Source of the DNA: an uncultured Erysipelotrichaceae bacterium
GTDB taxonomy: Bacteria > Bacillota_I > Bacilli_A > RFN20 > CAG-826
Assembly (NCBI GenBank): GCA_902797795.1
Contig: CADBUF010000024.1
Span: forward strand, 1-60,446
Length of the DNA stretch: 60,446 bases
Direction of reading: 5' to 3'
Each line of letters starts with the position of its first letter. Position 1 is the stretch's first letter. The translations under genes and the position numbers were made by a program. The notes below the pieces were generated by a model that worked only from the letters and a program-made list of their open reading frames with translations, had not been told where the DNA came from and did not search any database. Below, piece by piece: positions 1-60,446 of this stretch.

Positions 1-86
1 CGAATCCCTCTTATATTTTGCTCCCCACTCTAGTGAATGGTTTTATGGGAACTCCCCACTAATCCCCCACTTTAGTTAATAGAGCC

Positions 87-122
87 GGCCATTGTAATCA
101 GCGTTACAATGACCTATTTTTT
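87..122 (+). terminator. Rho-independent terminator-like hairpin
   Basis: Stem ggccattgtaa/ttacaatgacc (10 of 11 bp), loop tcagcg, then tatttttt on the + strand. It lies 15 nt beyond the stop of the convergent 137..2560 gene. Confidence 0.5.
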
Positions 123-136
123 AGATCAGAAATTTC

Positions 137-2560
137 TTATTTTCTTTTCTTCTTTTTGAGGATTAATAATGCGCCAAGAGAGGCAACACTAACAGCGGAA
201 ATAGTGATAATAACAATTAACATAACGTTGCTATCTGTGCTTAATTCAGGCATAGAATTACCAACTACTACAACGTCTTGATTCCAAATAAAGTCATTAA
301 ATTCAGCTGTGCCGTATTTATTAACAATGTAACGATATTTGGCAATCATTGTGCCTAATTTGCCTTCGCCTTCGTAATCAAATCCGGCATCATGAATTGT
401 TTTTTGATCAGCGGCGGATAATAACTTGAATGCAGAGCTTTGACGTGACCATTCACCCTTTAATTTAATGAGATAATCATCACTACCTAAGGTGTTACAA
501 ACAACAGAGAGATCGTTATCAAATTTGGTTAAGAAGTCATCTAAATCTGCTGGAGTATAACCATTTTTTTCAACGGATAAATAGTTACCGTCATTTGTAT
601 TGAGATAGATGTCGAAGCATCCGCCAGCGTTGAATTTAAGATTTCCATCTTCTTCAGTTATTTCAGCACTAATACCTTCTGCGATATGTAATTTTTCAGG
701 ATCAATCGCAATATAGCCTTGTGATGGATCTTCATAAACTGCATCACCAAAATGATAGAATTTAACTTCTGCATTAGCAGCAAGTTCAACACCAGCGAGA
801 ACATATGTTCCTGCTTCTCCGGCTTTTTCTGGAGCTTTAATACCGTGTTTAACGTTCCAACCACAATGTGTACCAACTAAATAGTAGCCTTCTAAATGTC
901 CGGCCCATAATTTACCTGTTTCACCTTCAATATTGAGATATAAGGATCCACTAAAATCTTGAGCAAAGACTAGTTTGTTTTCGACTAATTCAACGTTAGT
1001 ATATTGAACGTCTTCTTTTGGTTCGGCGGCATATGTTGTTTTTTCTTCATATGGTGATTCTGAAACTTTGAATGTTAATTCGTCACCTGCTTTAAACGAT
1101 AACGCGGCAGACATAACTTCTGTTTCACCGTTAGGTGTCATTTCAACATCAGCAGCACCATTTAAGGAATAATAATATTTTGGTGCTTGAACTGGTTCAG
1201 AATGATCGAAAACATATAATTTTCCATCTTTAGAAGCAAAGATATCAACGGCCTTTTCGGTTTCAGAAGAATAATTACCTTCATCACCTTCAGCACCATT
1301 GATTGAGAACCATGTATCAACACCACTTAAGTGGCTACGAACTTTGAATGATTCACCTACAGAGACAGTGTAATTTAATAATTTGGCGTAGTTTTGCTCA
1401 TCCTCTCCGCCAGTTAATTCTGTAGCACCAGCGTACTTCCATTCGCTCTTACTACCAACAATGTAATAACCATCATGTTCTGGAACGTCTGGATCTACTG
1501 GTTCTGGTTCACCATGCTTTTCAACAGCTAAATAGTTAGAATCTTCTGTGTTGAGATAAAGGTCAAAATGTCCACCAGAATTAAATTTTAAATTACCATA
1601 TTCTCCTTCGATTTCAGCGTCAACGCCTTCACCAATGAGTAATTTATCAGAATTAATATTAATTGCGGAAGCTTTTGTATCATCAACTTTATGAAAGAAT
1701 TTGACTTCTGCATTATCAGCCAATTCAATATCAATTACTTCAAATGTTCCTGGATCTTCAGATTGTTCTGATGCTTTTGCAGCGTGCTTAATGTTCCATC
1801 CACTGTAAGAACCATTGAGATAATATCCTTCAGCAAAATTGCCTGCCCATAATTTACCTGTTGCACCAGAAATGTCTAAATATAAGACACCAGTATAGTC
1901 TTGGACAAAAACTAATTCGTCATCAACTAATTCAACAGTAGTTTCGGCAGCATCATCTTTAGGATTAACAGTGTAACTTTCTGCTGCCTTCTTAAATGTT
2001 AATTTGTCTCCAACTTTAAATGATAACTCAGCTGATTTAACTTCGGATGCGTTATGAGGAAGCATTTCAACATCTTCAGCACCATTTAATGAGTAGTAAT
2101 ACTTAACTTCAGGTACTGGTTCAGTATCAGGATTGTAGTCAGCCCAACCAGATCCATAAACATAAACTTTGCCATTATATTCAGTAGCAAATGTCCAGCT
2201 TGAAATAGGTTGTTCTTGGCTCTTCCATGTTTCACCATCGTATAATTGGAATTGCATCACACCAACTCCATTATATAAATCGGTGTAATCGACGACATAC
2301 AACAATTTTCCATCTTGAGTGTTGTCACCATTTCTAGACATCGTATATTGCATCCAGTTTTCAGCGTCTCCTTGACGATTAATGTTTAACTTAACCGTAT
2401 AAGAACCAACGACATTAGATGGAACTGCGTAATAAACTCTCGTCTCTGTGGCAGCCCCGACTTCCTTAACACCTGCTTTGCTTTGATGTGCACCAACGGC
2501 TACACCAACACCTAAAACCATAGCAAAAGCAGTTGTTAATATAAGTGATTTTTTCTTCAT
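137..2560 (-). CDS. Surface-anchored repeat protein (signal peptide plus C-terminal TM anchor), putative alpha-glucan-binding or scaffold protein
   Basis: 807-aa ORF with GGAG before the ATG. N-terminal signal peptide MKKKSLILTTAFAMVLGVGVAVGA. C-terminal hydrophobic helix followed by KKKKRK. Internal ~200-aa duplication flanks one GYYIVGSK module like those in 2920..6816. No catalytic motif seen. Confidence 0.85.
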   Translation of the reverse strand: MKKKSLILTTAFAMVLGVGVAVGAHQSKAGVKEVGAATETRVYYAVPSNVVGSYTVKLNINRQGDAENWMQYTMSRNGDNTQDGKLLYVVDYTDLYNGVGVMQFQLYDGETWKSQEQPISSWTFATEYNGKVYVYGSGWADYNPDTEPVPEVKYYYSLNGAEDVEMLPHNASEVKSAELSFKVGDKLTFKKAAESYTVNPKDDAAETTVELVDDELVFVQDYTGVLYLDISGATGKLWAGNFAEGYYLNGSYSGWNIKHAAKASEQSEDPGTFEVIDIELADNAEVKFFHKVDDTKASAININSDKLLIGEGVDAEIEGEYGNLKFNSGGHFDLYLNTEDSNYLAVEKHGEPEPVDPDVPEHDGYYIVGSKSEWKYAGATELTGGEDEQNYAKLLNYTVSVGESFKVRSHLSGVDTWFSINGAEGDEGNYSSETEKAVDIFASKDGKLYVFDHSEPVQAPKYYYSLNGAADVEMTPNGETEVMSAALSFKAGDELTFKVSESPYEEKTTYAAEPKEDVQYTNVELVENKLVFAQDFSGSLYLNIEGETGKLWAGHLEGYYLVGTHCGWNVKHGIKAPEKAGEAGTYVLAGVELAANAEVKFYHFGDAVYEDPSQGYIAIDPEKLHIAEGISAEITEEDGNLKFNAGGCFDIYLNTNDGNYLSVEKNGYTPADLDDFLTKFDNDLSVVCNTLGSDDYLIKLKGEWSRQSSAFKLLSAADQKTIHDAGFDYEGEGKLGTMIAKYRYIVNKYGTAEFNDFIWNQDVVVVGNSMPELSTDSNVMLIVIITISAVSVASLGALLILKKKKRK
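560..1180 (-). repeat. Copy 2 of the ~200-aa composite coding repeat (aa 461-667 of the 807-aa protein)
   Basis: KYYYSLNGAADVEM...GKLWAGHLEGYYLVG...GNLKFNAGGCFDIYLNTNDGNYLSVEKNG aligns colinearly with aa 153-350. Confidence 0.85.
1511..2104 (-). repeat. Copy 1 of the ~200-aa composite coding repeat (aa 153-350)
   Basis: KYYYSLNGAEDVEM...GKLWAGNFAEGYYLNG...GNLKFNSGGHFDLYLNTEDSNYLAVEKHG. Confidence 0.85.
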
Positions 2561-2607
2561 ATTAAAAATCTCCTTTTTTATATTGATGTAAAAATTAATT
2601 CTTTTAT

Positions 2608-2636
2608 ATTATAAACCTCTAATTTATGTTGGACAA
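2608..2636 (-). promoter_or_regulatory. Sigma-A-type promoter for 137..2560
   Basis: Read on the minus strand: TTGTCC, 17 nt, TATAAT. It lies downstream of the 2661..2678 terminator hairpin and upstream of the GGAG RBS. Confidence 0.45.
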
Positions 2637-2654
2637 CTTTATTATATAAAGAAT

Positions 2655-2680
2655 GCAAAAGCAGGGCTTAAACCCTGCCT
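2655..2680 (-). terminator. Intrinsic terminator ending the amylase-pullulanase-adhesin transcription unit
   Basis: Hairpin gcaggg-cttaaa-ccctgc, followed on the minus strand by ttttgcattcttt. Confidence 0.6.
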
Positions 2681-2704
2681 ATATGCGTATAAATATGATA
2701 TTGA

Positions 2705-2902
2705 TTAATCGTCATCAATCATGTCGTAATATAACGCTTCTTTTATATAACGATCATCATTTTTATAAGGAATGACAACACCTCTTAGTTTTCTATTAAA
2801 TCTTACTGGGTTTGGTATGAAAAACCCAACAACGATGAATAGTAAGGCTGCCCAAATAGCGGAATAGCAGATTGTTAGAATAACAATAGTAGCGACTCGC
2901 AT
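2705..2902 (-). CDS. Small hydrophobic protein (65 aa), hypothetical
   Basis: One long hydrophobic stretch and an acidic C-terminus. Lies between the stop of the 1298-aa gene and the terminator. No clear SD. Confidence 0.3.
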   Translation of the reverse strand: MRVATIVILTICYSAIWAALLFIVVGFFIPNPVRFNRKLRGVVIPYKNDDRYIKEALYYDMIDDD

Positions 2903-2919
2903 ATTTGTTTTAAATGATA

Positions 2920-5900
2920 TTAAGCATGAAGGGCAACGTAGAAGAGAAGATTATTGCCTGACCATTTAACATAGATATCAATGGTAGCGTCCACTGTTAG
3001 GACGAAGTTACCATCACTATCTCTACTACCTAAACCCGCTATGGTGTCATTACCAGCTTGAGACCAGACATCTTCGTTCTTTTCAAGATTATGATATCTA
3101 ACCTTGATCTTTTCTCCAGCGGTAGCAGTATATCCTTTTAAAATAGCAATGTTACCATCTTTATCAACTTCAGAAAGTTCTGGAACCATAGTACTACCAG
3201 CGTATTTAAAGTTAGTTTTACTACCAACTAAATAATATCCAGTAACTGCAGGAACATCTGGTGCTTGATATTCGGCAACGTAGAACTTAAGGACATCGCC
3301 TTCATATTTCACAAAGACATTGATATTTGCGTCTTTGAGTAATTTGAAGTTACCATCATCATCAAGTTCACCTAAGCCTTCAACGGCGACTGTAGAACCC
3401 CATTTATCTTCAGATTTCTCTAAGTTATAGTAATGGACTTTGATGGTTTCATCTTTTTCTACCGCATGATTATATAGGATGGCGATATTTCCGTCCTTAT
3501 CAGCTTCGGAAAGTTCAGGAATCATAGTTGCGCCCGCAAACTTATAATCAGTCTTACTACCAACTAAGTAATAACCAGTAACTTCTGGAAGATCTTGCTC
3601 AGGTCCTGGACCTGGTTCTTGATATTCAGCGATGTAGAATTTAAGGGCATCGCCTTCATACTTAACAAATACGTTAATATGAGCATCTTTTAAGAACTTG
3701 AAGTTACCACTTTCATCGAGTTCGCCCAAACCTTCAACAGCGACTGTGGAACCCCACTTGTCTTCAGATTTCTCTAAATTATAATAGTGAACTTTGATGG
3801 TTTCATCTTTTTCAACAGAGTGCTTATAAAGGATAGCGATATTACCATCTTTATCAGCTTCAGAAAGTTCTGGAATAATTGGAGCGCCTAAGAATTTATA
3901 ATTGGTCTTGCTACCAACTAAGTAATATCCAGTAACTTCTGGTAAGTCTTCTTCTGGAGAAGGACCACTATGTTCAGCAACATAGAACATGAGTGTGTCA
4001 CCTTCCCATTTAACATAGATATCAATTGAAGCATCTTTAAGAAGGACGAAGTTACCCATATCATCAAGTTCACCTAAGCCTTCAACGGCGATAGTGCTTG
4101 ACCAATCGTCTTTGCCTTCTTCTAAGTTATAATAACGAACTTTAATGGCTTCATCTTTACTAGCTTCATAACCTTTTAAGATAGCGACGTTACCGTCTTT
4201 ATCTGGCTTATCTAATGAAGGAACTTCAGTAGAGTTCGCATATTTAAAGTTGTTCTTACTGCCAACAAGATAGTAACCATTATGTTCAGGAACATCTGGT
4301 TCAGTGTGTTCAGCGACATAGAATTCTAATTGTTCGCCTTCCCACTTCACATAGATATCAATATTTGCAGTAACAAGTAGTACAAAATTACCTTCATTAT
4401 CAACAGAGCCTAAACCTTCTGCTGGATGACCAAAGCCCCAAGCATCTTTACCTTCGCCTTCGTTGTAATAACGTGCTTTGATAATTTCACCGCTTGTTGC
4501 TGGATAGTTACGTAATACCGCAACATTACCATAGAAATCAGGATGTAATAATTCTGGGATTTCAGTAGCGCCTTTATATTTATAGTCTGTCTTACTTCCA
4601 ACAAGATAGTAACCATTATGATCTGGTACATCTACTGGGAATGAGCCTTCATAAACATTAACTTTAATTTCAAATGATTTAACAGTGTCGGTGACAGTGA
4701 TAATGACACTACCTTCAGCGTGACCAGTAACAGTAGCAATTCCGTTTTCACTAACAGTGACGCTAGCGATTAATGGGTTATTGCTTTCAACGATTAAGTG
4801 GTCAGCTAACCAGTTATGGATTTCAAATGTTTCTTCTTCTCCTGCTAATACTTCTAAATATGTCTTAGAAACATTTAAGGAGCCATCTTCAAGATAGAAT
4901 TGATAGAAACCATCATCATATTGTTTAGCGTAAATATTGTAATAACCAGTACTCATGACTTTGACGTTAGCGTCTCTAGCAGTACTTGTAAAGGCAAGTA
5001 AGCCATTAGCAAACGCACCAGCATTTTGTACATGTTCACGATCTGGATCGCTTTCTTCATATCTTTGAATCCAGCTACTATCATCAGAAACAGCGGAATC
5101 AACAGTGTTATGGACGTAGAACTTGAATTCATCGCCAGCGGTTAAATACATGGTGACAGAAGATTGAATGTAGCCTTCTCCAGTGTCACTCATATCGCCA
5201 AACTTATAAGCGTATTTAGCTTGTGTCCAAGCATCATATTCACTAGTAGCAGCACTGACTTCAAGAGGTTTAGAGAAGTTCTTATTACCTCTTAAATAGA
5301 CGTGCGCGTATTCGAATAAGACTGGACGTTCTTTAATTGTAAGAGTATGTGTGTTAGTTGCTAAACCACAGCTAGCGGTAATAATGACTGGTCCAAAGTC
5401 TAAAGGAGTAACAGTAACCTTGTTACCATCTTCTTGTAACAAGACTTTAGAAGCAGGGTTAGCAGTCCAAGTAACTGTCTTGTCAGAAATATTTTCTGGA
5501 ATGAGATTAGCAGTTAAAACAACTGGATCATCATCGAGATACATCTCTTTAGTACCAGAAATAGAAATAGAAGTACAATAGAATTCAACATTAACAGTAA
5601 TAGAAGCACTGATTTCGACATCATCTCTACCTAATGTTGAAATTTTAATAGTTGTAGATCCTGGACCTTTAGCGGTGATTAAACCAGTTAATGGGTCAAC
5701 AGTTGCTACTTTATCATTTAAGGTTGAATACATGGCGTTCATCTTACTTGGGTTATGTCCACCATTTTCATCATCATAAGAGATGACTAATTGATATTCA
5801 GCTTTTGCATCACTAGCATTAGAAAGATTAATTTCATCACCGATAACGTCTTCAATATGAATTGCGGTTGCATATACTTGATAGACATCTAAGGTGAATT

Positions 5901-6816
5901 CTTCGGAATCTTCTTCACAGTGAGCTTTGAATTTAGCTTCACCTTCTTTAATACCAGTAACAAGACCATTTTCATCGATTGTGGCAATTTCTGGAGTTAA
6001 AGCAGTATAAGAAATACCTTCAGTAGAAATAGCTTTTGCATTAGCAGGTAAAACTTCACAATCAAGTTGGACACTCTTACCAACTTCAACTTTGTCAGTT
6101 TCACAAGAAAGTGTCACACTTTCAACGTGAACGGTACGGTCTTTAATATCAAAAGTAAATTCAACAGGTTCTTGATTTGGTAAATAATCACTACTAACAG
6201 TGACTGTTACTGTGCCTTCTTCACCTTTAGTAGTAACAGTATTGCTACTAATAGAGATAAGAGAATCGCCACCTTCACTAATTTCATATTTAAGAATATT
6301 TTGTGTGGTATCTATTGGTTCAAAAGCGACATCGAATTCATAAGAGGAATTCAAATCTAAATCAGTAGTAGGAGCACTAATAGTGAATGATTTGATTCTT
6401 TTGATAACTTCAACACTGGATTTAATGGCATCAAATCCGCCTTTAGCGTCACTAACGATAACATTAGTTTTACCAGCGCTGACCGCGGTTAATAAGCCAT
6501 CATCCGTAATTGAAGCAATATTTGGATTTTCAACTTCCCACACTAAAGAGGAAAGATCCGCATCTTTTGGATGAACGGAATAAGTATATTGATAGCTAGA
6601 TGGGTGAGACTCATCATTACTTTCGTCTGGAACATATAAAGTAACATTCTTCTTATCTAATAAAAATTCAGAAATAGGAAGAGAATATTCGCTCCATTCT
6701 TCAGTAATGATACTACTACTTACTCTAGCGTTCTCTTGTAAAGAAGAACCTCCGCAAGAAGTTAATGCTAAAGAAAGAGCAGCTAAAGGAATAAGGAATT
6801 TAAATTTAGTTCTCAT
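2920..6816 (-). CDS. Giant non-catalytic surface lipoprotein: multiple Big_2 Ig-like domains plus five tandem GYYLVGSK modules
   Basis: 1298-aa ORF. Lipobox LALTS|C. AAGGAG RBS. Start overlaps the upstream stop (ATGA). Several Big_2-like segments (e.g. VTLSCETDKVEVGKSVQLDCEVLPANA). C-terminal 570 aa is a 5-unit tandem repeat. No GH13 or other enzyme motifs seen. Confidence 0.9.
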   Translation of the reverse strand: MRTKFKFLIPLAALSLALTSCGGSSLQENARVSSSIITEEWSEYSLPISEFLLDKKNVTLYVPDESNDESHPSSYQYTYSVHPKDADLSSLVWEVENPNIASITDDGLLTAVSAGKTNVIVSDAKGGFDAIKSSVEVIKRIKSFTISAPTTDLDLNSSYEFDVAFEPIDTTQNILKYEISEGGDSLISISSNTVTTKGEEGTVTVTVSSDYLPNQEPVEFTFDIKDRTVHVESVTLSCETDKVEVGKSVQLDCEVLPANAKAISTEGISYTALTPEIATIDENGLVTGIKEGEAKFKAHCEEDSEEFTLDVYQVYATAIHIEDVIGDEINLSNASDAKAEYQLVISYDDENGGHNPSKMNAMYSTLNDKVATVDPLTGLITAKGPGSTTIKISTLGRDDVEISASITVNVEFYCTSISISGTKEMYLDDDPVVLTANLIPENISDKTVTWTANPASKVLLQEDGNKVTVTPLDFGPVIITASCGLATNTHTLTIKERPVLFEYAHVYLRGNKNFSKPLEVSAATSEYDAWTQAKYAYKFGDMSDTGEGYIQSSVTMYLTAGDEFKFYVHNTVDSAVSDDSSWIQRYEESDPDREHVQNAGAFANGLLAFTSTARDANVKVMSTGYYNIYAKQYDDGFYQFYLEDGSLNVSKTYLEVLAGEEETFEIHNWLADHLIVESNNPLIASVTVSENGIATVTGHAEGSVIITVTDTVKSFEIKVNVYEGSFPVDVPDHNGYYLVGSKTDYKYKGATEIPELLHPDFYGNVAVLRNYPATSGEIIKARYYNEGEGKDAWGFGHPAEGLGSVDNEGNFVLLVTANIDIYVKWEGEQLEFYVAEHTEPDVPEHNGYYLVGSKNNFKYANSTEVPSLDKPDKDGNVAILKGYEASKDEAIKVRYYNLEEGKDDWSSTIAVEGLGELDDMGNFVLLKDASIDIYVKWEGDTLMFYVAEHSGPSPEEDLPEVTGYYLVGSKTNYKFLGAPIIPELSEADKDGNIAILYKHSVEKDETIKVHYYNLEKSEDKWGSTVAVEGLGELDESGNFKFLKDAHINVFVKYEGDALKFYIAEYQEPGPGPEQDLPEVTGYYLVGSKTDYKFAGATMIPELSEADKDGNIAILYNHAVEKDETIKVHYYNLEKSEDKWGSTVAVEGLGELDDDGNFKLLKDANINVFVKYEGDVLKFYVAEYQAPDVPAVTGYYLVGSKTNFKYAGSTMVPELSEVDKDGNIAILKGYTATAGEKIKVRYHNLEKNEDVWSQAGNDTIAGLGSRDSDGNFVLTVDATIDIYVKWSGNNLLFYVALHA
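2923..4632 (-). repeat. Five tandem coding repeats of 336-354 nt (112-118 aa)
   Basis: Unit boundaries are ~4632/4296/3954/3600/3258/2923. Each unit runs D(V/L)P..(N/T)GYYLVGSK...GNF.LL.DA.I.(I/V)(Y/F)VK(W/Y)EGD.L.FY(V/I)AE. Units 3 and 4 are ~90 % identical in protein and roughly 85 % in DNA by eye. Confidence 0.9.
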
Positions 6817-7796
6817 TTGTTAAATTCTCCTTGTGGGACATCGGCCCAAATTCCATAGATAAAGACGAAGTCATTAGTAGTACCAACACAATATGTTGAT
6901 AAATCAATTAGGTCATCTTTAGTATCAATAATTGAGTGATCACTCCATCCGATGAAATATGGGAAATCATCAGTTGGGGCAGTTGTAGGAGTAGCAGGAA
7001 CTTTTCCACTTTCAGCAATTGGACGAGTTTGATACCACTTAAAGGAAGCAAGCATTCTTGTTCCGGTGGTGTCATCTTCATCAGCGAGGTTATAGTTGAT
7101 AAAGAAGACAACCCAAGCGTTCATTTCTTCGTCTTCATCACCAGGTCCGCCTCCTCCATTAGGAATAACAGTAATGGTACAAGTTGCGACTTTTCCATTA
7201 GCAGTAGCGGTAACAATAGCGGTGCCATCGGCATCAGCGATGACACGTCCACTATTATCAACACGAATAATGCTGGAATTTGTCGTATAAGTAACATCGG
7301 CAGGTTCACTTGTGGTGGCGACTAATAAATATTCTTCACCAATCATCATCGTGTGTGAGCTAGCGTTTAATCTAATAGTAAATTCATCAGGATCTTCTGG
7401 AATTTCTGGATCCACTGGATCAACTGGGCTATCTGGTTTAGGAACATAAATTGTACAAGCGGCAGATTTGTAACCAACCATCAATGTAATTACACAAGTT
7501 CCTCCACCCATCGCAGTAACAAAGCCATTATCAATAGTAGCAACTCTAGTATTACTACTTCTCCATAAAACGCCAGCGGCCACAGGTGTATCACCTACAT
7601 ATGTAATAATAGGATTAAGAGTAAAGCTCTCACCAATTGAAAGAGTCATGAAGTTGACATCAAATTCAACTTTTTCGACCATCGCATCGTTTACATTTAC
7701 TTCATTTGCGGTATCTTTTAAAACTGTGCCACAAGAAGCTAAAGGCGATAATAGAAGTAAAGAAGATAAGAATAATAATTTAGTGTTTTTCATCAT
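6813..7796 (-). CDS. Surface lipoprotein with two Big_2-like domains and a Listeria-Bacteroides-repeat-like C-terminus
   Basis: 327 aa. Lipobox SPLAS|C. GGAGG RBS. Pro/Asp-rich linker PVDPVDPEIPEDP. C-terminal FIGW...FIYGIW pattern. Confidence 0.85.
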   Translation of the reverse strand: MMKNTKLLFLSSLLLLSPLASCGTVLKDTANEVNVNDAMVEKVEFDVNFMTLSIGESFTLNPIITYVGDTPVAAGVLWRSSNTRVATIDNGFVTAMGGGTCVITLMVGYKSAACTIYVPKPDSPVDPVDPEIPEDPDEFTIRLNASSHTMMIGEEYLLVATTSEPADVTYTTNSSIIRVDNSGRVIADADGTAIVTATANGKVATCTITVIPNGGGGPGDEDEEMNAWVVFFINYNLADEDDTTGTRMLASFKWYQTRPIAESGKVPATPTTAPTDDFPYFIGWSDHSIIDTKDDLIDLSTYCVGTTNDFVFIYGIWADVPQGEFNK

Positions 7797-7811
7797 CGTT
7801 TCCTCCTATTA

Positions 7812-10800
7812 TTAACCAAGTTTATAGACGAATATGGAGTAGCTCCACATCTCTAAAGTATCAGAATCATATTTCTTAGGATTCTTTGAAGAATAAGTAA
7901 AGGTTTGTTGACCAATACTAAGTGAGGTTCCGTTATTTTCTCTTGTGCCTAAGATAACGTGGACACCGTTTGGATTATAAATACCAATCGCGCCATTCTC
8001 AGAGCAATTGCCCCACATTGAGAAGTTATCTTGAACACCTTGTTCACTCATTTGTCCATAGTCAAATCTTGCGGAATTCTTACGTAATTCAATCATCTTT
8101 TTCCAGGCATCAAATTTTTCAAGGGTTCTTGTAGAACCAATACTCACTTTTCTATCCCATTTAAAGGAGTTAACACTGTCAGGAAGCTTATAAGAGTTAT
8201 GGGAAACCATTTCATTTTTCTCATACATCTTCACTTCACCTGTGCAAAGAATAGAAATAGGAGCGCTTGGATCATAACCAGGATCCTCAGGATTGTTCTT
8301 TGGATTATAGTTCATATAAGCGGGGAAAGGACGAACAATCGCCTCATCTCCACCTTTAGTTAATTCTTTATATTCAGGAGTAGCTTTCACGCCTTGAGAA
8401 GGAATATCGACATCAGTAATAGTCTTTGTACGATATAATTCTTCTCCACCTTGCATAAATGCGACACCATTAGAGGCCATGACAATGCCATGTGCCATAA
8501 TAGAAGCAGAAACTAATTCAGAAATGTCTGGTTCACCACCGCTTTTTGGTCTAAGTGGCTCTTGATAAGAGTAGCCAGTTGCCATTTCATCTTTATCGTT
8601 ATAGCCTTTAGTGGCTAAGCAATAACGTAATTGGTCATAAACAGTGTAATTATCGTGACAACTTGCATAAGCAATCATTTGATTTGGATTAGCACCTTTA
8701 TGCTCACCGTTATTATTTCTTGAATGGTAACCTTTGATTAAATCAAAGATGATGTTAGCTTTTCCTGCGGCGTCATATTTACCATTACTAACAAATCCCC
8801 ATGTTGGGTATTTATTGCCTTTTTCGGCCCAACCAGAGTCGTTTCCACCTCTAATGGCGTTACGACCTTCATCGTTAAAGCAACCAACATAACCATTAGT
8901 GTTATAAAGCATGCTATAAACGTTTTCAGTTGTGGTTCCAGTTGCGCCTTCATCAAAGATGGTGCCTCCACTTGACCAACCTTCGCCATAAATATAAATA
9001 TCAGGATCAATTTTGGTTAAAGCGTCTCTAGCGGCTCTAATGGTTTCAGTATCAATTAATCCCATTAAGTCGAAACGGAAGCCTTTAATTTTGTATTCAC
9101 TAGCCCACCAGCAAAGAGAATCAACAATGTATTTTCTCATCATTGGGGCTTCAGTTCTTACGTCATTAGCACATCCACTACCAGCGGTATATGCCCATTC
9201 AGAATTATATCTGAAATAATATTTAGGCATAATTTTAGTAAAGCAAGAGTTAGGTGCACTACTAACGTGATTATAAACAACGTCCATAATAATACGGGTA
9301 TGGTTCTTATTAAGAGCGTATTCTTTGATTAAGTTTTTGTATTCTCTAATTCTGGCTAAAGGATCTTCTGGATCAGAAGAATATGCACCTTCAACACAGT
9401 TGTAGTTAAGTGGGTTATATCCCCAGTTAAATTTATATTTATTGTAATCTTCTTCATTATCATAGTCGAAGACAGGAAGAAGTTGAACAGCGTTAACACC
9501 GAGTTCTTCAATATGATCAAAACCAGTTGTTACTTCATCCGCACTACCTTTAGCGTATCTTGTACCTTTTTCACTAAAGGCGTCAAATGTGCCGGGTTTA
9601 GAAGTTCCACCCCAAGATTCATCCATGGTCAAATCACGAACATGGACTTCGTAAACTGTTAATTCTTGTGGGTTTTTAATGTCATAACCCGTTGTTCCGT
9701 TCCAAATAGATGGAACCTTATCCCAATCGGTAGGATTAGCTTCTTCGCTATCCTTATCATAGATATAACCTCTAATACCGTTATATCCCACCGCTTTTGC
9801 GTATGGGTCAACAGCTTCAATTTTGGTGCCGTTTGGGTTAGTGACTAAGTAGTTATAGAATCTATCTTGTCTAGTAGTCATATCTCCAGCAATAGAGACT
9901 TCCCAAACACCGTTACCAGTGTAGAACATTCTCGTTGTTTTACCTGCATCAGAACCACCATTAGCAGCAGGTTTTCCGCTTAAATAAAGTTTCAAAGTAA
10001 CAGCAGCGGAAATTGGTGACCACACCTTAAAGGTGGTCTTTTCTTTGGTGTAAGTAACACCTAAGTCATTTCCACTATAGTTATAATGTTCATTAAACCT
10101 TGTGGTTTTGTATAAATTTTCAAAGCTGACGAATACTTTTCTTGCTGGGTATCCTTCATCTTTTGTGTAACCTTCATAATAAGATTCAATTAGGTATTGA
10201 ACGTTAATACGAGCGGTGTAATTAAGTTTGATGTCGAAATCAGCATCACTTGTAGGTGTCTTCTTTTCTTTCATCAAATAATATTCTTTGTTTTTGACTT
10301 GGCTAGCTGCATCACTATTTAAATAATTGGCGTCAAAAGCATAAAGTTTATAACTAACAGGACCTTTGCCTTTCGCATCCGCACTACTAACACAGTGAAT
10401 AGTTTTCCAATCAGTAAACTTTGCAGTCGAGATTTTTGGAATTTTGGTTTCTTCTTCATTAGTGCAGATTTCAATGGCGTTACCTTCGCCAGGAATGAGC
10501 CATAATTCTAATAAACCATCTTCTTTTTCACCAATAAATTCAGCGTATGTGGCATAGTCAATTTTAATATCGTCAGATTGACCAGCCCATGTACCACCAA
10601 ATTTGATGATGAACCATAAAGAAGTTAAATGTTTTCCAGTAATTGGGTCATATTTGTAGTTGAGTTCTTCAAGGTTAAGAGTGATATCCATTGATACAGT
10701 GTCATGTTTATCAGCAGCTCTTTCAACACCATCAAGACCATCAACCCAAGTATAGAATCTACGTGAATTACATCTACCATCATCGTTTAAATAATGGAGT

Positions 10801-11033
10801 TTGACGACATCAAGGGTTTCAATAATCGCAGTTGGATCTGGTTCGTCATCACTAGCGCGTAAAGCTTCATAAGGAACAAGAGTGTTATCTTTATCATCAT
10901 AGATGACTGGGTCATCAGTGGTAAAAACGTTTTCTTGTTTGGCTTCTTCTTTAGAAGAGCACATCGCTAAAGATAAGGAACCAAAGGCTAAGAATGATGC
11001 ACAAATAGATGTGATAATTTTGTTCTTTTTCAT
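7812..11033 (-). CDS. pulA: Type I pullulanase (GH13), lipoprotein
   Basis: GH13 regions DVVYNHV, GFRFDLMG, YGEGW and YASCHDN, plus the pullulanase signature YNWGYNP. CBM48-like TTFKVWSPISAAVTLKLY. Signal ends ...SLSLAM|C. Start set at ATG 11033 (GGAGG 7 nt upstream); the ORF track starts at 11039. Confidence 0.9.
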   Translation of the reverse strand: MKKNKIITSICASFLAFGSLSLAMCSSKEEAKQENVFTTDDPVIYDDKDNTLVPYEALRASDDEPDPTAIIETLDVVKLHYLNDDGRCNSRRFYTWVDGLDGVERAADKHDTVSMDITLNLEELNYKYDPITGKHLTSLWFIIKFGGTWAGQSDDIKIDYATYAEFIGEKEDGLLELWLIPGEGNAIEICTNEEETKIPKISTAKFTDWKTIHCVSSADAKGKGPVSYKLYAFDANYLNSDAASQVKNKEYYLMKEKKTPTSDADFDIKLNYTARINVQYLIESYYEGYTKDEGYPARKVFVSFENLYKTTRFNEHYNYSGNDLGVTYTKEKTTFKVWSPISAAVTLKLYLSGKPAANGGSDAGKTTRMFYTGNGVWEVSIAGDMTTRQDRFYNYLVTNPNGTKIEAVDPYAKAVGYNGIRGYIYDKDSEEANPTDWDKVPSIWNGTTGYDIKNPQELTVYEVHVRDLTMDESWGGTSKPGTFDAFSEKGTRYAKGSADEVTTGFDHIEELGVNAVQLLPVFDYDNEEDYNKYKFNWGYNPLNYNCVEGAYSSDPEDPLARIREYKNLIKEYALNKNHTRIIMDVVYNHVSSAPNSCFTKIMPKYYFRYNSEWAYTAGSGCANDVRTEAPMMRKYIVDSLCWWASEYKIKGFRFDLMGLIDTETIRAARDALTKIDPDIYIYGEGWSSGGTIFDEGATGTTTENVYSMLYNTNGYVGCFNDEGRNAIRGGNDSGWAEKGNKYPTWGFVSNGKYDAAGKANIIFDLIKGYHSRNNNGEHKGANPNQMIAYASCHDNYTVYDQLRYCLATKGYNDKDEMATGYSYQEPLRPKSGGEPDISELVSASIMAHGIVMASNGVAFMQGGEELYRTKTITDVDIPSQGVKATPEYKELTKGGDEAIVRPFPAYMNYNPKNNPEDPGYDPSAPISILCTGEVKMYEKNEMVSHNSYKLPDSVNSFKWDRKVSIGSTRTLEKFDAWKKMIELRKNSARFDYGQMSEQGVQDNFSMWGNCSENGAIGIYNPNGVHVILGTRENNGTSLSIGQQTFTYSSKNPKKYDSDTLEMWSYSIFVYKLG

Positions 11034-11046
11034 AATCATTCCTCCT

Positions 11047-11829
11047 TTATTTATTCCAATATCCTAGGGTATGAGCGTTTCCACTTCCACCAGAGATGTA
11101 ACATGCGTTACCCGTCATTTCTGAGAAGGCAACATCCACAGTTTGAACTGAATTACCGTTAGATTTACCGTTAATAATGAATTTAGTGTAAACAGTTGGA
11201 TCAGCGGTAAAGACATAGATATCTTCGCCGTATTCATTAGTGGAATCGAAAGTTAAGCTATCTCCTGGCCAACTACTCTTTTCACCATTATCACCGAAGA
11301 GATAAATATGTAAATCATCCCATTTCCAGTTGTTGGTGAAGTAGAAGGTATTGGCGTCTCCACCACTTCCTCCGCCGCCACCGCCGCCAGAGGATCCTCC
11401 ACCAGTAGGTCCATCAAAGATCGCATAAAGTAATTGATTATCTTGTGAAGGAACAGTGGTCACTTTGTCAGGGAAAATGTTCCCGTTATATTGGAACCAT
11501 CCTCTAAAGACCACTTCATCACCTAAAGACGAATAAGCTTCAGGTAAAGCAGTACCAGCTTCATCTTTTAAAGCAACACAATATTCATATTTTCCAGCAA
11601 CATCGCTTCCTTTAACTTCTTCATCATCAATAGTGATTCTTCCATAACGTGAAAGCATCAAATAAGTTGTGTGACTACTACTTGGATCACGATTATAAAC
11701 TGGAACATTATCTTCGTAATATAAATGCGAAGGAGTTTCTTCTTTAACTTGATTTTGGACTGGTTCATTTAATTGTCCACAACCAACTAAGAAGAGAAGA
11801 GGAATTAATTTGAATAATTTCATTTTCAT
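11047..11829 (-). CDS. Starch-binding lipoprotein with a C-terminal CBM25/26-type module
   Basis: 260 aa. Lipobox LFLVG|C. Gly/Ser linker GGGSSGGGGGGGSGG. C-terminus FYFTNNWKWDDLHIYLFG...SWPGDSL...KFIINGKSNGNSVQTVD matches the CBM26-like W/WPG/QT.D pattern. Confidence 0.8.
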   Translation of the reverse strand: MKMKLFKLIPLLFLVGCGQLNEPVQNQVKEETPSHLYYEDNVPVYNRDPSSSHTTYLMLSRYGRITIDDEEVKGSDVAGKYEYCVALKDEAGTALPEAYSSLGDEVVFRGWFQYNGNIFPDKVTTVPSQDNQLLYAIFDGPTGGGSSGGGGGGGSGGDANTFYFTNNWKWDDLHIYLFGDNGEKSSWPGDSLTFDSTNEYGEDIYVFTADPTVYTKFIINGKSNGNSVQTVDVAFSEMTGNACYISGGSGNAHTLGYWNK

Positions 11830-11842
11830 CGTTCTATCCTCC

Positions 11843-14800
11843 CTATTTAGCGTAGGCTACAAATCCATGAGCAGGAATATTTGTAGCGCTGGCTCCATTA
11901 CCAAATGAGCCAATCACAGTCCAACCCATCTTTTGATAGGATTTAGCAGAATCAGTGTTATTAATGCAAACACAGACAGTGCGTGTTCCATCAGTAAATT
12001 CAAGGTAACATTCACCTTTTTCTTGGCCAGTAATTGAGCCGTAATTAGTGACATAACCATAAGTTGGATATTTTTCATGGTTCTTCACAGCACAGATGGC
12101 TTTGAAGTAATTGAGCATGGAATTCGAATCGTTAGCTTGTTCAGAAGCAGTAGCGAGGTTTTGGTTGTAGTAATCCCACTGGATTTCAATACCACCAAAG
12201 CTGAAGTTAGTGACTTCGCCTTCACCTTTAACTTTGCCCCATCTCATTGGTTGACGATACCATCTATCAACGTTATTGCCGTGGTCATCATAAGCCTTAC
12301 CAGTTGCGGCGTCTGGGACTAAGTCTTTAAGATTACCGGACATACCGAGTTCATCACCATAGTAGATCCAGCTCACACCTGGGTTAAGAATAGTTACGGC
12401 TGCGTAATATTTCGCCATATTCTTCGCGTACGTATCATTAACTTGGGCTTGCGTTGCATGTCCTTGTTCGACTTCTTTTTGGCTATGGACTTCCTTGTGG
12501 TTATCACCATTAACGCCTTTTGGAATGTCGTCATCATGTTGAGCAGCGTGGTTAATCAAACGATAAATATCGTGGTTAGAAGTAAAGGAACCATTGATAA
12601 GTCCGTTTGGACGATACGCTTTATATGTATTGATTGTGGATTGTAATTTATAACCGATTGAACTCTCATAGAATTGATTGAGGTTGAAGTAGGTTTGGAA
12701 GTCAAATTGAGAATCCATAGAGGCATAGAATGGCGCCATTCTTGCATCCCAACCATCAAAGTTTTCACCAACTAAGAAGCAATTTGGATAAGCAGATTTT
12801 AACGAACCAGCAAATTGTTTCCAGAAGTTGACGTTAAGAGTGCGGTCATAAGAATAGTCATTATCGGCATCGATATATTTTTGCATTTCTTCGTTCCAAT
12901 AATGTCTAAAGCCAACATCATAAACGATATCATGTTTGCTTAAGTTGAGATTGGTGTTAAGTTCACCTAATAAGTAGATGTGTTTGGTCGCATCAAGACG
13001 GAAACCATCAAGACCAAAACTTAACCAATATTTACACATATCAGTCATATAGTCTCTTGTTGCTTGGCTATTATAGTTAAGTTCAGCCATACCACTACCA
13101 AATTTACCAAAGTAGTAATAATCACTTTCACCGTCTTTGAACCAAAGTTCATTGAGTTTTGCATCGATTGGATCAGTTCCACCGATGGTTGCGGTTGTGA
13201 AGTTTTTGGATTGGTCAGCGGCCTTTTGATCACCTTCATAAGTGATATTACCATCCCAAACTCTCACTTTATCGCCTTTATATTTCCAAATGTACATGTC
13301 GCGGTAATTGATTTCTTTCCCGTTAACTTTTTCAACAACAGCGGCTTCGGATTTTTGGAATAAGACGTTACTCTTAGAGGTGTGGTTGATAACCATATCC
13401 ATGAGGACTTTCATGCCTCTGTGGTGAGCGTCATATAATAATTCTTGATAATCTTCGATAGTTCCAAATTTGGAATCGATACGATAATAGTCAGTAACAT
13501 CATATCCGTGATAAGAGTTACTTTCTTGAATTGGGGTAAGCCATAATACTTTGACACCTAAATTTTCAAGATAGTCGAGTTTGTTGATAATACCACGTAA
13601 ATCACCCATTCCATCTCCATCACTATCAGCGAAAGCAGGAACGAAGATTTGATAGCCAACACCTGGACGATCATCAAGGAATGTTGTCGAAGTTGCGATA
13701 CCCTTCTTATATTCGTCTTTTTCTAATAAGGTTGTGTCATCAACACTGACGTATTTACCAGTCTTATCAGAAATAGTTGGATTAACAAATGTTTGTGTAA
13801 TGCTTGAGGTGGAATAACCGCTAACGTTTCCTTGAACGCAGAAAACATGTAAGAAGCTATTTTTTCCTTCAGGCATAAGTTTCTTTAAGTCTTTAATGTA
13901 GATTTCTCCACCACCATCAGAGACCCAGTTTGTTTTACCAGTCATCTTGGTTTGGTCAACGATGAAGAATCCCATAGTTGCGGATTTCTTTTCCCAAAGA
14001 TCCCAGGAAATAAGTGGTGAATCAACACCAGTTTTTCCACCTGGAAGTTCTTCTAAGGAAATATCAACAGGAATAACAATACCGTGCTCGTCCATATAGA
14101 TTTCATCTTGGTCAACACCAGTCTTACCAGTGTCTTTGTTTGTTAAGAAACCATATGTTTGAGGGATAACACCTGCTAAGTTTTTAATTTCTGGATTAGC
14201 GCCCCATAAGCTACCTTCTAAGCTTCTTGGTTTTGATTGCCAAGCCCAGACAGCCCAGTTAGCGTAATCACTATTTGGTCTAAAATAATGGAAGTATATA
14301 TGTCCTGGTTTACTCCAAAGAGCAATTTGTTGTTCGTATTCACTATCGCCACCTTGTGCTAAAACGCTGATGGTACATTGTGCAGAAGAAGATTTTCCTT
14401 CAGCGTTAGTAACAGTGATAGTAACAATTGCAGTACCAGAAGAAATAGCAGTAACTAAACCGTTATCATCAACAGTAGCAACACCACCATTTGAACTTTG
14501 CCATGTTTGAGTAATAGCTGTACCAGTAACAGTAGCACCTAATTGAGTTTCATCACCGATTTCAAGAGTGGCATCTGGACGAGAGATATCAACATGGATG
14601 AAGTCTGGTTGAGAAGCATCAATAACGTGTAATGCACATGAAGCGGTAATTGTACCAGCAGAAACAACGATATTAGTTTCACCAGCTTTATTAACTGTGA
14701 CGGTTGCGCTATTTCCACTACCACTTACAGTAGCAACATCACTAACGGTGCTGCTCCATGATGGGTTAACAGTCATACCGTTATTCGTTGTGACTTGCGC

Positions 14801-15289
14801 ATTAAGGGTGAAACTTCTTGGACCACCATCTACAAGCGAGAATGTTTTGTTGGTCTCAGAAAGAATAATGGAAGTGACAATGGTTTGGCTGCCTCCACCT
14901 CCACCAGATCCACCACCGGATCCACCTTGTGTAAGAACACTGACGATGCAGCTTGCGGAAGCTCGATTACCAACTAAAGCAGTAACAACTGATGTACCGG
15001 AACTGACACCATATAAAGTGACAGTCGAACCAGTGCCAGTAAGACTCACGACTGATGGATCACTATTTTTCCAAGTGACTTCACTAGCAATCGCTGCACT
15101 AGCGCCAGTGATGACCACAGATAATTCTTGCTTTTGGCCAACATGTAAAGCTGCGGTTGGGGCAAGAGTTAAAGTGTAGTCTTCATAGGATGCTCCGGTG
15201 TCGTTAGATTTCGAGCTCACCAAATCGCTCGAGCATGACGAAATGAGCGCGCACGCGAGAACGAAAGGAACTAAAAATTTTCTTTTCAT
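11843..15289 (-). CDS. GH13 alpha-amylase family lipoprotein (amylase or neopullulanase-like) with 3 Big_2 domains and a CBM41-like module
   Basis: Motifs DGDGMGDLRGIINKLDYLENLGV, DMVINHTS, GFRLDATKHI, VGENFDG and FTSNHDI. Lipobox LISS|C. CBM41-like HYFRPNSDYANWAVWAW. Start at 15289 (GAGGAG 8 nt upstream) preferred over the ORF-track start 15313. Confidence 0.9.
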   Translation of the reverse strand: MKRKFLVPFVLACALISSCSSDLVSSKSNDTGASYEDYTLTLAPTAALHVGQKQELSVVITGASAAIASEVTWKNSDPSVVSLTGTGSTVTLYGVSSGTSVVTALVGNRASASCIVSVLTQGGSGGGSGGGGGSQTIVTSIILSETNKTFSLVDGGPRSFTLNAQVTTNNGMTVNPSWSSTVSDVATVSGSGNSATVTVNKAGETNIVVSAGTITASCALHVIDASQPDFIHVDISRPDATLEIGDETQLGATVTGTAITQTWQSSNGGVATVDDNGLVTAISSGTAIVTITVTNAEGKSSSAQCTISVLAQGGDSEYEQQIALWSKPGHIYFHYFRPNSDYANWAVWAWQSKPRSLEGSLWGANPEIKNLAGVIPQTYGFLTNKDTGKTGVDQDEIYMDEHGIVIPVDISLEELPGGKTGVDSPLISWDLWEKKSATMGFFIVDQTKMTGKTNWVSDGGGEIYIKDLKKLMPEGKNSFLHVFCVQGNVSGYSTSSITQTFVNPTISDKTGKYVSVDDTTLLEKDEYKKGIATSTTFLDDRPGVGYQIFVPAFADSDGDGMGDLRGIINKLDYLENLGVKVLWLTPIQESNSYHGYDVTDYYRIDSKFGTIEDYQELLYDAHHRGMKVLMDMVINHTSKSNVLFQKSEAAVVEKVNGKEINYRDMYIWKYKGDKVRVWDGNITYEGDQKAADQSKNFTTATIGGTDPIDAKLNELWFKDGESDYYYFGKFGSGMAELNYNSQATRDYMTDMCKYWLSFGLDGFRLDATKHIYLLGELNTNLNLSKHDIVYDVGFRHYWNEEMQKYIDADNDYSYDRTLNVNFWKQFAGSLKSAYPNCFLVGENFDGWDARMAPFYASMDSQFDFQTYFNLNQFYESSIGYKLQSTINTYKAYRPNGLINGSFTSNHDIYRLINHAAQHDDDIPKGVNGDNHKEVHSQKEVEQGHATQAQVNDTYAKNMAKYYAAVTILNPGVSWIYYGDELGMSGNLKDLVPDAATGKAYDDHGNNVDRWYRQPMRWGKVKGEGEVTNFSFGGIEIQWDYYNQNLATASEQANDSNSMLNYFKAICAVKNHEKYPTYGYVTNYGSITGQEKGECYLEFTDGTRTVCVCINNTDSAKSYQKMGWTVIGSFGNGASATNIPAHGFVAYAK

Positions 15290-15314
15290 AAAAATTTCTC
15301 CTCGATTGGACAAA

Positions 15315-15356
15315 TATACTTAATTTAAGTATAAAGGGATATTATTTGTAAATCAA
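15315..15356 (-). promoter_or_regulatory. Promoter (TTGATT-17-TATACT) overlapped by a perfect 9-1-9 palindrome (candidate operator)
   Basis: Minus strand reads TTGATT (15356..15351), 17 nt, TATACT (15333..15328). The palindrome TATACTTAA-A-TTAAGTATA spans 15315..15333, covering the -10 box and the expected transcription start. Confidence 0.5.
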
Positions 15357-15389
15357 TGTGTATACTACAAAAAAATAAGATTTTTTGTA

Positions 15390-16055
15390 TTAATTTTCAC
15401 TGTAGTTATGGACTTCAATCGCTGTTTCTCGGGTCGTTAATCCGTTCGTGGTGATTGAGTGATCAGTAACCACCATACCGAGGCTATCAACCTCTAATTT
15501 TTGAGAAAAAGCAAAGCCACTTTCACTACGGTGTTGATTGACTGAATAAACTAAAAGTTTATTCTCATAGTCAATATAAGTATAATCTTGGATGTCATAA
15601 ATGATGTCTTTAAGCATGTCTCCGACATACATTCCATATAAATATCCACCTTCAAAAGTCTTGCGATAAAAGAACTTGGAAACGAAATTATTGAGCACTT
15701 GTTCAGTGGTGTAAAAAGTCTTAACTCCATTAATGGTAATGTAATAATTTTCCTCTTCTTTAGTGAGAATTTCGTCATCAATTTTATCAATTTCACCACC
15801 GACATATTTTTCAATTCGATAATGATATTCGATGTTTTCTAAATCCCTAACATCAAAACTCATCGTTTCGATGGAGTGAACATTTCCTTCATAATCGTCT
15901 CTTTGATAATCAGCTCTTTGATAAGTTTTCATCGCTTCGGCAACAGAAAAAGAAGCGATAAAATAGCTAATATCGCTTCTCAATTCTTTTTGTTTACCAC
16001 ATGAAACAAGAATTGATACCGCTGATAAAGTTAGAGCGATAAAACGTTGTTTCAT
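15390..16055 (-). CDS. Lipoprotein of unknown function
   Basis: 221 aa. Lipobox ILVS|C. Last gene of the transporter operon. No family recognised. Confidence 0.75.
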   Translation of the reverse strand: MKQRFIALTLSAVSILVSCGKQKELRSDISYFIASFSVAEAMKTYQRADYQRDDYEGNVHSIETMSFDVRDLENIEYHYRIEKYVGGEIDKIDDEILTKEEENYYITINGVKTFYTTEQVLNNFVSKFFYRKTFEGGYLYGMYVGDMLKDIIYDIQDYTYIDYENKLLVYSVNQHRSESGFAFSQKLEVDSLGMVVTDHSITTNGLTTRETAIEVHNYSEN

Positions 16056-16056
16056 A

Positions 16057-16914
16057 TTAACTAAATTTGTATGAATAGCTAGAGAATAAGGCTAGTTGAC
16101 CTTCACTGATTTTGTTATAGTCATAATCAGTGGTTTGTAGTGATTCACTAACAAGCCATCCTAAAGGAGAATATTCAAAACGGATATCAAATCTTCCATC
16201 TATATATCCTTCTCCATTAAAACTATAGCAAGGAAGTGGGAAAGTAGGATCCCACTCAGGGGTTTCGTGACGTCCTTTGACATAATCAATATCAAGTTCA
16301 GGATGTTCGTCGTAATTCATGTAATAAGGATAATTATCAATACATACTTGAGTTCTGACGCTTCTTCCACCAATAACGAATCCACCATTATCGAGTAATT
16401 CGAAATATGGTTTGTTGTTTGAAGCATTAATCGAGCCTTTGGAGTCGTGCCAGGCAACAATTAAATTTTGTAGATTTGCAAAGGCGCAGGATTCGTTAAG
16501 TGTGCCATCTGCTCTAAGAGCGTAGAAGTTGTCTTTATTGATGTACATCGGCATTCTAAGCCAATATGAGCGAGACGCCATACCAAAGATTAAAATCTCG
16601 TCTTCGCTATAATCTGTCGCTCCTTTCATCATCATGGAATCAGCGGCGGCGTTAGCAAATCCGTCATTATATCTCGCATTTGCAACGTAAGAGACGCCAT
16701 TAGGCATATTATAGAAGCCACCATCTTTTTCGCTGATGGTTAAGATTTTTCCAGCAATATCAATGCTACCGACAACTTTATATAGTGGGTGTAGATGTTG
16801 ATTTTGAATTTGCATAACGCGAGAAAAGAGGGTTTCAAAAGAAACATCGTTTTTCCCCGCACAGCTAGTGAGTGTTAAGGGTATTAATAAGGATAGGAGT
16901 AATCTCTTTTTCAT
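16057..16914 (-). CDS. Lipoprotein of unknown function
   Basis: 285 aa. Lipobox LTLTS|C. Starts 2 nt after the malK-like stop. No family recognised. Confidence 0.8.
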   Translation of the reverse strand: MKKRLLLSLLIPLTLTSCAGKNDVSFETLFSRVMQIQNQHLHPLYKVVGSIDIAGKILTISEKDGGFYNMPNGVSYVANARYNDGFANAAADSMMMKGATDYSEDEILIFGMASRSYWLRMPMYINKDNFYALRADGTLNESCAFANLQNLIVAWHDSKGSINASNNKPYFELLDNGGFVIGGRSVRTQVCIDNYPYYMNYDEHPELDIDYVKGRHETPEWDPTFPLPCYSFNGEGYIDGRFDIRFEYSPLGWLVSESLQTTDYDYNKISEGQLALFSSYSYKFS

Positions 16915-16915
16915 A

Positions 16916-19471
16916 TTAATATAACCTAATATTCAATTCGTTTTCGTAGATTTGTGTCTTTTCTAAGTCTGGGATTAATTTGACTTTTTCGCCGAGTTGA
17001 ATATCTCTTTCTTGGTTGATATAAACCACGACCTTCTCACCGAAAAGTTCACCGGTGCATTTATACATCTTCACATCACCATAATTGACAAATGAGACCA
17101 CTTTGAATTCAAGACCATCTTTATCTTCTTTAAAACCATTATGTGGAACTTCCACTCTAAAGGTCTTAGTAAAGACTTTATTTCCTAAACCTTGAATAAT
17201 TCTATTAGTGATAGCATCTGGTATGAGTTGATATTTTGTTTCGTATTTGAAGAAGAAAATTAATTGAGCGTGTAAGAGATCATCTTCTTTTTTCTTAGCG
17301 AGTTCTTTTTCTTTATTTGCGTAAAGTTTAGAAGCGCTTTCAAGAGGATAATATTCTTCTTTAAATTTATCTTGTTCGCCTTTAATTTCAGCCTTCAAGA
17401 AGTTCTTGTTTTGAGAGAAGTGAGCTTTTAAGCCATTGAGTTCGGTCTCTTTATCAAATTCTAAAGAATTAGTCTTTCTTTCAATGTCGTTAGCCTTCAT
17501 TTGTGGGAAAGATTCTCTAAAGATAGAATAGGCGAGTCTTCTTTGACGACGAGATTCTCTATCGCGGTTATTCATCATCGATTGTTTATAATCGCGCTTT
17601 TCATCTTCTTTCATCTTTTTATATTGCTCGTTGATCTTCGCCATTTCATCTTTATAGATTTGTTTATGTTTGGCTTTAGCCTCTTTTACGTCACGAGAAT
17701 ATTTAGCTTTCAATTCCTTAAGCTTCAGATTTGCTTCATTTTCTTTAGTCTTAAGTTCAGCTTGTTTTTCTATAACTTGAGGAGCTTTTTGTTCTTGTAA
17801 AGCAGCAGCTTCAGCAAGTTTAGCTTCTTTTTCAGCAGCTAAATCAGCTTCAAGTTTTTCATAACGAGCGTTAACTTCATTCACACGGTCATCACGAATC
17901 TTATTAAATGATTCATTTTCAGTGACCGCAAAAGCAGTCTTAAGATTAACAAATTGAGCGAATAAATTATCACGTTCCGCTAAAGGAGAAGCGACAAGTT
18001 TATCGTTTTCATCTCTAAATGTTGCTCTAGAATAATCAACAGCGAATTTAATCTTATCGCCTGCTTTGACCTTCTCACCAACCTCAACAAATAATTCTTT
18101 ATCAGCGGCTTTAACAAGGGCAATACGTGCTTCTCTATGTTCTTCAACTAAAATAACTTTCGCGTCAACTTCACCTTCTCCAACTTTAAGCGCGTCAAGA
18201 GGTAAAGATACTGTGCCATTTTTAAGGAAATCTACTGGAATTGATTCTGGTTTAGTAGAAACACCAAATAAATCCATTTTTTCATTTTCAATGGTCACTG
18301 GAAGAACATTATGATCTGGGACAGGTGGAATAATAGTCATTTCGCTTTCTGCATCAAATAAATGAATCTTTTCAACATTGACACGTGCTTTAATGACATC
18401 ACCTGGGACATGACCGAGTTTATTAGGTGCTTTAATAATCACCGAGGTTGTTGATTCTCCACCTAAACCTTCGATTTCTTTTAAATCACCATAGATAAGG
18501 GTTTCATTACCGAGTTCTTCAAAGTGAGAGATGGTAACATCGACGATGTTGTCACCCTTGCTGAGTTCTTCTTCTTCAGCAGAAATTGCTTCACATCTAA
18601 AGCCTAATACGATTGGTAATTTGCCTTGTAAATATTTCTTTTCAGCTTTAAGTAATTGTTGCTTTGAGAGTTTTAATGGGGCTTGTTCACAATCACTCCA
18701 TTTCACATACACTCCATCTTTTTCTTCTTGTAAAGTAACATTAAAGAAATTCATTTGTGGAGTACCAATAAATCCAGCGACGAATTTATTGATTGGGTGA
18801 TCATATAAGTTTTGTGGAGTGTCGATTTGTTGAACACGTCCAAGTTTCATAACAACAACACGAGTACCAAGTGTCATAGCTTCGACTTGGTCGTGAGTAA
18901 CATAAATAAATGTTGTCTTTAATTGTTGATGGAGTTTAGAGATCATGCTTCTCATTTGACCTCTTAATTTCGCATCTAAGTTCGATAATGGTTCGTCAAG
19001 AAGCATAACTTTAGGATTACGAAGAATCGCTCTTCCTAAAGAGACACGTTGTCTTTGACCACCAGACATCGCTTTTGGTTTACGGTCTAAGTAATCGGTT
19101 AAACCAAGAACATCTGCTGCCCACATCACCTTTTCATGAATTTCAGTTCTTGGAACCTTACGCAATGTAAGACCAAAGGCCATATTTTCATAAACGGTCA
19201 TATGTGGATAAAGAGCGTAGTTTTGGAAAACCATTGCGATATCTCTATCTTTTGGTTGCATATCGTTAACAAGAGTGTCGCCGATATAAAGTTCACCACT
19301 AGAAATATCTTCTAGACCAGCAATCATTCTTAATGTGGTTGATTTACCACAACCAGAAGGACCAACGAAGACGATAAATTCGCCATCTTTAATGTCCATA
19401 TTAAAGTCGCTAACAGCCTTATGTCCGTTAGGATAAACTTTGTAAATGTGTTCTAATTTTAGTGAAGCCAT
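16916..19471 (-). CDS. malK: MalK/MsmX-like sugar ABC transporter ATPase with a ~470-aa C-terminal extension
   Basis: Walker A GPSGCGKST, signature MSGGQRQR, Walker B MLLDEPLS, H-loop THD. A MalK-type regulatory domain runs to ~aa 378. Beyond it lie extra OB/TOBE-like segments and a long K/E-rich predicted coiled coil (851 aa total). Confidence 0.9.
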   Translation of the reverse strand: MASLKLEHIYKVYPNGHKAVSDFNMDIKDGEFIVFVGPSGCGKSTTLRMIAGLEDISSGELYIGDTLVNDMQPKDRDIAMVFQNYALYPHMTVYENMAFGLTLRKVPRTEIHEKVMWAADVLGLTDYLDRKPKAMSGGQRQRVSLGRAILRNPKVMLLDEPLSNLDAKLRGQMRSMISKLHQQLKTTFIYVTHDQVEAMTLGTRVVVMKLGRVQQIDTPQNLYDHPINKFVAGFIGTPQMNFFNVTLQEEKDGVYVKWSDCEQAPLKLSKQQLLKAEKKYLQGKLPIVLGFRCEAISAEEEELSKGDNIVDVTISHFEELGNETLIYGDLKEIEGLGGESTTSVIIKAPNKLGHVPGDVIKARVNVEKIHLFDAESEMTIIPPVPDHNVLPVTIENEKMDLFGVSTKPESIPVDFLKNGTVSLPLDALKVGEGEVDAKVILVEEHREARIALVKAADKELFVEVGEKVKAGDKIKFAVDYSRATFRDENDKLVASPLAERDNLFAQFVNLKTAFAVTENESFNKIRDDRVNEVNARYEKLEADLAAEKEAKLAEAAALQEQKAPQVIEKQAELKTKENEANLKLKELKAKYSRDVKEAKAKHKQIYKDEMAKINEQYKKMKEDEKRDYKQSMMNNRDRESRRQRRLAYSIFRESFPQMKANDIERKTNSLEFDKETELNGLKAHFSQNKNFLKAEIKGEQDKFKEEYYPLESASKLYANKEKELAKKKEDDLLHAQLIFFFKYETKYQLIPDAITNRIIQGLGNKVFTKTFRVEVPHNGFKEDKDGLEFKVVSFVNYGDVKMYKCTGELFGEKVVVYINQERDIQLGEKVKLIPDLEKTQIYENELNIRLY

Positions 19472-19486
19472 ATGACTTACCTCCTA

Positions 19487-20344
19487 TTAACCTTTAACCG
19501 CACCACCGGCAATACCTTCAACGTAGTATCGTTGTAGCCAGAAGAATAATGCGGTAATCGGGATTGATACCATCACTGCTCCAGCGCAGAATACTCCAAA
19601 TTCCGACATATCGGTGATCTTATATAAACCAACCGCGACTGTGTAATCAGCACTAGTCATCGTACGAGATGAACCAGCGATGAAATTTCCGAACATGAAG
19701 TCTCCCCAAGGAGAAGTAAAGGAAATCAAAATTGTGTAAATAATAATTGGTTTTGAAAGTGGAAGAATAATTCTCCAGAAAACCGTATTTTTGCTACCAC
19801 CGTCAATCATCACCGCTTCATCTAAGGATCTTGAAACAGTATCAAAGAATCCTTTAGCGATGTAGTAGCTCATCGCACTACTAGCGAAATAAACGATGAT
19901 CAGGGAGAACATTGACCCATCAATGCCAAGAAGCTGCAAGAGATAATAGTTAACAAGCATTCCTAGGAAGCCTGGGAACATACCAAGAATAAGAATTAAC
20001 TTCATTAATCCTTTGCGTCCTGCAAATCTAAGTCTACTTAAAGCGTAAGCAGTGGCTAAAACAAAGATTGTTTGAAGGACTGCGGTCGCTAAAGCGATGA
20101 GGAATGTATTAAGCCACCAATTAAGGAATGGACGAGTATCACTAGTAAATAAAGTTTTATAGTTATCAAATGTCCATTCAACAGGGAAGATACTCTTTGG
20201 ATTAGAGACCTTCGCAAATGATTGCATAATCAAATAGAAGAATGGGAAGAGCCAAATAACGCTGATGACTGTCAAAATGACATAGATGAGTACTCTTTGG
20301 CTTTTCTCAGCGAATCTTTTACTCGCAAAATGTTTTTCTGCCAT
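19487..20344 (-). CDS. malG: Sugar ABC transporter permease, MalG-like
   Basis: 285 aa, polytopic. EAA loop SLDEAVMIDGGSKNTVFWRIILP. Confidence 0.85.
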   Translation of the reverse strand: MAEKHFASKRFAEKSQRVLIYVILTVISVIWLFPFFYLIMQSFAKVSNPKSIFPVEWTFDNYKTLFTSDTRPFLNWWLNTFLIALATAVLQTIFVLATAYALSRLRFAGRKGLMKLILILGMFPGFLGMLVNYYLLQLLGIDGSMFSLIIVYFASSAMSYYIAKGFFDTVSRSLDEAVMIDGGSKNTVFWRIILPLSKPIIIYTILISFTSPWGDFMFGNFIAGSSRTMTSADYTVAVGLYKITDMSEFGVFCAGAVMVSIPITALFFWLQRYYVEGIAGGAVKG

Positions 20345-21879
20345 TATGAGAAGTCCTCCTCGTTCTTAACTGCGCCAGTACGTCCATAGAAGATAAGTGA
20401 GAAGAAGGCGATAACTAAGAAGACGAGTACGCCAAGCACACACGCCATCGCATAGTTCTTCGTCGAACCACTTTCCATAGACATCTTATAAATCCAAGTA
20501 ATAAGTAAGTCTGTTTCTCCAGGGTCACCATAACCGAGTTTCTTATCAAGAGAGAAGCTAGGTTCACCATGAGAGAGAAGATAAATGATGTTGAAGTTAT
20601 TAATATTACCGACGAATTGAGATAACAAATATGGTCCAGTAATAAATAACATATAAGGTAAAGTAATGGATCTATACATCTTGAAGGAACTTGCTCCATC
20701 AATACGTGCAGATTCATATAAGTCTTCTGGAATGTTCATTAAAATACCAGAAGAAATAAGCATTGTGTAAGGAACACCTACCCACGTATTAATAACAATG
20801 ATTATCACACGTGCGAGTGTTGCATTTTGGAATGGAGAAACTTTAGCAGGAACCCAACCAAATTTCACAAATAAATCGGTCAAGAATCCGTTAACATCAA
20901 GCATTCTATTAATGAGCATGAGGGAAACGAATTGAGGAACAGCAATTGTGAAAATAAGGACGGTTCTCCATAATTTCTTTAATTTAATTCCTTTTTTATT
21001 AATTAATAGGGCAACAACCATACCTAAGAAATAGTTGGTAAAGGTAGCAATTAATGCCCATAAAAGTGTCCAGGCTAAGATTTTAAAGAAGATACCAACA
21101 ACATTAGCCCCTCCATTAGAAAATCCCGAGAAGAGAAGACTATAGTTATCAAATCCAACCCAGTCAAATAAAGTAATTCTTTCAGCACCGTTATAGTTAG
21201 TAAAGCCAATCGTCACCATGAAAATAATTGGAATGATGGTGAAGGCTACTAAACCAACTAAAGGTACCGCTAAAAGTAAAGTGTGATATTTGCTATCCAC
21301 TAAATCTTTAAAGAATTGTTTATTGTTAGACATCTTACCGACTAAAGTATTGTCATATAATGATTTAGCGTCTCTGATAGAGAAATACCATAATACGACA
21401 AATAAAAGTGCCAAGAAGATGGTAACAATTGAATAAAGTAAAATTGTAAAGGAGTTGTCGCCAGTAGCAAAGGTACCATCAGCGACACCACTAGAAGGAT
21501 CAACCATGTAATGGCTGGTCAATGATAAAGTTCCGAGCGTACCAAGTTTTTGTAAGTACGGTAGACCAGTTCTAATAAAGAACCAAATAAACACAACCTC
21601 ATAGAGAAGGTATAAAATTCCGCGAGCGATTTCCTTGTGGAATATTTGATATAAACCAAACACTAAGAAGTTTCCTCTGACCCACCAGTTGCCTTTTGTC
21701 ATCGCTTTTTCAAGTGTTTTAAAAGGAACTGAGAGGGTGTGATTCCAGAATTTAAGAAGCTTTAAAGGAATGCTCTTGAACCAATTCAAGATACCTTTGC
21801 CAAAGTTTCTAAAGAAATTTCCTAAATCAACAAGGACTCTTTCAGGTTTAGTTAGTGATAAATATTGAAGTTTAGTCAT
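20344..21879 (-). CDS. malF: Sugar ABC transporter permease, MalF-like (long N-terminal region)
   Basis: 511 aa, polytopic. EAA loop DLYESARIDGASSFKMYRSITLP. 1-nt overlap with the downstream permease. Confidence 0.85.
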   Translation of the reverse strand: MTKLQYLSLTKPERVLVDLGNFFRNFGKGILNWFKSIPLKLLKFWNHTLSVPFKTLEKAMTKGNWWVRGNFLVFGLYQIFHKEIARGILYLLYEVVFIWFFIRTGLPYLQKLGTLGTLSLTSHYMVDPSSGVADGTFATGDNSFTILLYSIVTIFLALLFVVLWYFSIRDAKSLYDNTLVGKMSNNKQFFKDLVDSKYHTLLLAVPLVGLVAFTIIPIIFMVTIGFTNYNGAERITLFDWVGFDNYSLLFSGFSNGGANVVGIFFKILAWTLLWALIATFTNYFLGMVVALLINKKGIKLKKLWRTVLIFTIAVPQFVSLMLINRMLDVNGFLTDLFVKFGWVPAKVSPFQNATLARVIIIVINTWVGVPYTMLISSGILMNIPEDLYESARIDGASSFKMYRSITLPYMLFITGPYLLSQFVGNINNFNIIYLLSHGEPSFSLDKKLGYGDPGETDLLITWIYKMSMESGSTKNYAMACVLGVLVFLVIAFFSLIFYGRTGAVKNEEDFS

Positions 21880-21898
21880 AAATAAAGCCTAAAACTAA

Positions 21899-23707
21899 TT
21901 ATGCTCCCCAACTTTCATCAAGTTCGGTTAATAAAGCAAGAGCAACACTTCTTGTTAATGGGGTACCAACAGCAACATATTTATTTAAAACTGTGGTTAA
22001 TGTCTTACTGGTGTTATTGAAGTATTCATCACCAAAGACAGAAAGAAGTAGTGTTGAACCAGATTCTTTTTGTGCGTTTAAAGCAGCGATATGAGGTTCG
22101 TTAGCGCAGATGCTTTGTAATGTTTTTAAAGTAGGTTGTGTTTTTTCAACTGAATAACGATAATTTTGTGCATATTCAGATGTTAAGAATTGACAAATAA
22201 TGTGACAAACATTCTTTTTGTTTGTGTCAACGATTGAGTTATTAACACCATAGAATTTGTAACCTAAATAGGTGCAAAGTCTTGTGGTTTTTTCATCATC
22301 AATGTAAGGAACTGGCGCAACAGCGTATTTATCGCCCATTCTTTCTTTGAATTCTCTAACGTTAGAGGTATCAACGATAGTCGCGATAGCTTGGTTATCA
22401 CCTTCGCCTGGTGCTTCAGTTACTGCAGAGCTCCAGAATTCTTGACTCATAATGCTACTTGCAAGAAGAAGCGCGTCTTGGCCTTTTTCACATCTGAAAT
22501 TAGAACTACATGTATATGATGTGGTTTTTGGAGTAATTGTGAAATAGGATTCACCACCAGAATAGCTGTGTAAAGCACTGGCAGCGTAGAATCCGTTAGT
22601 GAGATTGTAATTGAAGTGCCAATCTTCACCACGGCTTGTACAAGCTTTATATAATCCACTGAGGGTGCTAATTTCAGAAGGATCTTTAATGACTGTTTTA
22701 TCATAGAACATGACAACACCATTATCAGCCGCAAATGGATAACCCTTAACGGATTGATTCCAAGTACAAGCGTCAACAGCGCCATCGAGCATTGAGTATT
22801 TGTAATCGCTATAAACGTTTCTACTAACAGGGGCTAAGGCACCGATGTTATTTAAGTTCATAGTTTGATCGGAAACGAATGGGAAGATGTCTGGTCCACT
22901 AGCGGCACCACTTGGGAAGTTAGCAACACCATCACCATCTTCAAAATCTTTATATGAGAAATTAACTGAGCTACCAGTTAATGCGTTGAAGCTATCACAT
23001 AAGGCTTTAACAACACCAGCAGATTTAATTGGTCTACCAACAACGATATCACCAGTTAATCCTAAGTTTCTTCCAACATAGATATCTAAACCGGTTGGGT
23101 CTTCTGGATCAACACTACTAGCGGTAACAGTAACGTCACAAGTCTTTGTAATACCGTTACTACATTCACCAGTAATAGTAGCGCTTCCTTCACCTTCACC
23201 AGTAATCATACCAGTTGCATCAACAGAGCAAACCGCTGGGTTGCTACTTGTAAATGTAACGGTTGAGGAAATTGGGCTAGCAGAATATGAAAGCTTAATG
23301 GTTTGTCCAACTGTTAAACTAGCAACAGGGGTTAAACTGAATACTTTCGCATCTGGATCAACGTTGACATTCTCAACGATAATTGTACAGTCAGCATAAG
23401 CTCCACCCATCGCGGCGGTAACTGTGGCTGTACCTTCTCCTAAAGCGGTCACAAAGCCTGAATTTGGGTTGCGGAAATACGCAACGTTCTCATTACTTGT
23501 GAACCAACGAACTGGAGTGTTCATGTGTCCTTTGTCAACTGATACCGTTAATTGCTTTGTTTCACCAGAGTTCATTCTAATAACAGAAGCAGAGATTTGA
23601 ATCTTGGCTTCGGTTTGACTACTAGAACTTGAAGAACATGAGGCAGTAGAAAAAGCAAGTAAGCTAGCACAAGCCAACAAAGAGAAATTTAGAGCTTTTC
23701 TTTTCAT
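21899..23707 (-). CDS. Sugar (probably maltodextrin) solute-binding lipoprotein with two N-terminal Big_2 domains
   Basis: 602 aa. Signal ends AFSTAS|C. Aa 34-195 form two Big_2-like domains. Aa ~205-602 look like a family-1 SBP (GPDIFPFVSDQ..., KGYPFAADNGVVMFYDK). Confidence 0.8.
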   Translation of the reverse strand: MKRKALNFSLLACASLLAFSTASCSSSSSSQTEAKIQISASVIRMNSGETKQLTVSVDKGHMNTPVRWFTSNENVAYFRNPNSGFVTALGEGTATVTAAMGGAYADCTIIVENVNVDPDAKVFSLTPVASLTVGQTIKLSYSASPISSTVTFTSSNPAVCSVDATGMITGEGEGSATITGECSNGITKTCDVTVTASSVDPEDPTGLDIYVGRNLGLTGDIVVGRPIKSAGVVKALCDSFNALTGSSVNFSYKDFEDGDGVANFPSGAASGPDIFPFVSDQTMNLNNIGALAPVSRNVYSDYKYSMLDGAVDACTWNQSVKGYPFAADNGVVMFYDKTVIKDPSEISTLSGLYKACTSRGEDWHFNYNLTNGFYAASALHSYSGGESYFTITPKTTSYTCSSNFRCEKGQDALLLASSIMSQEFWSSAVTEAPGEGDNQAIATIVDTSNVREFKERMGDKYAVAPVPYIDDEKTTRLCTYLGYKFYGVNNSIVDTNKKNVCHIICQFLTSEYAQNYRYSVEKTQPTLKTLQSICANEPHIAALNAQKESGSTLLLSVFGDEYFNNTSKTLTTVLNKYVAVGTPLTRSVALALLTELDESWGA

Positions 23708-23774
23708 AAGGCACCTACTTCTTTTAAAACTGAGAGATACTACTAACTAACGAGTAATATCTAAATACAAAATA

Positions 23775-23803
23775 AGTATAACTTTAGCGCTCGCATAACG
23801 CAA
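23775..23803 (-). promoter_or_regulatory. Promoter of the transporter operon (TTGCGT-17-TATACT)
   Basis: Minus strand reads TTGCGT (23803..23798), 17 nt, TATACT (23780..23775). The spacer contains a GAGCGCT palindromic core. The -10 is followed by an imperfect ATAC-N7-GTAT inverted repeat. Confidence 0.4.
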
Positions 23804-23835
23804 CGGATGAATTTATTTTTTTATAGGCGTATACT

Positions 23836-24315
23836 ATGCATATGAACGTTTTAGAACGAAGGAATGTTTTACATAGATTAATCACTGCCTTAATAGTAAG
23901 TGGTAACTTGGCTTTTACAATTTTTGTAATGGTCTATTTGTTTATAAACAAACCTCAAAATCAGACCGTCTCTTTAATTGCGTGTTTCTTTGCTTCTTTG
24001 ATGATGATTTTTGAGATCGTTTTCACTTTAAAAGGATGGAAAAAAGAAAGCTCACTTTACAAGATTGGTTTTAACCCTAATGGAACGATTAACACTATCC
24101 CAATTATTGCGATTATTGTGGCCTCTATTTTTGGATCAGGTTTACTCATATTAGCGAGTCTATTAAATGTTTATAAACATTTTGAACCAAATATTTCCAC
24201 TTCTTTTATCATCATGATCGCTTCGATTTATCTGCTCTCGAATTGTCTGATATATTTACTCTACATTTTCATGTTTAAGAAAAGAGAAGTAAATCTTAAA
24301 GCTCTTATAAAATAA
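23836..24315 (+). CDS. Small polytopic membrane protein, hypothetical
   Basis: 159 aa with about four hydrophobic helices. Followed by a terminator. Confidence 0.6.
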   Translation: MHMNVLERRNVLHRLITALIVSGNLAFTIFVMVYLFINKPQNQTVSLIACFFASLMMIFEIVFTLKGWKKESSLYKIGFNPNGTINTIPIIAIIVASIFGSGLLILASLLNVYKHFEPNISTSFIIMIASIYLLSNCLIYLLYIFMFKKREVNLKALIK

Positions 24316-24352
24316 AAACTTCATTCCCGTTAATAAGAGTGAAGTTTTTTTA
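24315..24352. terminator. Bidirectional terminator between convergent genes
   Basis: 10-bp stem aacttcattc/gagtgaagtt (one G-U pair), flanked by an A-run and a T-run. Confidence 0.6.
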
Positions 24353-25006
24353 TTCTCCGCTATGATCTGTAAGAACAAACCATACAGCTTTTACCATGAT
24401 TTTGAAATCGTACCAAACCGATCTATGTTCAATATATTTAATATCTAATTCAACCCATTCATCAAATGATAAACTGTTTCTATTTTTAGTGATTTGCCAT
24501 AAGCAGATAAGACCACCTTTGACATCTAAACGATGTTTTTGATATTCAGTATATTGCTTAACTTCTTCTGGTAGAGGTGGACGTGGCCCCACTATTGACA
24601 TTCTTCCAAGGAAGATATCCCAGAATTGAAGAATCTCGTCAAGTGATGTCTTTCTTAAGAATTTTCCAAATGGGGTGATACGTGGGTCATCTTTCATCTT
24701 AAACGCTGGTCCATCAGCCTCATTGAGACCTTTTTTGATAAGTTTCTTTTTAAGTCTATCCGCATTTTTAATCATTGAACGGACTTTGTGGAATTTGAAT
24801 GGTTTGAGATGTTTTCCAATACGAATAGAAACATACCATGGACGATGGAAATCTTCTAACCATTTGAGCAATAAAATCAATAAAATAAGCCAAGAGAAAA
24901 CACATAAAAAAGTAAAAGACGCAAAGATATCAAAGGCGCGCTTGAAAAAGCGGTAGCATAAGCCGTCTCTTACTTTAATCTCGCGATTATAATCTATTGA
25001 ACTCAT
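24350..25006 (-). CDS. Polyprenyl-phosphate sugar phosphotransferase (bacterial sugar transferase family, small PglC/WbaP-C-terminal type)
   Basis: 218 aa. One N-terminal membrane helix. Family motifs KFHKVRSM, DPRITPFGKFLRKTSLDEILQFWDIFLGRMSIVGPRPPLPEE. Confidence 0.85.
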   Translation of the reverse strand: MSSIDYNREIKVRDGLCYRFFKRAFDIFASFTFLCVFSWLILLILLLKWLEDFHRPWYVSIRIGKHLKPFKFHKVRSMIKNADRLKKKLIKKGLNEADGPAFKMKDDPRITPFGKFLRKTSLDEILQFWDIFLGRMSIVGPRPPLPEEVKQYTEYQKHRLDVKGGLICLWQITKNRNSLSFDEWVELDIKYIEHRSVWYDFKIMVKAVWFVLTDHSGE

Positions 25007-25048
25007 ATTTTAAGATATAAATTATTATATAATTTTGATGATAAAAAA

Positions 25049-25495
25049 TCAAACCAATGATGATTGGTAAATGAGAAGTATTTCTTCGGTATAAGCTTTA
25101 TATGATAAAGCAAAAAAGGCGACTGTTTTATAATCGTCTGTATAGACTTTTGTTTCAAAGTTTTGCACAAACGAATATTCGTAAGAATCACTGCTTTCTT
25201 TTCCAACAGTAATCATTAAACGTCTACGACTTTGATAATAACTTCCTTCAATCACTCCTGAATCATCTTGATACGCTAAAGTCATATCATTAAAGAAAGT
25301 GAATGAACTATTTTCAAATTCAGAAGCATAATAGCTGCTATCTTCTTTTTCAACAATCGCTCCCGCGTAATCAAAAGTGTGACCCATAACATCAATGTAG
25401 TTGTCTAAAACAACTTCATCGTAAAAGTTAGTTAAATCACCACAACTAGATAAAAAGATGATTGGTAATAATGTAAAGAGTTTTCTTAATCTCAT
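25049..25495 (-). CDS. Lipoprotein of unknown function
   Basis: 148 aa. Lipobox IFLSS|C. Confidence 0.7.
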   Translation of the reverse strand: MRLRKLFTLLPIIFLSSCGDLTNFYDEVVLDNYIDVMGHTFDYAGAIVEKEDSSYYASEFENSSFTFFNDMTLAYQDDSGVIEGSYYQSRRRLMITVGKESSDSYEYSFVQNFETKVYTDDYKTVAFFALSYKAYTEEILLIYQSSLV

Positions 25496-25547
25496 CCTAG
25501 TTATATTCTACAAATACTTGTTTATAAAATAAATAAGATTAATAGAA

Positions 25548-25580
25548 ATTAAAAAGAAGAACCCATCAAATGTGGGTTCA
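25548..25580 (-). terminator. Intrinsic terminator of the 1442-aa gene
   Basis: Hairpin gaaccca-tcaaatg-tgggttc, followed on the minus strand by ttctttttaattt. Confidence 0.65.
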
Positions 25581-25590
25581 ACTTTCATGA

Positions 25591-28500
25591 TTATTTATCT
25601 TCTTTGCGTTTTCTAAGGATGAAATACGCTCCAATAGATGTCGCAAATGCGATAGCGATAGAAACAATCACAATCGAAGTGTTAACGTTCTTAGAATTAA
25701 TAACGCTAAGAGGAGAAACTCTATATCCAGCACTTACACTTCTAACATCAGACATAAATGCGGTTTGTCCATGTACTGAGACACAGCGATCATAAGTCGC
25801 TAACGCTCTTTCTAAACAGTATCTAAAGTCAGAATCTGTATCGCTTGTCCATTGAGATGTTGCGTTAGCAATTAAACTCTTTGCGTATGCTTCTTCAGTA
25901 GATCCTAAAGCACTTGCTTCGTTTAAGAATGTTTCCCATGCACTTGTTGCTGCAGACCAAGCAGATGACATATTAGTTGTACATCCGTTTGTAGTATCCA
26001 TAGCAGCATTGAAGGCTTTAGCGAATTTAACTACCGCTCTTTGAGCGCCTTCATGACCTGCTACGTTAGCAATGTTAGTAACTACAGATTCTGTAGAATA
26101 AGTGACGGCAACCGATTTACAGTAAATAGCTTTTGTTGCAGCTGCCGCTTTATAAATTCTAACAACAATTTGTCCAGCTGAAGCGGTGCCAGTAAATGTC
26201 TTGTCGCTTGCAGTTGCATTAAATGATTGAACTTCACCAAAGGCATTACCACCAACAGTGACAGAAACGCTACCAGTAACTCCAGAAGCGCCAGAGGCGT
26301 TTACAACTACTTGAGTGATTGTGCCGCTTGTAAATGAATCAGATACTAATTGAATATATTCAACAGAAGCACTACCAGTTCCATAATGGATACCTTTTGT
26401 ACTATCGTAATTCGATTCAGCCGCATCAGACGTCACTGTCCATGTCTTACTATCATCAGCAGTTCCGCTTCCACCACAAGCAGCAGTAAATGTTAAAGTT
26501 GATGTTTCACTTGATCCAGGAGTTTCAACATTAATGGCATTTAAAGTTTGTGTGACTTTAACTGCACTTGATTCGCTTGTAGTAACAGCGTTATATGTTG
26601 CGGTTAAGGTCTTGCCATCATCATCTGCACTCCAAATATGAGGAATGCTAATTGTGGTTCCTCCTAACTTAACGGTTAATTGGTTATATGTAAGAACTGT
26701 TTGATGACCTGCTCCATCGTTATATGTAGCTGCCCAAGCATTAACATTCTCTCCACTTAAAGTAGCGCCGGAGTAAACATTAATTGTAGGTGCTGTCCAA
26801 CTAATTGATGGATTGGAGTTAACAGTAATACAATATTGAGCAATTTGAGAAACTTCATTTTCAGTATATGTAACTGTAATGGTCTTGTTTCCAGTAGAAG
26901 ACATATCTGGACTTGAAACAGTTGTAGGAACGACAACACTACTAGAAGCATCACTATAATGAGCAGTAACTACTAAGCCTGCATAGTTGAATGTATCACC
27001 AACACTGAAAACAGTTTGTGTATTGCTTGTATCAAGAGTAATTGATGAAAGAGATGCAGGTGGAGTATATGAATAATTAACCACTATTGAAGTACCACCA
27101 GTTGTACCAGTAAGAACTGCATAGAATTGTGAAGTTCCATCAGTTGGAGTAATAGTAACTGTTGTATCAGAAGCCGCAGCAGTCGCGTTCGTCCAATTAC
27201 TACCACTTAAGGCGTTTGCGTACGTGGTAGAAGTAGCAGTAAAAACCACACTTGTTATTTCATAATTTTCTGCTGGAACAAACCTCATGGTATTGCCACT
27301 ATAGAATCTAGACGATGTTCTTGCGTTAGAATCTCCACCAAGATAATTGTTTGCGGCGGTTTTGCCACTTGCTTGTTCTGAAGTTAAAGTTGCACAATCG
27401 CTAGACCAAGTGACTAATGCAGCTGAAGTAGGAGTGTCATAAGAAGCGATACTCAAATCCCAAGTAAAGCTACCGGTTTGTGAACCACCATTTTCAAGAA
27501 CGGTAATTGTATATGAGGCCGACTTTTGAGTTCCACCATAAGTATAAGAAACAGTAATTGTTTTTTCTCCAGCAGTTGACATATCTGGTGAAGATATAGT
27601 CGCGGAGGAAGAAACAACTTCACTTGATGAATCACTAAAGTGAGCAGTAACAACTAAGTTGTCGTGTTCAAATAAATCATCAACGTAGAATGTTTTTGTA
27701 ACATTATCAGTATTTAATGTAATAGAAGATAAGGTTTTGAGGGCACTAACAGTGATCGCTTGAGAACAAGTCTTTCCACCATAACTTATAGCGACCGATA
27801 CGTCGCTTGTTTGTAAATTATCAGCAGGATCAAATTCAAATGCGTCTTCATTACCTTCATATGAAATATCAGCAGTTGTAGAATCACTATATGTTGCTGT
27901 AATGACTAATCCGTTAGCGTCAAATCCATCACCAGCAGTATACGTTAATTTTGTTGGTGCAGTTTTAACAGCGATTGAGGATAACGTTGGAGTTTCAGAT
28001 CCAGTAGAGTATGTGGCGGTCCATGAAACCGATTTAACGCCCCAGTTTCCAGCGCCTTTGGTAACGTAAGTAATCTTTAGACCGGTACAACCTTCTAAAC
28101 CTGAATCAAATGTAAATATTGTGTCACCATAAGATGAGGTTACAATATCAGCACCAGTTTTAACATCACTAGCTAAAACATTACCAGAAGAATCTAACGC
28201 TTCAACTTTGTAAGAGTTAGCAGCGGTAGGAGTTCCGTTAATTTTGCTGTTAATAGTTACAGTTAAAGATGTCATTCCACTAGCAACATCGCCAGAGAAT
28301 AGATCGGTTTTATAAACGTTATCACTTGATGAATCAAATTTCACAGAACCATCAGCATATGCTGATCCAGTTCCACTTGCAGTCCAACCTTCAAGAGCGC
28401 CGCTAGCAGCAGTCACGCTACCTTCTTCGGTGCCTTCACTGCCTCCGCCTGATCCAGGAGTAACAGTAACTGAACATGATGCAGTAAATCCGCCATCATT

Positions 28501-29919
28501 AGTGGTAACAGTAATTGTGGCATTACCTTCCTTAACACCAGTGACAATACCACCAGAAACAGTTGCAACAGAAGCGTCGCTTGTTGACCAGCTGACTGTT
28601 TGATTTGTTGCGTTACTAGGTGAAACAGTAGCGGTTAAAGATACATCTTTACCGGCTTCCACAGAGGTTGAGTTTGGAGAGGCAGAAACACCTGTCACAG
28701 CAATAGTTTCTCCACCACCACTGTTGTAACCATTGATCGTGTCACTACTAGGAGTGGCATAGCCTGTAGGAGTTGTATCATGAGAAACATAGGTTGAACC
28801 ATTATAGTTGACTGATCCCCAAATGAAATCTGCCCATTCTGGGAAGTCAATAAATGGATTTCTATTATTCGTATAGTTAGTATACAAGAGATTATTTCTA
28901 TGAATTTCGTATTCATCAACAGGATCGGCATGGTGCCATGCAAGTAAATCTGTCATAATACCCATCTTACCTTGTTTAGAAGTTGTAGAGGAATAACCAC
29001 TACTGGCCCAATCACTTAAAGACTGAGTCAAGGCTAAATTAGGGTTATTAGAATCGATGCCATCAGAGTCACTTCCGGAAAGATAGTTGTACCTAGCAAC
29101 CATGTAGAAAATAGCTCTAGCGATATCACCTTTATCACAATCTTGCGGTTCGAATACGTTTGTAGAACCACCTAAGGTTTTTGATTTTCCTAAAAGGTTA
29201 CCAGAAACATTTGAAAATTTTGATCCACAGTTAGTATAACTACTAGATGTGTTAACATAGCCGTAGTAATAATTACTGTGAATATTGTTGGCATATCCAT
29301 TACCTGCCATCAAATGCATTGGGTCACCACGGGCACCGCCAGCGCCAGCGGTTTCAAAACCTTCAGCTTTTGGCCAAACGTGTTCACGGTTAATACCCCA
29401 TTGAGTTTGTTGATGATCGTCCCATGCAGTTGTTTGGTTAGTAACATTCCTATTTATGTATAAAGCATGAATATATGGATTGTTTTTGCTACTAGATGAA
29501 CTTGTACCATATGAATAGCCAGTAATCTTATTCGTAGATGAATTATAAGTTCCATATGTCGTACTACTAGCAGGTGATTTAGACCAATCTCTATCTGCTA
29601 TTTCATAAATCTGCCAAATAGCGTTGCCACTATCATAGGAATAATATTTTTGGCCTTTTTTAAGGATTGTTTTTAAGTTTTTAAGCAAATTATTACCTTG
29701 TCTTTCACTAGAGGACAAATTGTTTAAACTGCTATAGTAGCTTCTGATATTGCTTGCAGAAGTATCGTTTAAATCAATAGTCGTAGGAAGAGAACTGGTC
29801 GAATATGCATTTGCTACTTCAACTGGTTCATTGTCACTATTAAAGAACAATGGAACAGAGGCCACCGCGAGAAGCGTTAAAGTTGCAAATGCTGCAAACT
29901 TCTCTTTTCTATTTTTCAT
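25591..29919 (-). CDS. Giant membrane-anchored surface protein with an N-terminal endonuclease I-family nuclease domain
   Basis: 1442 aa with an N-terminal signal-anchor helix. Endonuclease-I-like motifs INREHVWPKA, GDPMHLM, DKGDIARAIFYM, HRNNLLY...NRNPFIDFPEWA. One Big_2 domain. At least 3 Big_3-like repeats (LSSITL...GLVVTAHYSD...ITVTY). Three ~130-aa unassigned modules. C-terminal TM helix plus RKRKEDK. Confidence 0.85.
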   Translation of the reverse strand: MKNRKEKFAAFATLTLLAVASVPLFFNSDNEPVEVANAYSTSSLPTTIDLNDTSASNIRSYYSSLNNLSSSERQGNNLLKNLKTILKKGQKYYSYDSGNAIWQIYEIADRDWSKSPASSTTYGTYNSSTNKITGYSYGTSSSSSKNNPYIHALYINRNVTNQTTAWDDHQQTQWGINREHVWPKAEGFETAGAGGARGDPMHLMAGNGYANNIHSNYYYGYVNTSSSYTNCGSKFSNVSGNLLGKSKTLGGSTNVFEPQDCDKGDIARAIFYMVARYNYLSGSDSDGIDSNNPNLALTQSLSDWASSGYSSTTSKQGKMGIMTDLLAWHHADPVDEYEIHRNNLLYTNYTNNRNPFIDFPEWADFIWGSVNYNGSTYVSHDTTPTGYATPSSDTINGYNSGGGETIAVTGVSASPNSTSVEAGKDVSLTATVSPSNATNQTVSWSTSDASVATVSGGIVTGVKEGNATITVTTNDGGFTASCSVTVTPGSGGGSEGTEEGSVTAASGALEGWTASGTGSAYADGSVKFDSSSDNVYKTDLFSGDVASGMTSLTVTINSKINGTPTAANSYKVEALDSSGNVLASDVKTGADIVTSSYGDTIFTFDSGLEGCTGLKITYVTKGAGNWGVKSVSWTATYSTGSETPTLSSIAVKTAPTKLTYTAGDGFDANGLVITATYSDSTTADISYEGNEDAFEFDPADNLQTSDVSVAISYGGKTCSQAITVSALKTLSSITLNTDNVTKTFYVDDLFEHDNLVVTAHFSDSSSEVVSSSATISSPDMSTAGEKTITVSYTYGGTQKSASYTITVLENGGSQTGSFTWDLSIASYDTPTSAALVTWSSDCATLTSEQASGKTAANNYLGGDSNARTSSRFYSGNTMRFVPAENYEITSVVFTATSTTYANALSGSNWTNATAAASDTTVTITPTDGTSQFYAVLTGTTGGTSIVVNYSYTPPASLSSITLDTSNTQTVFSVGDTFNYAGLVVTAHYSDASSSVVVPTTVSSPDMSSTGNKTITVTYTENEVSQIAQYCITVNSNPSISWTAPTINVYSGATLSGENVNAWAATYNDGAGHQTVLTYNQLTVKLGGTTISIPHIWSADDDGKTLTATYNAVTTSESSAVKVTQTLNAINVETPGSSETSTLTFTAACGGSGTADDSKTWTVTSDAAESNYDSTKGIHYGTGSASVEYIQLVSDSFTSGTITQVVVNASGASGVTGSVSVTVGGNAFGEVQSFNATASDKTFTGTASAGQIVVRIYKAAAATKAIYCKSVAVTYSTESVVTNIANVAGHEGAQRAVVKFAKAFNAAMDTTNGCTTNMSSAWSAATSAWETFLNEASALGSTEEAYAKSLIANATSQWTSDTDSDFRYCLERALATYDRCVSVHGQTAFMSDVRSVSAGYRVSPLSVINSKNVNTSIVIVSIAIAFATSIGAYFILRKRKEDK

Positions 29920-29974
29920 GCAGTCATTATATTCGAAAATATTTTTAAATAAAATTATTTTATGTTTTGTTTAA

Positions 29975-30009
29975 ATTAAAAGCCCCTTCATAAGGGGCAA
30001 TATTTTTTT
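29975..30009. terminator. Bidirectional hairpin terminator downstream of tRNA-Ala
   Basis: Hairpin gcccctt-cat-aaggggc, with T-runs following it on both strands. Confidence 0.6.
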
Positions 30010-30013
30010 GTGC

Positions 30014-30089
30014 TGGTGGATCCTACCGGGCTCGAACCGGCCACCTCTTCCATGCCATGGAAGCGCTCTCCCAGATGAGCTAAGGACCC
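30014..30089 (-). tRNA. tRNA-Ala (anticodon GGC)
   Basis: Minus strand GGGTCCTTAGCTCATCTGGGAGAGCGCTTCCATGGCATGGAAGAGGTGGCCGGTTCGAGCCCGGTAGGATCCACCA folds as a cloverleaf. It has the G3:U70 Ala identity pair, anticodon loop AT-GGC-AT and an encoded CCA. Confidence 0.9.
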
Positions 30090-30100
30090 AGGCTTAAACA

Positions 30101-30129
30101 ATATTAAATAATTAGAAGAAAATATTCAA
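30101..30129 (-). promoter_or_regulatory. Promoter of tRNA-Ala (TTGAAT-17-TAATAT)
   Basis: Hexamers read on the minus strand. The -10 ends 11 nt before the tRNA 5' end. Confidence 0.4.
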
Positions 30130-30162
30130 CACAAAAGAGAAAAAAATTAAACTAATTATAAG

Positions 30163-31620
30163 ATGAAGAAAGTAATCGTTATTGGTGCTGGTATAGGCGG
30201 ACTATCAATTTCCATATTCCTTCAAAAGGCTGGCTTTGATGTCCATTTATATGAGAAGAATGATAAAGTAGGTGGCCTCTGTAGTGGTTATTACGTTAAT
30301 GGTCACTATATTGATCACTGCTTACATTGGCTAATGGGCACTAATAAAGATAGTAAATTATATGAACTCTGGAATGAAGTTGGAGCCTTATCTAATAACG
30401 TACCAATCATCTCTTTACCCACTCTTGGAGATTTTGTCTATGAAAACCAAATAGTAACGTTTGATCGAGATTTGGATAAATGTGAAAAAGAGTGGCTATC
30501 AATATCTCCAGTAGATAAAAGGGCCATTAAGTCATTCTTTGCTACAGTCAGAGATGTTTCTTCTTTAATGGAATACGCTCTTAAACATCCTAAATATAAA
30601 AAGAAGAAAGATTTAATTAGTGCTCTTCCTAATTCATTGAAAGTTTTCAAAGCTATGAAAGAATCTAGAGAAGACTATTCAAAAAAATTTAAACATCCTG
30701 CTTTACGCTTTGCACTTAGAAATGCACAAACAGGATATAACAACATGTTTTTCTTCTTTGATTTATATGGAATTTTTATAAAAGGAAACGCTGATGTTCC
30801 TAGCGGCGGTGCTCTCTATATGAGTAAAAGAATGGAAGAAAAATTCTTATCATTAGGTGGGCATTTATATCTCAATAGTAATGTTGAAAATATCATAACA
30901 AAAGATAATGTTGCTACTGGAATCAAAATCGGAAATAAAACCGAATATGGAGATATTGTCATTTCCTGTTTGGACCCAACATTTACCTTGAATCATTTAT
31001 TAGATAATAAATATAGATGTGTCAAAATTGAGAAATTGAATAAAAATATCGCAAACAACCCTATTAGTAGTGCTTATTGTTTATATGTCACAATAGAAGG
31101 CGATATCTCTAACATAAGTGTTCCTACTTGTTTGCATGTTAAAGATTTAAAAGTAGGTAGTCGTAAAATAGAATCAATATTAATAAGACCATATGGATTT
31201 GATAAGGAATATTTTGTTAAAGACAATAAAACAGTAGTCTCAATTTTCATCGATCAAAACCAAGATGATTACCACTATTTCAAATCATTATCTGAAGATG
31301 ATTACGCGAAAGAACTCAATCGAATTGATAAAAAAATCATTGAAGAGATAGAAAAGTATTTTAAAAACACTAAAGGAAAAATTGAATTCCTTACTCACTT
31401 TTCTCCAATTGAGCTTAATAAACATACGAACACATCTTTTGGAGCGTTGCAAGGTTTCTCTTTCTCCTCTAAGAGTAATTTCTATATGCTAAGGCCTACA
31501 ATTAAAGGGCTATCTAATTTATATATATGTAGTCAATGGAACCGATCAATAGGTGGCACCCCGACTGCGATTGAATCTGCTAAATCAATATCAAAAGAGA
31601 TTATAAAAAAATATCTTTAA
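30163..31620 (+). CDS. FAD/NAD(P)-dependent oxidoreductase, phytoene desaturase (CrtI)-like family
   Basis: 485 aa. N-terminal dinucleotide fold VIVIGAGIGGLSISIFLQKAGFDVHLYEKNDKVGG. C-terminal GGTPTAIESAK. Substrate not inferable. Confidence 0.6.
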   Translation: MKKVIVIGAGIGGLSISIFLQKAGFDVHLYEKNDKVGGLCSGYYVNGHYIDHCLHWLMGTNKDSKLYELWNEVGALSNNVPIISLPTLGDFVYENQIVTFDRDLDKCEKEWLSISPVDKRAIKSFFATVRDVSSLMEYALKHPKYKKKKDLISALPNSLKVFKAMKESREDYSKKFKHPALRFALRNAQTGYNNMFFFFDLYGIFIKGNADVPSGGALYMSKRMEEKFLSLGGHLYLNSNVENIITKDNVATGIKIGNKTEYGDIVISCLDPTFTLNHLLDNKYRCVKIEKLNKNIANNPISSAYCLYVTIEGDISNISVPTCLHVKDLKVGSRKIESILIRPYGFDKEYFVKDNKTVVSIFIDQNQDDYHYFKSLSEDDYAKELNRIDKKIIEEIEKYFKNTKGKIEFLTHFSPIELNKHTNTSFGALQGFSFSSKSNFYMLRPTIKGLSNLYICSQWNRSIGGTPTAIESAKSISKEIIKKYL

Positions 31621-31701
31621 AGAGCTTCATTAAAAAATCCCCTTTTAGATTCAAGAAGTTAATATTCTTTAATCAAAATTAGGGAATGCTTTTATTTGTA
31701 T

Positions 31702-31778
31702 TGGCGCGCCTAAGACGATTCGAACGTCCGACCCTCTCCTTAGGAGGGAGATGCTCTGTCCAGCTGAGCTATAGGCGC
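31702..31778 (-). tRNA. tRNA-Arg (anticodon CCU)
   Basis: Minus strand GCGCCTATAGCTCAGCTGGACAGAGCATCTCCCTCCTAAGGAGAGGGTCGGACGTTCGAATCGTCTTAGGCGCGCCA. Anticodon loop CT-CCT-AA. CCA encoded. Lies 12 nt downstream of the galE stop. Confidence 0.9.
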
Positions 31779-31790
31779 ATAAAAGGACAA

Positions 31791-32810
31791 TTAGTCCTTA
31801 TCATATCCTTTAGGATTATTCTTTTGCCATCTCCAAGAATCACGGCAGGCATCAACAATATCAAGATTAGCCTTCCAACCCATTTCTCTAAAAGCCTTTG
31901 ATGCATCAGCGTAATTTTCATCAACATCGCCTGGGCGGCGTTCTTTTATTTCATATTTAATGGTAAGGTTATTTGCTTTTTCAAAAGCTTTTACTAAATC
32001 TAAAACCGATGTTCCTTTACCTGTTCCTAAATTATAAATAACAAGTCCTGGTTTCGATTCAAGCTTCTTAAGAGCCGCTAAATGGCCATTAGCGAGATCA
32101 ACAACATGAATATAATCACGCACCCCAGTACCATCATGAGTCTTATAGTCATTACCAAAAACATTGAGGTATGGTCTTTTTCCAACTGCAACTTGAGTGA
32201 TGTATGGCATTAAATTATTTGGAATACCCTGTGGGTCTTCGCCAATTAAACCAGATTCATGGGCACCAATAGGATTGAAATATCTTAAGATAGCAATATT
32301 GGCGTCCTTATGTTCTTTAGCGTACTCCTTTAATAGATATTCAATATCTAATTTTGTTTGTCCATATGGATTAGTGCATCCACCAACCTTGTCATCTTCT
32401 TTTAATGGAACGTGGTCTGGAACACCATAAACTGTTGCACTACTAGAAAAAACAATATTATGAACTTTAAATTCGTCCATTAATTTGAGTAAGACTTTAC
32501 TAGAACCAATATTGTTATCAATGTATAGTTGTGGTTTTAAAACTGACTCAGCAACACTTTTTAAACCTGCAAAATGAATAATATCGGTAATCTTTTCTTT
32601 TTTGAAGAGATCCCTCATTTTTGCTTCATTACAGACGTCTATTTCGTAAAATCTAGGCTTTTTGCCGGTAATTTTGTAGATTCGATTAAGAACTTCAGGC
32701 TTGGAGTTGACATAATTATCAACAATAACAACATCATAACCTTTTTCTAATAAAAGAACGACAGTGTGACTGCCAATATAGCCAGTACCACCAGTAACTA
32801 AAATCGCCAT
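31791..32810 (-). CDS. galE: UDP-glucose 4-epimerase
   Basis: 339 aa. Motifs MAILVTGGTGYIGSH and catalytic YGQTK. Full-length GalE-like. Confidence 0.9.
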   Translation of the reverse strand: MAILVTGGTGYIGSHTVVLLLEKGYDVVIVDNYVNSKPEVLNRIYKITGKKPRFYEIDVCNEAKMRDLFKKEKITDIIHFAGLKSVAESVLKPQLYIDNNIGSSKVLLKLMDEFKVHNIVFSSSATVYGVPDHVPLKEDDKVGGCTNPYGQTKLDIEYLLKEYAKEHKDANIAILRYFNPIGAHESGLIGEDPQGIPNNLMPYITQVAVGKRPYLNVFGNDYKTHDGTGVRDYIHVVDLANGHLAALKKLESKPGLVIYNLGTGKGTSVLDLVKAFEKANNLTIKYEIKERRPGDVDENYADASKAFREMGWKANLDIVDACRDSWRWQKNNPKGYDKD

Positions 32811-32813
32811 AAA

Positions 32814-34238
32814 TTATCTCCTACTAATTTCTTCTAAAATGAGTTTATTTGCTAAAGCAGGATTTGCTTTTCCTTGTGTCTTTTTCATCACTTGACCAAC
32901 GATAAAACCAATCGCACGGTCTTTACCTGCTTTATAATCCACAACAGATTGAGGATTCACATCAATTACTTCTTTAATAATACCGATAAGAGCGTTTTCA
33001 TCACTCACTTGAGATAATCCCATTTCTTTAATAAGTGTGGATGCATCTTTATGAGTCTTAATCATTTCTGCGAAAACATCACGAGCTTGCTTATTGCTCA
33101 CATCTCCTTTTTCAACTAAGGAAATAAGTTTTCCTAGTTCTAAAGAACATACAGGAAATTCTTTGATTGAAATTCCTTCTTTATTTAAATAAGATTGAAC
33201 ATCGCCAATAACCCAGTTGGCTAATAATTTAGCAGAACATCCGCTCTTTAAACCTTCATCGAAATAGACAGAAACGTCTTTATCAGATATAAGTAAAGAG
33301 GAATCATATTCGTTTAAATCGAGTTCACGATATCTGAGTAATTTACTTTCTGCTAGTTCTGGAGAAGTTCTAATTGCATCTAAAATAAATTCTTTAGAAA
33401 GTTGAATTGGGGCAATATTAGGATCGGTAAAATATTTATAATCAACCGCGTCATTTTTTACACGCATTAAGACAGTTTCTTTACTGCCTTCATCAAATCG
33501 ACGTGTCTCTTGTTCGATTTGTCCACCAAATTCTAAAATGATGGATTGACGGGATATTTCAAAATCAATAGCCTTTTGGATGTTTGCTAAAGAATTTAAA
33601 TTCTTAATTTCAACTTTGGTACCAAATTTGTTAGAACCTTTTTCTCTTAAAGAGATGTTGACGTCACATCTTAAAGAACCTTCTTCCATCTTGCCATCAC
33701 TAACATCAAGGAAAGTAACAATGGAACGAATCTTTTCAACGTATTTAGCAGCTTCTTCACCACTTCTCATTTCTGGACGAGAAACAATTTCAATGAGTGG
33801 GATACCAGCTCTATTATAATCAAGAAGAGAAAAATCCCAGGAGTGAAGTTGTTTACAAGTATCTTCCTCCATATGGAGTCTTTCAATACCAATTTTCTTT
33901 TCTCCAGAAGAGGTTTTGATGGTTAAATATCCATCACTACCAATTGGGTGGAATTGTTGAGTGATTTGATAGCCTTTTGGAAGGTCACTATAGAAGTAAT
34001 TTTTTCTTTCAAAAGTCACTAAATCACAAATTTTCATATTTAAAGCATGACTAACACGAATCGCGTTAATCACAGCTTGCTTATTTACGGTTGGTAAAGT
34101 GCCTGGGAAGGCCATATCAACAATATTTACATTAGTATTTGGATCATCACCAAAACTAACTGGTCCACTGGAAAACATTTTGGACTTAGTTTTCATCTCA
34201 ACATGTATTTCTAAACCAATAATTGCTTCTAATTCCAT
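32814..34238 (-). CDS. gatB: Asp/Glu-tRNA amidotransferase subunit B
   Basis: 474 aa. GatB-type N-terminus MELEAIIGLEIHVEM. Position after gatC-gatA. Confidence 0.95.
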   Translation of the reverse strand: MELEAIIGLEIHVEMKTKSKMFSSGPVSFGDDPNTNVNIVDMAFPGTLPTVNKQAVINAIRVSHALNMKICDLVTFERKNYFYSDLPKGYQITQQFHPIGSDGYLTIKTSSGEKKIGIERLHMEEDTCKQLHSWDFSLLDYNRAGIPLIEIVSRPEMRSGEEAAKYVEKIRSIVTFLDVSDGKMEEGSLRCDVNISLREKGSNKFGTKVEIKNLNSLANIQKAIDFEISRQSIILEFGGQIEQETRRFDEGSKETVLMRVKNDAVDYKYFTDPNIAPIQLSKEFILDAIRTSPELAESKLLRYRELDLNEYDSSLLISDKDVSVYFDEGLKSGCSAKLLANWVIGDVQSYLNKEGISIKEFPVCSLELGKLISLVEKGDVSNKQARDVFAEMIKTHKDASTLIKEMGLSQVSDENALIGIIKEVIDVNPQSVVDYKAGKDRAIGFIVGQVMKKTQGKANPALANKLILEEISRR

Positions 34239-34239
34239 A

Positions 34240-35694
34240 TTAGTTCCTCTTTGCCACTAAATCTTTAAGTCCAGTGCCATTTTCAATAGCCTGTGCAATG
34301 TTTAATAAAAGGCTCTCTTGGAAGGGTTTTGCCGTTAAATTTCCGCCAAAAGGCATGTTATTTTCAAATCCAAGAGGTAATGTAATGGAAGGATATCCAC
34401 CCATATTTGCAAAGGCCATATAGTTGTCTGCGATTAAATATTCATCGCTCAAATTATTGCTAGAGCCCTTAACCAAAGGAGCAATACTAGGAGCGGCTGG
34501 ACAATATATTGCGTCATATTTTTCAAACACTCTATTGAAAGCATTAACAATTAATCTACGGCATTTTTGAGCTCTGACAAATAATTCATCTTGGTTTTCT
34601 TTTAAAAGCGAGAAACTACCAATTACAAAACGCCTTTTAATAAGAGGAGAGAACCCATTCGTGCGTGTTTTAACCATCACTTCTTCAAAAGATTCACCTT
34701 CAATACGATTGCCAAATTTAATTCCATCTAAATTCGCGTTATTACTAGTGGCTTCAGCACAGCTGATAATGATATAAGTAGGGTAAATTGCCTTTAAGAG
34801 TTTAACATCGATATCAACGACATCAACTTCCGCTCCTTGAGCCTTTAAATAAGATAAAGAAACATTGAAACTTTTAACAACTTCTTTATCACTAATAGAG
34901 TCAATAATCCCTTTAATAACTGCAATCTTCTTCCCTTTGATTGAGTTAGATAAATTAGCGGTGTAGTCTTCAACTTTATTAAAAGATGAAGATGCATCTT
35001 TATCATCTCTACCAGCAAGGATGTTTAATATATAAGCAGAGTCATAAACATTACGTGTGAAATAAGCAACATGATCTAAACTTGTGGCAAACGGAAATAA
35101 ACCAAAGCGAGATATTCTACCCCATGTTGGTTTTAAACCAACTAATGCAGCAAAGGACGCTGGTTTTCTAACTGAATCTCCAGTATCACTACCAAGAGCA
35201 AAAGGAACGATACCAGCACTTACCGCAGCAGCACTTCCACAGCTTGAACCACCAACTTGATGTTTTTTATCTTTATCCCAAGGATTATAAGTAACTCCTA
35301 AGTGACCAGTAGTACCACTACCACCCATAGCGAGTTCGTCCATAGTAGATTTAGCAATGATAATTGCCCCTTCTTTTTCTAATCTAGTAACTACTTCACT
35401 AGAAAAGACAGGAACATAGCCATTTAAGATATTGCTACTTCCAGTAGTTGGAATATCTTTGGTAGAAAAATTATCCTTAATAACAACTGGAATACCATAA
35501 AGAAGATTGTTCTTTTTAGAAGCATCTAATTTAATAACGGCATCCAAAGCTTCTTTTTCACAAATATATTCAAAAGCATTATTTGTGTCTTCTTTTGCCA
35601 ATAGAAGCGCTTCTTTAACTAATTCTAAAGGAGTCACTTCTCCTTTTAAAATGGCCTCATGAATATAGGTGAGGCTTTTATCCATATAACCCAT
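34240..35694 (-). CDS. gatA: Asp/Glu-tRNA amidotransferase subunit A
   Basis: Amidase signature GGSSCGSAAAVSAG. Start placed at ATG 35694 (MGYMDKS...), 1 nt after the gatC stop; the ORF-track start 35736 would overlap gatC by 41 nt. Confidence 0.9.
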   Translation of the reverse strand: MGYMDKSLTYIHEAILKGEVTPLELVKEALLLAKEDTNNAFEYICEKEALDAVIKLDASKKNNLLYGIPVVIKDNFSTKDIPTTGSSNILNGYVPVFSSEVVTRLEKEGAIIIAKSTMDELAMGGSGTTGHLGVTYNPWDKDKKHQVGGSSCGSAAAVSAGIVPFALGSDTGDSVRKPASFAALVGLKPTWGRISRFGLFPFATSLDHVAYFTRNVYDSAYILNILAGRDDKDASSSFNKVEDYTANLSNSIKGKKIAVIKGIIDSISDKEVVKSFNVSLSYLKAQGAEVDVVDIDVKLLKAIYPTYIIISCAEATSNNANLDGIKFGNRIEGESFEEVMVKTRTNGFSPLIKRRFVIGSFSLLKENQDELFVRAQKCRRLIVNAFNRVFEKYDAIYCPAAPSIAPLVKGSSNNLSDEYLIADNYMAFANMGGYPSITLPLGFENNMPFGGNLTAKPFQESLLLNIAQAIENGTGLKDLVAKRN

Positions 35695-35695
35695 A

Positions 35696-35992
35696 TTATT
35701 TAACCACCCTTGGAAGTCTAATTTGACCATCCACAACGTCTTTCGCGTTTCTTAAAGCTTCATTTCTATCCATCGGAGGTGTAGCGACATCTTCTCTAAG
35801 ATATGTATTCGTGACATCAAAAGGGAAAGTCATAGGGATAGCCTCGTCAACCCCTTCAATATCACCAATAAGATTCATTTGTGAAATAATGACATCAAAT
35901 TCAGCGAGAAGATTGTTATATTCTTCATCCGACATGTCAAACATCAATTTATTCGCTGATGTCACTAATACTTCTTTATTTACTTCTTTCAT
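35696..35992 (-). CDS. gatC: Asp/Glu-tRNA amidotransferase subunit C
   Basis: 98 aa, with the size and position typical of gatC. Confidence 0.85.
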   Translation of the reverse strand: MKEVNKEVLVTSANKLMFDMSDEEYNNLLAEFDVIISQMNLIGDIEGVDEAIPMTFPFDVTNTYLREDVATPPMDRNEALRNAKDVVDGQIRLPRVVK

Positions 35993-36034
35993 AGCAATTA
36001 CCTAATTTATCATAGATAACACTTTAGTGCTACC

Positions 36035-40262
<4,228 letters not shown>

Positions 40263-40289
40263 AGCAATATGTTATCATATTAATATATC

Positions 40290-40739
40290 TCATTCAATTT
40301 GATTTATAGAAATTTTACTGCTTATATATTCTTTAATCTGAGAAACACCATAATAGTAGTTATTTATAACACCACTAATTATGTTGATTAAGAAAGGTGT
40401 GCCGAAAATATAAAATTCTTCGAGTGAGAATACACCAGTTAAATCCTTTTTATTTCCATAGACATCTTTATTCGTACAATCAACAAAATAAATTGTTATG
40501 ATATTCAAGCTATAAAAAGAGATAATCTCCTGTTTTAAAGCTTCACAATGTCCACATGTTGTGCTGAAAAAATATATAAGATAGTCTTCTTCTATTTGAT
40601 TGAAGATGTCTTCAAATTCAATCATTGTAGAAACATCATCATAGCTATATTCCTTATTAATAATTGGTTCAGAAATATTGACACTTATATTAGAAGAACA
40701 AGAAATAAGTAAGAGAGAAATGAATATAAACTTTTTCAT
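40290..40739 (-). CDS. Thioredoxin-fold lipoprotein (CGHC active site)
   Basis: 149 aa. Lipobox LLIS|C. Motif FFSTTCGHCEALK. Confidence 0.75.
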   Translation of the reverse strand: MKKFIFISLLLISCSSNISVNISEPIINKEYSYDDVSTMIEFEDIFNQIEEDYLIYFFSTTCGHCEALKQEIISFYSLNIITIYFVDCTNKDVYGNKKDLTGVFSLEEFYIFGTPFLINIISGVINNYYYGVSQIKEYISSKISINQIE

Positions 40740-40816
40740 AAAGGTGCCTCTATAAATTTAATAGTCCCTAAACGAATAATTTTTTAAAATTTTTTTATGT
40801 TTGTTATCATTGATAT

Positions 40817-41731
40817 ATGAACTTCTTAAAGAAAAAGGAAACTCCGGTAGAAAATATTGCCTTTATTGGTATTCTTTCATCTATCAATGTCATATTTGTT
40901 TTATTAAGTAGTTTATTACCAATCTTATTTCTTCTTTTAGTGTTTATTCTTCCTTTAACAAGCATGATAATCACTATCTACTGCAAGAAGAAATATTACC
41001 CAATTTATTTCCTAACTAGCATGGGGTTATGTCTCGCCGTTACAGCAGGATTTAGTATTTTTGATTCTTTTATCTATGTTTTCCCATCACTAATTACCGG
41101 TTTTGTATTTGGGATTTTAATAGAAAAACATGTAAATGCTTTATACATCATACAAATTAACACGATCATACAATTTGTAGTAACGTATTTAACCTTCATA
41201 TTCATAGAAAAATGCATTACAAACATTAATTTCTTTAATTCTTTATACACATTATTTGGATTGACAGATTTCCAATTTAAGGGAGTTTTGACGAATATTT
41301 TCACTTACATTGTTGCCCAAATTCAGATTTTAGTGACATATGTTTTCATAAAGTATGAGGCAAAACGCTTAAATCTAGAAATTAACCTAGAATTGAATAA
41401 TAGAGTAATTTTATATGCACTATATTTAATCGACTTAATAATGACAATTTTCTCTATCATTTTCTTTAAAGATTATGCTTTGCTTTTCACCTTATTGATA
41501 CTTCCATCAATCATCTATCTTCTCTTTAATCTATTTAGCAAGAAGAACAAAATAATCTATCTTTCATTATTAGCGGCTTTCATCGTTTTCGTTTTCTTGT
41601 TTGCCTTTTCATATCAAAAAATGCCTGCGGGCACGCCACTTACACTTATCCACATATTCTTTGTGCTTGTAACAATAATCGATTTTATACTCAATTATTG
41701 TTTCAAAGAAAAGACCAACACTATAAAATAG
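40817..41731 (+). CDS. Polytopic membrane protein, hypothetical
   Basis: 304 aa with about 8 hydrophobic helices. No family recognised. Confidence 0.65.
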   Translation: MNFLKKKETPVENIAFIGILSSINVIFVLLSSLLPILFLLLVFILPLTSMIITIYCKKKYYPIYFLTSMGLCLAVTAGFSIFDSFIYVFPSLITGFVFGILIEKHVNALYIIQINTIIQFVVTYLTFIFIEKCITNINFFNSLYTLFGLTDFQFKGVLTNIFTYIVAQIQILVTYVFIKYEAKRLNLEINLELNNRVILYALYLIDLIMTIFSIIFFKDYALLFTLLILPSIIYLLFNLFSKKNKIIYLSLLAAFIVFVFLFAFSYQKMPAGTPLTLIHIFFVLVTIIDFILNYCFKEKTNTIK

Positions 41732-41747
41732 TAATTGAGAAAAGAAT

Positions 41748-42116
41748 ATGGGTATTTTAAAAAGTATTGCAAAGGGACTTGGTTATTTCTTCCTATTCCC
41801 AATCTTAGTGATCGCAATTGCGTTATACGCTGTTGCCGGTTTCTTTGTGATTATCTATCAATTCATTAAAATGATTTACTTATTCTTCACCGGAAGAAAT
41901 CTTTTTGGGGATCTTCCAGAAGATGTCGAAGTTAAACGTTTAAAAACTATCAATAACACCGAAGAGACATCTTTAAATAACGAAACTACTACTTCACCAA
42001 TTAATCCAACTCCAACAGTATTGGAAGAACCTCCTACTGAAAATGAGAATCAAGGGATAGATGATTTAGAAAAAGAAATCAAAGAGGAGGAGATGAACGA
42101 CTATGGTCAATATTAG
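41748..42116 (+). CDS. Membrane protein with an acidic, low-complexity C-terminal tail, hypothetical
   Basis: 122 aa. Two N-terminal helices, then a T/N/E/P-rich tail. 14-nt overlap with the next ORF. Confidence 0.55.
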   Translation: MGILKSIAKGLGYFFLFPILVIAIALYAVAGFFVIIYQFIKMIYLFFTGRNLFGDLPEDVEVKRLKTINNTEETSLNNETTTSPINPTPTVLEEPPTENENQGIDDLEKEIKEEEMNDYGQY

Positions 42117-42762
42117 TCTACTTTCTCTTTCAGATGGTGATAAAAGATTAATCTTTTCACTTCTTTTGATTTTGGTTGTGTTAATTGCCTTTATCGCCTT
42201 ATTAGGATTTGTTCTTTTAAGAATCATGAAACTTCAATCAAGAAAGATTGACACTCTCATTCATGATGTTGTTGTTTATAAAGTCATTACTGATAAAAAG
42301 CACCTTGTTAAATATGGAAGAGCAAAAAACTGGGCTTTATTCTTAAAGCAAACTGTTATTCCACTAGCTATAATCTTAGTGGGTTTAATAATTTTGTTAA
42401 TTAGAAACGCTGTTACTGATGATTGGCACTATCCTTTATTTAGTACTGAAGTTGGCTTTGGTACTCTATTTTGGACTTGGAAATCATCAGGTTCTTTCAC
42501 AGGAAACGAATATGATTTGATTAGATTCCAAAAAATCGTTTTAGATAACACACCACATCTAGCCGCAGAAGCGTGGGCCAGTTATATTGTTGTTCCTTGT
42601 TTCTTTGTTGGTGGAATTTGGTACGTTATTATCTCTTCATGCTTATTGAGTAGAACTGCTTTATTGTATAAAAGAAGTAGACAAGTGTTTGAAAAAAGCC
42701 TCGATGGCTACCGCCAAGACGAGGCTAATAATCAAAATAATTCAATTAACCCAATACAATAA
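42103..42762 (+). CDS. Membrane protein, hypothetical
   Basis: 219 aa with three or four hydrophobic helices. Confidence 0.6.
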   Translation: MVNISLLSLSDGDKRLIFSLLLILVVLIAFIALLGFVLLRIMKLQSRKIDTLIHDVVVYKVITDKKHLVKYGRAKNWALFLKQTVIPLAIILVGLIILLIRNAVTDDWHYPLFSTEVGFGTLFWTWKSSGSFTGNEYDLIRFQKIVLDNTPHLAAEAWASYIVVPCFFVGGIWYVIISSCLLSRTALLYKRSRQVFEKSLDGYRQDEANNQNNSINPIQ

Positions 42763-42909
42763 TTATTTGCCTTGGATTAATAAAATGATTTGCACAAAGA
42801 AATAAATAATAAGTAAAAGATCAAGAACAACTAAAAGGTAGCAGATGCGTTTCTTCGCAACTGCTTTTCTTTTTTCTTTTTCTAACTTCATTACTTCTTT
42901 AGAAACCAT
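42763..42909 (-). CDS. Unlisted 48-aa tail-anchored-type small membrane protein (candidate)
   Basis: My own translation of the minus strand: MVSKEVMKLEKEKRKAVAKKRICYLLVVLDLLLIIYFFVQIILLIQGK. The ATG lies 2 nt after the asnS stop. Below the 60-aa cutoff of the ORF track. Confidence 0.4.
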   Translation of the reverse strand: MVSKEVMKLEKEKRKAVAKKRICYLLVVLDLLLIIYFFVQIILLIQGK

Positions 42910-42911
42910 AA

Positions 42912-44309
42912 TTAATATTTAATTGAATTGCTTGTACGTGGATATGGTTGAACATCGCGAATATTCTGCATACCAGTAATGTACATGAGTAATCTATCAA
43001 ATCCAATTCCAAAACCAGAATGGACACATCCACCATATTTACGAGTGTCTAAATACCATTCAAGACCTTCGGTAATACCCATTTCATCCATCTTGGCTTT
43101 TAAGACACCATATCTTTCTTCTCTTTGAGAACCACCGACGAGTTCACCAACCGCAGGAACTAATAAGTCACATGCAGCAACAGTTTTATTATCTGGATTG
43201 ACTTTCATATAGAAAGCTTTGATTTCACGTGGGTAATCAATTAAGAAGAGTGGGCCATTAACCACTTTTTCAGTTAAATAACGTTCATGCTCACTTTGTA
43301 AATCCATACCCCATTCAATATTGCTGTTTTCAAATTTAACACCATCTTTAACGGCTTTCTTTAGGATTTCAATACCTTCTGAATAGCTCATTTTCTTAAA
43401 TTCAGAATTTAAAACATGATCTAAACGTTCAATAAGAGTGTTATCAATCATTGTGTTGAAGAATTTCATTTCTTCTGGACAAGCTTCTTTAACATACGCA
43501 ATACAATATTTAATACATTCTTCAATGATGTTCATGTTTCCATTTAAATCACAGAACGCCATTTCAGGTTCAATCATCCAGAATTCAGAAGCATGTCTAA
43601 CTGTGTTAGAATGTTCGGCTCTAAAAACAGGACCAAAGGTATATACATCTCTAAAGGCTAAAGCAAATGGCTCAACATGTAATTGTCCAGTAACAGTTAA
43701 ATTAACTTTTCTGCCATAGAATGAGAACGGATCCTTAGTATCATGAGTAGTTACATCAAAAACATTGCCTGCTCCTTCTCCATCATTTGTGGTAATTTCT
43801 GGAGTGTGAACATAAATGAAGCCTCTCTCTTGGAAGAATTGATGAATCGCGAAAGAAAGAACGCTTCTTACTCTAAAAACAGCCTGGAATGTATTTCCGC
43901 GTGGTCTAATATGAGCGATATCTCTTAAAAATTCAAAGGAATGTCTCTTCTTTTGAAGAGGATAATCTTCATCACAATCACCCAATAAAGTAACATCGGT
44001 CACATTAATTTCAAATGGTTGCTTATTTTCTGGAGTAAAAGTAACTTTACCAGTAACATCAATCGCACAGCCATTTCTTAAAGAAGCAAGCACTTCATAT
44101 TTTTCATTATCTTTAGAATAGACGAGTTGAACGTTTTTAAAATAAGTTCCATCGTTAAATTCGATAAAACCAATTTGACCATTTGATCTATTAGTTCTTA
44201 CCCAACCTTGTAGATGAACCAAAGCATCACTCAATCCAATTTTCTCTTCATCATCGCCACAAACGACAATGTCATATAAATCAAAATTCTTAATATCAAT
44301 TTTCTTCAT
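42912..44309 (-). CDS. asnS: Asparaginyl-tRNA synthetase
   Basis: Class II motifs FRAEHSNTVRHASEFWMIEPE and GFGIGFDRL. Start at ATG 44309 (GAGGA 8 nt upstream, TATAAT further up) preferred over 44330. Confidence 0.9.
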   Translation of the reverse strand: MKKIDIKNFDLYDIVVCGDDEEKIGLSDALVHLQGWVRTNRSNGQIGFIEFNDGTYFKNVQLVYSKDNEKYEVLASLRNGCAIDVTGKVTFTPENKQPFEINVTDVTLLGDCDEDYPLQKKRHSFEFLRDIAHIRPRGNTFQAVFRVRSVLSFAIHQFFQERGFIYVHTPEITTNDGEGAGNVFDVTTHDTKDPFSFYGRKVNLTVTGQLHVEPFALAFRDVYTFGPVFRAEHSNTVRHASEFWMIEPEMAFCDLNGNMNIIEECIKYCIAYVKEACPEEMKFFNTMIDNTLIERLDHVLNSEFKKMSYSEGIEILKKAVKDGVKFENSNIEWGMDLQSEHERYLTEKVVNGPLFLIDYPREIKAFYMKVNPDNKTVAACDLLVPAVGELVGGSQREERYGVLKAKMDEMGITEGLEWYLDTRKYGGCVHSGFGIGFDRLLMYITGMQNIRDVQPYPRTSNSIKY

Positions 44310-44365
44310 GATTTTTTCCTCACGTGTCATTATATCAATAAGCAGTTAATCTTTTAATAAAGATT

Positions 44366-45379
44366 TTAGAATTTATTCCATTCATCAATTTCCCAGTTTG
44401 GGTCAACTGAAACATCTAAAGGCGCAAAAACTTTAAGTTCATATAGCCTTTCGGCGACCTTCGCAATCATTGCAGCGTTATCAGTGCAACACCACATCGG
44501 AGGGATTTTTATTTCAACTCCAAGTTTATTCATTTCTTTGCTCATCTCTTCTCTTAGATATGAATTAGCAGATACACCACCTGCTAAAATTACTTGGTTA
44601 ACTTTGTATTCTTTAACGACCTTGATCGTCCGGTCGATAACTAATCCAACTGCGACATCTTGGAATGATTTACACATGTCACTAACATTAACCTTTTCAC
44701 CTTTTTGTTCAAGATTATGAACGAGATTAATGACATTAGTTTTTAATCCAGAATACGACAGATCAAGGGTATGTTCACCTTTTAATGGTGTTGGTAAATC
44801 GTATGTATGTTGTCCTTCTTTTGCTAATTTATCAATTGGAATACCACCAGGATAAGGAAGTCCAAGAACTCTAGCAACTTTGTCATAGCATTCACCAATC
44901 GCGTCATCTCTGGTTTTGGCTAATATTTCAAAATCAAGATGATCTTTCATTAACACGAGCTCCGTATTTCCACCACTAACAACTACCGCTAGCATTGGGA
45001 ATTTGAATACAGAAACATATTCATTTGCGTATATATGTCCCGCTAAATGGTGAACTGGAATAAGAGGAATCTTATAAAGCATTGAAATAGTTTTTGCAGC
45101 TTGTAAACCAACATGAAGTGCTCCAATTAAGCCTGGTCCTCTAGTGACCGCGACCGCATCTAATTCCTCAAACTTAACATTTGCGGTTTCCATCGCTTCC
45201 TTAATAACAATTGAAATATTTTCAGCGTGTAATCGGCTAGCGATTTCTGGCATGACACCACCATATTTGCGGTGAACATCAATTTGAGTGGAGACGATAT
45301 TTGAAAGTAATTTACCATCACTTATGACACTAGCAGCGGTTTCATCACAACTACTTTCAATAGCAAGTATTTTCGCCAT
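44366..45379 (-). CDS. tsaD: tRNA N6-adenosine threonylcarbamoyltransferase
   Basis: 337 aa. Kae1/TsaD metal-binding site PVHHLAGH. Operon context. Confidence 0.95.
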   Translation of the reverse strand: MAKILAIESSCDETAASVISDGKLLSNIVSTQIDVHRKYGGVMPEIASRLHAENISIVIKEAMETANVKFEELDAVAVTRGPGLIGALHVGLQAAKTISMLYKIPLIPVHHLAGHIYANEYVSVFKFPMLAVVVSGGNTELVLMKDHLDFEILAKTRDDAIGECYDKVARVLGLPYPGGIPIDKLAKEGQHTYDLPTPLKGEHTLDLSYSGLKTNVINLVHNLEQKGEKVNVSDMCKSFQDVAVGLVIDRTIKVVKEYKVNQVILAGGVSANSYLREEMSKEMNKLGVEIKIPPMWCCTDNAAMIAKVAERLYELKVFAPLDVSVDPNWEIDEWNKF

Positions 45380-45380
45380 A

Positions 45381-45854
45381 TTACTTTCTCACCTCCAAAA
45401 TCATATAAATTGCATCTTCTCCGTTAGAGTAGTAGCCTTCTTTTTTATGAGAAATGACAAAGCCGTGTTTCTGATAAAAATTGATAGCTTTAACATTACT
45501 TTCTCTAACTTCAAGAGTTAATGTTTTTACTCGTTTTGCATAAGCATCTTTTTTAACTTCTTCCATCATAATGGTGCCGATTCCTGAGCGTTGAATATCA
45601 GGATGGACGGCAATTTGACAAATTGTCCCGCTATCAAATGTCACCCAATAATCAACAAAACCAACAATTTGTTTAAGTCCTAATGATTTATTTGAATATT
45701 CGATTACCCAAACATTGCTAACAGGATTTTCATTTATTTCATAAATCAAATCTTTCTCTTTATATGGATGAAGAAAACATAGATTTTCAATCTCCATCAC
45801 TTGAGGAAGATCCTCGATTGTCATATCACGCATTTCAACATCTAAATATTTCAT
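45381..45854 (-). CDS. rimI: Ribosomal-protein-alanine N-acetyltransferase (GNAT)
   Basis: 157 aa. Acetyl-CoA motif QRSGIGTIMM. Sits between tsaB and tsaD. Confidence 0.8.
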   Translation of the reverse strand: MKYLDVEMRDMTIEDLPQVMEIENLCFLHPYKEKDLIYEINENPVSNVWVIEYSNKSLGLKQIVGFVDYWVTFDSGTICQIAVHPDIQRSGIGTIMMEEVKKDAYAKRVKTLTLEVRESNVKAINFYQKHGFVISHKKEGYYSNGEDAIYMILEVRK

Positions 45855-45856
45855 AA

Positions 45857-46441
45857 TTAATCTTTTAAATAAACAGGTGTAACCGACAAATCATTTTCTG
45901 CTTTCTTTAAAGAAGATAACAAAGAAATCATTTGTAAGCAGACATTGTTGTCCTTATTTTCAAATCCTAAATATCTCGCATCACCGCATATTGAATAATC
46001 TTTGTGCAAGTTAATATATTCTTTTACTTCATCATTTGTCTTAATCGTATCGTTAATGATGATTTCATTACCTTTATATACCCCAAAATAGGAACGGTTG
46101 CTTCTTGCGTTAATAAGACAAATACATGGTTTATCGTTGTCCTTTAAAATTCTTAAAGAACTCACCGGATAAATTGGAACATTTAAACAAAGTGAGCTAA
46201 CTTTGGCGATGGTTAAGGCAATACGTACACCGGTGTAACTTCCAGGTCCAATCGCGCAGACGATTTTATCGATTTCATTTCTATTTACATGTAGGGAGTC
46301 AAGTATTTTATCGATTTCTGGAATCATACATTCACTTTGTCTTTGCCATGCTTCATATGAAGTATAGGCGACAAGTTTTCCATTTTTTTCTAATCCTACC
46401 GCTAAAGAGGTATTTGAGCTATCAAGTAATAACGAATACAT
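45857..46441 (-). CDS. tsaB: t6A biosynthesis protein TsaB
   Basis: 194 aa. N-terminal ASKHA-like fold (LLLDSSNTSLAVGL, GPGSYTGVRI). Confidence 0.85.
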   Translation of the reverse strand: MYSLLLDSSNTSLAVGLEKNGKLVAYTSYEAWQRQSECMIPEIDKILDSLHVNRNEIDKIVCAIGPGSYTGVRIALTIAKVSSLCLNVPIYPVSSLRILKDNDKPCICLINARSNRSYFGVYKGNEIIINDTIKTNDEVKEYINLHKDYSICGDARYLGFENKDNNVCLQMISLLSSLKKAENDLSVTPVYLKD

Positions 46442-46890
46442 TATTTAAGTACCTCCACCAAAGAAGGATCAAGAGAATAAATATCAATTTTTCTAGATGT
46501 TTCACTAATAGAAGAAATATTTATCCATAAAGTATTTTCTGGTAATAAATTTTCAATATATAAAGGCCACTCAATCATGGTTAAACCAGTTTCATAACCG
46601 ATATATTCGTCTAGCCCAATATCATTATTGATGTCCGCTAAGCGATATGCATCAATATGGATTAAAGGACGGTCACCTTTTAAATAGAGTTTCATAATGT
46701 TAAATGTCGGAGATTGAACAACTTCGTTAATATTTAAACCACGTGCAACACCCCTAACTAAAGTAGTTTTACCCGCACCTAAATCACCCAATAAAGCAAT
46801 TACTGTTCCATTAGGAATTTTCTTTGCAATTTTTAAACCAAATTCATTCATTTGGTCGCATGAAAAAATGTCAAATATATAGTGTTCCAT
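46441..46890 (-). CDS. tsaE: t6A biosynthesis ATPase TsaE
   Basis: 149 aa. P-loop GDLGAGKTT. TAATG overlap with tsaB. Confidence 0.9.
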   Translation of the reverse strand: MEHYIFDIFSCDQMNEFGLKIAKKIPNGTVIALLGDLGAGKTTLVRGVARGLNINEVVQSPTFNIMKLYLKGDRPLIHIDAYRLADINNDIGLDEYIGYETGLTMIEWPLYIENLLPENTLWINISSISETSRKIDIYSLDPSLVEVLK

Positions 46891-46895
46891 TTCTT

Positions 46896-47432
46896 TTATT
46901 TTTCCTTATTAGAAATAAGTTCTAAAAACTTATTGTAGTACTTTTGTACACGTTTATCATCAAATGGCCATAAACGTTTTTCCATTCTTTTAACGATATC
47001 TTTCATTTGATATTTAAGAACAGTATCTAAATCATCGCTATAAGAATATAAATTTTTATGTCTAAGATATTCTTTCTCATCAAGAATTCTTATATCACCA
47101 TTAGGAAAAAGTTTGGCGTCTAAATCGTAATCGATGTATTTAATCATGCGATTATTAATCAAAGCTGGAGAGGCAATATTGCAGTAATAACAAATGCCGT
47201 CTTCTTTAAACATGCAAATCGCGTTCCACCATTCTTTTTTTGAAAAGATGGTAACTGCTGGTTCTTTGGTAAACCAACGTCTCCCATTATATTCCATAAC
47301 CTTTGCTTTTTTAGTAGCGATGACAATAAAATCGTCATTATTAGCCAAGACTAAACCACGGTCCCAGCAGCGATGCAAGGAACCATCATGTTTATAACAC
47401 TGTATGGCTAGCCAATGACCAAATAGACTCAT
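46896..47432 (-). CDS. DUF402/UPF0374 family protein (nucleoside tri/diphosphatase Ntdp-like)
   Basis: 178 aa. Resembles the YgaC/Ntdp family (CYKHDGSLHRCW..., YIDYDLD). Confidence 0.65.
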   Translation of the reverse strand: MSLFGHWLAIQCYKHDGSLHRCWDRGLVLANNDDFIVIATKKAKVMEYNGRRWFTKEPAVTIFSKKEWWNAICMFKEDGICYYCNIASPALINNRMIKYIDYDLDAKLFPNGDIRILDEKEYLRHKNLYSYSDDLDTVLKYQMKDIVKRMEKRLWPFDDKRVQKYYNKFLELISNKEK

Positions 47433-47435
47433 AAA

Positions 47436-48440
47436 TTATCCTAAGCAAATTTCGCAAACATCATTAATATTTTTCTTAAGTTGATTATAACTTCCAATGT
47501 TGATTTCTTTATCGAATGGAATAGCGACAATAGAATCGTCATAAGACATATAAACTGAAGTATGTCCTGCCCATAAAACAATGTTCATGTTAAGCAAAGC
47601 ATTATGACATTCAATGGATTTAAGATTATTAACAAAGTCTTTTCCTAAGTCTTTGGCGAAATTAGCACCTTTTTTACCATAGATAACAAATCTATTTTGT
47701 TCAGAAAGAACTTCTAAATCTTCAATATCGTTTGGTTTATCGGTTTCAGTAGAACCTTTGATATTTATGATATATCGATCTTCAAAATGTAAATCGTTAG
47801 AGAAACTTAAATACTTACCAACAAACATAACATTTTTCGTGCGTTTCTTAGCACCCTGAGAATATAAAGCAAGTTCACCACATTGCACATTTTTTCCTTT
47901 AAAAGAAAATTCGACAATGTTTCTACTTGCGGTATCAATTACATCTTTATAGCAGCGATCCGCTAAGACATCACCAATAGCGTATCTTTTTTCCATATAA
48001 AGTTTTTTGTTAGTCATGCTCTTATAAGAAAAAACGAAAGCGTCACTTTGTGTTAAAAAGAAACGAATGTATTTCTTAGTGGTATTTGGAAATAAGTTTT
48101 TAGTCAAAATGTAGTGAACCAATAATCCTAAAATGGTAACTCCAATAGCAACACCACCAACAATTGGACCCCAGCTCTTTGTATTCTCATTAACTAAAAG
48201 AATCATTGAGGCAATAAAAATAACAACAGTAACAATCATTAAAATATTGTTTCTGGTTCTAGCTTTACGATAGGTAACAAAAATATTCTTTCTTTCATTT
48301 TCAACATCTTTATCAAATGGAAGTTCGTTTTTTTCAATTTCATCAAGGTTAATAGTGTCTAAACTTTTCTCAAGTTGAGCATTTTCTTCTTCTGGAGTGA
48401 GAACCTTTGCTTTAACTGTTTTTTGTTCTTTTTTCTTCAT
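47436..48440 (-). CDS. Two-TM membrane protein with a large C-terminal soluble domain, hypothetical
   Basis: 334 aa. K/E-rich N-terminus and a hairpin of two helices (aa ~65-115). Possibly DUF3137-like; I cannot verify this. Confidence 0.65.
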   Translation of the reverse strand: MKKKEQKTVKAKVLTPEEENAQLEKSLDTINLDEIEKNELPFDKDVENERKNIFVTYRKARTRNNILMIVTVVIFIASMILLVNENTKSWGPIVGGVAIGVTILGLLVHYILTKNLFPNTTKKYIRFFLTQSDAFVFSYKSMTNKKLYMEKRYAIGDVLADRCYKDVIDTASRNIVEFSFKGKNVQCGELALYSQGAKKRTKNVMFVGKYLSFSNDLHFEDRYIINIKGSTETDKPNDIEDLEVLSEQNRFVIYGKKGANFAKDLGKDFVNNLKSIECHNALLNMNIVLWAGHTSVYMSYDDSIVAIPFDKEINIGSYNQLKKNINDVCEICLG

Positions 48441-48526
48441 TTTAAATACTCCTTAGTGATATCAATAATAACATAAATGCCTCATAAATGAGAGCAATTT
48501 ATGTAAGTTTCTATATTAGATAGAGT

Positions 48527-48555
48527 TTGAAGAAAATATTCATTAGTTTTATAAT
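48527..48555 (+). promoter_or_regulatory. Promoter of the thiamine leader (TTGAAG-17-TATAAT)
   Basis: Near-consensus hexamers with a 17-nt spacer. The -10 ends ~6 nt before the riboswitch aptamer. Confidence 0.55.
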
Positions 48556-48559
48556 CAAT

Positions 48560-48645
48560 ACCGGGAGCTAAGTAAACTTGGCTGAGAGGATCATTGTGAA
48601 TGGTCGACCATACCTGATCTAGGTAATTCTAGCGGAGGGAGTTTT
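48560..48645 (+). promoter_or_regulatory. TPP (THI-box) riboswitch aptamer
   Basis: CCGGGAGC...GGCTGAGAGG...GACCATACCTGATCTAGGTAATTCTAGCGGAGGGAG matches the conserved CUGAGA and ACCUGAUCnGGnUAAUnCCnGCGnAGGGA cores. Confidence 0.85.
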
Positions 48646-48655
48646 TTATTAAATG

Positions 48656-48684
48656 CTCTCTGCTATTGTGCAGAGTTTTTATTT
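48656..48684 (+). terminator. Riboswitch expression-platform terminator
   Basis: Hairpin ctctgc-tattgt-gcagag followed by tttttattt, immediately before the AGGAGG RBS of 48697. Confidence 0.65.
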
Positions 48685-48696
48685 AGGAGGAAACGT

Positions 48697-49785
48697 ATGT
48701 ACAAAAATATAGGTATTGTTAGGACAATATGTGAAATCGCCATATTTGCCGCACTTGGATTTGTTTTCGATGAATTGCAAGGCATTCTTCTTAAAGGAGT
48801 TTTTGTTGGAGGCGGCTCTATTGGCTTTGCGATGATAGCGGTAGTAATCGTCGCTTTTAGAAGAGGAGCAATTCCTGGAATATTAACAGGATTAATCATG
48901 GGGCTACTTGATTTATCAACTGGTCCATATATATTGAGTTTCTGGCAAGTTTTACTTGATTATGTATTTCCTTATTGCTTTGTTGCAACTTGTGCAATTG
49001 TTATTCCTTTATTTAGAAATGCAGAAACAAAGAAAAGTAAAATCTGGTTATTAGTGCTCGGTGTTTGTATTGGTGGATTTGCAAAATTCTTATCACATTA
49101 TTTCTCAGGACTATTATTCTTCACTGATCAAAGTGGATTTGCTTTTAACTTAAATAACACTGAACCTTGGTTATATAGTCTCATCTATAACATAGCATAT
49201 ATGGGGCCATGTATCGTATTAACTGCAGCTTTAGCCGCCGCAATCGAATATAGGGCGCCAAGCTTATTCGAATATCAAAATAAAGAAAACGAAATAATTG
49301 CCGACAAAAGAATCAAAGCTCTTGATTATGTATTAAATCCAGCAGCATTAGGAGTTGGAATTTTTGGATTTGTTTATTATTTACTCAAATATATTTATAG
49401 TTATGAAGGATACACTGATTCATATAATGGTAACGTCGTATATGGAGCAGAATTTAACCCTGATTATTTAGTTTTATATGTTACGGGAGCTTTATTAATC
49501 CTCTTTACTGTTTTTCATATCATTAAGACAATACTTAAAAAGCCAAATTATAGGTTAATGATTATAGCTTGTGGCTCTTTAGCGTTAGATAATGCTATAT
49601 ATGGATTAGCTATAGCAATAAAATATTACAATGTGAAGTACGCTAAAAAGCTTACAATCGAAGAACATAATGCATTATTGGAGCCATATTGGAGATGGTT
49701 CTTCGTTGGCGTTATTGTTGCCGTTTTATTCGCAATTATATATGTATTAATTAGAGAAAAAATCAAAAACGAGCAGGAAAATTAG
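48697..49785 (+). CDS. thiT: ThiT-like thiamine ECF S-component fused to a ~170-aa extra membrane domain
   Basis: 362 aa. Aa 1-190 resemble ThiT (IVRTICEIAIFAALGFV..., RRGAIPGILTGLIMGLL...). Aa ~195-362 add about four more helices. AGGAGG RBS. TPP riboswitch upstream. Confidence 0.7.
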   Translation: MYKNIGIVRTICEIAIFAALGFVFDELQGILLKGVFVGGGSIGFAMIAVVIVAFRRGAIPGILTGLIMGLLDLSTGPYILSFWQVLLDYVFPYCFVATCAIVIPLFRNAETKKSKIWLLVLGVCIGGFAKFLSHYFSGLLFFTDQSGFAFNLNNTEPWLYSLIYNIAYMGPCIVLTAALAAAIEYRAPSLFEYQNKENEIIADKRIKALDYVLNPAALGVGIFGFVYYLLKYIYSYEGYTDSYNGNVVYGAEFNPDYLVLYVTGALLILFTVFHIIKTILKKPNYRLMIIACGSLALDNAIYGLAIAIKYYNVKYAKKLTIEEHNALLEPYWRWFFVGVIVAVLFAIIYVLIREKIKNEQEN

Positions 49786-50463
49786 TTAGAAATTTTTGAT
49801 CCAGTTAATTGGTTTTACGCCATTTTTGATTAAGAATTCATTAGTTTTGACGAAAATTCCACTATTAAACCAGCCACCTTGATTAGCGCCCAATGGACTT
49901 GGGTGAGTAGCAGACAAAACAAGGTGGTTTTTATTCGTTAAAAATGAGCTTAGTTTCTTTGCAGGAGAGCCCCAAAGAAGAAAAACAATTGGTTGATCAA
50001 GTTTATTAAGTACATCAATTATATCTTTATTAAAAAGACGATATTCTTCAATGTTGTGGCTCATTGGTTGATGCTCTCTTACCGTTAAAATGGTATTTAA
50101 CAACAAAACTCCTTGCTTGGTAATATAGGTTAAATCTCCACCTTTATTAACAATTATTTCATTAAATTCGTTTTCGATTTCTTTATAAATGTTTATAAGG
50201 CTTGGTGGAGTTTTAATATTGTCTGGAACAGAAAACGCTAGCCCCATTGCTTGACCAGGTTCATGATAAGGATCTTGTCCAAATATTACAACTTTAACTT
50301 CTTTTAACGGAGTGTGTTTAAAAGCATTGAACATATCCGAGCGTTTTGGATAAATGGTGTATTTAGCGTATTCTTCATCCAAAAACTGTTTTAGGCGTAT
50401 TGCGTAGTCCTTATTTTTTATTTCCTTAAAGACATCATCCCAACTGTTATACATATTAAACAT
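49786..50463 (-). CDS. ung: Uracil-DNA glycosylase
   Basis: Motifs GQDPYH and HPSPL. Start at 50463 (MFNMYNSW...) fits Ung N-termini; the ORF-track start 50529 would overlap the divergent 50503 gene. Confidence 0.9.
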   Translation of the reverse strand: MFNMYNSWDDVFKEIKNKDYAIRLKQFLDEEYAKYTIYPKRSDMFNAFKHTPLKEVKVVIFGQDPYHEPGQAMGLAFSVPDNIKTPPSLINIYKEIENEFNEIIVNKGGDLTYITKQGVLLLNTILTVREHQPMSHNIEEYRLFNKDIIDVLNKLDQPIVFLLWGSPAKKLSSFLTNKNHLVLSATHPSPLGANQGGWFNSGIFVKTNEFLIKNGVKPINWIKNF

Positions 50464-50502
50464 TTTACTATAAAAGTAAAAAGAGGATAGTATAATATCA
50501 AT

Positions 50503-51591
50503 ATGCGAGTCTTGATTATATTTAATCATCCAGCCCCATATAAGGTAAAAGTTTTTAATGAACTATCAAAATATTGTGATCTCACAGTATTATTTGAAAG
50601 AACAAAAGCCAAAGATAGACCTGACTCTTTTTATTATGAAAACAACATCCAATTTAAACATCTCTTCTTAAAAGATGGGTATATTGGAAAAGAAGGGTCC
50701 ATTTCTAACAAAGTTAGAAGATATATCAAAAATCACCATTCAGATTTTGATTTGATTATCATGAATGGCTATTCTCATTTAGCAGAAATTAAGGCTATTA
50801 AATATATGAGTAAACACAACATTAAATTTGGTCTACTCATTAATGGTGGTCTAGTTAAAAAAGAATCATTATTAAAAAAATGGTATAAAACAAGATTAAT
50901 ATCTAAGGCTAGCTATTATTTATCTCCGTCTAAAGCATCAAACGAATATCTTGAATATTACGGCGCTCCAGAAAATAGAATCTTTAATTATCCTTATTCT
51001 AATTTTTCAACTGATGAAATCTTAAAAGTGCCAATAAAAGATAAAGACGCCTTAAGAGATGAATTTACTTTACCGAAAGGTAAGAAGATATTTGTTAACG
51101 CTTCTCAATTCATTGATAGAAAGAATAACTTGGAGTTAATATCTCTATTCAAAAAGAGAGCCGACATTCTTTTACTTGTTGGAGAAGGTCCTGAATTAAA
51201 TAAATATCAAAAATATATCAAAGAAAACAAAATGGATAATGTTATCATCAAGGAATTCCTGAAGAAAGATAAGTTATTCTCGTTATTTAAATGCTGTAAT
51301 TATTATATTACTTTGAGTAAAGAGGATATTTTTGGACACACCACTTTAGAAGCTTTAGCAAATGGATTACCTGTTATCTCATCTAAAAATGTAATGAGTT
51401 CAGTAGAATACATAAAAGATGGTTATAATGGTTATCTTGTTGATATAAACAACAAAGAAGAAATCATTGATAAATTAAACAAAATAGATGACTCCCTATC
51501 TATAAACGCGATTGAAAGTGTTAAAAATAATACCTTTGAAAACAGCGCGAAAACAATCTATAAAATATTGGAGGAAATGTACGATGAATAA
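50503..51591 (+). CDS. Glycosyltransferase (GT4-like, GT-B fold)
   Basis: 362 aa. MRVLIIFNH N-terminus. E-x7-E region EDIFGHTTLEALANGLPVISS. Confidence 0.8.
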   Translation: MRVLIIFNHPAPYKVKVFNELSKYCDLTVLFERTKAKDRPDSFYYENNIQFKHLFLKDGYIGKEGSISNKVRRYIKNHHSDFDLIIMNGYSHLAEIKAIKYMSKHNIKFGLLINGGLVKKESLLKKWYKTRLISKASYYLSPSKASNEYLEYYGAPENRIFNYPYSNFSTDEILKVPIKDKDALRDEFTLPKGKKIFVNASQFIDRKNNLELISLFKKRADILLLVGEGPELNKYQKYIKENKMDNVIIKEFLKKDKLFSLFKCCNYYITLSKEDIFGHTTLEALANGLPVISSKNVMSSVEYIKDGYNGYLVDINNKEEIIDKLNKIDDSLSINAIESVKNNTFENSAKTIYKILEEMYDE

Positions 51592-52735
51592 GCTTATTTA
51601 TTTCACATCGGCAATGGATGAAAAATCCTTTGAAGAATATTTAAAGAAATGGGAAGTATCTCCTAATCTCTCCAATCAAAATTTTCATAATAAATTAATT
51701 CATTCTTTAGCCATCACACATGACGTTGATGTTATTTCTGTCCGCTCAATCAATAAATATTTCAAAGACAAGAAATTAGAAGCAAAAATTGTAAAGGAAG
51801 ATAATATCTTTTGGAAATATCCATTTGTCTCCACTAACAGAGTTAGTAAATATTTAAAGTTGTTTAAAAGAATTAAACAAATCACCATCCCTGATAGTGA
51901 GGTTGTGTTAGTGGATGTTTTAAATTTGAGTTTACTCAAAAATGCTTATAAATATTCTAAAAAATACAAAAAGAAAATTGTCGGCATCGTGACCGATTCT
52001 CCAAACAACATTTCTTTTATTAGTAAAAGATACAAAAAGAAGCTATTTAAACTAGGTAGATCATTAGACGGTTATATCGTTTTAACCGATAAACTAAACG
52101 AGCTTTACAATAACAAAAACAAACCATTTGCAAAAATTGATGGGGTGAGTAGCGAGGTTAAAGAATATTTACCAAGAGAAATAAACGATGATTATATCTA
52201 TTTTGGTGGTTCATTAATGAAAGAATACGGTGTCTATAATTTAATCGATGCTTTTAATGAATTAAATGATCCTAAACTAAAATTAGTATTATGCGGACAT
52301 CATGTTAATTTGCAATCCTTAAAGAATGCATTTAAAGGTAATAAAAATATCATATACAAAGGTCCAGTTGCCTATAATGAGAATCTTTCTTTAGAAAAAT
52401 ATTCTTTATTAGCGGTCAACCCTAGACCAATAAATAACAACATTGATGACTTTTCTATACCAAGTAAGACCATTGAATTTTTATCTAATGGCGTCCCAAC
52501 TGTTACAGTAGAAAACAAACTTTTAAAAGAACATTACGATGACTCTATTATCTGGGCAAAAAGTGGAGATCCAAAAGATTTGTTGTCCGCAATTAAAAAG
52601 GCCTTATCTTTAAGTAATAAAGCAAAAGAGGAATTATTAGAGAAAGGCAAAAATAAAGCGATGAAATATACATCGCTCAAAAATGTTAATAAAGAAATTG
52701 ATAATAGTTTGTTATCTAAAATCTTTCTCAATTGA
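51584..52735 (+). CDS. Glycosyltransferase-like protein (GT-B fold)
   Basis: Start at ATG 51584 (GGAGG ~9 nt upstream, 8-nt overlap with the upstream stop) rather than 51512. C-terminal half has a GT1/GT4-like pattern (IYFGGSL...LVLCG...IPSKTIEFLSNGVPTV). Confidence 0.65.
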   Translation: MNKLIYFTSAMDEKSFEEYLKKWEVSPNLSNQNFHNKLIHSLAITHDVDVISVRSINKYFKDKKLEAKIVKEDNIFWKYPFVSTNRVSKYLKLFKRIKQITIPDSEVVLVDVLNLSLLKNAYKYSKKYKKKIVGIVTDSPNNISFISKRYKKKLFKLGRSLDGYIVLTDKLNELYNNKNKPFAKIDGVSSEVKEYLPREINDDYIYFGGSLMKEYGVYNLIDAFNELNDPKLKLVLCGHHVNLQSLKNAFKGNKNIIYKGPVAYNENLSLEKYSLLAVNPRPINNNIDDFSIPSKTIEFLSNGVPTVTVENKLLKEHYDDSIIWAKSGDPKDLLSAIKKALSLSNKAKEELLEKGKNKAMKYTSLKNVNKEIDNSLLSKIFLN

Positions 52736-53887
52736 TTTACATACTTCTCTCGAAGAGAAGTGAGCATCATAATAACGACGATTAAGCTCACCTAAATGGG
52801 CTTTTTCTTTTTTAGTTAAATTATGAACTGCGAGGATGGCTTTCTTTATAGATTCAGAATTCTCGTCTGCTATAAAGCCACCACCGCTTTCATTGATGAC
52901 GTCTTTGCCGTCTCCTTGAATAACACCAATAATAGGGCGAGCAAAATTCATCGACATTTGAAGTTTGCTAGGAATGGTTTTTCCAACCGATCCTTCATTT
53001 TTTAAAGAAACATATATCGCATCTGCGTTTTTAAAATAAGAAGCAGCAAGTTTAGCGACAATTGGTCCATGATAAATAACCTTATTTTCTAACCTTCTTC
53101 TTTGAATATCTTCAACTAAGAAATTTGACATTGGTCCCATACCTATAACATGGAAATAAATATCATAATCTCTAAGTTTATCCATGGTCTCAGTAATAAG
53201 TGGAATGAGCTGAATAAGACCTAAATTACCACAATATAAGATGTGCGTACCTTTACCATAATCGTAGGGAGTAATATTGTTATCTTCAATCAGAGATGAC
53301 TGTGGAACATAGCGAATATTATCAGTTGGTAAAAGTAAAACATTGCGGAAATATTCGATAAAACTTGGTGAACTTACAAGGATTTTGCTGGCGTTTTTGT
53401 AAATATTCCTAGACCAACGATATAAGATTTTATAGATTAACGATTTCTTATTTACTGCCTTAGTAACAAGCACACTTTCTGGCCATAAATCTAGGCAATG
53501 AATGATGTGTTTACTGCCATGAATCTTCTTATATAAATTACCAGCACTACAAATTGTTATAGGAGAGAGACTCATTGAATAAACATAGTCAAATTTTATC
53601 TTTGTTTTCTTAACCCACTTTTTTGAATTTCTCCAAAATGATAGGTAGTTCTTAACGATCGATAATCTATTCTTCTTTCGAGGATAGATATTTACACGAT
53701 GAACATTAACACCATTGATCACTTCTTCTGAAACATTTTTATATTCAGGTAAGATTCTCCCATACCCATAGTTTGGCTTGCCTGTTAAAACATGGACCTC
53801 ATATCCGTCTTTAACAAATTGTTCTGCAAACTTATAAACAACAAAGTTCTCAGGATAATAATATTGGCAGACAACTAATATTTTCAT
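52712..53887 (-). CDS. Glycosyltransferase (WcaI/WbuB-like GT4)
   Basis: MKILVVCQYYYPENF... N-terminus, typical of the family. Start at 53887 rather than 53932. Its 3' end overlaps the convergent 51584..52735 gene by 24 nt. Confidence 0.8.
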   Translation of the reverse strand: MKILVVCQYYYPENFVVYKFAEQFVKDGYEVHVLTGKPNYGYGRILPEYKNVSEEVINGVNVHRVNIYPRKKNRLSIVKNYLSFWRNSKKWVKKTKIKFDYVYSMSLSPITICSAGNLYKKIHGSKHIIHCLDLWPESVLVTKAVNKKSLIYKILYRWSRNIYKNASKILVSSPSFIEYFRNVLLLPTDNIRYVPQSSLIEDNNITPYDYGKGTHILYCGNLGLIQLIPLITETMDKLRDYDIYFHVIGMGPMSNFLVEDIQRRRLENKVIYHGPIVAKLAASYFKNADAIYVSLKNEGSVGKTIPSKLQMSMNFARPIIGVIQGDGKDVINESGGGFIADENSESIKKAILAVHNLTKKEKAHLGELNRRYYDAHFSSREVCKSIEKDFR

Positions 53888-53986
53888 ACTAACAATCTTA
53901 CCAAACTCATTTATAAATATAAATACAAACAACTTTGAAAATATTTAGTTTTCAAAAATAAGCGTATAGAGAATATAATATTTGCT

Positions 53987-55498
53987 ATGGAAGATAAAAC
54001 CCGTACTAATGTCATCATTAATATCGCTAGAACATTAGTTTTAACGATATTGTCATTCATTACATTCCCTTGGGTTTGTAGATATTTAGGTGCAAATTCT
54101 TTAGGTGCATATACTTGGGCCAACACTTTTGTTTTATATTTCCTTGTTCTTGCTAAAGTAGGTATTCCTAATCTCGCTATTAGAGAATGTGTGAAAGTTA
54201 AGAATAACAAAGAATTATTATCTAACAAGGTCCAAACATTCTTTTTAATTCAACTTATAACCACATTATTGTCATTTGGTTTTATGACAACATTAGTGTT
54301 CTCAGTTCCTAATTTTGCTGAAAGCAAAGAGTTGATATTTATCTTGTCATTGAACTTCCTCTCAGGAGCGTTCTCTTTTGAATGGTTATTTATCGCTTTA
54401 GAGAAACAGTTCTATATGTCCGTTAGAACAATTGTCGTTTTAGCGTTATCAACCTTATTAATCGTAGCCTTTGTTACTACTCCAGGTGATATTTATATCT
54501 ACGCTTTATTAACTTCCTCGGTCACTATATTGACCACGATTGCTAATTTGTTTTATATACGTAAATTTGTGTCTTTAAAAAAGACAATGCCTTATAGGAT
54601 TAAGGAATTGATTAAACCACTTTTAGTGCTTTGTTCAATATCTCTTATTATTTCTTTCTATAATCAAACTGATACATTCATTCTTGGTTTTATTGATAAC
54701 AGTAAAGCTGAAGTTGCTTCTTATTCTGTAGGCATTAAGGGAATTGATGTCATTATTGGAGTTATTACTGCTCTAAGTACAGTCTTTATCCCTCGAGCGG
54801 CAATATGCTACGCGCAAGAAGACAAAAAATATTTCAACCGTATTAATAAGTACTCTATTAATATTTGTTTATTTATTGTTCTTCCTGCAATAGCGACTAT
54901 GGCGTTACTTGCTAAACCAATTACGGGTTTAATAAGTGGTAACACTTCCTTTGATCCTAAATTTGGATATATTAACGCTCCTACTGTACTAATTATCCTT
55001 TCGTCAATGATGTTGACTTATTCAATTTCTGACATCATTTATGGGCAAATTCTTCTACCAACCAAAAAAGAGAAATATTACCTCTTTGCCTTATTAGGTG
55101 GAACAATATTAAACATTGTCTTTTCTATTGTATTTGGAAAATATGTTTTCAAAGAAAACCCTTCAATCGGTGTTGCTATAGGAACAGTCATCACAGACGC
55201 TTTAATTCTGATATTCCTATTCGGGGTAAGTTGGAAATGGGTAAATAAAGCCTTCTTTAATTGGAACTCCCTTAAGATTTTAGGTGTAACTGCCTTAATA
55301 TTCCTAGTTACATTCTTTCTAAAAGACCCTATTTATAATTTCTTAACAAATAGAGGTATGGGAATAGAAAAAGCAATGGCGTTAGAACTTGTATCTGTTG
55401 TCGCTATTGATGCGGTAATATATCTTGTTTCTTTAGCCTTAATCAAAGAAGATTTAGTGTCATCGTTCATTCGAAGAAAGAAGAAAAACAATGCTTAA
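53987..55498 (+). CDS. wzx: Polysaccharide flippase (Wzx, MOP superfamily)
   Basis: 503 aa with about 12-14 helices. N-terminal pattern INIARTLVLTILSFITFPWVCRYLGANSLGAY is typical of Wzx. Confidence 0.75.
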   Translation: MEDKTRTNVIINIARTLVLTILSFITFPWVCRYLGANSLGAYTWANTFVLYFLVLAKVGIPNLAIRECVKVKNNKELLSNKVQTFFLIQLITTLLSFGFMTTLVFSVPNFAESKELIFILSLNFLSGAFSFEWLFIALEKQFYMSVRTIVVLALSTLLIVAFVTTPGDIYIYALLTSSVTILTTIANLFYIRKFVSLKKTMPYRIKELIKPLLVLCSISLIISFYNQTDTFILGFIDNSKAEVASYSVGIKGIDVIIGVITALSTVFIPRAAICYAQEDKKYFNRINKYSINICLFIVLPAIATMALLAKPITGLISGNTSFDPKFGYINAPTVLIILSSMMLTYSISDIIYGQILLPTKKEKYYLFALLGGTILNIVFSIVFGKYVFKENPSIGVAIGTVITDALILIFLFGVSWKWVNKAFFNWNSLKILGVTALIFLVTFFLKDPIYNFLTNRGMGIEKAMALELVSVVAIDAVIYLVSLALIKEDLVSSFIRRKKKNNA

Positions 55499-56399
55499 TG
55501 AAAGATTAAAAGAAAATAAACTTAAACGAGCGCTTGTCTCTCCTTTTAGAGGTGTGGTTAAAGCTTTAAATAAAAAAGCTTATATTTCATATCAATATAA
55601 ATACATCACCCATCATAAATTAGATTGGAAACATTTAAATCGTTATACAGAAAAGCTTCAATATCTACGTTTATATGTTTATCCTAAAATGCCTTTAGTA
55701 AGTAAATGCGCTGGAAGAGTGGATGTAACAGAATACGTAAAAGAAAAAGGATATGAGAATCTATTAATTAATTGCCTCGGAGTTTATGATTCCGTTGATG
55801 AGATCGATTTTGATAAACTTCCTAATTCTTTTGCGATGAAATGTTCACATGGATGTGCGATGAATTACATTTGTTTTGATAAAAGCAAAATGGATGTAGA
55901 ACTTATAAAAAACAAATTTAGAAAATGGCTAAAGACCAATTACGGTAAAAAGACCGTAGAACTCCACTACTCCCCAATTAAACCGCAAATTGTCATTGAA
56001 GAATTGATGTTAGAAAATAACAAACTCCCAACCGAATATAAAATTCATGTCTTTAATGGTAAAGCAAAAAATCTTTATGTTGTTACTTCAAGAGGAATAG
56101 ACATTAGATATAACAATTATTATATCGATTGGTCTCCTTTCGATGGATCACAGTTTAATGGATGGAGAAAGACCGAATATCCTCTTAAAAAGCCTAAGAA
56201 CTTCGACGAAATGGTAAAAATAAGTGAGGACTTAGCCTCACCTTTTCCATTTGTTAGAGTTGATTTATATAATATCAACGGAACAATATATTTTTCAGAA
56301 ATGACCTTCACCCCTGCGAAAGGAACACTTATTTTAGACGATGATAAGTGTGACTATGAAATGGGTGAATGGTTAGATATTAGTAAATATCGTAAATAA
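55491..56399 (+). CDS. TupA-like ATP-grasp family protein
   Basis: 302 aa. Family pattern EKLQYLRLY..., LGVYDSVDEIDFDKLPNSF.MKCSHG, YKIHVFNGK, FPFVRVDLYNINGTIYFSEMTFTP. Confidence 0.7.
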   Translation: MLNERLKENKLKRALVSPFRGVVKALNKKAYISYQYKYITHHKLDWKHLNRYTEKLQYLRLYVYPKMPLVSKCAGRVDVTEYVKEKGYENLLINCLGVYDSVDEIDFDKLPNSFAMKCSHGCAMNYICFDKSKMDVELIKNKFRKWLKTNYGKKTVELHYSPIKPQIVIEELMLENNKLPTEYKIHVFNGKAKNLYVVTSRGIDIRYNNYYIDWSPFDGSQFNGWRKTEYPLKKPKNFDEMVKISEDLASPFPFVRVDLYNINGTIYFSEMTFTPAKGTLILDDDKCDYEMGEWLDISKYRK

Positions 56400-57362
56400 T
56401 TAATGCCAATAGGTATAAGGTAAATATACTTCGTAAAGGAATATCGCGTAATCCATTTTTTCTACTGGATTTCCATCGATATATTTGCCTTCATTAAATT
56501 CATTTAATTTATCAGAGATTACTTTGTAATTGATAGAGAAGCCCACCATTCTAGATAAAGGTTCATTATTGTATGTTCTAACTTTGCTTAAATCAAAGCC
56601 ATAGAAATAATAAATACTTCCGTTATTAGTGGTTTCTTTGGATGGTTCTGGATCTTCGCTTTCTCCTTCTTTTCTAAGGATACGATCATAGTTACAGTAA
56701 CATTCATCAAAATCTAATGTTGAAATAAAATCATAACCGATAATATATCCTTCTTGTTTAACAAAGATAGTGACAGTTAATTGAATAACAGAACTATGGA
56801 ATTTATCAGAGTCAATACGAGCTTCAACATCTACTGGGTGTTCGCTTTCATCAACTTTATAACATCTTGTTTGATTGTTAAGTGTGGTTTTGAAGTTCAT
56901 TGCAAAATAAGATAAACCATCACTTTCCTTAGAAAAACGCACAGAGAAGCCTTTATTTTCTCTTATTTGGATTCTGCTACGTTGTTGTAAACCATCACAA
57001 AGGAAACGTCCGTCAAATAATTTAGACTGCACTCCATATTTGAATGACTCATCATAATTATTGAGCATGTGGGCGTGTGAATAAGCATCTAATTTAGATT
57101 CATTTAAACTATCTGGATTAGCGGTCGCGTAATTTGGATCAAGATTACCAATTTGTTTAAACGAAGTAATGCGACTATCATCAACGTTATAAGACACTAA
57201 ACGGGCCGCGTTAGCGAGTTCGTCGTCCCAGTGCTCATAATAATTCTTTAAGAAATTAGAAGAGATATATTTATCACCTTCAACAATATAATCTAAAGAA
57301 TAACCACCACAGCTAGAAAGGGCGATTAAAAGTGGAAATAGTAACAAATATTTCTTACGCAT
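56400..57362 (-). CDS. Lipoprotein of unknown function
   Basis: 320 aa. Lipobox IALSS|C. 8-nt overlap with the upstream membrane-protein gene. Confidence 0.75.
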   Translation of the reverse strand: MRKKYLLLFPLLIALSSCGGYSLDYIVEGDKYISSNFLKNYYEHWDDELANAARLVSYNVDDSRITSFKQIGNLDPNYATANPDSLNESKLDAYSHAHMLNNYDESFKYGVQSKLFDGRFLCDGLQQRSRIQIRENKGFSVRFSKESDGLSYFAMNFKTTLNNQTRCYKVDESEHPVDVEARIDSDKFHSSVIQLTVTIFVKQEGYIIGYDFISTLDFDECYCNYDRILRKEGESEDPEPSKETTNNGSIYYFYGFDLSKVRTYNNEPLSRMVGFSINYKVISDKLNEFNEGKYIDGNPVEKMDYAIFLYEVYLPYTYWH

Positions 57363-58761
57363 TAACGCTCACCTCCGAATTAGAAGTAACAGCTTCTTTT
57401 TTTGGCCTTTGGAAATATTCTTTTGCAGTAACATAAGTAAGAATAAATACCAAAATAAAGAATGGACCAGTCATATACATTGGTCTAATCACTCGATAAA
57501 ATAAAGCATAATCACGATCAACAAATAATGCAGAGAAGATCACAAAGAAGATAGAGAACGCTAATAAAGTAACTTTAGAAGACATTTCATCTTTACTGTT
57601 TAAAATATATCTTCTAAAGCCTCTAAAGCCGACAATTAGGAAGATAATAAAGGCAAGCGCACCAATAACTCCACTAGTGGTAATGTTATCAAATAAGAAA
57701 CTATTTGTGAGTTTAGTTTCAGGTACAGGATCTAAAAGTGGACGAATCGTGTAATTCCCAAAGAAATTATCAAAGAATAAGTTAGTAACTGAAGGAGAAT
57801 ACATCTCCGCGTAACTATTATTATTAAATAGTCTATTAAGTGTTCCATTATTAGCTATAGTGTTAGCGATACTTGATTTTTCTTGATGCGCTAAGGCAAA
57901 CACCAATACGCCAAGAATAATTAAAACTAATAGTATATAGACAAAAACCTTAACAGGTTTATAGATTTTATTAAATTTTCTAATAAGAAGAATGAGTCCA
58001 TCAATAACAATAATAATTCCAATTGCAATTCCACCTAATAAAGTAGGAATAGTTACTAAAGCAAATAATCCCACGAATGTAAATCCAGCATAGGTAATAA
58101 ACGTTTTCTTGTGTTCCTTTGGAGAAATAAATAACAAGGAAATAGAAGATGTTAATAATAAAGCTGGAATAAGAACATATTGAGACATCTTCACTTCAAC
58201 AAATTTTAGTCCGTGTAAGACATAAGCGAAATTCTCAACAGTTAAGTCGCTCACTTCACCAGCGTAATACATCCTATATCCTTTATATAAAACGGTGTAG
58301 AACATACCAAAATTAACATAATTACAAATCATATTAATGACAGTTAATAAGGCAAGTGCACCATAAATGACAATTAAGAAAATCTTAATATCAAAAGTTT
58401 TATCAATCGCTAAAAGGTATCCTGAAAAGCAAATAGGAAGTAATCCCAAAGGAATAAAAACAATCTCAGCGGTAGAAAAATCACCCCATAGAACATGAGC
58501 GCGACTATAGATTCCTAAAGCAGATAAAAGGACATATAGAAATAATGGGAATATTAAGAAGGCAATTGAGCTAACCCCATCAACATTAATTTGTCTAATG
58601 TTAAAAAGAATCAATAACACCATTAAGGCAATGCTTAAACTACTATATAGAATGAAGTTATCACCAAAAGAAAAGATGATTAAAGCAAATATCTCCATTG
58701 CTAAGAAGCTTATAGCGGCCCCATATTTATGGAGTTTAGATAATTTCTTAAATTTTTCCAT
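57355..58761 (-). CDS. 12-TM membrane protein, possible Wzy/O-antigen-ligase-like polymerase
   Basis: 468 aa. Topology has a ~70-aa loop between late helices, as in Wzy_C proteins. Adjacent to the polysaccharide cluster. The family call is tentative. Confidence 0.6.
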   Translation of the reverse strand: MEKFKKLSKLHKYGAAISFLAMEIFALIIFSFGDNFILYSSLSIALMVLLILFNIRQINVDGVSSIAFLIFPLFLYVLLSALGIYSRAHVLWGDFSTAEIVFIPLGLLPICFSGYLLAIDKTFDIKIFLIVIYGALALLTVINMICNYVNFGMFYTVLYKGYRMYYAGEVSDLTVENFAYVLHGLKFVEVKMSQYVLIPALLLTSSISLLFISPKEHKKTFITYAGFTFVGLFALVTIPTLLGGIAIGIIIVIDGLILLIRKFNKIYKPVKVFVYILLVLIILGVLVFALAHQEKSSIANTIANNGTLNRLFNNNSYAEMYSPSVTNLFFDNFFGNYTIRPLLDPVPETKLTNSFLFDNITTSGVIGALAFIIFLIVGFRGFRRYILNSKDEMSSKVTLLAFSIFFVIFSALFVDRDYALFYRVIRPMYMTGPFFILVFILTYVTAKEYFQRPKKEAVTSNSEVSVNA

Positions 58762-58777
58762 ACGCGTATATTATAGC

Positions 58778-58807
58778 AAAAAAATAAAAACGAGTTAGCA
58801 AACTCGT
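58778..58807 (-). terminator. Intrinsic terminator after the acidic mini-ORF
   Basis: Hairpin acgagtt-agca-aactcgt, followed on the minus strand by tttttattttttt. Confidence 0.6.
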
Positions 58808-58833
58808 TAATACAATTGATTTACAAATATGTT

Positions 58834-58983
58834 TTAGAAGATTTCATCAAAGTCATATTCGTATGTGGCTGGTTCATCATCCAAATCGGAATAATCGTCA
58901 CATTCTTCAATAACTTCAATGATTTCCACTGTTTCTTCATCACTAGTTAAGGTTTTAGTCCTAGGATCAATATTATTAGTCAT
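58834..58983 (-). CDS. 49-aa highly acidic small protein, hypothetical
   Basis: MTNNIDPRTKTLTSDEETVEIIEVIEECDDYSDLDDEPATYEYDFDEIF. GAGGGGGG lies ~11 nt upstream of ATG 58983; the ORF track starts at 59016. It has its own terminator. Confidence 0.5.
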   Translation of the reverse strand: MTNNIDPRTKTLTSDEETVEIIEVIEECDDYSDLDDEPATYEYDFDEIF

Positions 58984-59130
58984 TAATGTTTGTCCCCCCT
59001 CAATTTCGCTTAACAAGTGAAGCGTAAATCATTGTCATTAATTTAACATCTCATATATAGTAGTTCAACAAGAAATTAGATTATTTTAGACAGTGTCCAA
59101 AAAGGCTATTTAGTTTTTTAAACTACATTA

Positions 59131-59156
59131 AGAAAAAAGGTGGCTTATCTGCCACC
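59131..59156 (-). terminator. Intrinsic terminator overlapping the degV stop codon
   Basis: Hairpin ggtggc-ttatct-gccacc, followed on the minus strand by ttttttct. Confidence 0.55.
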
Positions 59157-59990
59157 ATCGTTCATATAAAGAATGCCAAGACATTTAGGTCCACAGTGCG
59201 ATGAAATTGTCGCTCCTGCAGTAGTGACAAGGACTCTTTTAAAGCCTCTTTCTTCAACTGCCTTTTTAGCGGCTTCAATCATGTCTGGGGTTGCACCACT
59301 ATGAGTGACAAAGCAAAGGGATAAATCAGGGTTATTGAATTGTTCCAATGTGTCTTTACAGTAGTTAGTTACACAATCTAATTGTTTACCAGTATATTTC
59401 TTTCCTGGATTCATTTTTCCTTCAGACATAATGATTTGTGGTCTAATTCTAAATAAGAGGGCACCAAGTCTAGCTAAACCAGAGCATCTACCACCTTTAT
59501 ATAAATAATCAACCGTAGCGAGCACGAAACTAGTCTGATCATGAGGAATTCTTTCGCTAACCTTCTTGACGATTTCTTCTGGTTTTAATCCTTCTTTTAC
59601 AAGTTTAGATGCATATATTGCTTGTAAAGCAATGCCAGTAGATAAACTCAAAGTATCAACAACATATACTCCTTTTAATTCTTGAGCGGCAATCATCGCG
59701 TTTTGACAAGCGCTAGAAATGCCACTAGAAAGGGAAAAATGAATAACTGCATCATATTCTTTTAATAAATTAGAAAAATATTCAGTGAATTGAGCAACGT
59801 TTATCGCGCTTGTTTTTGGAAGAACGCCAGTACGATCAACATAGTCATAAATAATATCAGGAGTTATTTCACCATCAAATCCATTTTTTTCACCAAGGAT
59901 GACTCCAAATGGGATTGTTTTTATTCCAAATTCTTCTAATAAGTCTTTTGGGAGATCAATTGTACTCTCCGCAGAAATACAAATTTTCAT
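59145..59990 (-). CDS. DegV family fatty-acid-binding protein
   Basis: 281 aa. MKICISAESTIDLPKDLLEEFGIKTIPF N-terminus and overall DegV pattern. Confidence 0.85.
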   Translation of the reverse strand: MKICISAESTIDLPKDLLEEFGIKTIPFGVILGEKNGFDGEITPDIIYDYVDRTGVLPKTSAINVAQFTEYFSNLLKEYDAVIHFSLSSGISSACQNAMIAAQELKGVYVVDTLSLSTGIALQAIYASKLVKEGLKPEEIVKKVSERIPHDQTSFVLATVDYLYKGGRCSGLARLGALLFRIRPQIIMSEGKMNPGKKYTGKQLDCVTNYCKDTLEQFNNPDLSLCFVTHSGATPDMIEAAKKAVEERGFKRVLVTTAGATISSHCGPKCLGILYMNDGGR

Positions 59991-60060
59991 AAATAAACCT
60001 CTGTGTCCAACTAGGACATCAACTATATATTAGTGGAGAATAATGAAAAAATCACGAAAA

Positions 60061-60091
60061 AAGAAAAATAAAAATCCTAACATAGTTAGGA
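60061..60091 (-). terminator. Intrinsic terminator of ssrA
   Basis: Hairpin tcctaac-ata-gttagga, 13 nt past the tmRNA CCA end, followed on the minus strand by tttttatttttctt. Confidence 0.6.
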
Positions 60092-60104
60092 CATTATTTA
60101 CTTT

Positions 60105-60446
60105 TGGTGGAGCCGGTGGTGTCGAAACCACGTCCGAAGATGGCCCAACAATATCGCCTACAGCTTAGACAATATTTGTTTTTAACATGACTTTGTATAT
60201 TGACTCACTACATCATGCGAGACTAACGAGATTTCATGACTTATTAACAAGTCCACTATAAGTCACTAGTCTTTTGTTATGACACCAATTTCAAGCGTGA
60301 AAGACGAAAACCTTGAGTGGCGCTCTGCCCCAACGATTGTCGGGACCCTATGTCGGGTTAATTAAGCTAAGCAGAGGGATTGAGCTCTAGGAGCTCTCAT
60401 ATAACTGTTGTCAGTTATTTTTGTTTTGGTTTAAGGTTACCAACCG
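60105..60446 (-). ncRNA. ssrA: tmRNA (ssrA), 5' end truncated by the window edge
   Basis: Minus strand ends ...GGACGTGGTTTCGACACCACCGGCTCCACCA, a tRNA-like T-arm plus acceptor with CCA. A single open tag frame lies upstream, preceded by AAAATAACT (compare B. subtilis AAATATAACT). No long ORF in the region. Confidence 0.75.

Follow-up and report, generated by a model that had tools for sequence, protein, structure and literature searches.

A predicted alpha-glucan utilisation locus of membrane-tethered proteins in an uncultured member of the Bacilli

One question raised by contig CADBUF010000024.1 of an uncultured Erysipelotrichaceae bacterium is what the long run of co-directional genes at one of its ends is for. 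The window analysed here is the whole stretch of 60,446 nucleotides. A first-pass annotation, made from the sequence alone, had described the run as an alpha-glucan capture, degradation and import locus, and had likened it to a Sus or an amylosome. The functional reading was upheld by the MalE-type relatives of the binding protein, the GH13 enzymes and the SusE/F-like binders; judged from sequences and structural models, the run is probably (about 0.8) a chromosomal alpha-glucan (starch/glycogen) utilisation locus with surface capture, cutting and ABC import. It is a known strategy in an altered form and not a new kind of system. The features are collected in Table 1.

Table 1. Features of the locus and its borders, with the basis or status of each assignment
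Feature	Position	Strand	Basis or remark
p807, SusE/F-like predicted surface starch-binding protein, 807 aa	137..2560	-	AF2 model, Foldseek, family profile
Terminator-like hairpin	2657..2678	-	GCAGGG / CCCTGC, 6-nt loop, then TTTT; read from sequence
65-aa ORF	2705-2902	-	One hydrophobic segment; doubtful
p1298, non-catalytic lipoprotein, 1298 aa	2920..6816	-	Big_2 and tandem repeats
p327, lipoprotein, 327 aa	6813..7796	-	Two Big_2 and a 113-aa C-terminal domain without assignment
Type I pullulanase lipoprotein, 1075 aa	7812..11039	-	CBM_48 and TIGR02104
p260, lipoprotein, 260 aa	11047..11829	-	CBM26-like module
GH13 alpha-amylase lipoprotein	11843..15313	-	Alpha-amylase, E 4e-73
Intergenic gap before the amylase gene	15290..15389	-	Promoter-like site; consensus match only
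o221, lipoprotein, lipobox LVSC19	15390..16055	-	Position kept in L014
o285, lipoprotein, lipobox LTSC18	16057..16914	-	Conserved lineage-specific family
MalK/UgpC-type ATPase, 851 aa	16916..19471	-	ABC_tran and OB_MalK
MalG-like ABC permease, 285 aa	19487..20344	-	BPD_transp_1; 6 hydrophobic segments (hydropathy)
MalF-like ABC permease, 511 aa	20344..21879	-	BPD_transp_1, E 1.5e-16; ~7 hydrophobic segments (hydropathy)
Maltodextrin-type solute-binding lipoprotein, 602 aa	21899..23707	-	Pfam, nearest PDB sequences
Divergent intergenic region	23708..23835	.	Between the binding-protein operon and the 159-aa membrane ORF
Conserved 159-aa membrane ORF	23836-24315	+	Divergent from the binding-protein operon

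Twelve consecutive minus-strand ORFs occupy positions 137-23707, most of them separated by -4 to 19 nt, with wider gaps at 15314-15389 and 2561-2919. Thirteen genes had been counted at first; twelve of them stand, and the thirteenth, the 65-aa ORF, is doubtful, because a homologue was found in none of the related loci and the gap at its position is too short for it in relatives (only 189 nt in the relative L001). Gene calls for this ORF do exist in other assemblies of the strain. The two gaps that had been taken for promoter gaps both hold promoter-like sites according to the promoter scan. The one ahead of the amylase gene consists of TTGATT, a 17-nt spacer and TATACT (15356-15328). In the second gap a terminator-like hairpin is present as well, followed by TTGTCC, 17 nt and TATAAT (2636-2608) and then by the ribosome-binding site AAAGGAG, an arrangement upstream of the 807-aa gene which implies that this gene is a predicted transcription unit of its own. 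At the other end of the run, the divergent 159-aa ORF has a homologue (36% identity) at the same position in the related locus L014. No DNA-binding domain or regulator was detected by Pfam across positions 137-25495. A membrane-bound XRE-type HTH gene lies upstream of the locus in L014; its homologue is absent from the window.

The calls of a binding lipoprotein, MalF/MalG-like permeases and a MalK-like ATPase were borne out by Pfam and NCBIfam. In the binding protein the lipobox Cys24 (the lipobox is kept in L014) is followed by two Big_2 domains (41-98 and 127-179) and SBP_bac_8 (235-531), and all of its nearest PDB sequences are MalE or maltodextrin-binding proteins (5m28, E 2e-11; 6dts, 2fnc and 1elj). 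The MalF-like and MalG-like permeases share 67% and 73% identity, respectively, with their L014 counterparts. Residues 1-378 of the ATPase constitute a complete MalK, which scored 456 bits against the NCBIfam UgpC model (above the cutoff of 432) and 395 bits against the MalK equivalog (below the cutoff of 568). The remaining ~470 residues (379-851) form a beta segment, a K/E-rich helical region of ~220 aa and a C-terminal beta domain; this extension is lineage-restricted, with only 15 homologues, every one of at least 50% identity, and gave no PDB match. The domain set of a CUT1-type MalEFGK2 importer (SBP_bac_8, two BPD_transp_1, ABC_tran plus OB_MalK) is therefore present. As in the MalEFGK2 importers of E. 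coli, Lactobacillus casei (MalE1) and Thermotoga (MalE1/2), a MalE-family binding protein is combined with two BPD_transp_1 permeases and an ATPase bearing the MalK OB regulatory domain. In contrast to them, two Ig-like domains separate the lipid anchor of the binding protein from its binding fold, the ATPase has the 470-aa lineage-specific C-terminal extension, and two lipoprotein genes without assigned function lie inside the operon.

Neither of these two lipoproteins could be placed in a family by Pfam, NCBIfam or PDB sequence searches, and no relationship between them was detectable. The o285 protein has at least 100 homologues, all of them from metagenomes or MAGs among the matches listed, and its position is kept in L014 and L016. 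Its AF2 model (pLDDT 86, pTM 0.85) matched nothing in the PDB at E ≤1e-3 by Foldseek, the best match being the LolA superfamily at E 0.086. The o221 protein is 32% identical to the protein at the same position in L014. Its match to a cohesin chain (E 0.16) is not significant.

Both enzymes named by the first-pass annotation, a GH13 amylase and a type I pullulanase, were recovered with their catalytic motifs intact. The amylase measures 1156 aa if read from TTG 15313 and 1148 aa from ATG 15289; the latter is probably the true start, owing to the ribosome-binding site GAGGGG. Three Big_2 domains and a ~220-aa region without assignment precede the catalytic domain (555-1082), in which DMVINH, GFRLD, GENFD and NHD are present. 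Its nearest PDB entries are headed by alpha-glucosidases (5zcc and others), with the amylases 1wza, 7jjt and 9fz2, and SusG (3k8k, E 1.5e-39) is also among its nearest solved relatives. A CBM41-like module had also been proposed for this protein; the proposal rests on a sub-threshold PUD match of 23 bits (cutoff 25). The pullulanase consists of an unassigned N-terminal region of ~300 aa, CBM48 and the GH13 catalytic domain. Against TIGR02104 it scored 465 bits (E 3e-139), short of the 504.5 bits that the equivalog requires. The presence of CBM48, of GH13 regions I-IV and of the YNWGYDP-type motif (FNWGYNP, together with DVVYNH, GFRFD, GEGW and CHDN) places it by sequence among the predicted type I (GH13_14) pullulanases. 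Its best PDB matches are the pullulanases 7lsa, Ruminococcus bromii Amy12 (9qfa), 6jeq and 2wan, and its close relatives include Amy12/Amy10 of R. bromii and pullulanases of Bacillus.

A considerable part of the locus, which had been estimated at 2,400 aa, was thought to lack enzymatic motifs. The sum of p1298, p807 and p327 is indeed 2432 aa (1298 + 807 + 327) without an enzymatic domain, and the Foldseek search that had been proposed as a follow-up gave an answer for the large protein p807. The only Foldseek matches of its AF2 model (which leaves out the second B copy, 455-555) at E ≤1e-3 were SusF (4fe9, 2.9e-9), SusE (4fem/4fch, ~1e-6) and 7rpy, the X25-2 domain of R. bromii Sca5. The p807 family profile also matched SusF by sequence (E 5.4e-5), and p807 itself has a faint precomputed match to PF26120 (CBM_1st_SusF). 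The protein starts with a conserved N-terminal signal/TM segment (..LGVGVAVGAHQ), followed by domain A, a B domain with the X25-like module C, the X25-like module D, a second pair B' and C', a four-helix bundle (673-749) and a TM helix (778-806) ending in KKKKRK. Modules C, D and C' are mutually homologous, and W255 is invariant in the family. Family members carry Pfam CBM26, X25_BaPul_like, AMPK1_CBM and SusF_SusE, and fusions to CBM26, X25 and CBM20 occur among the homologues. In the alignment, domain A falls where homologues have their CBM26; the family-consensus tryptophans are missing from it in p807. The helical-bundle/TM module was matched by 325 protein clusters, always at the extreme C-terminus. 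It is lineage-specific and conserved among proteins that differ in their other domains, and SusF_SusE Pfam matches occur in relatives that share it.

Five or six Big_2 domains make up the N-terminal part of p1298, and five tandem X25/SusF-like repeats of 106-118 aa lie at 727-1298. With hhalign, the repeat matched the D and C module profiles of p807 at 99.6% and 96.7% probability; on this profile evidence the repeats are the same module as the X25-like modules of p807. The middle module of p1298 (~495-660) matched the p807 module profiles at 74% probability (E 2.8e-5) and is a probable divergent X25-like module. Since p807 matches SusF, SusE and X25 and the p1298 repeats are the same module, the locus holds 8-9 X25/SusE-F-like predicted starch-binding modules, plus one CBM26. 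This CBM26-like module (163-233) follows an N-terminal domain and a Gly-rich linker in p260; at 27.3 bits (E 4e-6) it lies 0.8 bit under the cutoff of 28.1, which agrees with the earlier CBM25/26-type call. No Pfam starch-binding cutoff was reached by the window proteins except that of CBM48, and X25_BaPul_like was not detected in them. The X25/SusE-F module family is defined by a beta-sandwich of ~100-120 aa, an aromatic binding platform and demonstrated binding of alpha-glucans; as to aromatic positions, W67 is invariant in the D repeats and an aromatic residue is kept at column 19. X25 modules of SusE/F and of Sca5/Sas20 bind malto-oligosaccharides (PMC9112005). Taken together, fold and profile matches support the large motif-less proteins as SusE/F-/X25-like multi-module predicted starch binders.

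It had also been claimed that every exported component is anchored, that wall-binding motifs are absent and that all the proteins are Ig-stalked. The first two claims stood. Eight exported proteins carry a lipobox whose Cys is conserved in homologues, and by this motif they are predicted bacterial lipoproteins (Lgt/Lsp substrates), while p807 is anchored by its TM segment. The lipobox of p260, LVGC, is conserved; that of the pullulanase, LAMC, is atypical at position -1, and homologues have LPAC or LPGC. Neither LPxTG, SLH and LysM nor any wall-binding Pfam family was detected in the locus proteins. The third claim failed, Big_2 being found in only four of the nine exported proteins (two copies each in the binding protein and p327, three in the amylase, 5-6 in p1298) and not in the pullulanase, p260, o221, o285 or p807.

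The comparison of synteny that had been suggested revealed that the gene order is kept across at least nine related loci at 25-81% identity, from rumen MAGs labelled Erysipelotrichaceae or Bacilli. Both p260 and p327 are syntenic in eight loci, p327 at 34-49% identity. The window and independent contigs stop just after p807, and the downstream cytoplasmic genes are out of view here; in nine relatives the locus continues into malQ, glgB and glucan phosphorylase genes, with 75-91% identity from one relative to another. The NCBI labels of the related MAGs agree with the first guess of an Acholeplasma- or Erysipelotrichia-like host, which is probably an uncultured rumen bacterium belonging to the Bacilli, close to Erysipelotrichales/Mollicutes-like lineages.

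The likeness to known starch systems was then weighed. "Sus-like" describes the function aptly by analogy, and homology bears it out in part, because the motif-less proteins are SusE/F-/X25-like and the amylase is close to SusG; membership of the Sus type was not upheld, since SusC and SusD are lacking (Pfam families for a TonB-dependent receptor, Plug or SusD were found neither in the 12 proteins nor in the flanks). Like SusCDEFG of Bacteroides thetaiotaomicron, the locus unites genes for capture, hydrolysis and import, including a predicted lipid-anchored surface amylase and predicted non-catalytic multi-module starch binders homologous to SusE/F, although p807 is TM-anchored and not lipid-anchored. 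Unlike in SusCDEFG, only a single membrane would have to be crossed, with import by a MalEFGK-type ABC system, the anchors (lipobox or C-terminal TM segment) would sit in the cytoplasmic membrane, a debranching pullulanase is predicted at the surface, and there are 8-9 X25-like modules as against two in SusE and three in SusF. "Amylosome-like" did not hold, as Pfam detected neither cohesin nor dockerin. With the R. bromii amylosome (Sca5, Sas20, Amy12, Amy10) the locus shares structurally similar X25 modules (7rpy; PMC9112005), a pullulanase with Amy12 and Amy10 among its nearest solved relatives, and GH13 enzymes accompanied by non-catalytic binders; it differs in the lack of cohesin/dockerin modules and of a sortase signal, in components tethered one by one to the membrane without a scaffold, and in the clustering of all genes with the transporter. 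A gpPUL is defined by one or more enzymes that degrade polysaccharides, a transport system for carbohydrates and a transcriptional regulator (Sheridan 2016, PMC5320581). The GH13 amylase, the pullulanase and the MalEFGK-type ABC system supply the first two, and extracellular GH13 enzymes with an ABC oligosaccharide importer in one monoderm locus are also found in gpPULs of the Roseburia / Eubacterium rectale group; with no regulator in the locus, the definition does not strictly apply. The locus further departs from gpPULs in its large SusE/F-like binder genes and in lipid and TM anchors in place of wall anchoring. The E. rectale amylase Amy13K is LPXTG-anchored.

According to the alpha-glucan utilisation reading, starch would be captured at the surface by membrane-tethered non-catalytic proteins with 8-9 X25/SusE-F-type modules and CBM26: p1298, lipid-anchored and projecting on its 5-6 Ig-like domains, p807, held by its C-terminal transmembrane helix, and p260, which would bring the CBM26. 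The lipid-anchored GH13 endo-amylase and type I pullulanase would cut alpha-1,4 and alpha-1,6 bonds near the membrane. Malto-oligosaccharides would be picked up by the MalE-type lipoprotein on its two-Ig stalk and imported via the MalF/MalG/MalK2-type ABC transporter. In the cytoplasm, MalQ (GH77) and glucan phosphorylase would then act on the products; the genes for both lie immediately downstream in relatives, as they probably do here. Starch binding, surface exposure, co-regulation and any physical complex are parts of this reading that we infer, as is whatever o285, o221, p327 and the extension of MalK contribute.

Two other readings would take the locus away from polymeric starch, and both are improbable. 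The strict synteny of p1298, p807 and p327 with the amylase and pullulanase genes in 7-9 divergent genomes argues against their being general adhesins for plant particles, protozoa or host surfaces, only incidentally linked to starch genes. Arrays of Big_2 domains are a typical feature of adhesins and invasins, p807 appears to be a separate transcription unit and no window protein has an above-threshold Pfam starch-module match other than CBM48; however, comparisons of fold and of profile led to nothing but the starch-binding SusE/F and X25, and CBM26, X25 and CBM20 are the fusion partners seen in the homologues. It is just as hard to see the locus as serving mainly the turnover of the cell's own glycogen, or the scavenging of soluble maltodextrins or pullulan-like oligomers, instead of dietary starch in granular or polymeric form. 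In favour of it, glgABP and pulA are reportedly encoded by genomes of the RFN20/RF39 type (PMC7301438), glgB and phosphorylase genes follow the locus in relatives, and GH13 enzymes of the oligo-1,6-glucosidase and alpha-glucosidase types are also close to the amylase. On the other hand, the export and anchor signals on both enzymes and all binders indicate that they act outside the cell, a tandem set of 8-9 binding modules is typical of proteins that capture polymers or granules, and the transporter is an importer.

A different question is whether the proteins join into one defined complex at the surface, coupled to the transporter and assembled with the help of o285, o221, p327 and the p807 helical bundle, or whether each works on its own as a tethered protein. 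The tight order of all twelve genes, three proteins without assignable function included, would fit such a complex, as would the position of o285 and o221 inside the transporter operon and the conservation of the helical-bundle/TM module among otherwise differing proteins. Nevertheless, Pfam detected neither cohesin nor dockerin nor any further module known to serve assembly, the cohesin match of o221 is not significant, and co-localisation on one membrane would be sufficient for function; a complex is unlikely. Somewhat more doubtful still is a third architecture for surface starch capture beside the Sus and the amylosome, that is, a membrane-embedded, transporter-coupled assembly in a probably wall-less gut lineage of the Bacilli. 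In it, lineage-specific parts, namely the four-helix-bundle/TM module, o285, o221 and, on the cytoplasmic side, MalK's coiled-coil extension of 470 aa, might hold the MalE-type receptor together with both enzymes and the binders of SusE/F type.

Bacteroidota, Ruminococcus, Bifidobacterium and Lachnospiraceae are the groups to which the breakdown of starch in rumen and gut is usually attributed. The alpha-glucan utilisation locus described here suggests a complete, dedicated surface starch-harvesting system in an uncultured, small-genome lineage of the Bacilli so far known only from MAGs, which makes this lineage a candidate for primary degradation of starch in ruminants fed on grain. Several of its parts are open to testing, among them the ~9 X25-like modules, the anchor module of the 325 clusters, the well-modelled o285 and the unusual MalK. 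That SusE/F-type modules occur beyond the Bacteroidota, combined with an ABC importer and attached by plain membrane anchors, bears on the evolution or spread of Sus.

Twelve consecutive minus-strand ORFs were found in the ORF listing between positions 137 and 23707, mostly spaced by -4 to 19 nt, with larger gaps at 15314-15389 and 2561-2919. With a probability of about 0.8, their overall function is the capture, hydrolysis and import of alpha-glucans. The first-pass annotation had counted thirteen genes. The additional one, a 65-aa ORF (2705-2902), is called as a gene in same-strain assemblies; it is doubtful, because none of the related loci has an equivalent ORF and the corresponding gap in the closest relative is 189 nt. 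Between this ORF and the p807 gene lie, one after the other, a hairpin with a T-run, a promoter-like site (TTGTCC-17-TATAAT) and a good ribosome-binding site, for which reason the 807-aa gene is probably its own transcription unit.

Features of the alpha-glucan locus and its neighbourhood
Feature	Position	Strand	Assignment
Binding lipoprotein, 602 aa	21899-23707	-	2 Big_2 + SBP_bac_8
MalF permease, 511 aa	20344-21879	-	BPD_transp_1
MalG permease, 285 aa	19487-20344	-	BPD_transp_1
MalK ATPase, 851 aa	16916-19471	-	ABC_tran + OB_MalK; residues 1-378 are a complete MalK/UgpC
MalK extension, 470 aa	16916-18337 (residues 379-851)	-	behind the complete MalK
o285	16057-16914	-	conserved lipoprotein inside the ABC transporter operon, without family assignment
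o221	15390-16055	-	conserved lipoprotein inside the ABC transporter operon, without family assignment
Amylase, 1156 aa	11843-15313	-	3 Big_2 + GH13 catalytic domain
p260, 260 aa	11047-11829	-	CBM26 at 27.3 bits (cutoff 28.1)
Pullulanase, 1075 aa	7812-11039	-	CBM48 + type I pullulanase profile (E 3e-139)
p327, 327 aa	6813-7796	-	2 Big_2
p1298, 1298 aa	2920-6816	-	Big_2 array
p807, 807 aa	137-2560	-	
Anchor module	140-598 (p807 residues 655-807)	-	four-helix bundle + TM helix + poly-Lys tail
Multi-pass membrane ORF, 159 aa	23836-24315	+	divergent from the binding-protein operon; 36% identity and same position in related contig L014
Sugar transferase (218 aa) + 148-aa lipoprotein	24350-25495	-	Bac_transf; between starch locus and nuclease gene
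Surface protein, 1442 aa	25591-29919	-	Endonuclease_I, Big_2, Big_3, C-terminal TM anchor

In the PDB, the nearest solved relatives of the binding protein were MalE-type proteins only. Alpha-glucosidases ranked at the top for the amylase, closely followed by the amylases 1wza, 7jjt and 9fz2 and by SusG, and the pullulanase was nearest to R. bromii Amy12/Amy10 and to Bacillus/Paenibacillus pullulanases. The identity of these relatives fits the assignment of the three genes. Catalytic regions I-IV were intact in both enzymes, and the FNWGYNP motif was present in the pullulanase.

The large non-catalytic proteins were less readily assigned. Neither Pfam, NCBIfam nor PDB sequences were matched by p807, and no starch module was detected with Pfam/NCBIfam in p807 or in the repeats of p1298, even at E<=1-10; PDB sequence searches with the single proteins and with a profile of the D repeat gave nothing. 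The first-pass annotation had described about 2,400 aa as free of recognisable enzymatic motifs; it is by family profile, hhalign and model that modules of p807 and p1298 appear X25/SusE-F-like. Among the matches listed, 88 p807 homologues were found, all metagenomic, several of them fused to CBM26, X25_BaPul_like, AMPK1_CBM, CBM20 or SusF_SusE. The AlphaFold2 model of p807, obtained with a 29-sequence alignment, had a mean pLDDT of 69, with values >80 for residues 150-350 and 364-452 and for the helical bundle. When this model was compared with the PDB by Foldseek, exactly four matches were obtained at E <=1e-3, all of them non-catalytic starch binders: SusF (4fe9, E 2.9e-9), SusE (4fem, E 1.1e-6; 4fch, E 3.4e-6) and the X25-2 domain of R. 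bromii Sca5 (7rpy, E 3.2e-4). SusF was also matched at the sequence level by the p807 family profile (E 5.4e-5), the GYYLVGxxxxW module of the family aligning to two SusF modules, and there was a faint precomputed match of p807 to PF26120 (CBM_1st_SusF). The link of p807 to SusF came only from its family profile and its structural model.

Modules C (241-352), D (356-456) and C' (554-668) of p807 proved mutually homologous when domain sub-alignments were compared with hhalign (97-99.5% probability). Five tandem repeats of 106-118 aa occupy residues 727-1298 of p1298 and matched modules D and C of p807 with 99.6% and 96.7% probability, respectively, and residues 495-660 of p1298 matched C with 74% probability. 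From the fold and profile matches of p807 and the homology among its modules and the p1298 repeats, we infer that the locus encodes eight to nine X25/SusE-F-like modules plus one CBM26. X25 modules of SusE/F and Sca5/Sas20 bind malto-oligosaccharides via aromatic platforms (PMC9112005). Aromatic positions are conserved in the X25-like modules of the locus, and those of p807 and p1298 are predicted to bind starch. Domain A of p807 is a putative CBM26 by its alignment to the CBM26 of a homologue; direct hhalign comparison with the p260 CBM26 was not significant (3% probability).

An N-terminal lipobox Cys was found in eight proteins and is kept in the homologues from related loci; the lipobox of the pullulanase is atypical (LAMC), with LPAC or LPGC in relatives. 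In p807, a signal at the N-terminus is paired with a TM helix at the C-terminus, behind which lies KKKKRK. Motif and Pfam scans of the locus proteins detected no LPxTG, SLH, LysM or choline-binding module, bearing out the earlier statement that wall-binding motifs are lacking. All exported components are thus membrane-tethered by a lipobox Cys or a TM helix, as had been proposed, but their description as Ig-stalked holds for only four of the nine: an iterated local profile counted two Ig-like Big_2 domains in the binding protein, three in the amylase, two in p327 and five (probably six) in p1298, and none in the pullulanase, p260, o221, o285 or p807. The Big_2 arrays separate the functional domains from the lipid anchor and are most simply regarded as spacers.

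Several parts of the locus are specific to the lineage. The anchor module of p807 also ends the 1442-aa nuclease, a neighbour anchored in the same style as the locus proteins. It matched 325 representative protein clusters and in every case lay at the very C-terminal end. The carriers have Flg_new, CBM26, SusF_SusE, Endonuclease_1 or subtilase domains, and the module is co-conserved with an LGVGVAVGAH N-terminal signal motif. A direct BLAST link between the C-terminal regions of p807 and the nuclease was discarded, only the TM segment being aligned; the two are connected via the Endonuclease_1 proteins among the carriers. The o285 family has 100 members among the matches listed. The AF2 model of o285 was confident (pLDDT 86, pTM 0.85) and had no significant PDB match by Foldseek, with insignificant LolA-like matches only, so that o285 may be a new fold. 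Like o285, o221 is an orphan, and no relationship between the two was detectable. The MalK extension consists of a beta segment, a K/E-rich helical region of ~220 aa and a C-terminal beta domain, with no Pfam or PDB match. Only 15 homologues were found, all metagenomic and at least 50% identical, pointing to close relatives only; the extension is split in contig L014 (541-aa and 279-aa ORFs) and unbroken in L016. Together, the anchor module, o285/o221 and the MalK extension would be compatible with a hypothetical assembly coupled to the transporter.

When GTDB species representatives were scanned, 13 related loci were obtained. All belong to rumen MAGs, which carry the labels uncultured Erysipelotrichaceae (RUG...), Bacilli bacterium (RGIG3320, ruminal_MAG) or Bacillales bacterium (UBA2753, UBA2450); the one paper that bears on their GTDB placement gives just the genus-level label UBA2450. 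By tblastn, the order amylase - p260 - pullulanase - p327 - p1298 - p807 was kept in 7 of the 13, with identities from ~25% for binders up to 64-67% for enzymes. The upstream half is supplied by the metagenomic contigs L014 and L016, in which the divergent 159-aa membrane ORF is followed by SBP - MalF - MalG - long MalK - o285 - o221 - amylase. A membrane-bound XRE-type HTH gene adjoins the homologue of the 159-aa ORF in L014; the window holds no such regulator. Downstream of the p807 homologue, with 0-2 further genes in between, nine relatives have malQ (GH77), glgB and glucan phosphorylase (75-91% identical among relatives), and the functional locus therefore probably reaches past window coordinate 1. 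The region L001 12696-15545 and its equivalents in L002, L006-L008, L010, L011 and L013 carry a second, shorter p807-like paralogue of ~505 aa that shares the C-terminal anchor, and L001 has in addition a 378-aa unknown gene between p807 and malQ.

The p807 gene ends in a terminator hairpin straddling window coordinate 1 (AAGAGGGA TTCG TCCCTCTT, then Ts), and three GTGGGGA-like motifs lie within window 1-90. The window and independent assemblies with identical p807 all stop 79-190 nt past its stop codon (window 1-136; L017 12425-12614), which suggests an assembly-breaking repeat just downstream.

A reading of the locus as a mobile island was rejected on the basis of its housekeeping context and lineage-wide synteny: the flanks are ordinary chromosome, with gatA/B, ligA, a UvrD-type helicase, an aminoacyl-tRNA synthetase, tsaD, two tRNAs and tmRNA. 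The GC content is 0.36-0.39 over the starch locus and nuclease gene (window 1-30000) versus 0.29-0.34 in the housekeeping part (40000-60446), a contrast that could reflect surface-protein composition bias or ancient transfer. The Bac_transf transferase and 148-aa lipoprotein may point to the synthesis of a capsule or surface glycan, and the membrane nuclease recalls the nucleotide scavenging of Mollicutes-like bacteria.

The analysis established the parts list and its synteny, the signals for anchoring, the homology to SusE/F/X25 and the intactness of the active sites. In the mechanism proposed for alpha-glucan use, p1298, p807 and p260 would capture starch or glycogen multivalently, endo-hydrolysis and debranching would take place at the membrane surface, an Ig-stalked MalE-type receptor with MalFGK2 would take up the malto-oligosaccharides, and disproportionation and phosphorolysis would follow in the cytoplasm. 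The locus would work like a Sus system, with which it shares homologous parts of the SusE/F type and an amylase resembling SusG, but it lacks the SusC/D by which such systems are defined. X25 modules and the Amy12-like ancestry of the pullulanase recall the amylosome; this reading was rejected, as neither cohesin nor dockerin was found in the locus proteins with Pfam. The gpPUL concept (PMC5320581) describes it save for the regulator required. No description of an equivalent locus in Mollicutes-like lineages was found in the literature, of which coverage was incomplete.

TGA is a stop codon in the window, since the ORFs are read correctly with table 11; the GC content is 0.29-0.39. Both the labels of the relatives and the restriction of anchoring to lipid and TM anchors would fit gut or rumen RFN20-type Bacilli. 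In a phylogenomic study, most RFN20 genomes lacked mraY and murG and used TGA as a stop codon (PMC7301438). If the host is wall-less, anchoring of every exported component in the membrane would be expected, and would be no peculiarity of this locus.

Follow-up and report, generated by a model that had tools for sequence, protein, structure and literature searches.

The closest described counterparts of the protein reported here are SusE and SusF (PDB 4FEM and 4FE9) of Bacteroides thetaiotaomicron, lipid-anchored, non-catalytic proteins that are encoded in a starch operon and carry tandem beta-sandwich modules of ~100–120 aa. SusE has two modules and SusF three, following one N-terminal Ig-like domain, and each module has one glycan site built from aromatic residues. 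SusF-like starch-binding modules have been termed X25 (PMC9112005), and they are also found in Firmicutes, namely in Ruminococcus bromii Sas20, Sca5 and Sca3 and in the pullulanase of Bacillus acidopullulyticus (PMC9112005). X25 modules have two Trp 41–46 residues apart and overlay SusF residues 170–272, and single X25 modules of Sas20 and Sca5 show no binding alone (PMC9112005). Unlike SusE and SusF with their one site per module, Sas20 and Sca5 use two modules to make one shared clamshell site. A further SusF-like lipoprotein, BT3088 (SGBPdex, PDB 9SJI), belongs to a SusC/D utilisome and binds alpha-1,6 dextran with an affinity that climbs steeply with polymer size, which reflects avidity (PMC13450635).

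The DNA analysed here (the window, 60,446 nt) encodes a 1298-aa lipoprotein with a repeated 'GYYLVGSK' unit. We consider it likely, with a probability of about 0.75, that this unit is a ~110-aa beta-sandwich from a strongly diverged branch of the SusE/SusF-type (X25-like) starch-binding modules, with a putative role in starch capture. The whole protein, which belongs to a rumen lineage of Bacilli, is best read as a non-catalytic, multivalent, SusF-like binder of starch that is predicted to be exposed on the cell surface. It resembles SusE and SusF in its lipid anchor, its tandem modules and its starch operon, and it resembles the R. bromii X25 proteins in having tandem modules, with two aromatic positions as read from the alignment, on a non-catalytic protein of putative starch adherence (PMC9112005). 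It differs from SusE and SusF in its host, a Gram-positive-derived rumen lineage, in having five canonical modules and one divergent module, and in a stalk of about five Big_2 domains. Its lipid anchor also sets it apart from Sas20 and Sca5, which are attached by dockerin/cohesin or by sortase.

Tandem modules in two neighbouring proteins

The features of the locus are collected in Table 1. Positions 2923–4632 on the reverse strand correspond exactly to aa 729–1298 of the lipoprotein, and the five tandem units that the preliminary description placed in these C-terminal 570 aa are real. The motif GYYLVGSK was found five times, at aa 735, 847, 963, 1081 and 1193, giving head-to-tail units of 112, 116, 118, 112 and 106 aa, and an HMM made from the units scored 173–193 bits on each of them (E 1e-53 to 1e-59). 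The units were joined by short Pro/Glu-rich linkers (EPDVPEHN, GPSPEEDLPEVT, EPGPGPEQDLPEVT and APDVPAVT), and a 354-nt period was detected by TRF at 3258–3950. Pairs of units were 50–69 % identical in amino acid sequence, except for units 3 and 4. When the same HMM was run against a six-frame translation of the window, nothing was found beyond the five units and the neighbouring gene for an 807-aa protein.

Table 1. Features of the locus, with positions in the window
Feature	Position	Strand	Basis
807-aa protein gene: signal peptide, three modules, conserved C-terminal domain, C-terminal transmembrane anchor	137..2560	(-)	translation, family HMM
Module copy c, aa 557–664	569..892	(-)	family HMM 40.6 bits, E 3.2e-12
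Module copy b, aa 358–455, 'GYYIVGSKSEW'	1196..1489	(-)	window HMM 119 bits; family HMM 97.5 bits
Module copy a, aa 244–351, 'GYYLNGSYSGWN' subtype	1508..1831	(-)	family HMM 41.5 bits, E 1.7e-12
1298-aa lipoprotein gene, putative multivalent starch-binding protein	2920..6816	(-)	ORF list and translation, lipobox, exact protein on public contigs
Module unit 5	2923..3258	(-)	HMM 173 bits
Module unit 4, aa 1075–1186	3259..3594	(-)	HMM 193 bits
Module unit 3, aa 957–1068	3613..3948	(-)	HMM 188 bits
Module unit 2, aa 841–952, used for modelling	3961..4296	(-)	HMM 190 bits; AF2; Foldseek
Module unit 1, aa 729–840	4297..4632	(-)	HMM 181 bits; family HMM 98.7 bits
~145-aa divergent beta-rich domain, aa 497–645	4882..5328	(-)	8.4 bits vs family HMM
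Ig-like Big_2 stalk, aa ~35–496	5329..6714	(-)	Pfam Big_2, 5 stretches, E 1e-33
Lipoprotein signal peptide with lipobox, aa 1–21, Cys21	6754..6816	(-)	N-terminal sequence MRTKFKFLIPLAALSLALTSCGG, by eye
327-aa Big_2 lipoprotein, 4-nt overlap with 1298-aa lipoprotein gene	6813..7796	(-)	Pfam Big_2; lipobox
Type I pullulanase lipoprotein, GH13 + CBM48	7812..11039	(-)	NCBIfam TIGR02104, Pfam CBM_48, lipobox
260-aa lipoprotein with CBM26-like module	11047..11829	(-)	Pfam CBM26, E 4e-6
GH13 alpha-amylase lipoprotein with Big_2 domains	11843..15313	(-)	Pfam Alpha-amylase, E 4e-73; lipobox
ABC importer: MalK-like ATPase (851 aa), two permeases, solute-binding lipoprotein with Big_2	16916..23707	(-)	Pfam

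In the 1298-aa lipoprotein, Pfam, NCBIfam and an HMM of the wider family (see below) picked up nothing besides Big_2 and the module, and its lipobox was read by eye as LALTSC/GG, with LALTSC at aa 16–21. A degenerate copy of the unit had also been proposed upstream in this protein, and for the region concerned, aa 497–645, this held in part. The C-terminal third of the region was the only part that aligned with module instances, after iteration, but the score was low and in orthologous lipoproteins the region is kept as a domain of its own of ~145 aa, in one or two copies.

The three diverged copies claimed for the 807-aa protein were all found at the proposed coordinates. With the HMM made from the window's units copy b was strong and the other two were marginal, and with the family HMM all three were significant. 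Copies a and c were 57 % identical to each other. The 807-aa protein had a faint precomputed match to PF26120 (CBM_1st_SusF). The 359-nt gap in front of its gene was scanned for promoters and terminators; it contained no terminator, and its 13 promoter-like sites compare with 11.6 expected.

Relationship of the module to SusE and SusF

The preliminary description could not place the unit in a known CBM family by eye, and at the level of single sequences the tools agreed. Neither single units nor a profile made from the window alone had a match in Pfam, NCBIfam or PDB sequences, and no match of the units to Pfam PF16411 (SusF_SusE) was seen even at E ≤ 10. With an alignment of 6 rows, an initial AF2 model reached a pLDDT of 76 and had no structural neighbour. 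The blank searches with single units and this shallow model would both favour an entirely new carbohydrate-binding family, unrelated to described modules, and the results obtained with deeper alignments, set out next, argue against it.

A word-prefiltered homologue search with the 6-row alignment gave zero matches although the 1298-aa protein is in the collection, an outcome that we put down to the prefilter. With an exhaustive HMMER search, 117 related protein clusters were found at E < 1e-3, all unnamed and all metagenomic, and most of them have the architecture of the 807-aa protein. The resulting family profile (A3) matched B. thetaiotaomicron SusF (4fe9_A) with an E-value of 1.2e-9, aligning profile positions 5–88 with chain residues 150–234, which is the first starch-binding module of SusF. 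The second PDB match was the SusF-like BT3088, at E 0.003. PF16411 was matched by 13 of the 84 module instances (best E 3.3e-7), and the peripheral relative P0094 scored 31.6 bits against a curated cut-off of 27.5. The gathering score was reached only by peripheral relatives and not by the window's units or by any of 58 core instances. The link to SusF could have been due to a few ordinary SusE/F-like members of the profile, and this was rejected with a core-only profile (A4) of 58 sequences, none of which matched PF16411 below E 0.09 (one matched at 0.09). SusF was still the sole significant PDB match of A4, at E 5.3e-6 and in the same register as with A3. The core and peripheral sets were related to each other in hhalign with a probability of 99.6 % and an E-value of 1.8e-24. 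As read from these sequences, the link between the window's units and SusF is transitive and runs through a profile.

When unit 2 was modelled from 84 sequences, the AF2 model had a pLDDT of 97.3 and a pTM of 0.88. The best two of 350,542 chains in Foldseek were SusE (4fem_A) and SusF (4fe9_A), with a probability of 1.00 and TM 0.55–0.58; their E-values were weak (0.01 and 0.065), and lower-ranked matches were noise. The earlier lack of a structural neighbour was misleading and was overturned by this model. In addition, relatives of the 807-aa protein already carry records of the newer Pfam family PF26120, and the motif GYY(L/I)VG....W is common to SusF and the module. With the two profile matches to SusF, the PF16411 matches on 13 instances, SusE and SusF as the closest structures to a high-confidence model and the PF26120 records, a family unrelated to described modules is extremely improbable. 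The proposal of a candidate new domain was thus not borne out, since profile and fold both relate the module to SusE/SusF.

Other starch-binding families were also compared. CBM26/CBM25 and CBM20/CBM48 are starch-binding beta-sandwiches that co-occur with the module in the same proteins or in the operon. Membership in these families was rejected: no profile match was found for the units or the 84 instances among the Pfam families listed, and no structural match was found in Foldseek. The preliminary description had likewise set the module apart from CBM25/26, and the CBM26 and CBM25 models matched no unit and none of the 84 instances. The X25 structures of Sas20, Sca5, Sca3 and the pullulanase gave no direct match in the PDB profile search or in Foldseek. 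When taken at full length, some homologues of the 807-aa protein carry a recorded match to PF22058, which we take to be X25_BaPul_like. Membership of the module in Pfam X25_BaPul_like was rejected: 46 families matched the 84 instances when E ≤ 1 was allowed, and it was absent from the 25 of them that were listed.

The SusE/F-type modules would reach far past Bacteroidota and be present in rumen Bacilli that are uncultured, having diverged beyond what the curated Pfam SusF_SusE model recognizes. This gives a testable function to ~570 residues, and to a family of 117 protein clusters, that at present have no annotation. We regard it as a useful incremental step for rumen starch fermentation and CAZyme annotation that introduces no new principle.

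Candidate binding platform and starch-utilisation context

SusE and SusF have known glycan sites, whereas the site proposed here is a candidate that comes from the alignment. Unit position 17 aligns with the Trp of the SusF motif 'GDFTGW' and was aromatic in 80 of 84 instances (W 52, F 21, Y 7). The second SusF Trp lies 45 residues further on and pairs in the alignment with unit position 65, which was Trp in 79 of 84. The two SusF residues are presumably those numbered W177 and W222. Positions 17 and 65, a pair assigned from the alignment, are 48 residues apart. Among polar residues, N82 was conserved in 74 of 84 instances and K52 in 68 of 84. Positions 17 and 65, the putative binding platform, rank together with Asn82 as some of the best-conserved sites of the whole family. 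In all five units of the lipoprotein the first of these aromatics was Tyr or Phe and never Trp, in contrast to SusE and SusF, which weighs against the main reading.

The conservation of the platform aromatics and Asn82 would be needless if the units were structural Ig-like spacers, or protein–protein modules scaffolding surface enzymes, with no glycan binding. The modules are also at the distal end and do not separate a functional domain from the anchor, and the duplicated units 3 and 4 are under purifying selection (see below). This alternative is favoured by the modest Foldseek likeness to SusE/F, by the long Big_2 stalk that is already present, and by R. bromii, where the X25 modules of Sca3 retain one Trp and isolated Sas20 modules fail to bind (PMC9112005). 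On balance we find it very unlikely.

BT3088 is SusF-like yet binds dextran (PMC13450635), so membership in the fold does not fix the ligand. The modules could have the SusE/F fold and bind another glycan, either alpha-1,6-linked (pullulan, dextran or amylopectin branch points) or the surfaces of granules instead of soluble chains. The rank of BT3088 as second PDB match of the family profile, the type I pullulanase in the operon and the Tyr/Phe at the first platform position all point in this direction. However, the top-ranking match is to module one of SusF, which binds starch, the rest of the locus is a canonical complement for starch and maltodextrin (GH13 amylase, CBM26-like module, CBM48 and MalK), and the family co-occurs with the starch-specific CBM26 and CBM20. 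We therefore see only a small chance of another glycan, and starch remains the more likely ligand.

The intergenic gaps across 2920–23707 were -4 to 76 nt, and every exported product of the operon had a lipobox. The pullulanase matched TIGR02104 at E 3e-139 and 464.7 bits, which is under the curated cut-off of 504.5, and the CBM26-like module scored 27.3 bits, slightly below the cut-off of 28.1. The importer was recognized by Pfam ABC_tran with OB_MalK, BPD_transp_1 twice and SBP_bac_8. Members of the family are accompanied by CBM26 (23 of 65) and also by CBM20, PF26120, PF22058 and PF16561, and the CBM26 matches in homologous proteins fall outside the module. A Bacteroidota Sus-like PUL was rejected, because the locus has no SusC/SusD pair and the host belongs to a rumen Bacilli lineage; uptake would use the ABC importer instead, unlike in the SusE/SusF system or the dextran-binding BT3088 system. 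The locus works like a PUL, though it is not one. The 1298-aa protein fits the SGBP functional class, with a lipoprotein signal, tandem modules, no catalytic domain and an operon with enzymes and a transporter. The alpha-glucan-binding role put forward in the preliminary description is very probable for this non-catalytic module of a starch-utilisation locus.

In the proposed mechanism, the N-terminal lipid would anchor the 1298-aa protein in the cell membrane, and the Big_2 stalk would push the binding modules outward from the cell, so that five canonical modules and one divergent module with Pro/Glu-rich linkers may form a multivalent array at the tip. In each module the platform of Tyr/Phe17 and Trp65 would stack on a helical alpha-1,4-glucan chain, with Lys52 and Asn82 probably giving hydrogen bonds. 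A single module may be weak, and a row of five would gain avidity towards starch, whether polymeric or granular, and towards amylopectin or glycogen. The array would hold either the substrate or the cell close to the co-encoded lipoprotein amylase and pullulanase, and their products would be imported via the co-encoded ABC transporter. The locus would then be a Gram-positive-type starch operon with all extracellular parts lipid-anchored and a five-module protein functionally analogous to SusF.

A more far-reaching reading combines three propositions: that the branch founds a separately numbered CBM family, that the lipoprotein stands at the centre of a 'Sus without an outer membrane', and that the Trp-to-Tyr/Phe change and the five-fold array give a new binding mode. 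We judge this combination to be doubtful. If it were true, the 117-cluster branch, mostly from uncultured rumen and gut Bacilli, would merit its own CBM number; lipoprotein-anchored, SusF-centred starch capture would have arisen in, or been transferred into, reduced-genome Bacilli; and the binding mode would be unlike that of SusE/F, for example with granule or branch-point specificity.

Divergence and copy number of the units

Units 3 and 4 had been described as ~90 % identical, close to the measured 86.6 % in amino acid sequence, and as a recent duplication, which was overstated. At the DNA level the duplication is old, with 81 % identity and a longest identical stretch of 23 nt. In 108 codons there were 38 synonymous and 15 non-synonymous differences, which indicates that both units are under purifying selection.

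The suggested variation in copy number was not seen in the protein of this species and was found in a sister lineage. The exact 1298-aa sequence was found on 7 contigs, and no copy-number variants were seen; the sole close relative had the same length and was 99 % identical. Queries with the C-terminal and N-terminal halves found no close orthologues in species-representative genomes, and a degenerate-pattern search of these genomes returned distant loci only. In the sister lineage, two orthologues that are 91.8 % identical differed, as assembled, by exactly one 105-aa unit.

Repeat array and divergence of its units

The 1298-aa surface lipoprotein ended in five tandem units, exactly where the preliminary description had placed them. 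The GYYLVGSK motif occurred five times in aa 729-1298 at a spacing of 106-118 aa, an HMM derived from the units gave 173-193 bits for each of the five, and Tandem Repeats Finder detected a 354-nt period. These results agreed, so the repeat is genuine, stands at the stated position and far exceeds what chance would produce. When the unit HMM was run against the window translated in all six frames, the only matches beyond the five units were in the 807-aa protein of the neighbouring gene, and a family-level HMM found all three of the diverged copies previously reported there to be significant (aa 244-351, 358-455 and 557-664). The five-unit array is the largest seen, with no family representative having more than three strong copies.

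Features of the window and conserved positions of the unit
Feature	Position	Strand	Detail
1298-aa lipoprotein gene	2920..6816	minus	ORF; N-terminal lipoprotein signal …LALTSC|GG
Five-unit array	2923-4632	minus	Translation; aa 729-1298 (last 570 residues), exact match
807-aa protein gene	137-2560	minus	
65-aa gene	~2705-2902	minus	Public record L005, 6915-7112
Operon	2920-23707	minus	Order 5'->3': solute-binding lipoprotein, two permeases, MalK-type ATPase, two small lipoproteins, GH13 alpha-amylase, CBM26-like lipoprotein, type I pullulanase with CBM48, Big_2 lipoprotein, 1298-aa protein
Amylase	11843-15313	minus	N-terminal Big_2
MalK-like ABC ATPase	16916-19471	minus	851 aa
ABC solute-binding lipoprotein	21899-23707	minus	N-terminal Big_2
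1442-aa protein	25591-29919	minus	Endonuclease_1 + Big_2 + Big_3
Aromatic	unit position 17		80/84 (W 52, F 21, Y 7); Tyr/Phe in all units of the array; Trp in the 807-aa protein's copy b (aa 358-455)
Lys	unit position 52		68/84; Lys in window
Trp	unit position 65		79/84; Trp in window
Asn	unit position 82		74/84; Asn in window

Pairwise identity between units was 50-69 %, except for units 3 and 4, the closest pair, at 86.6 % rather than the ~90 % first estimated. Their DNA was only 81 % identical, with a longest identical run of 23 nt, and their 108 codons differed by 38 synonymous and 15 non-synonymous changes. Thus, contrary to the initial claim, the duplication was not recent, and both copies have been under purifying selection. 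Copy-number variation had also been suggested. No length variant of the 1298-aa protein was found: its exact sequence was present on seven contigs, and its sole close relative, 99 % identical, was likewise 1298 aa long. In a sister lineage, two orthologous lipoproteins, P0013 (1019 aa) and that of locus L003 (1125 aa; L003 7265-10642), were 91.8 % identical and differed by a single in-register indel of 105 aa, which equals one unit (two versus three copies). Such an indel is the signature of unequal recombination, and the difference reflects either this kind of copy-number polymorphism or the collapse of a repeat in short-read assembly. The units clustered by protein and not by position (the window protein, the related protein P0001, and a group of L003, P0013 and P0010), which points to arrays that expanded, or were homogenised, independently in the separate lineages.

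The supposed degenerate copy upstream was a domain of ~145 aa (aa 497-645) that was conserved in its own right across orthologous lipoproteins, but after iteration its C-terminal third, and only this third, aligned to module instances, and the domain is probably related to the module. In two related MAGs, the lipoprotein orthologues (L001 5727-8897 and L002 5618-8827) were without strong GYYLVGSK units. Two copies of the ~145-aa domain were seen in the L002 lipoprotein and in the related proteins P0068 and P0010, and one clear copy in L001. As lineages differed in their content of the two, the binding array was assembled from different module subtypes.

Kinship of the module to SusE and SusF

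Single units and a profile of the window copies found no match in Pfam-A, NCBIfam or PDB sequences, and a Foldseek-type comparison of an AlphaFold model from the 6-row window alignment (pLDDT 76) gave no structural match, in line with the early remark that the unit could not be assigned by eye to any known CBM family. In an exhaustive HMMER search, 1.84 billion representative proteins yielded 117 clusters at E < 1e-3, 60 of them < 1e-10. Profile A3, built from 84 instances of the module, matched B. thetaiotaomicron SusF (4fe9_A) at E = 1.2e-9, with profile positions 5-88 aligned to chain residues 150-234 and a striking motif in common ('dGYYlvGsktnW' in the family, 'DGYYIVGDFTGW' in SusF). The second PDB match was the SusF-like dextran-binding protein BT3088 (E 0.003), and Pfam PF16411 SusF_SusE was matched by 13 of the 84 instances (best E 3.3e-7). 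As a control against a few ordinary SusE/F-like sequences driving the SusF match, the profile was rebuilt from the 58 instances nearest the window units, among which PF16411 gave no match below E 0.09. This core profile still reached SusF as its sole significant PDB match (E 5.3e-6) in an unchanged register, and such an artefact was rejected. The core and peripheral sets matched each other with an hhalign probability of 99.6 %.

An AlphaFold model from the 84-row alignment reached pLDDT 97.3 and pTM 0.88. In the structure search proposed for one unit, the best two Foldseek matches among 350,542 PDB chains were SusE (4fem_A) and SusF (4fe9_A); both had a probability of 1.00, and TM was 0.55-0.58. 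The E-values of 0.01 and 0.065 are weak alone and lower-ranked matches were noise, but the result carries weight since it independently agrees with the sequence result. In precomputed annotation, the newer Pfam family PF26120 'CBM_1st_SusF' was a faint match on the 807-aa protein, was also listed for about 17 of its homologues, and was not recorded on the five-unit lipoprotein. Profile and model together place the module in a known family, as a diverged branch that annotation does not yet cover, and not, as proposed, among new kinds of domain; this is moderately interesting for the annotation of CAZymes and for the ecology of starch in the rumen.

Putative binding platform and ligand

SusE carries two and SusF three tandem starch-binding modules (PMC4173775). 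Modules of this type, named X25, are ~120-aa beta-sandwiches also present in R. bromii Sas20, Sca5 and Sca3, and their binding platform consists of two Trp 41-46 positions apart, overlaying SusF residues 170-272 (PMC9112005). In our alignment, the SusF tryptophans at chain positions 162 and 207 corresponded to unit positions 17 and 65, from which we infer the geometry of a two-aromatic site in the module.

The 1298-aa protein is most likely a non-catalytic, lipid-anchored surface starch-binding protein working like SusF. Its Big_2 stalk would bear six modules, each binding weakly, and their joint avidity could keep polymeric or granular alpha-glucan beside the lipoprotein amylase and pullulanase, and the degradation products would then be imported by the ABC transporter. 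The avidity principle is illustrated by the three-module BT3088, whose affinity depends on ligand size (PMC13450635). Since this SusF-like protein binds dextran, the fold does not dictate the ligand (PMC13450635), and alpha-1,6-rich glucans stay a live alternative. The alpha-glucan binding first guessed for the module is probably right as a prediction.

Operon, host and family context

The genes from the solute-binding lipoprotein to the 1298-aa protein formed a single tightly packed operon, with adjacent genes separated by -4 to 76 nt. A lipobox was present in all eight exported products, among them the two small lipoproteins (221 and 285 aa), and signals of the LPXTG, SLH or dockerin type were absent from all of them. 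Lipid anchoring of the entire starch system would fit a Bacilli lineage that is wall-less or reduced. The housekeeping gatB shared 91 % identity with its counterpart in the rumen MAG 'Erysipelotrichaceae bacterium RUG042', followed by rumen and gut 'Bacilli' MAGs that included CAG:826-type genomes, and the module was present at syntenic loci of three other rumen MAGs.

The 807-aa gene lies downstream of the 1298-aa gene across a 359-nt gap, in which the public record has the 65-aa gene, without a Pfam match. Most family clusters were 600-900-aa proteins resembling the 807-aa protein: a signal peptide, in many cases a CBM26, and between one and three modules precede a conserved C-terminal domain and a membrane anchor at the C-terminus. 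No source named any of the 86 close homologues of the 807-aa protein. Within the 807-aa protein, ~200 aa are duplicated (aa ~150-351 and ~460-664), each segment with 'KYYYSLNGA..VEM..' followed by one module copy. Its C-terminal domain (aa ~670-775, '…AKYRYIVNKYGT…DFIW'), common to most family members, precedes the membrane anchor and has no Pfam match.

Big_2 domains were also N-terminal in the solute-binding lipoprotein and the amylase, as if each component were stalk-raised. The MalK-like ATPase was over double the length typical of such proteins. ABC_tran and OB_MalK span only its N-terminal ~300 residues, and Pfam matched nothing in the remaining ~550 aa. The 1442-aa Endonuclease_1 protein is probably a large surface-displayed nuclease.
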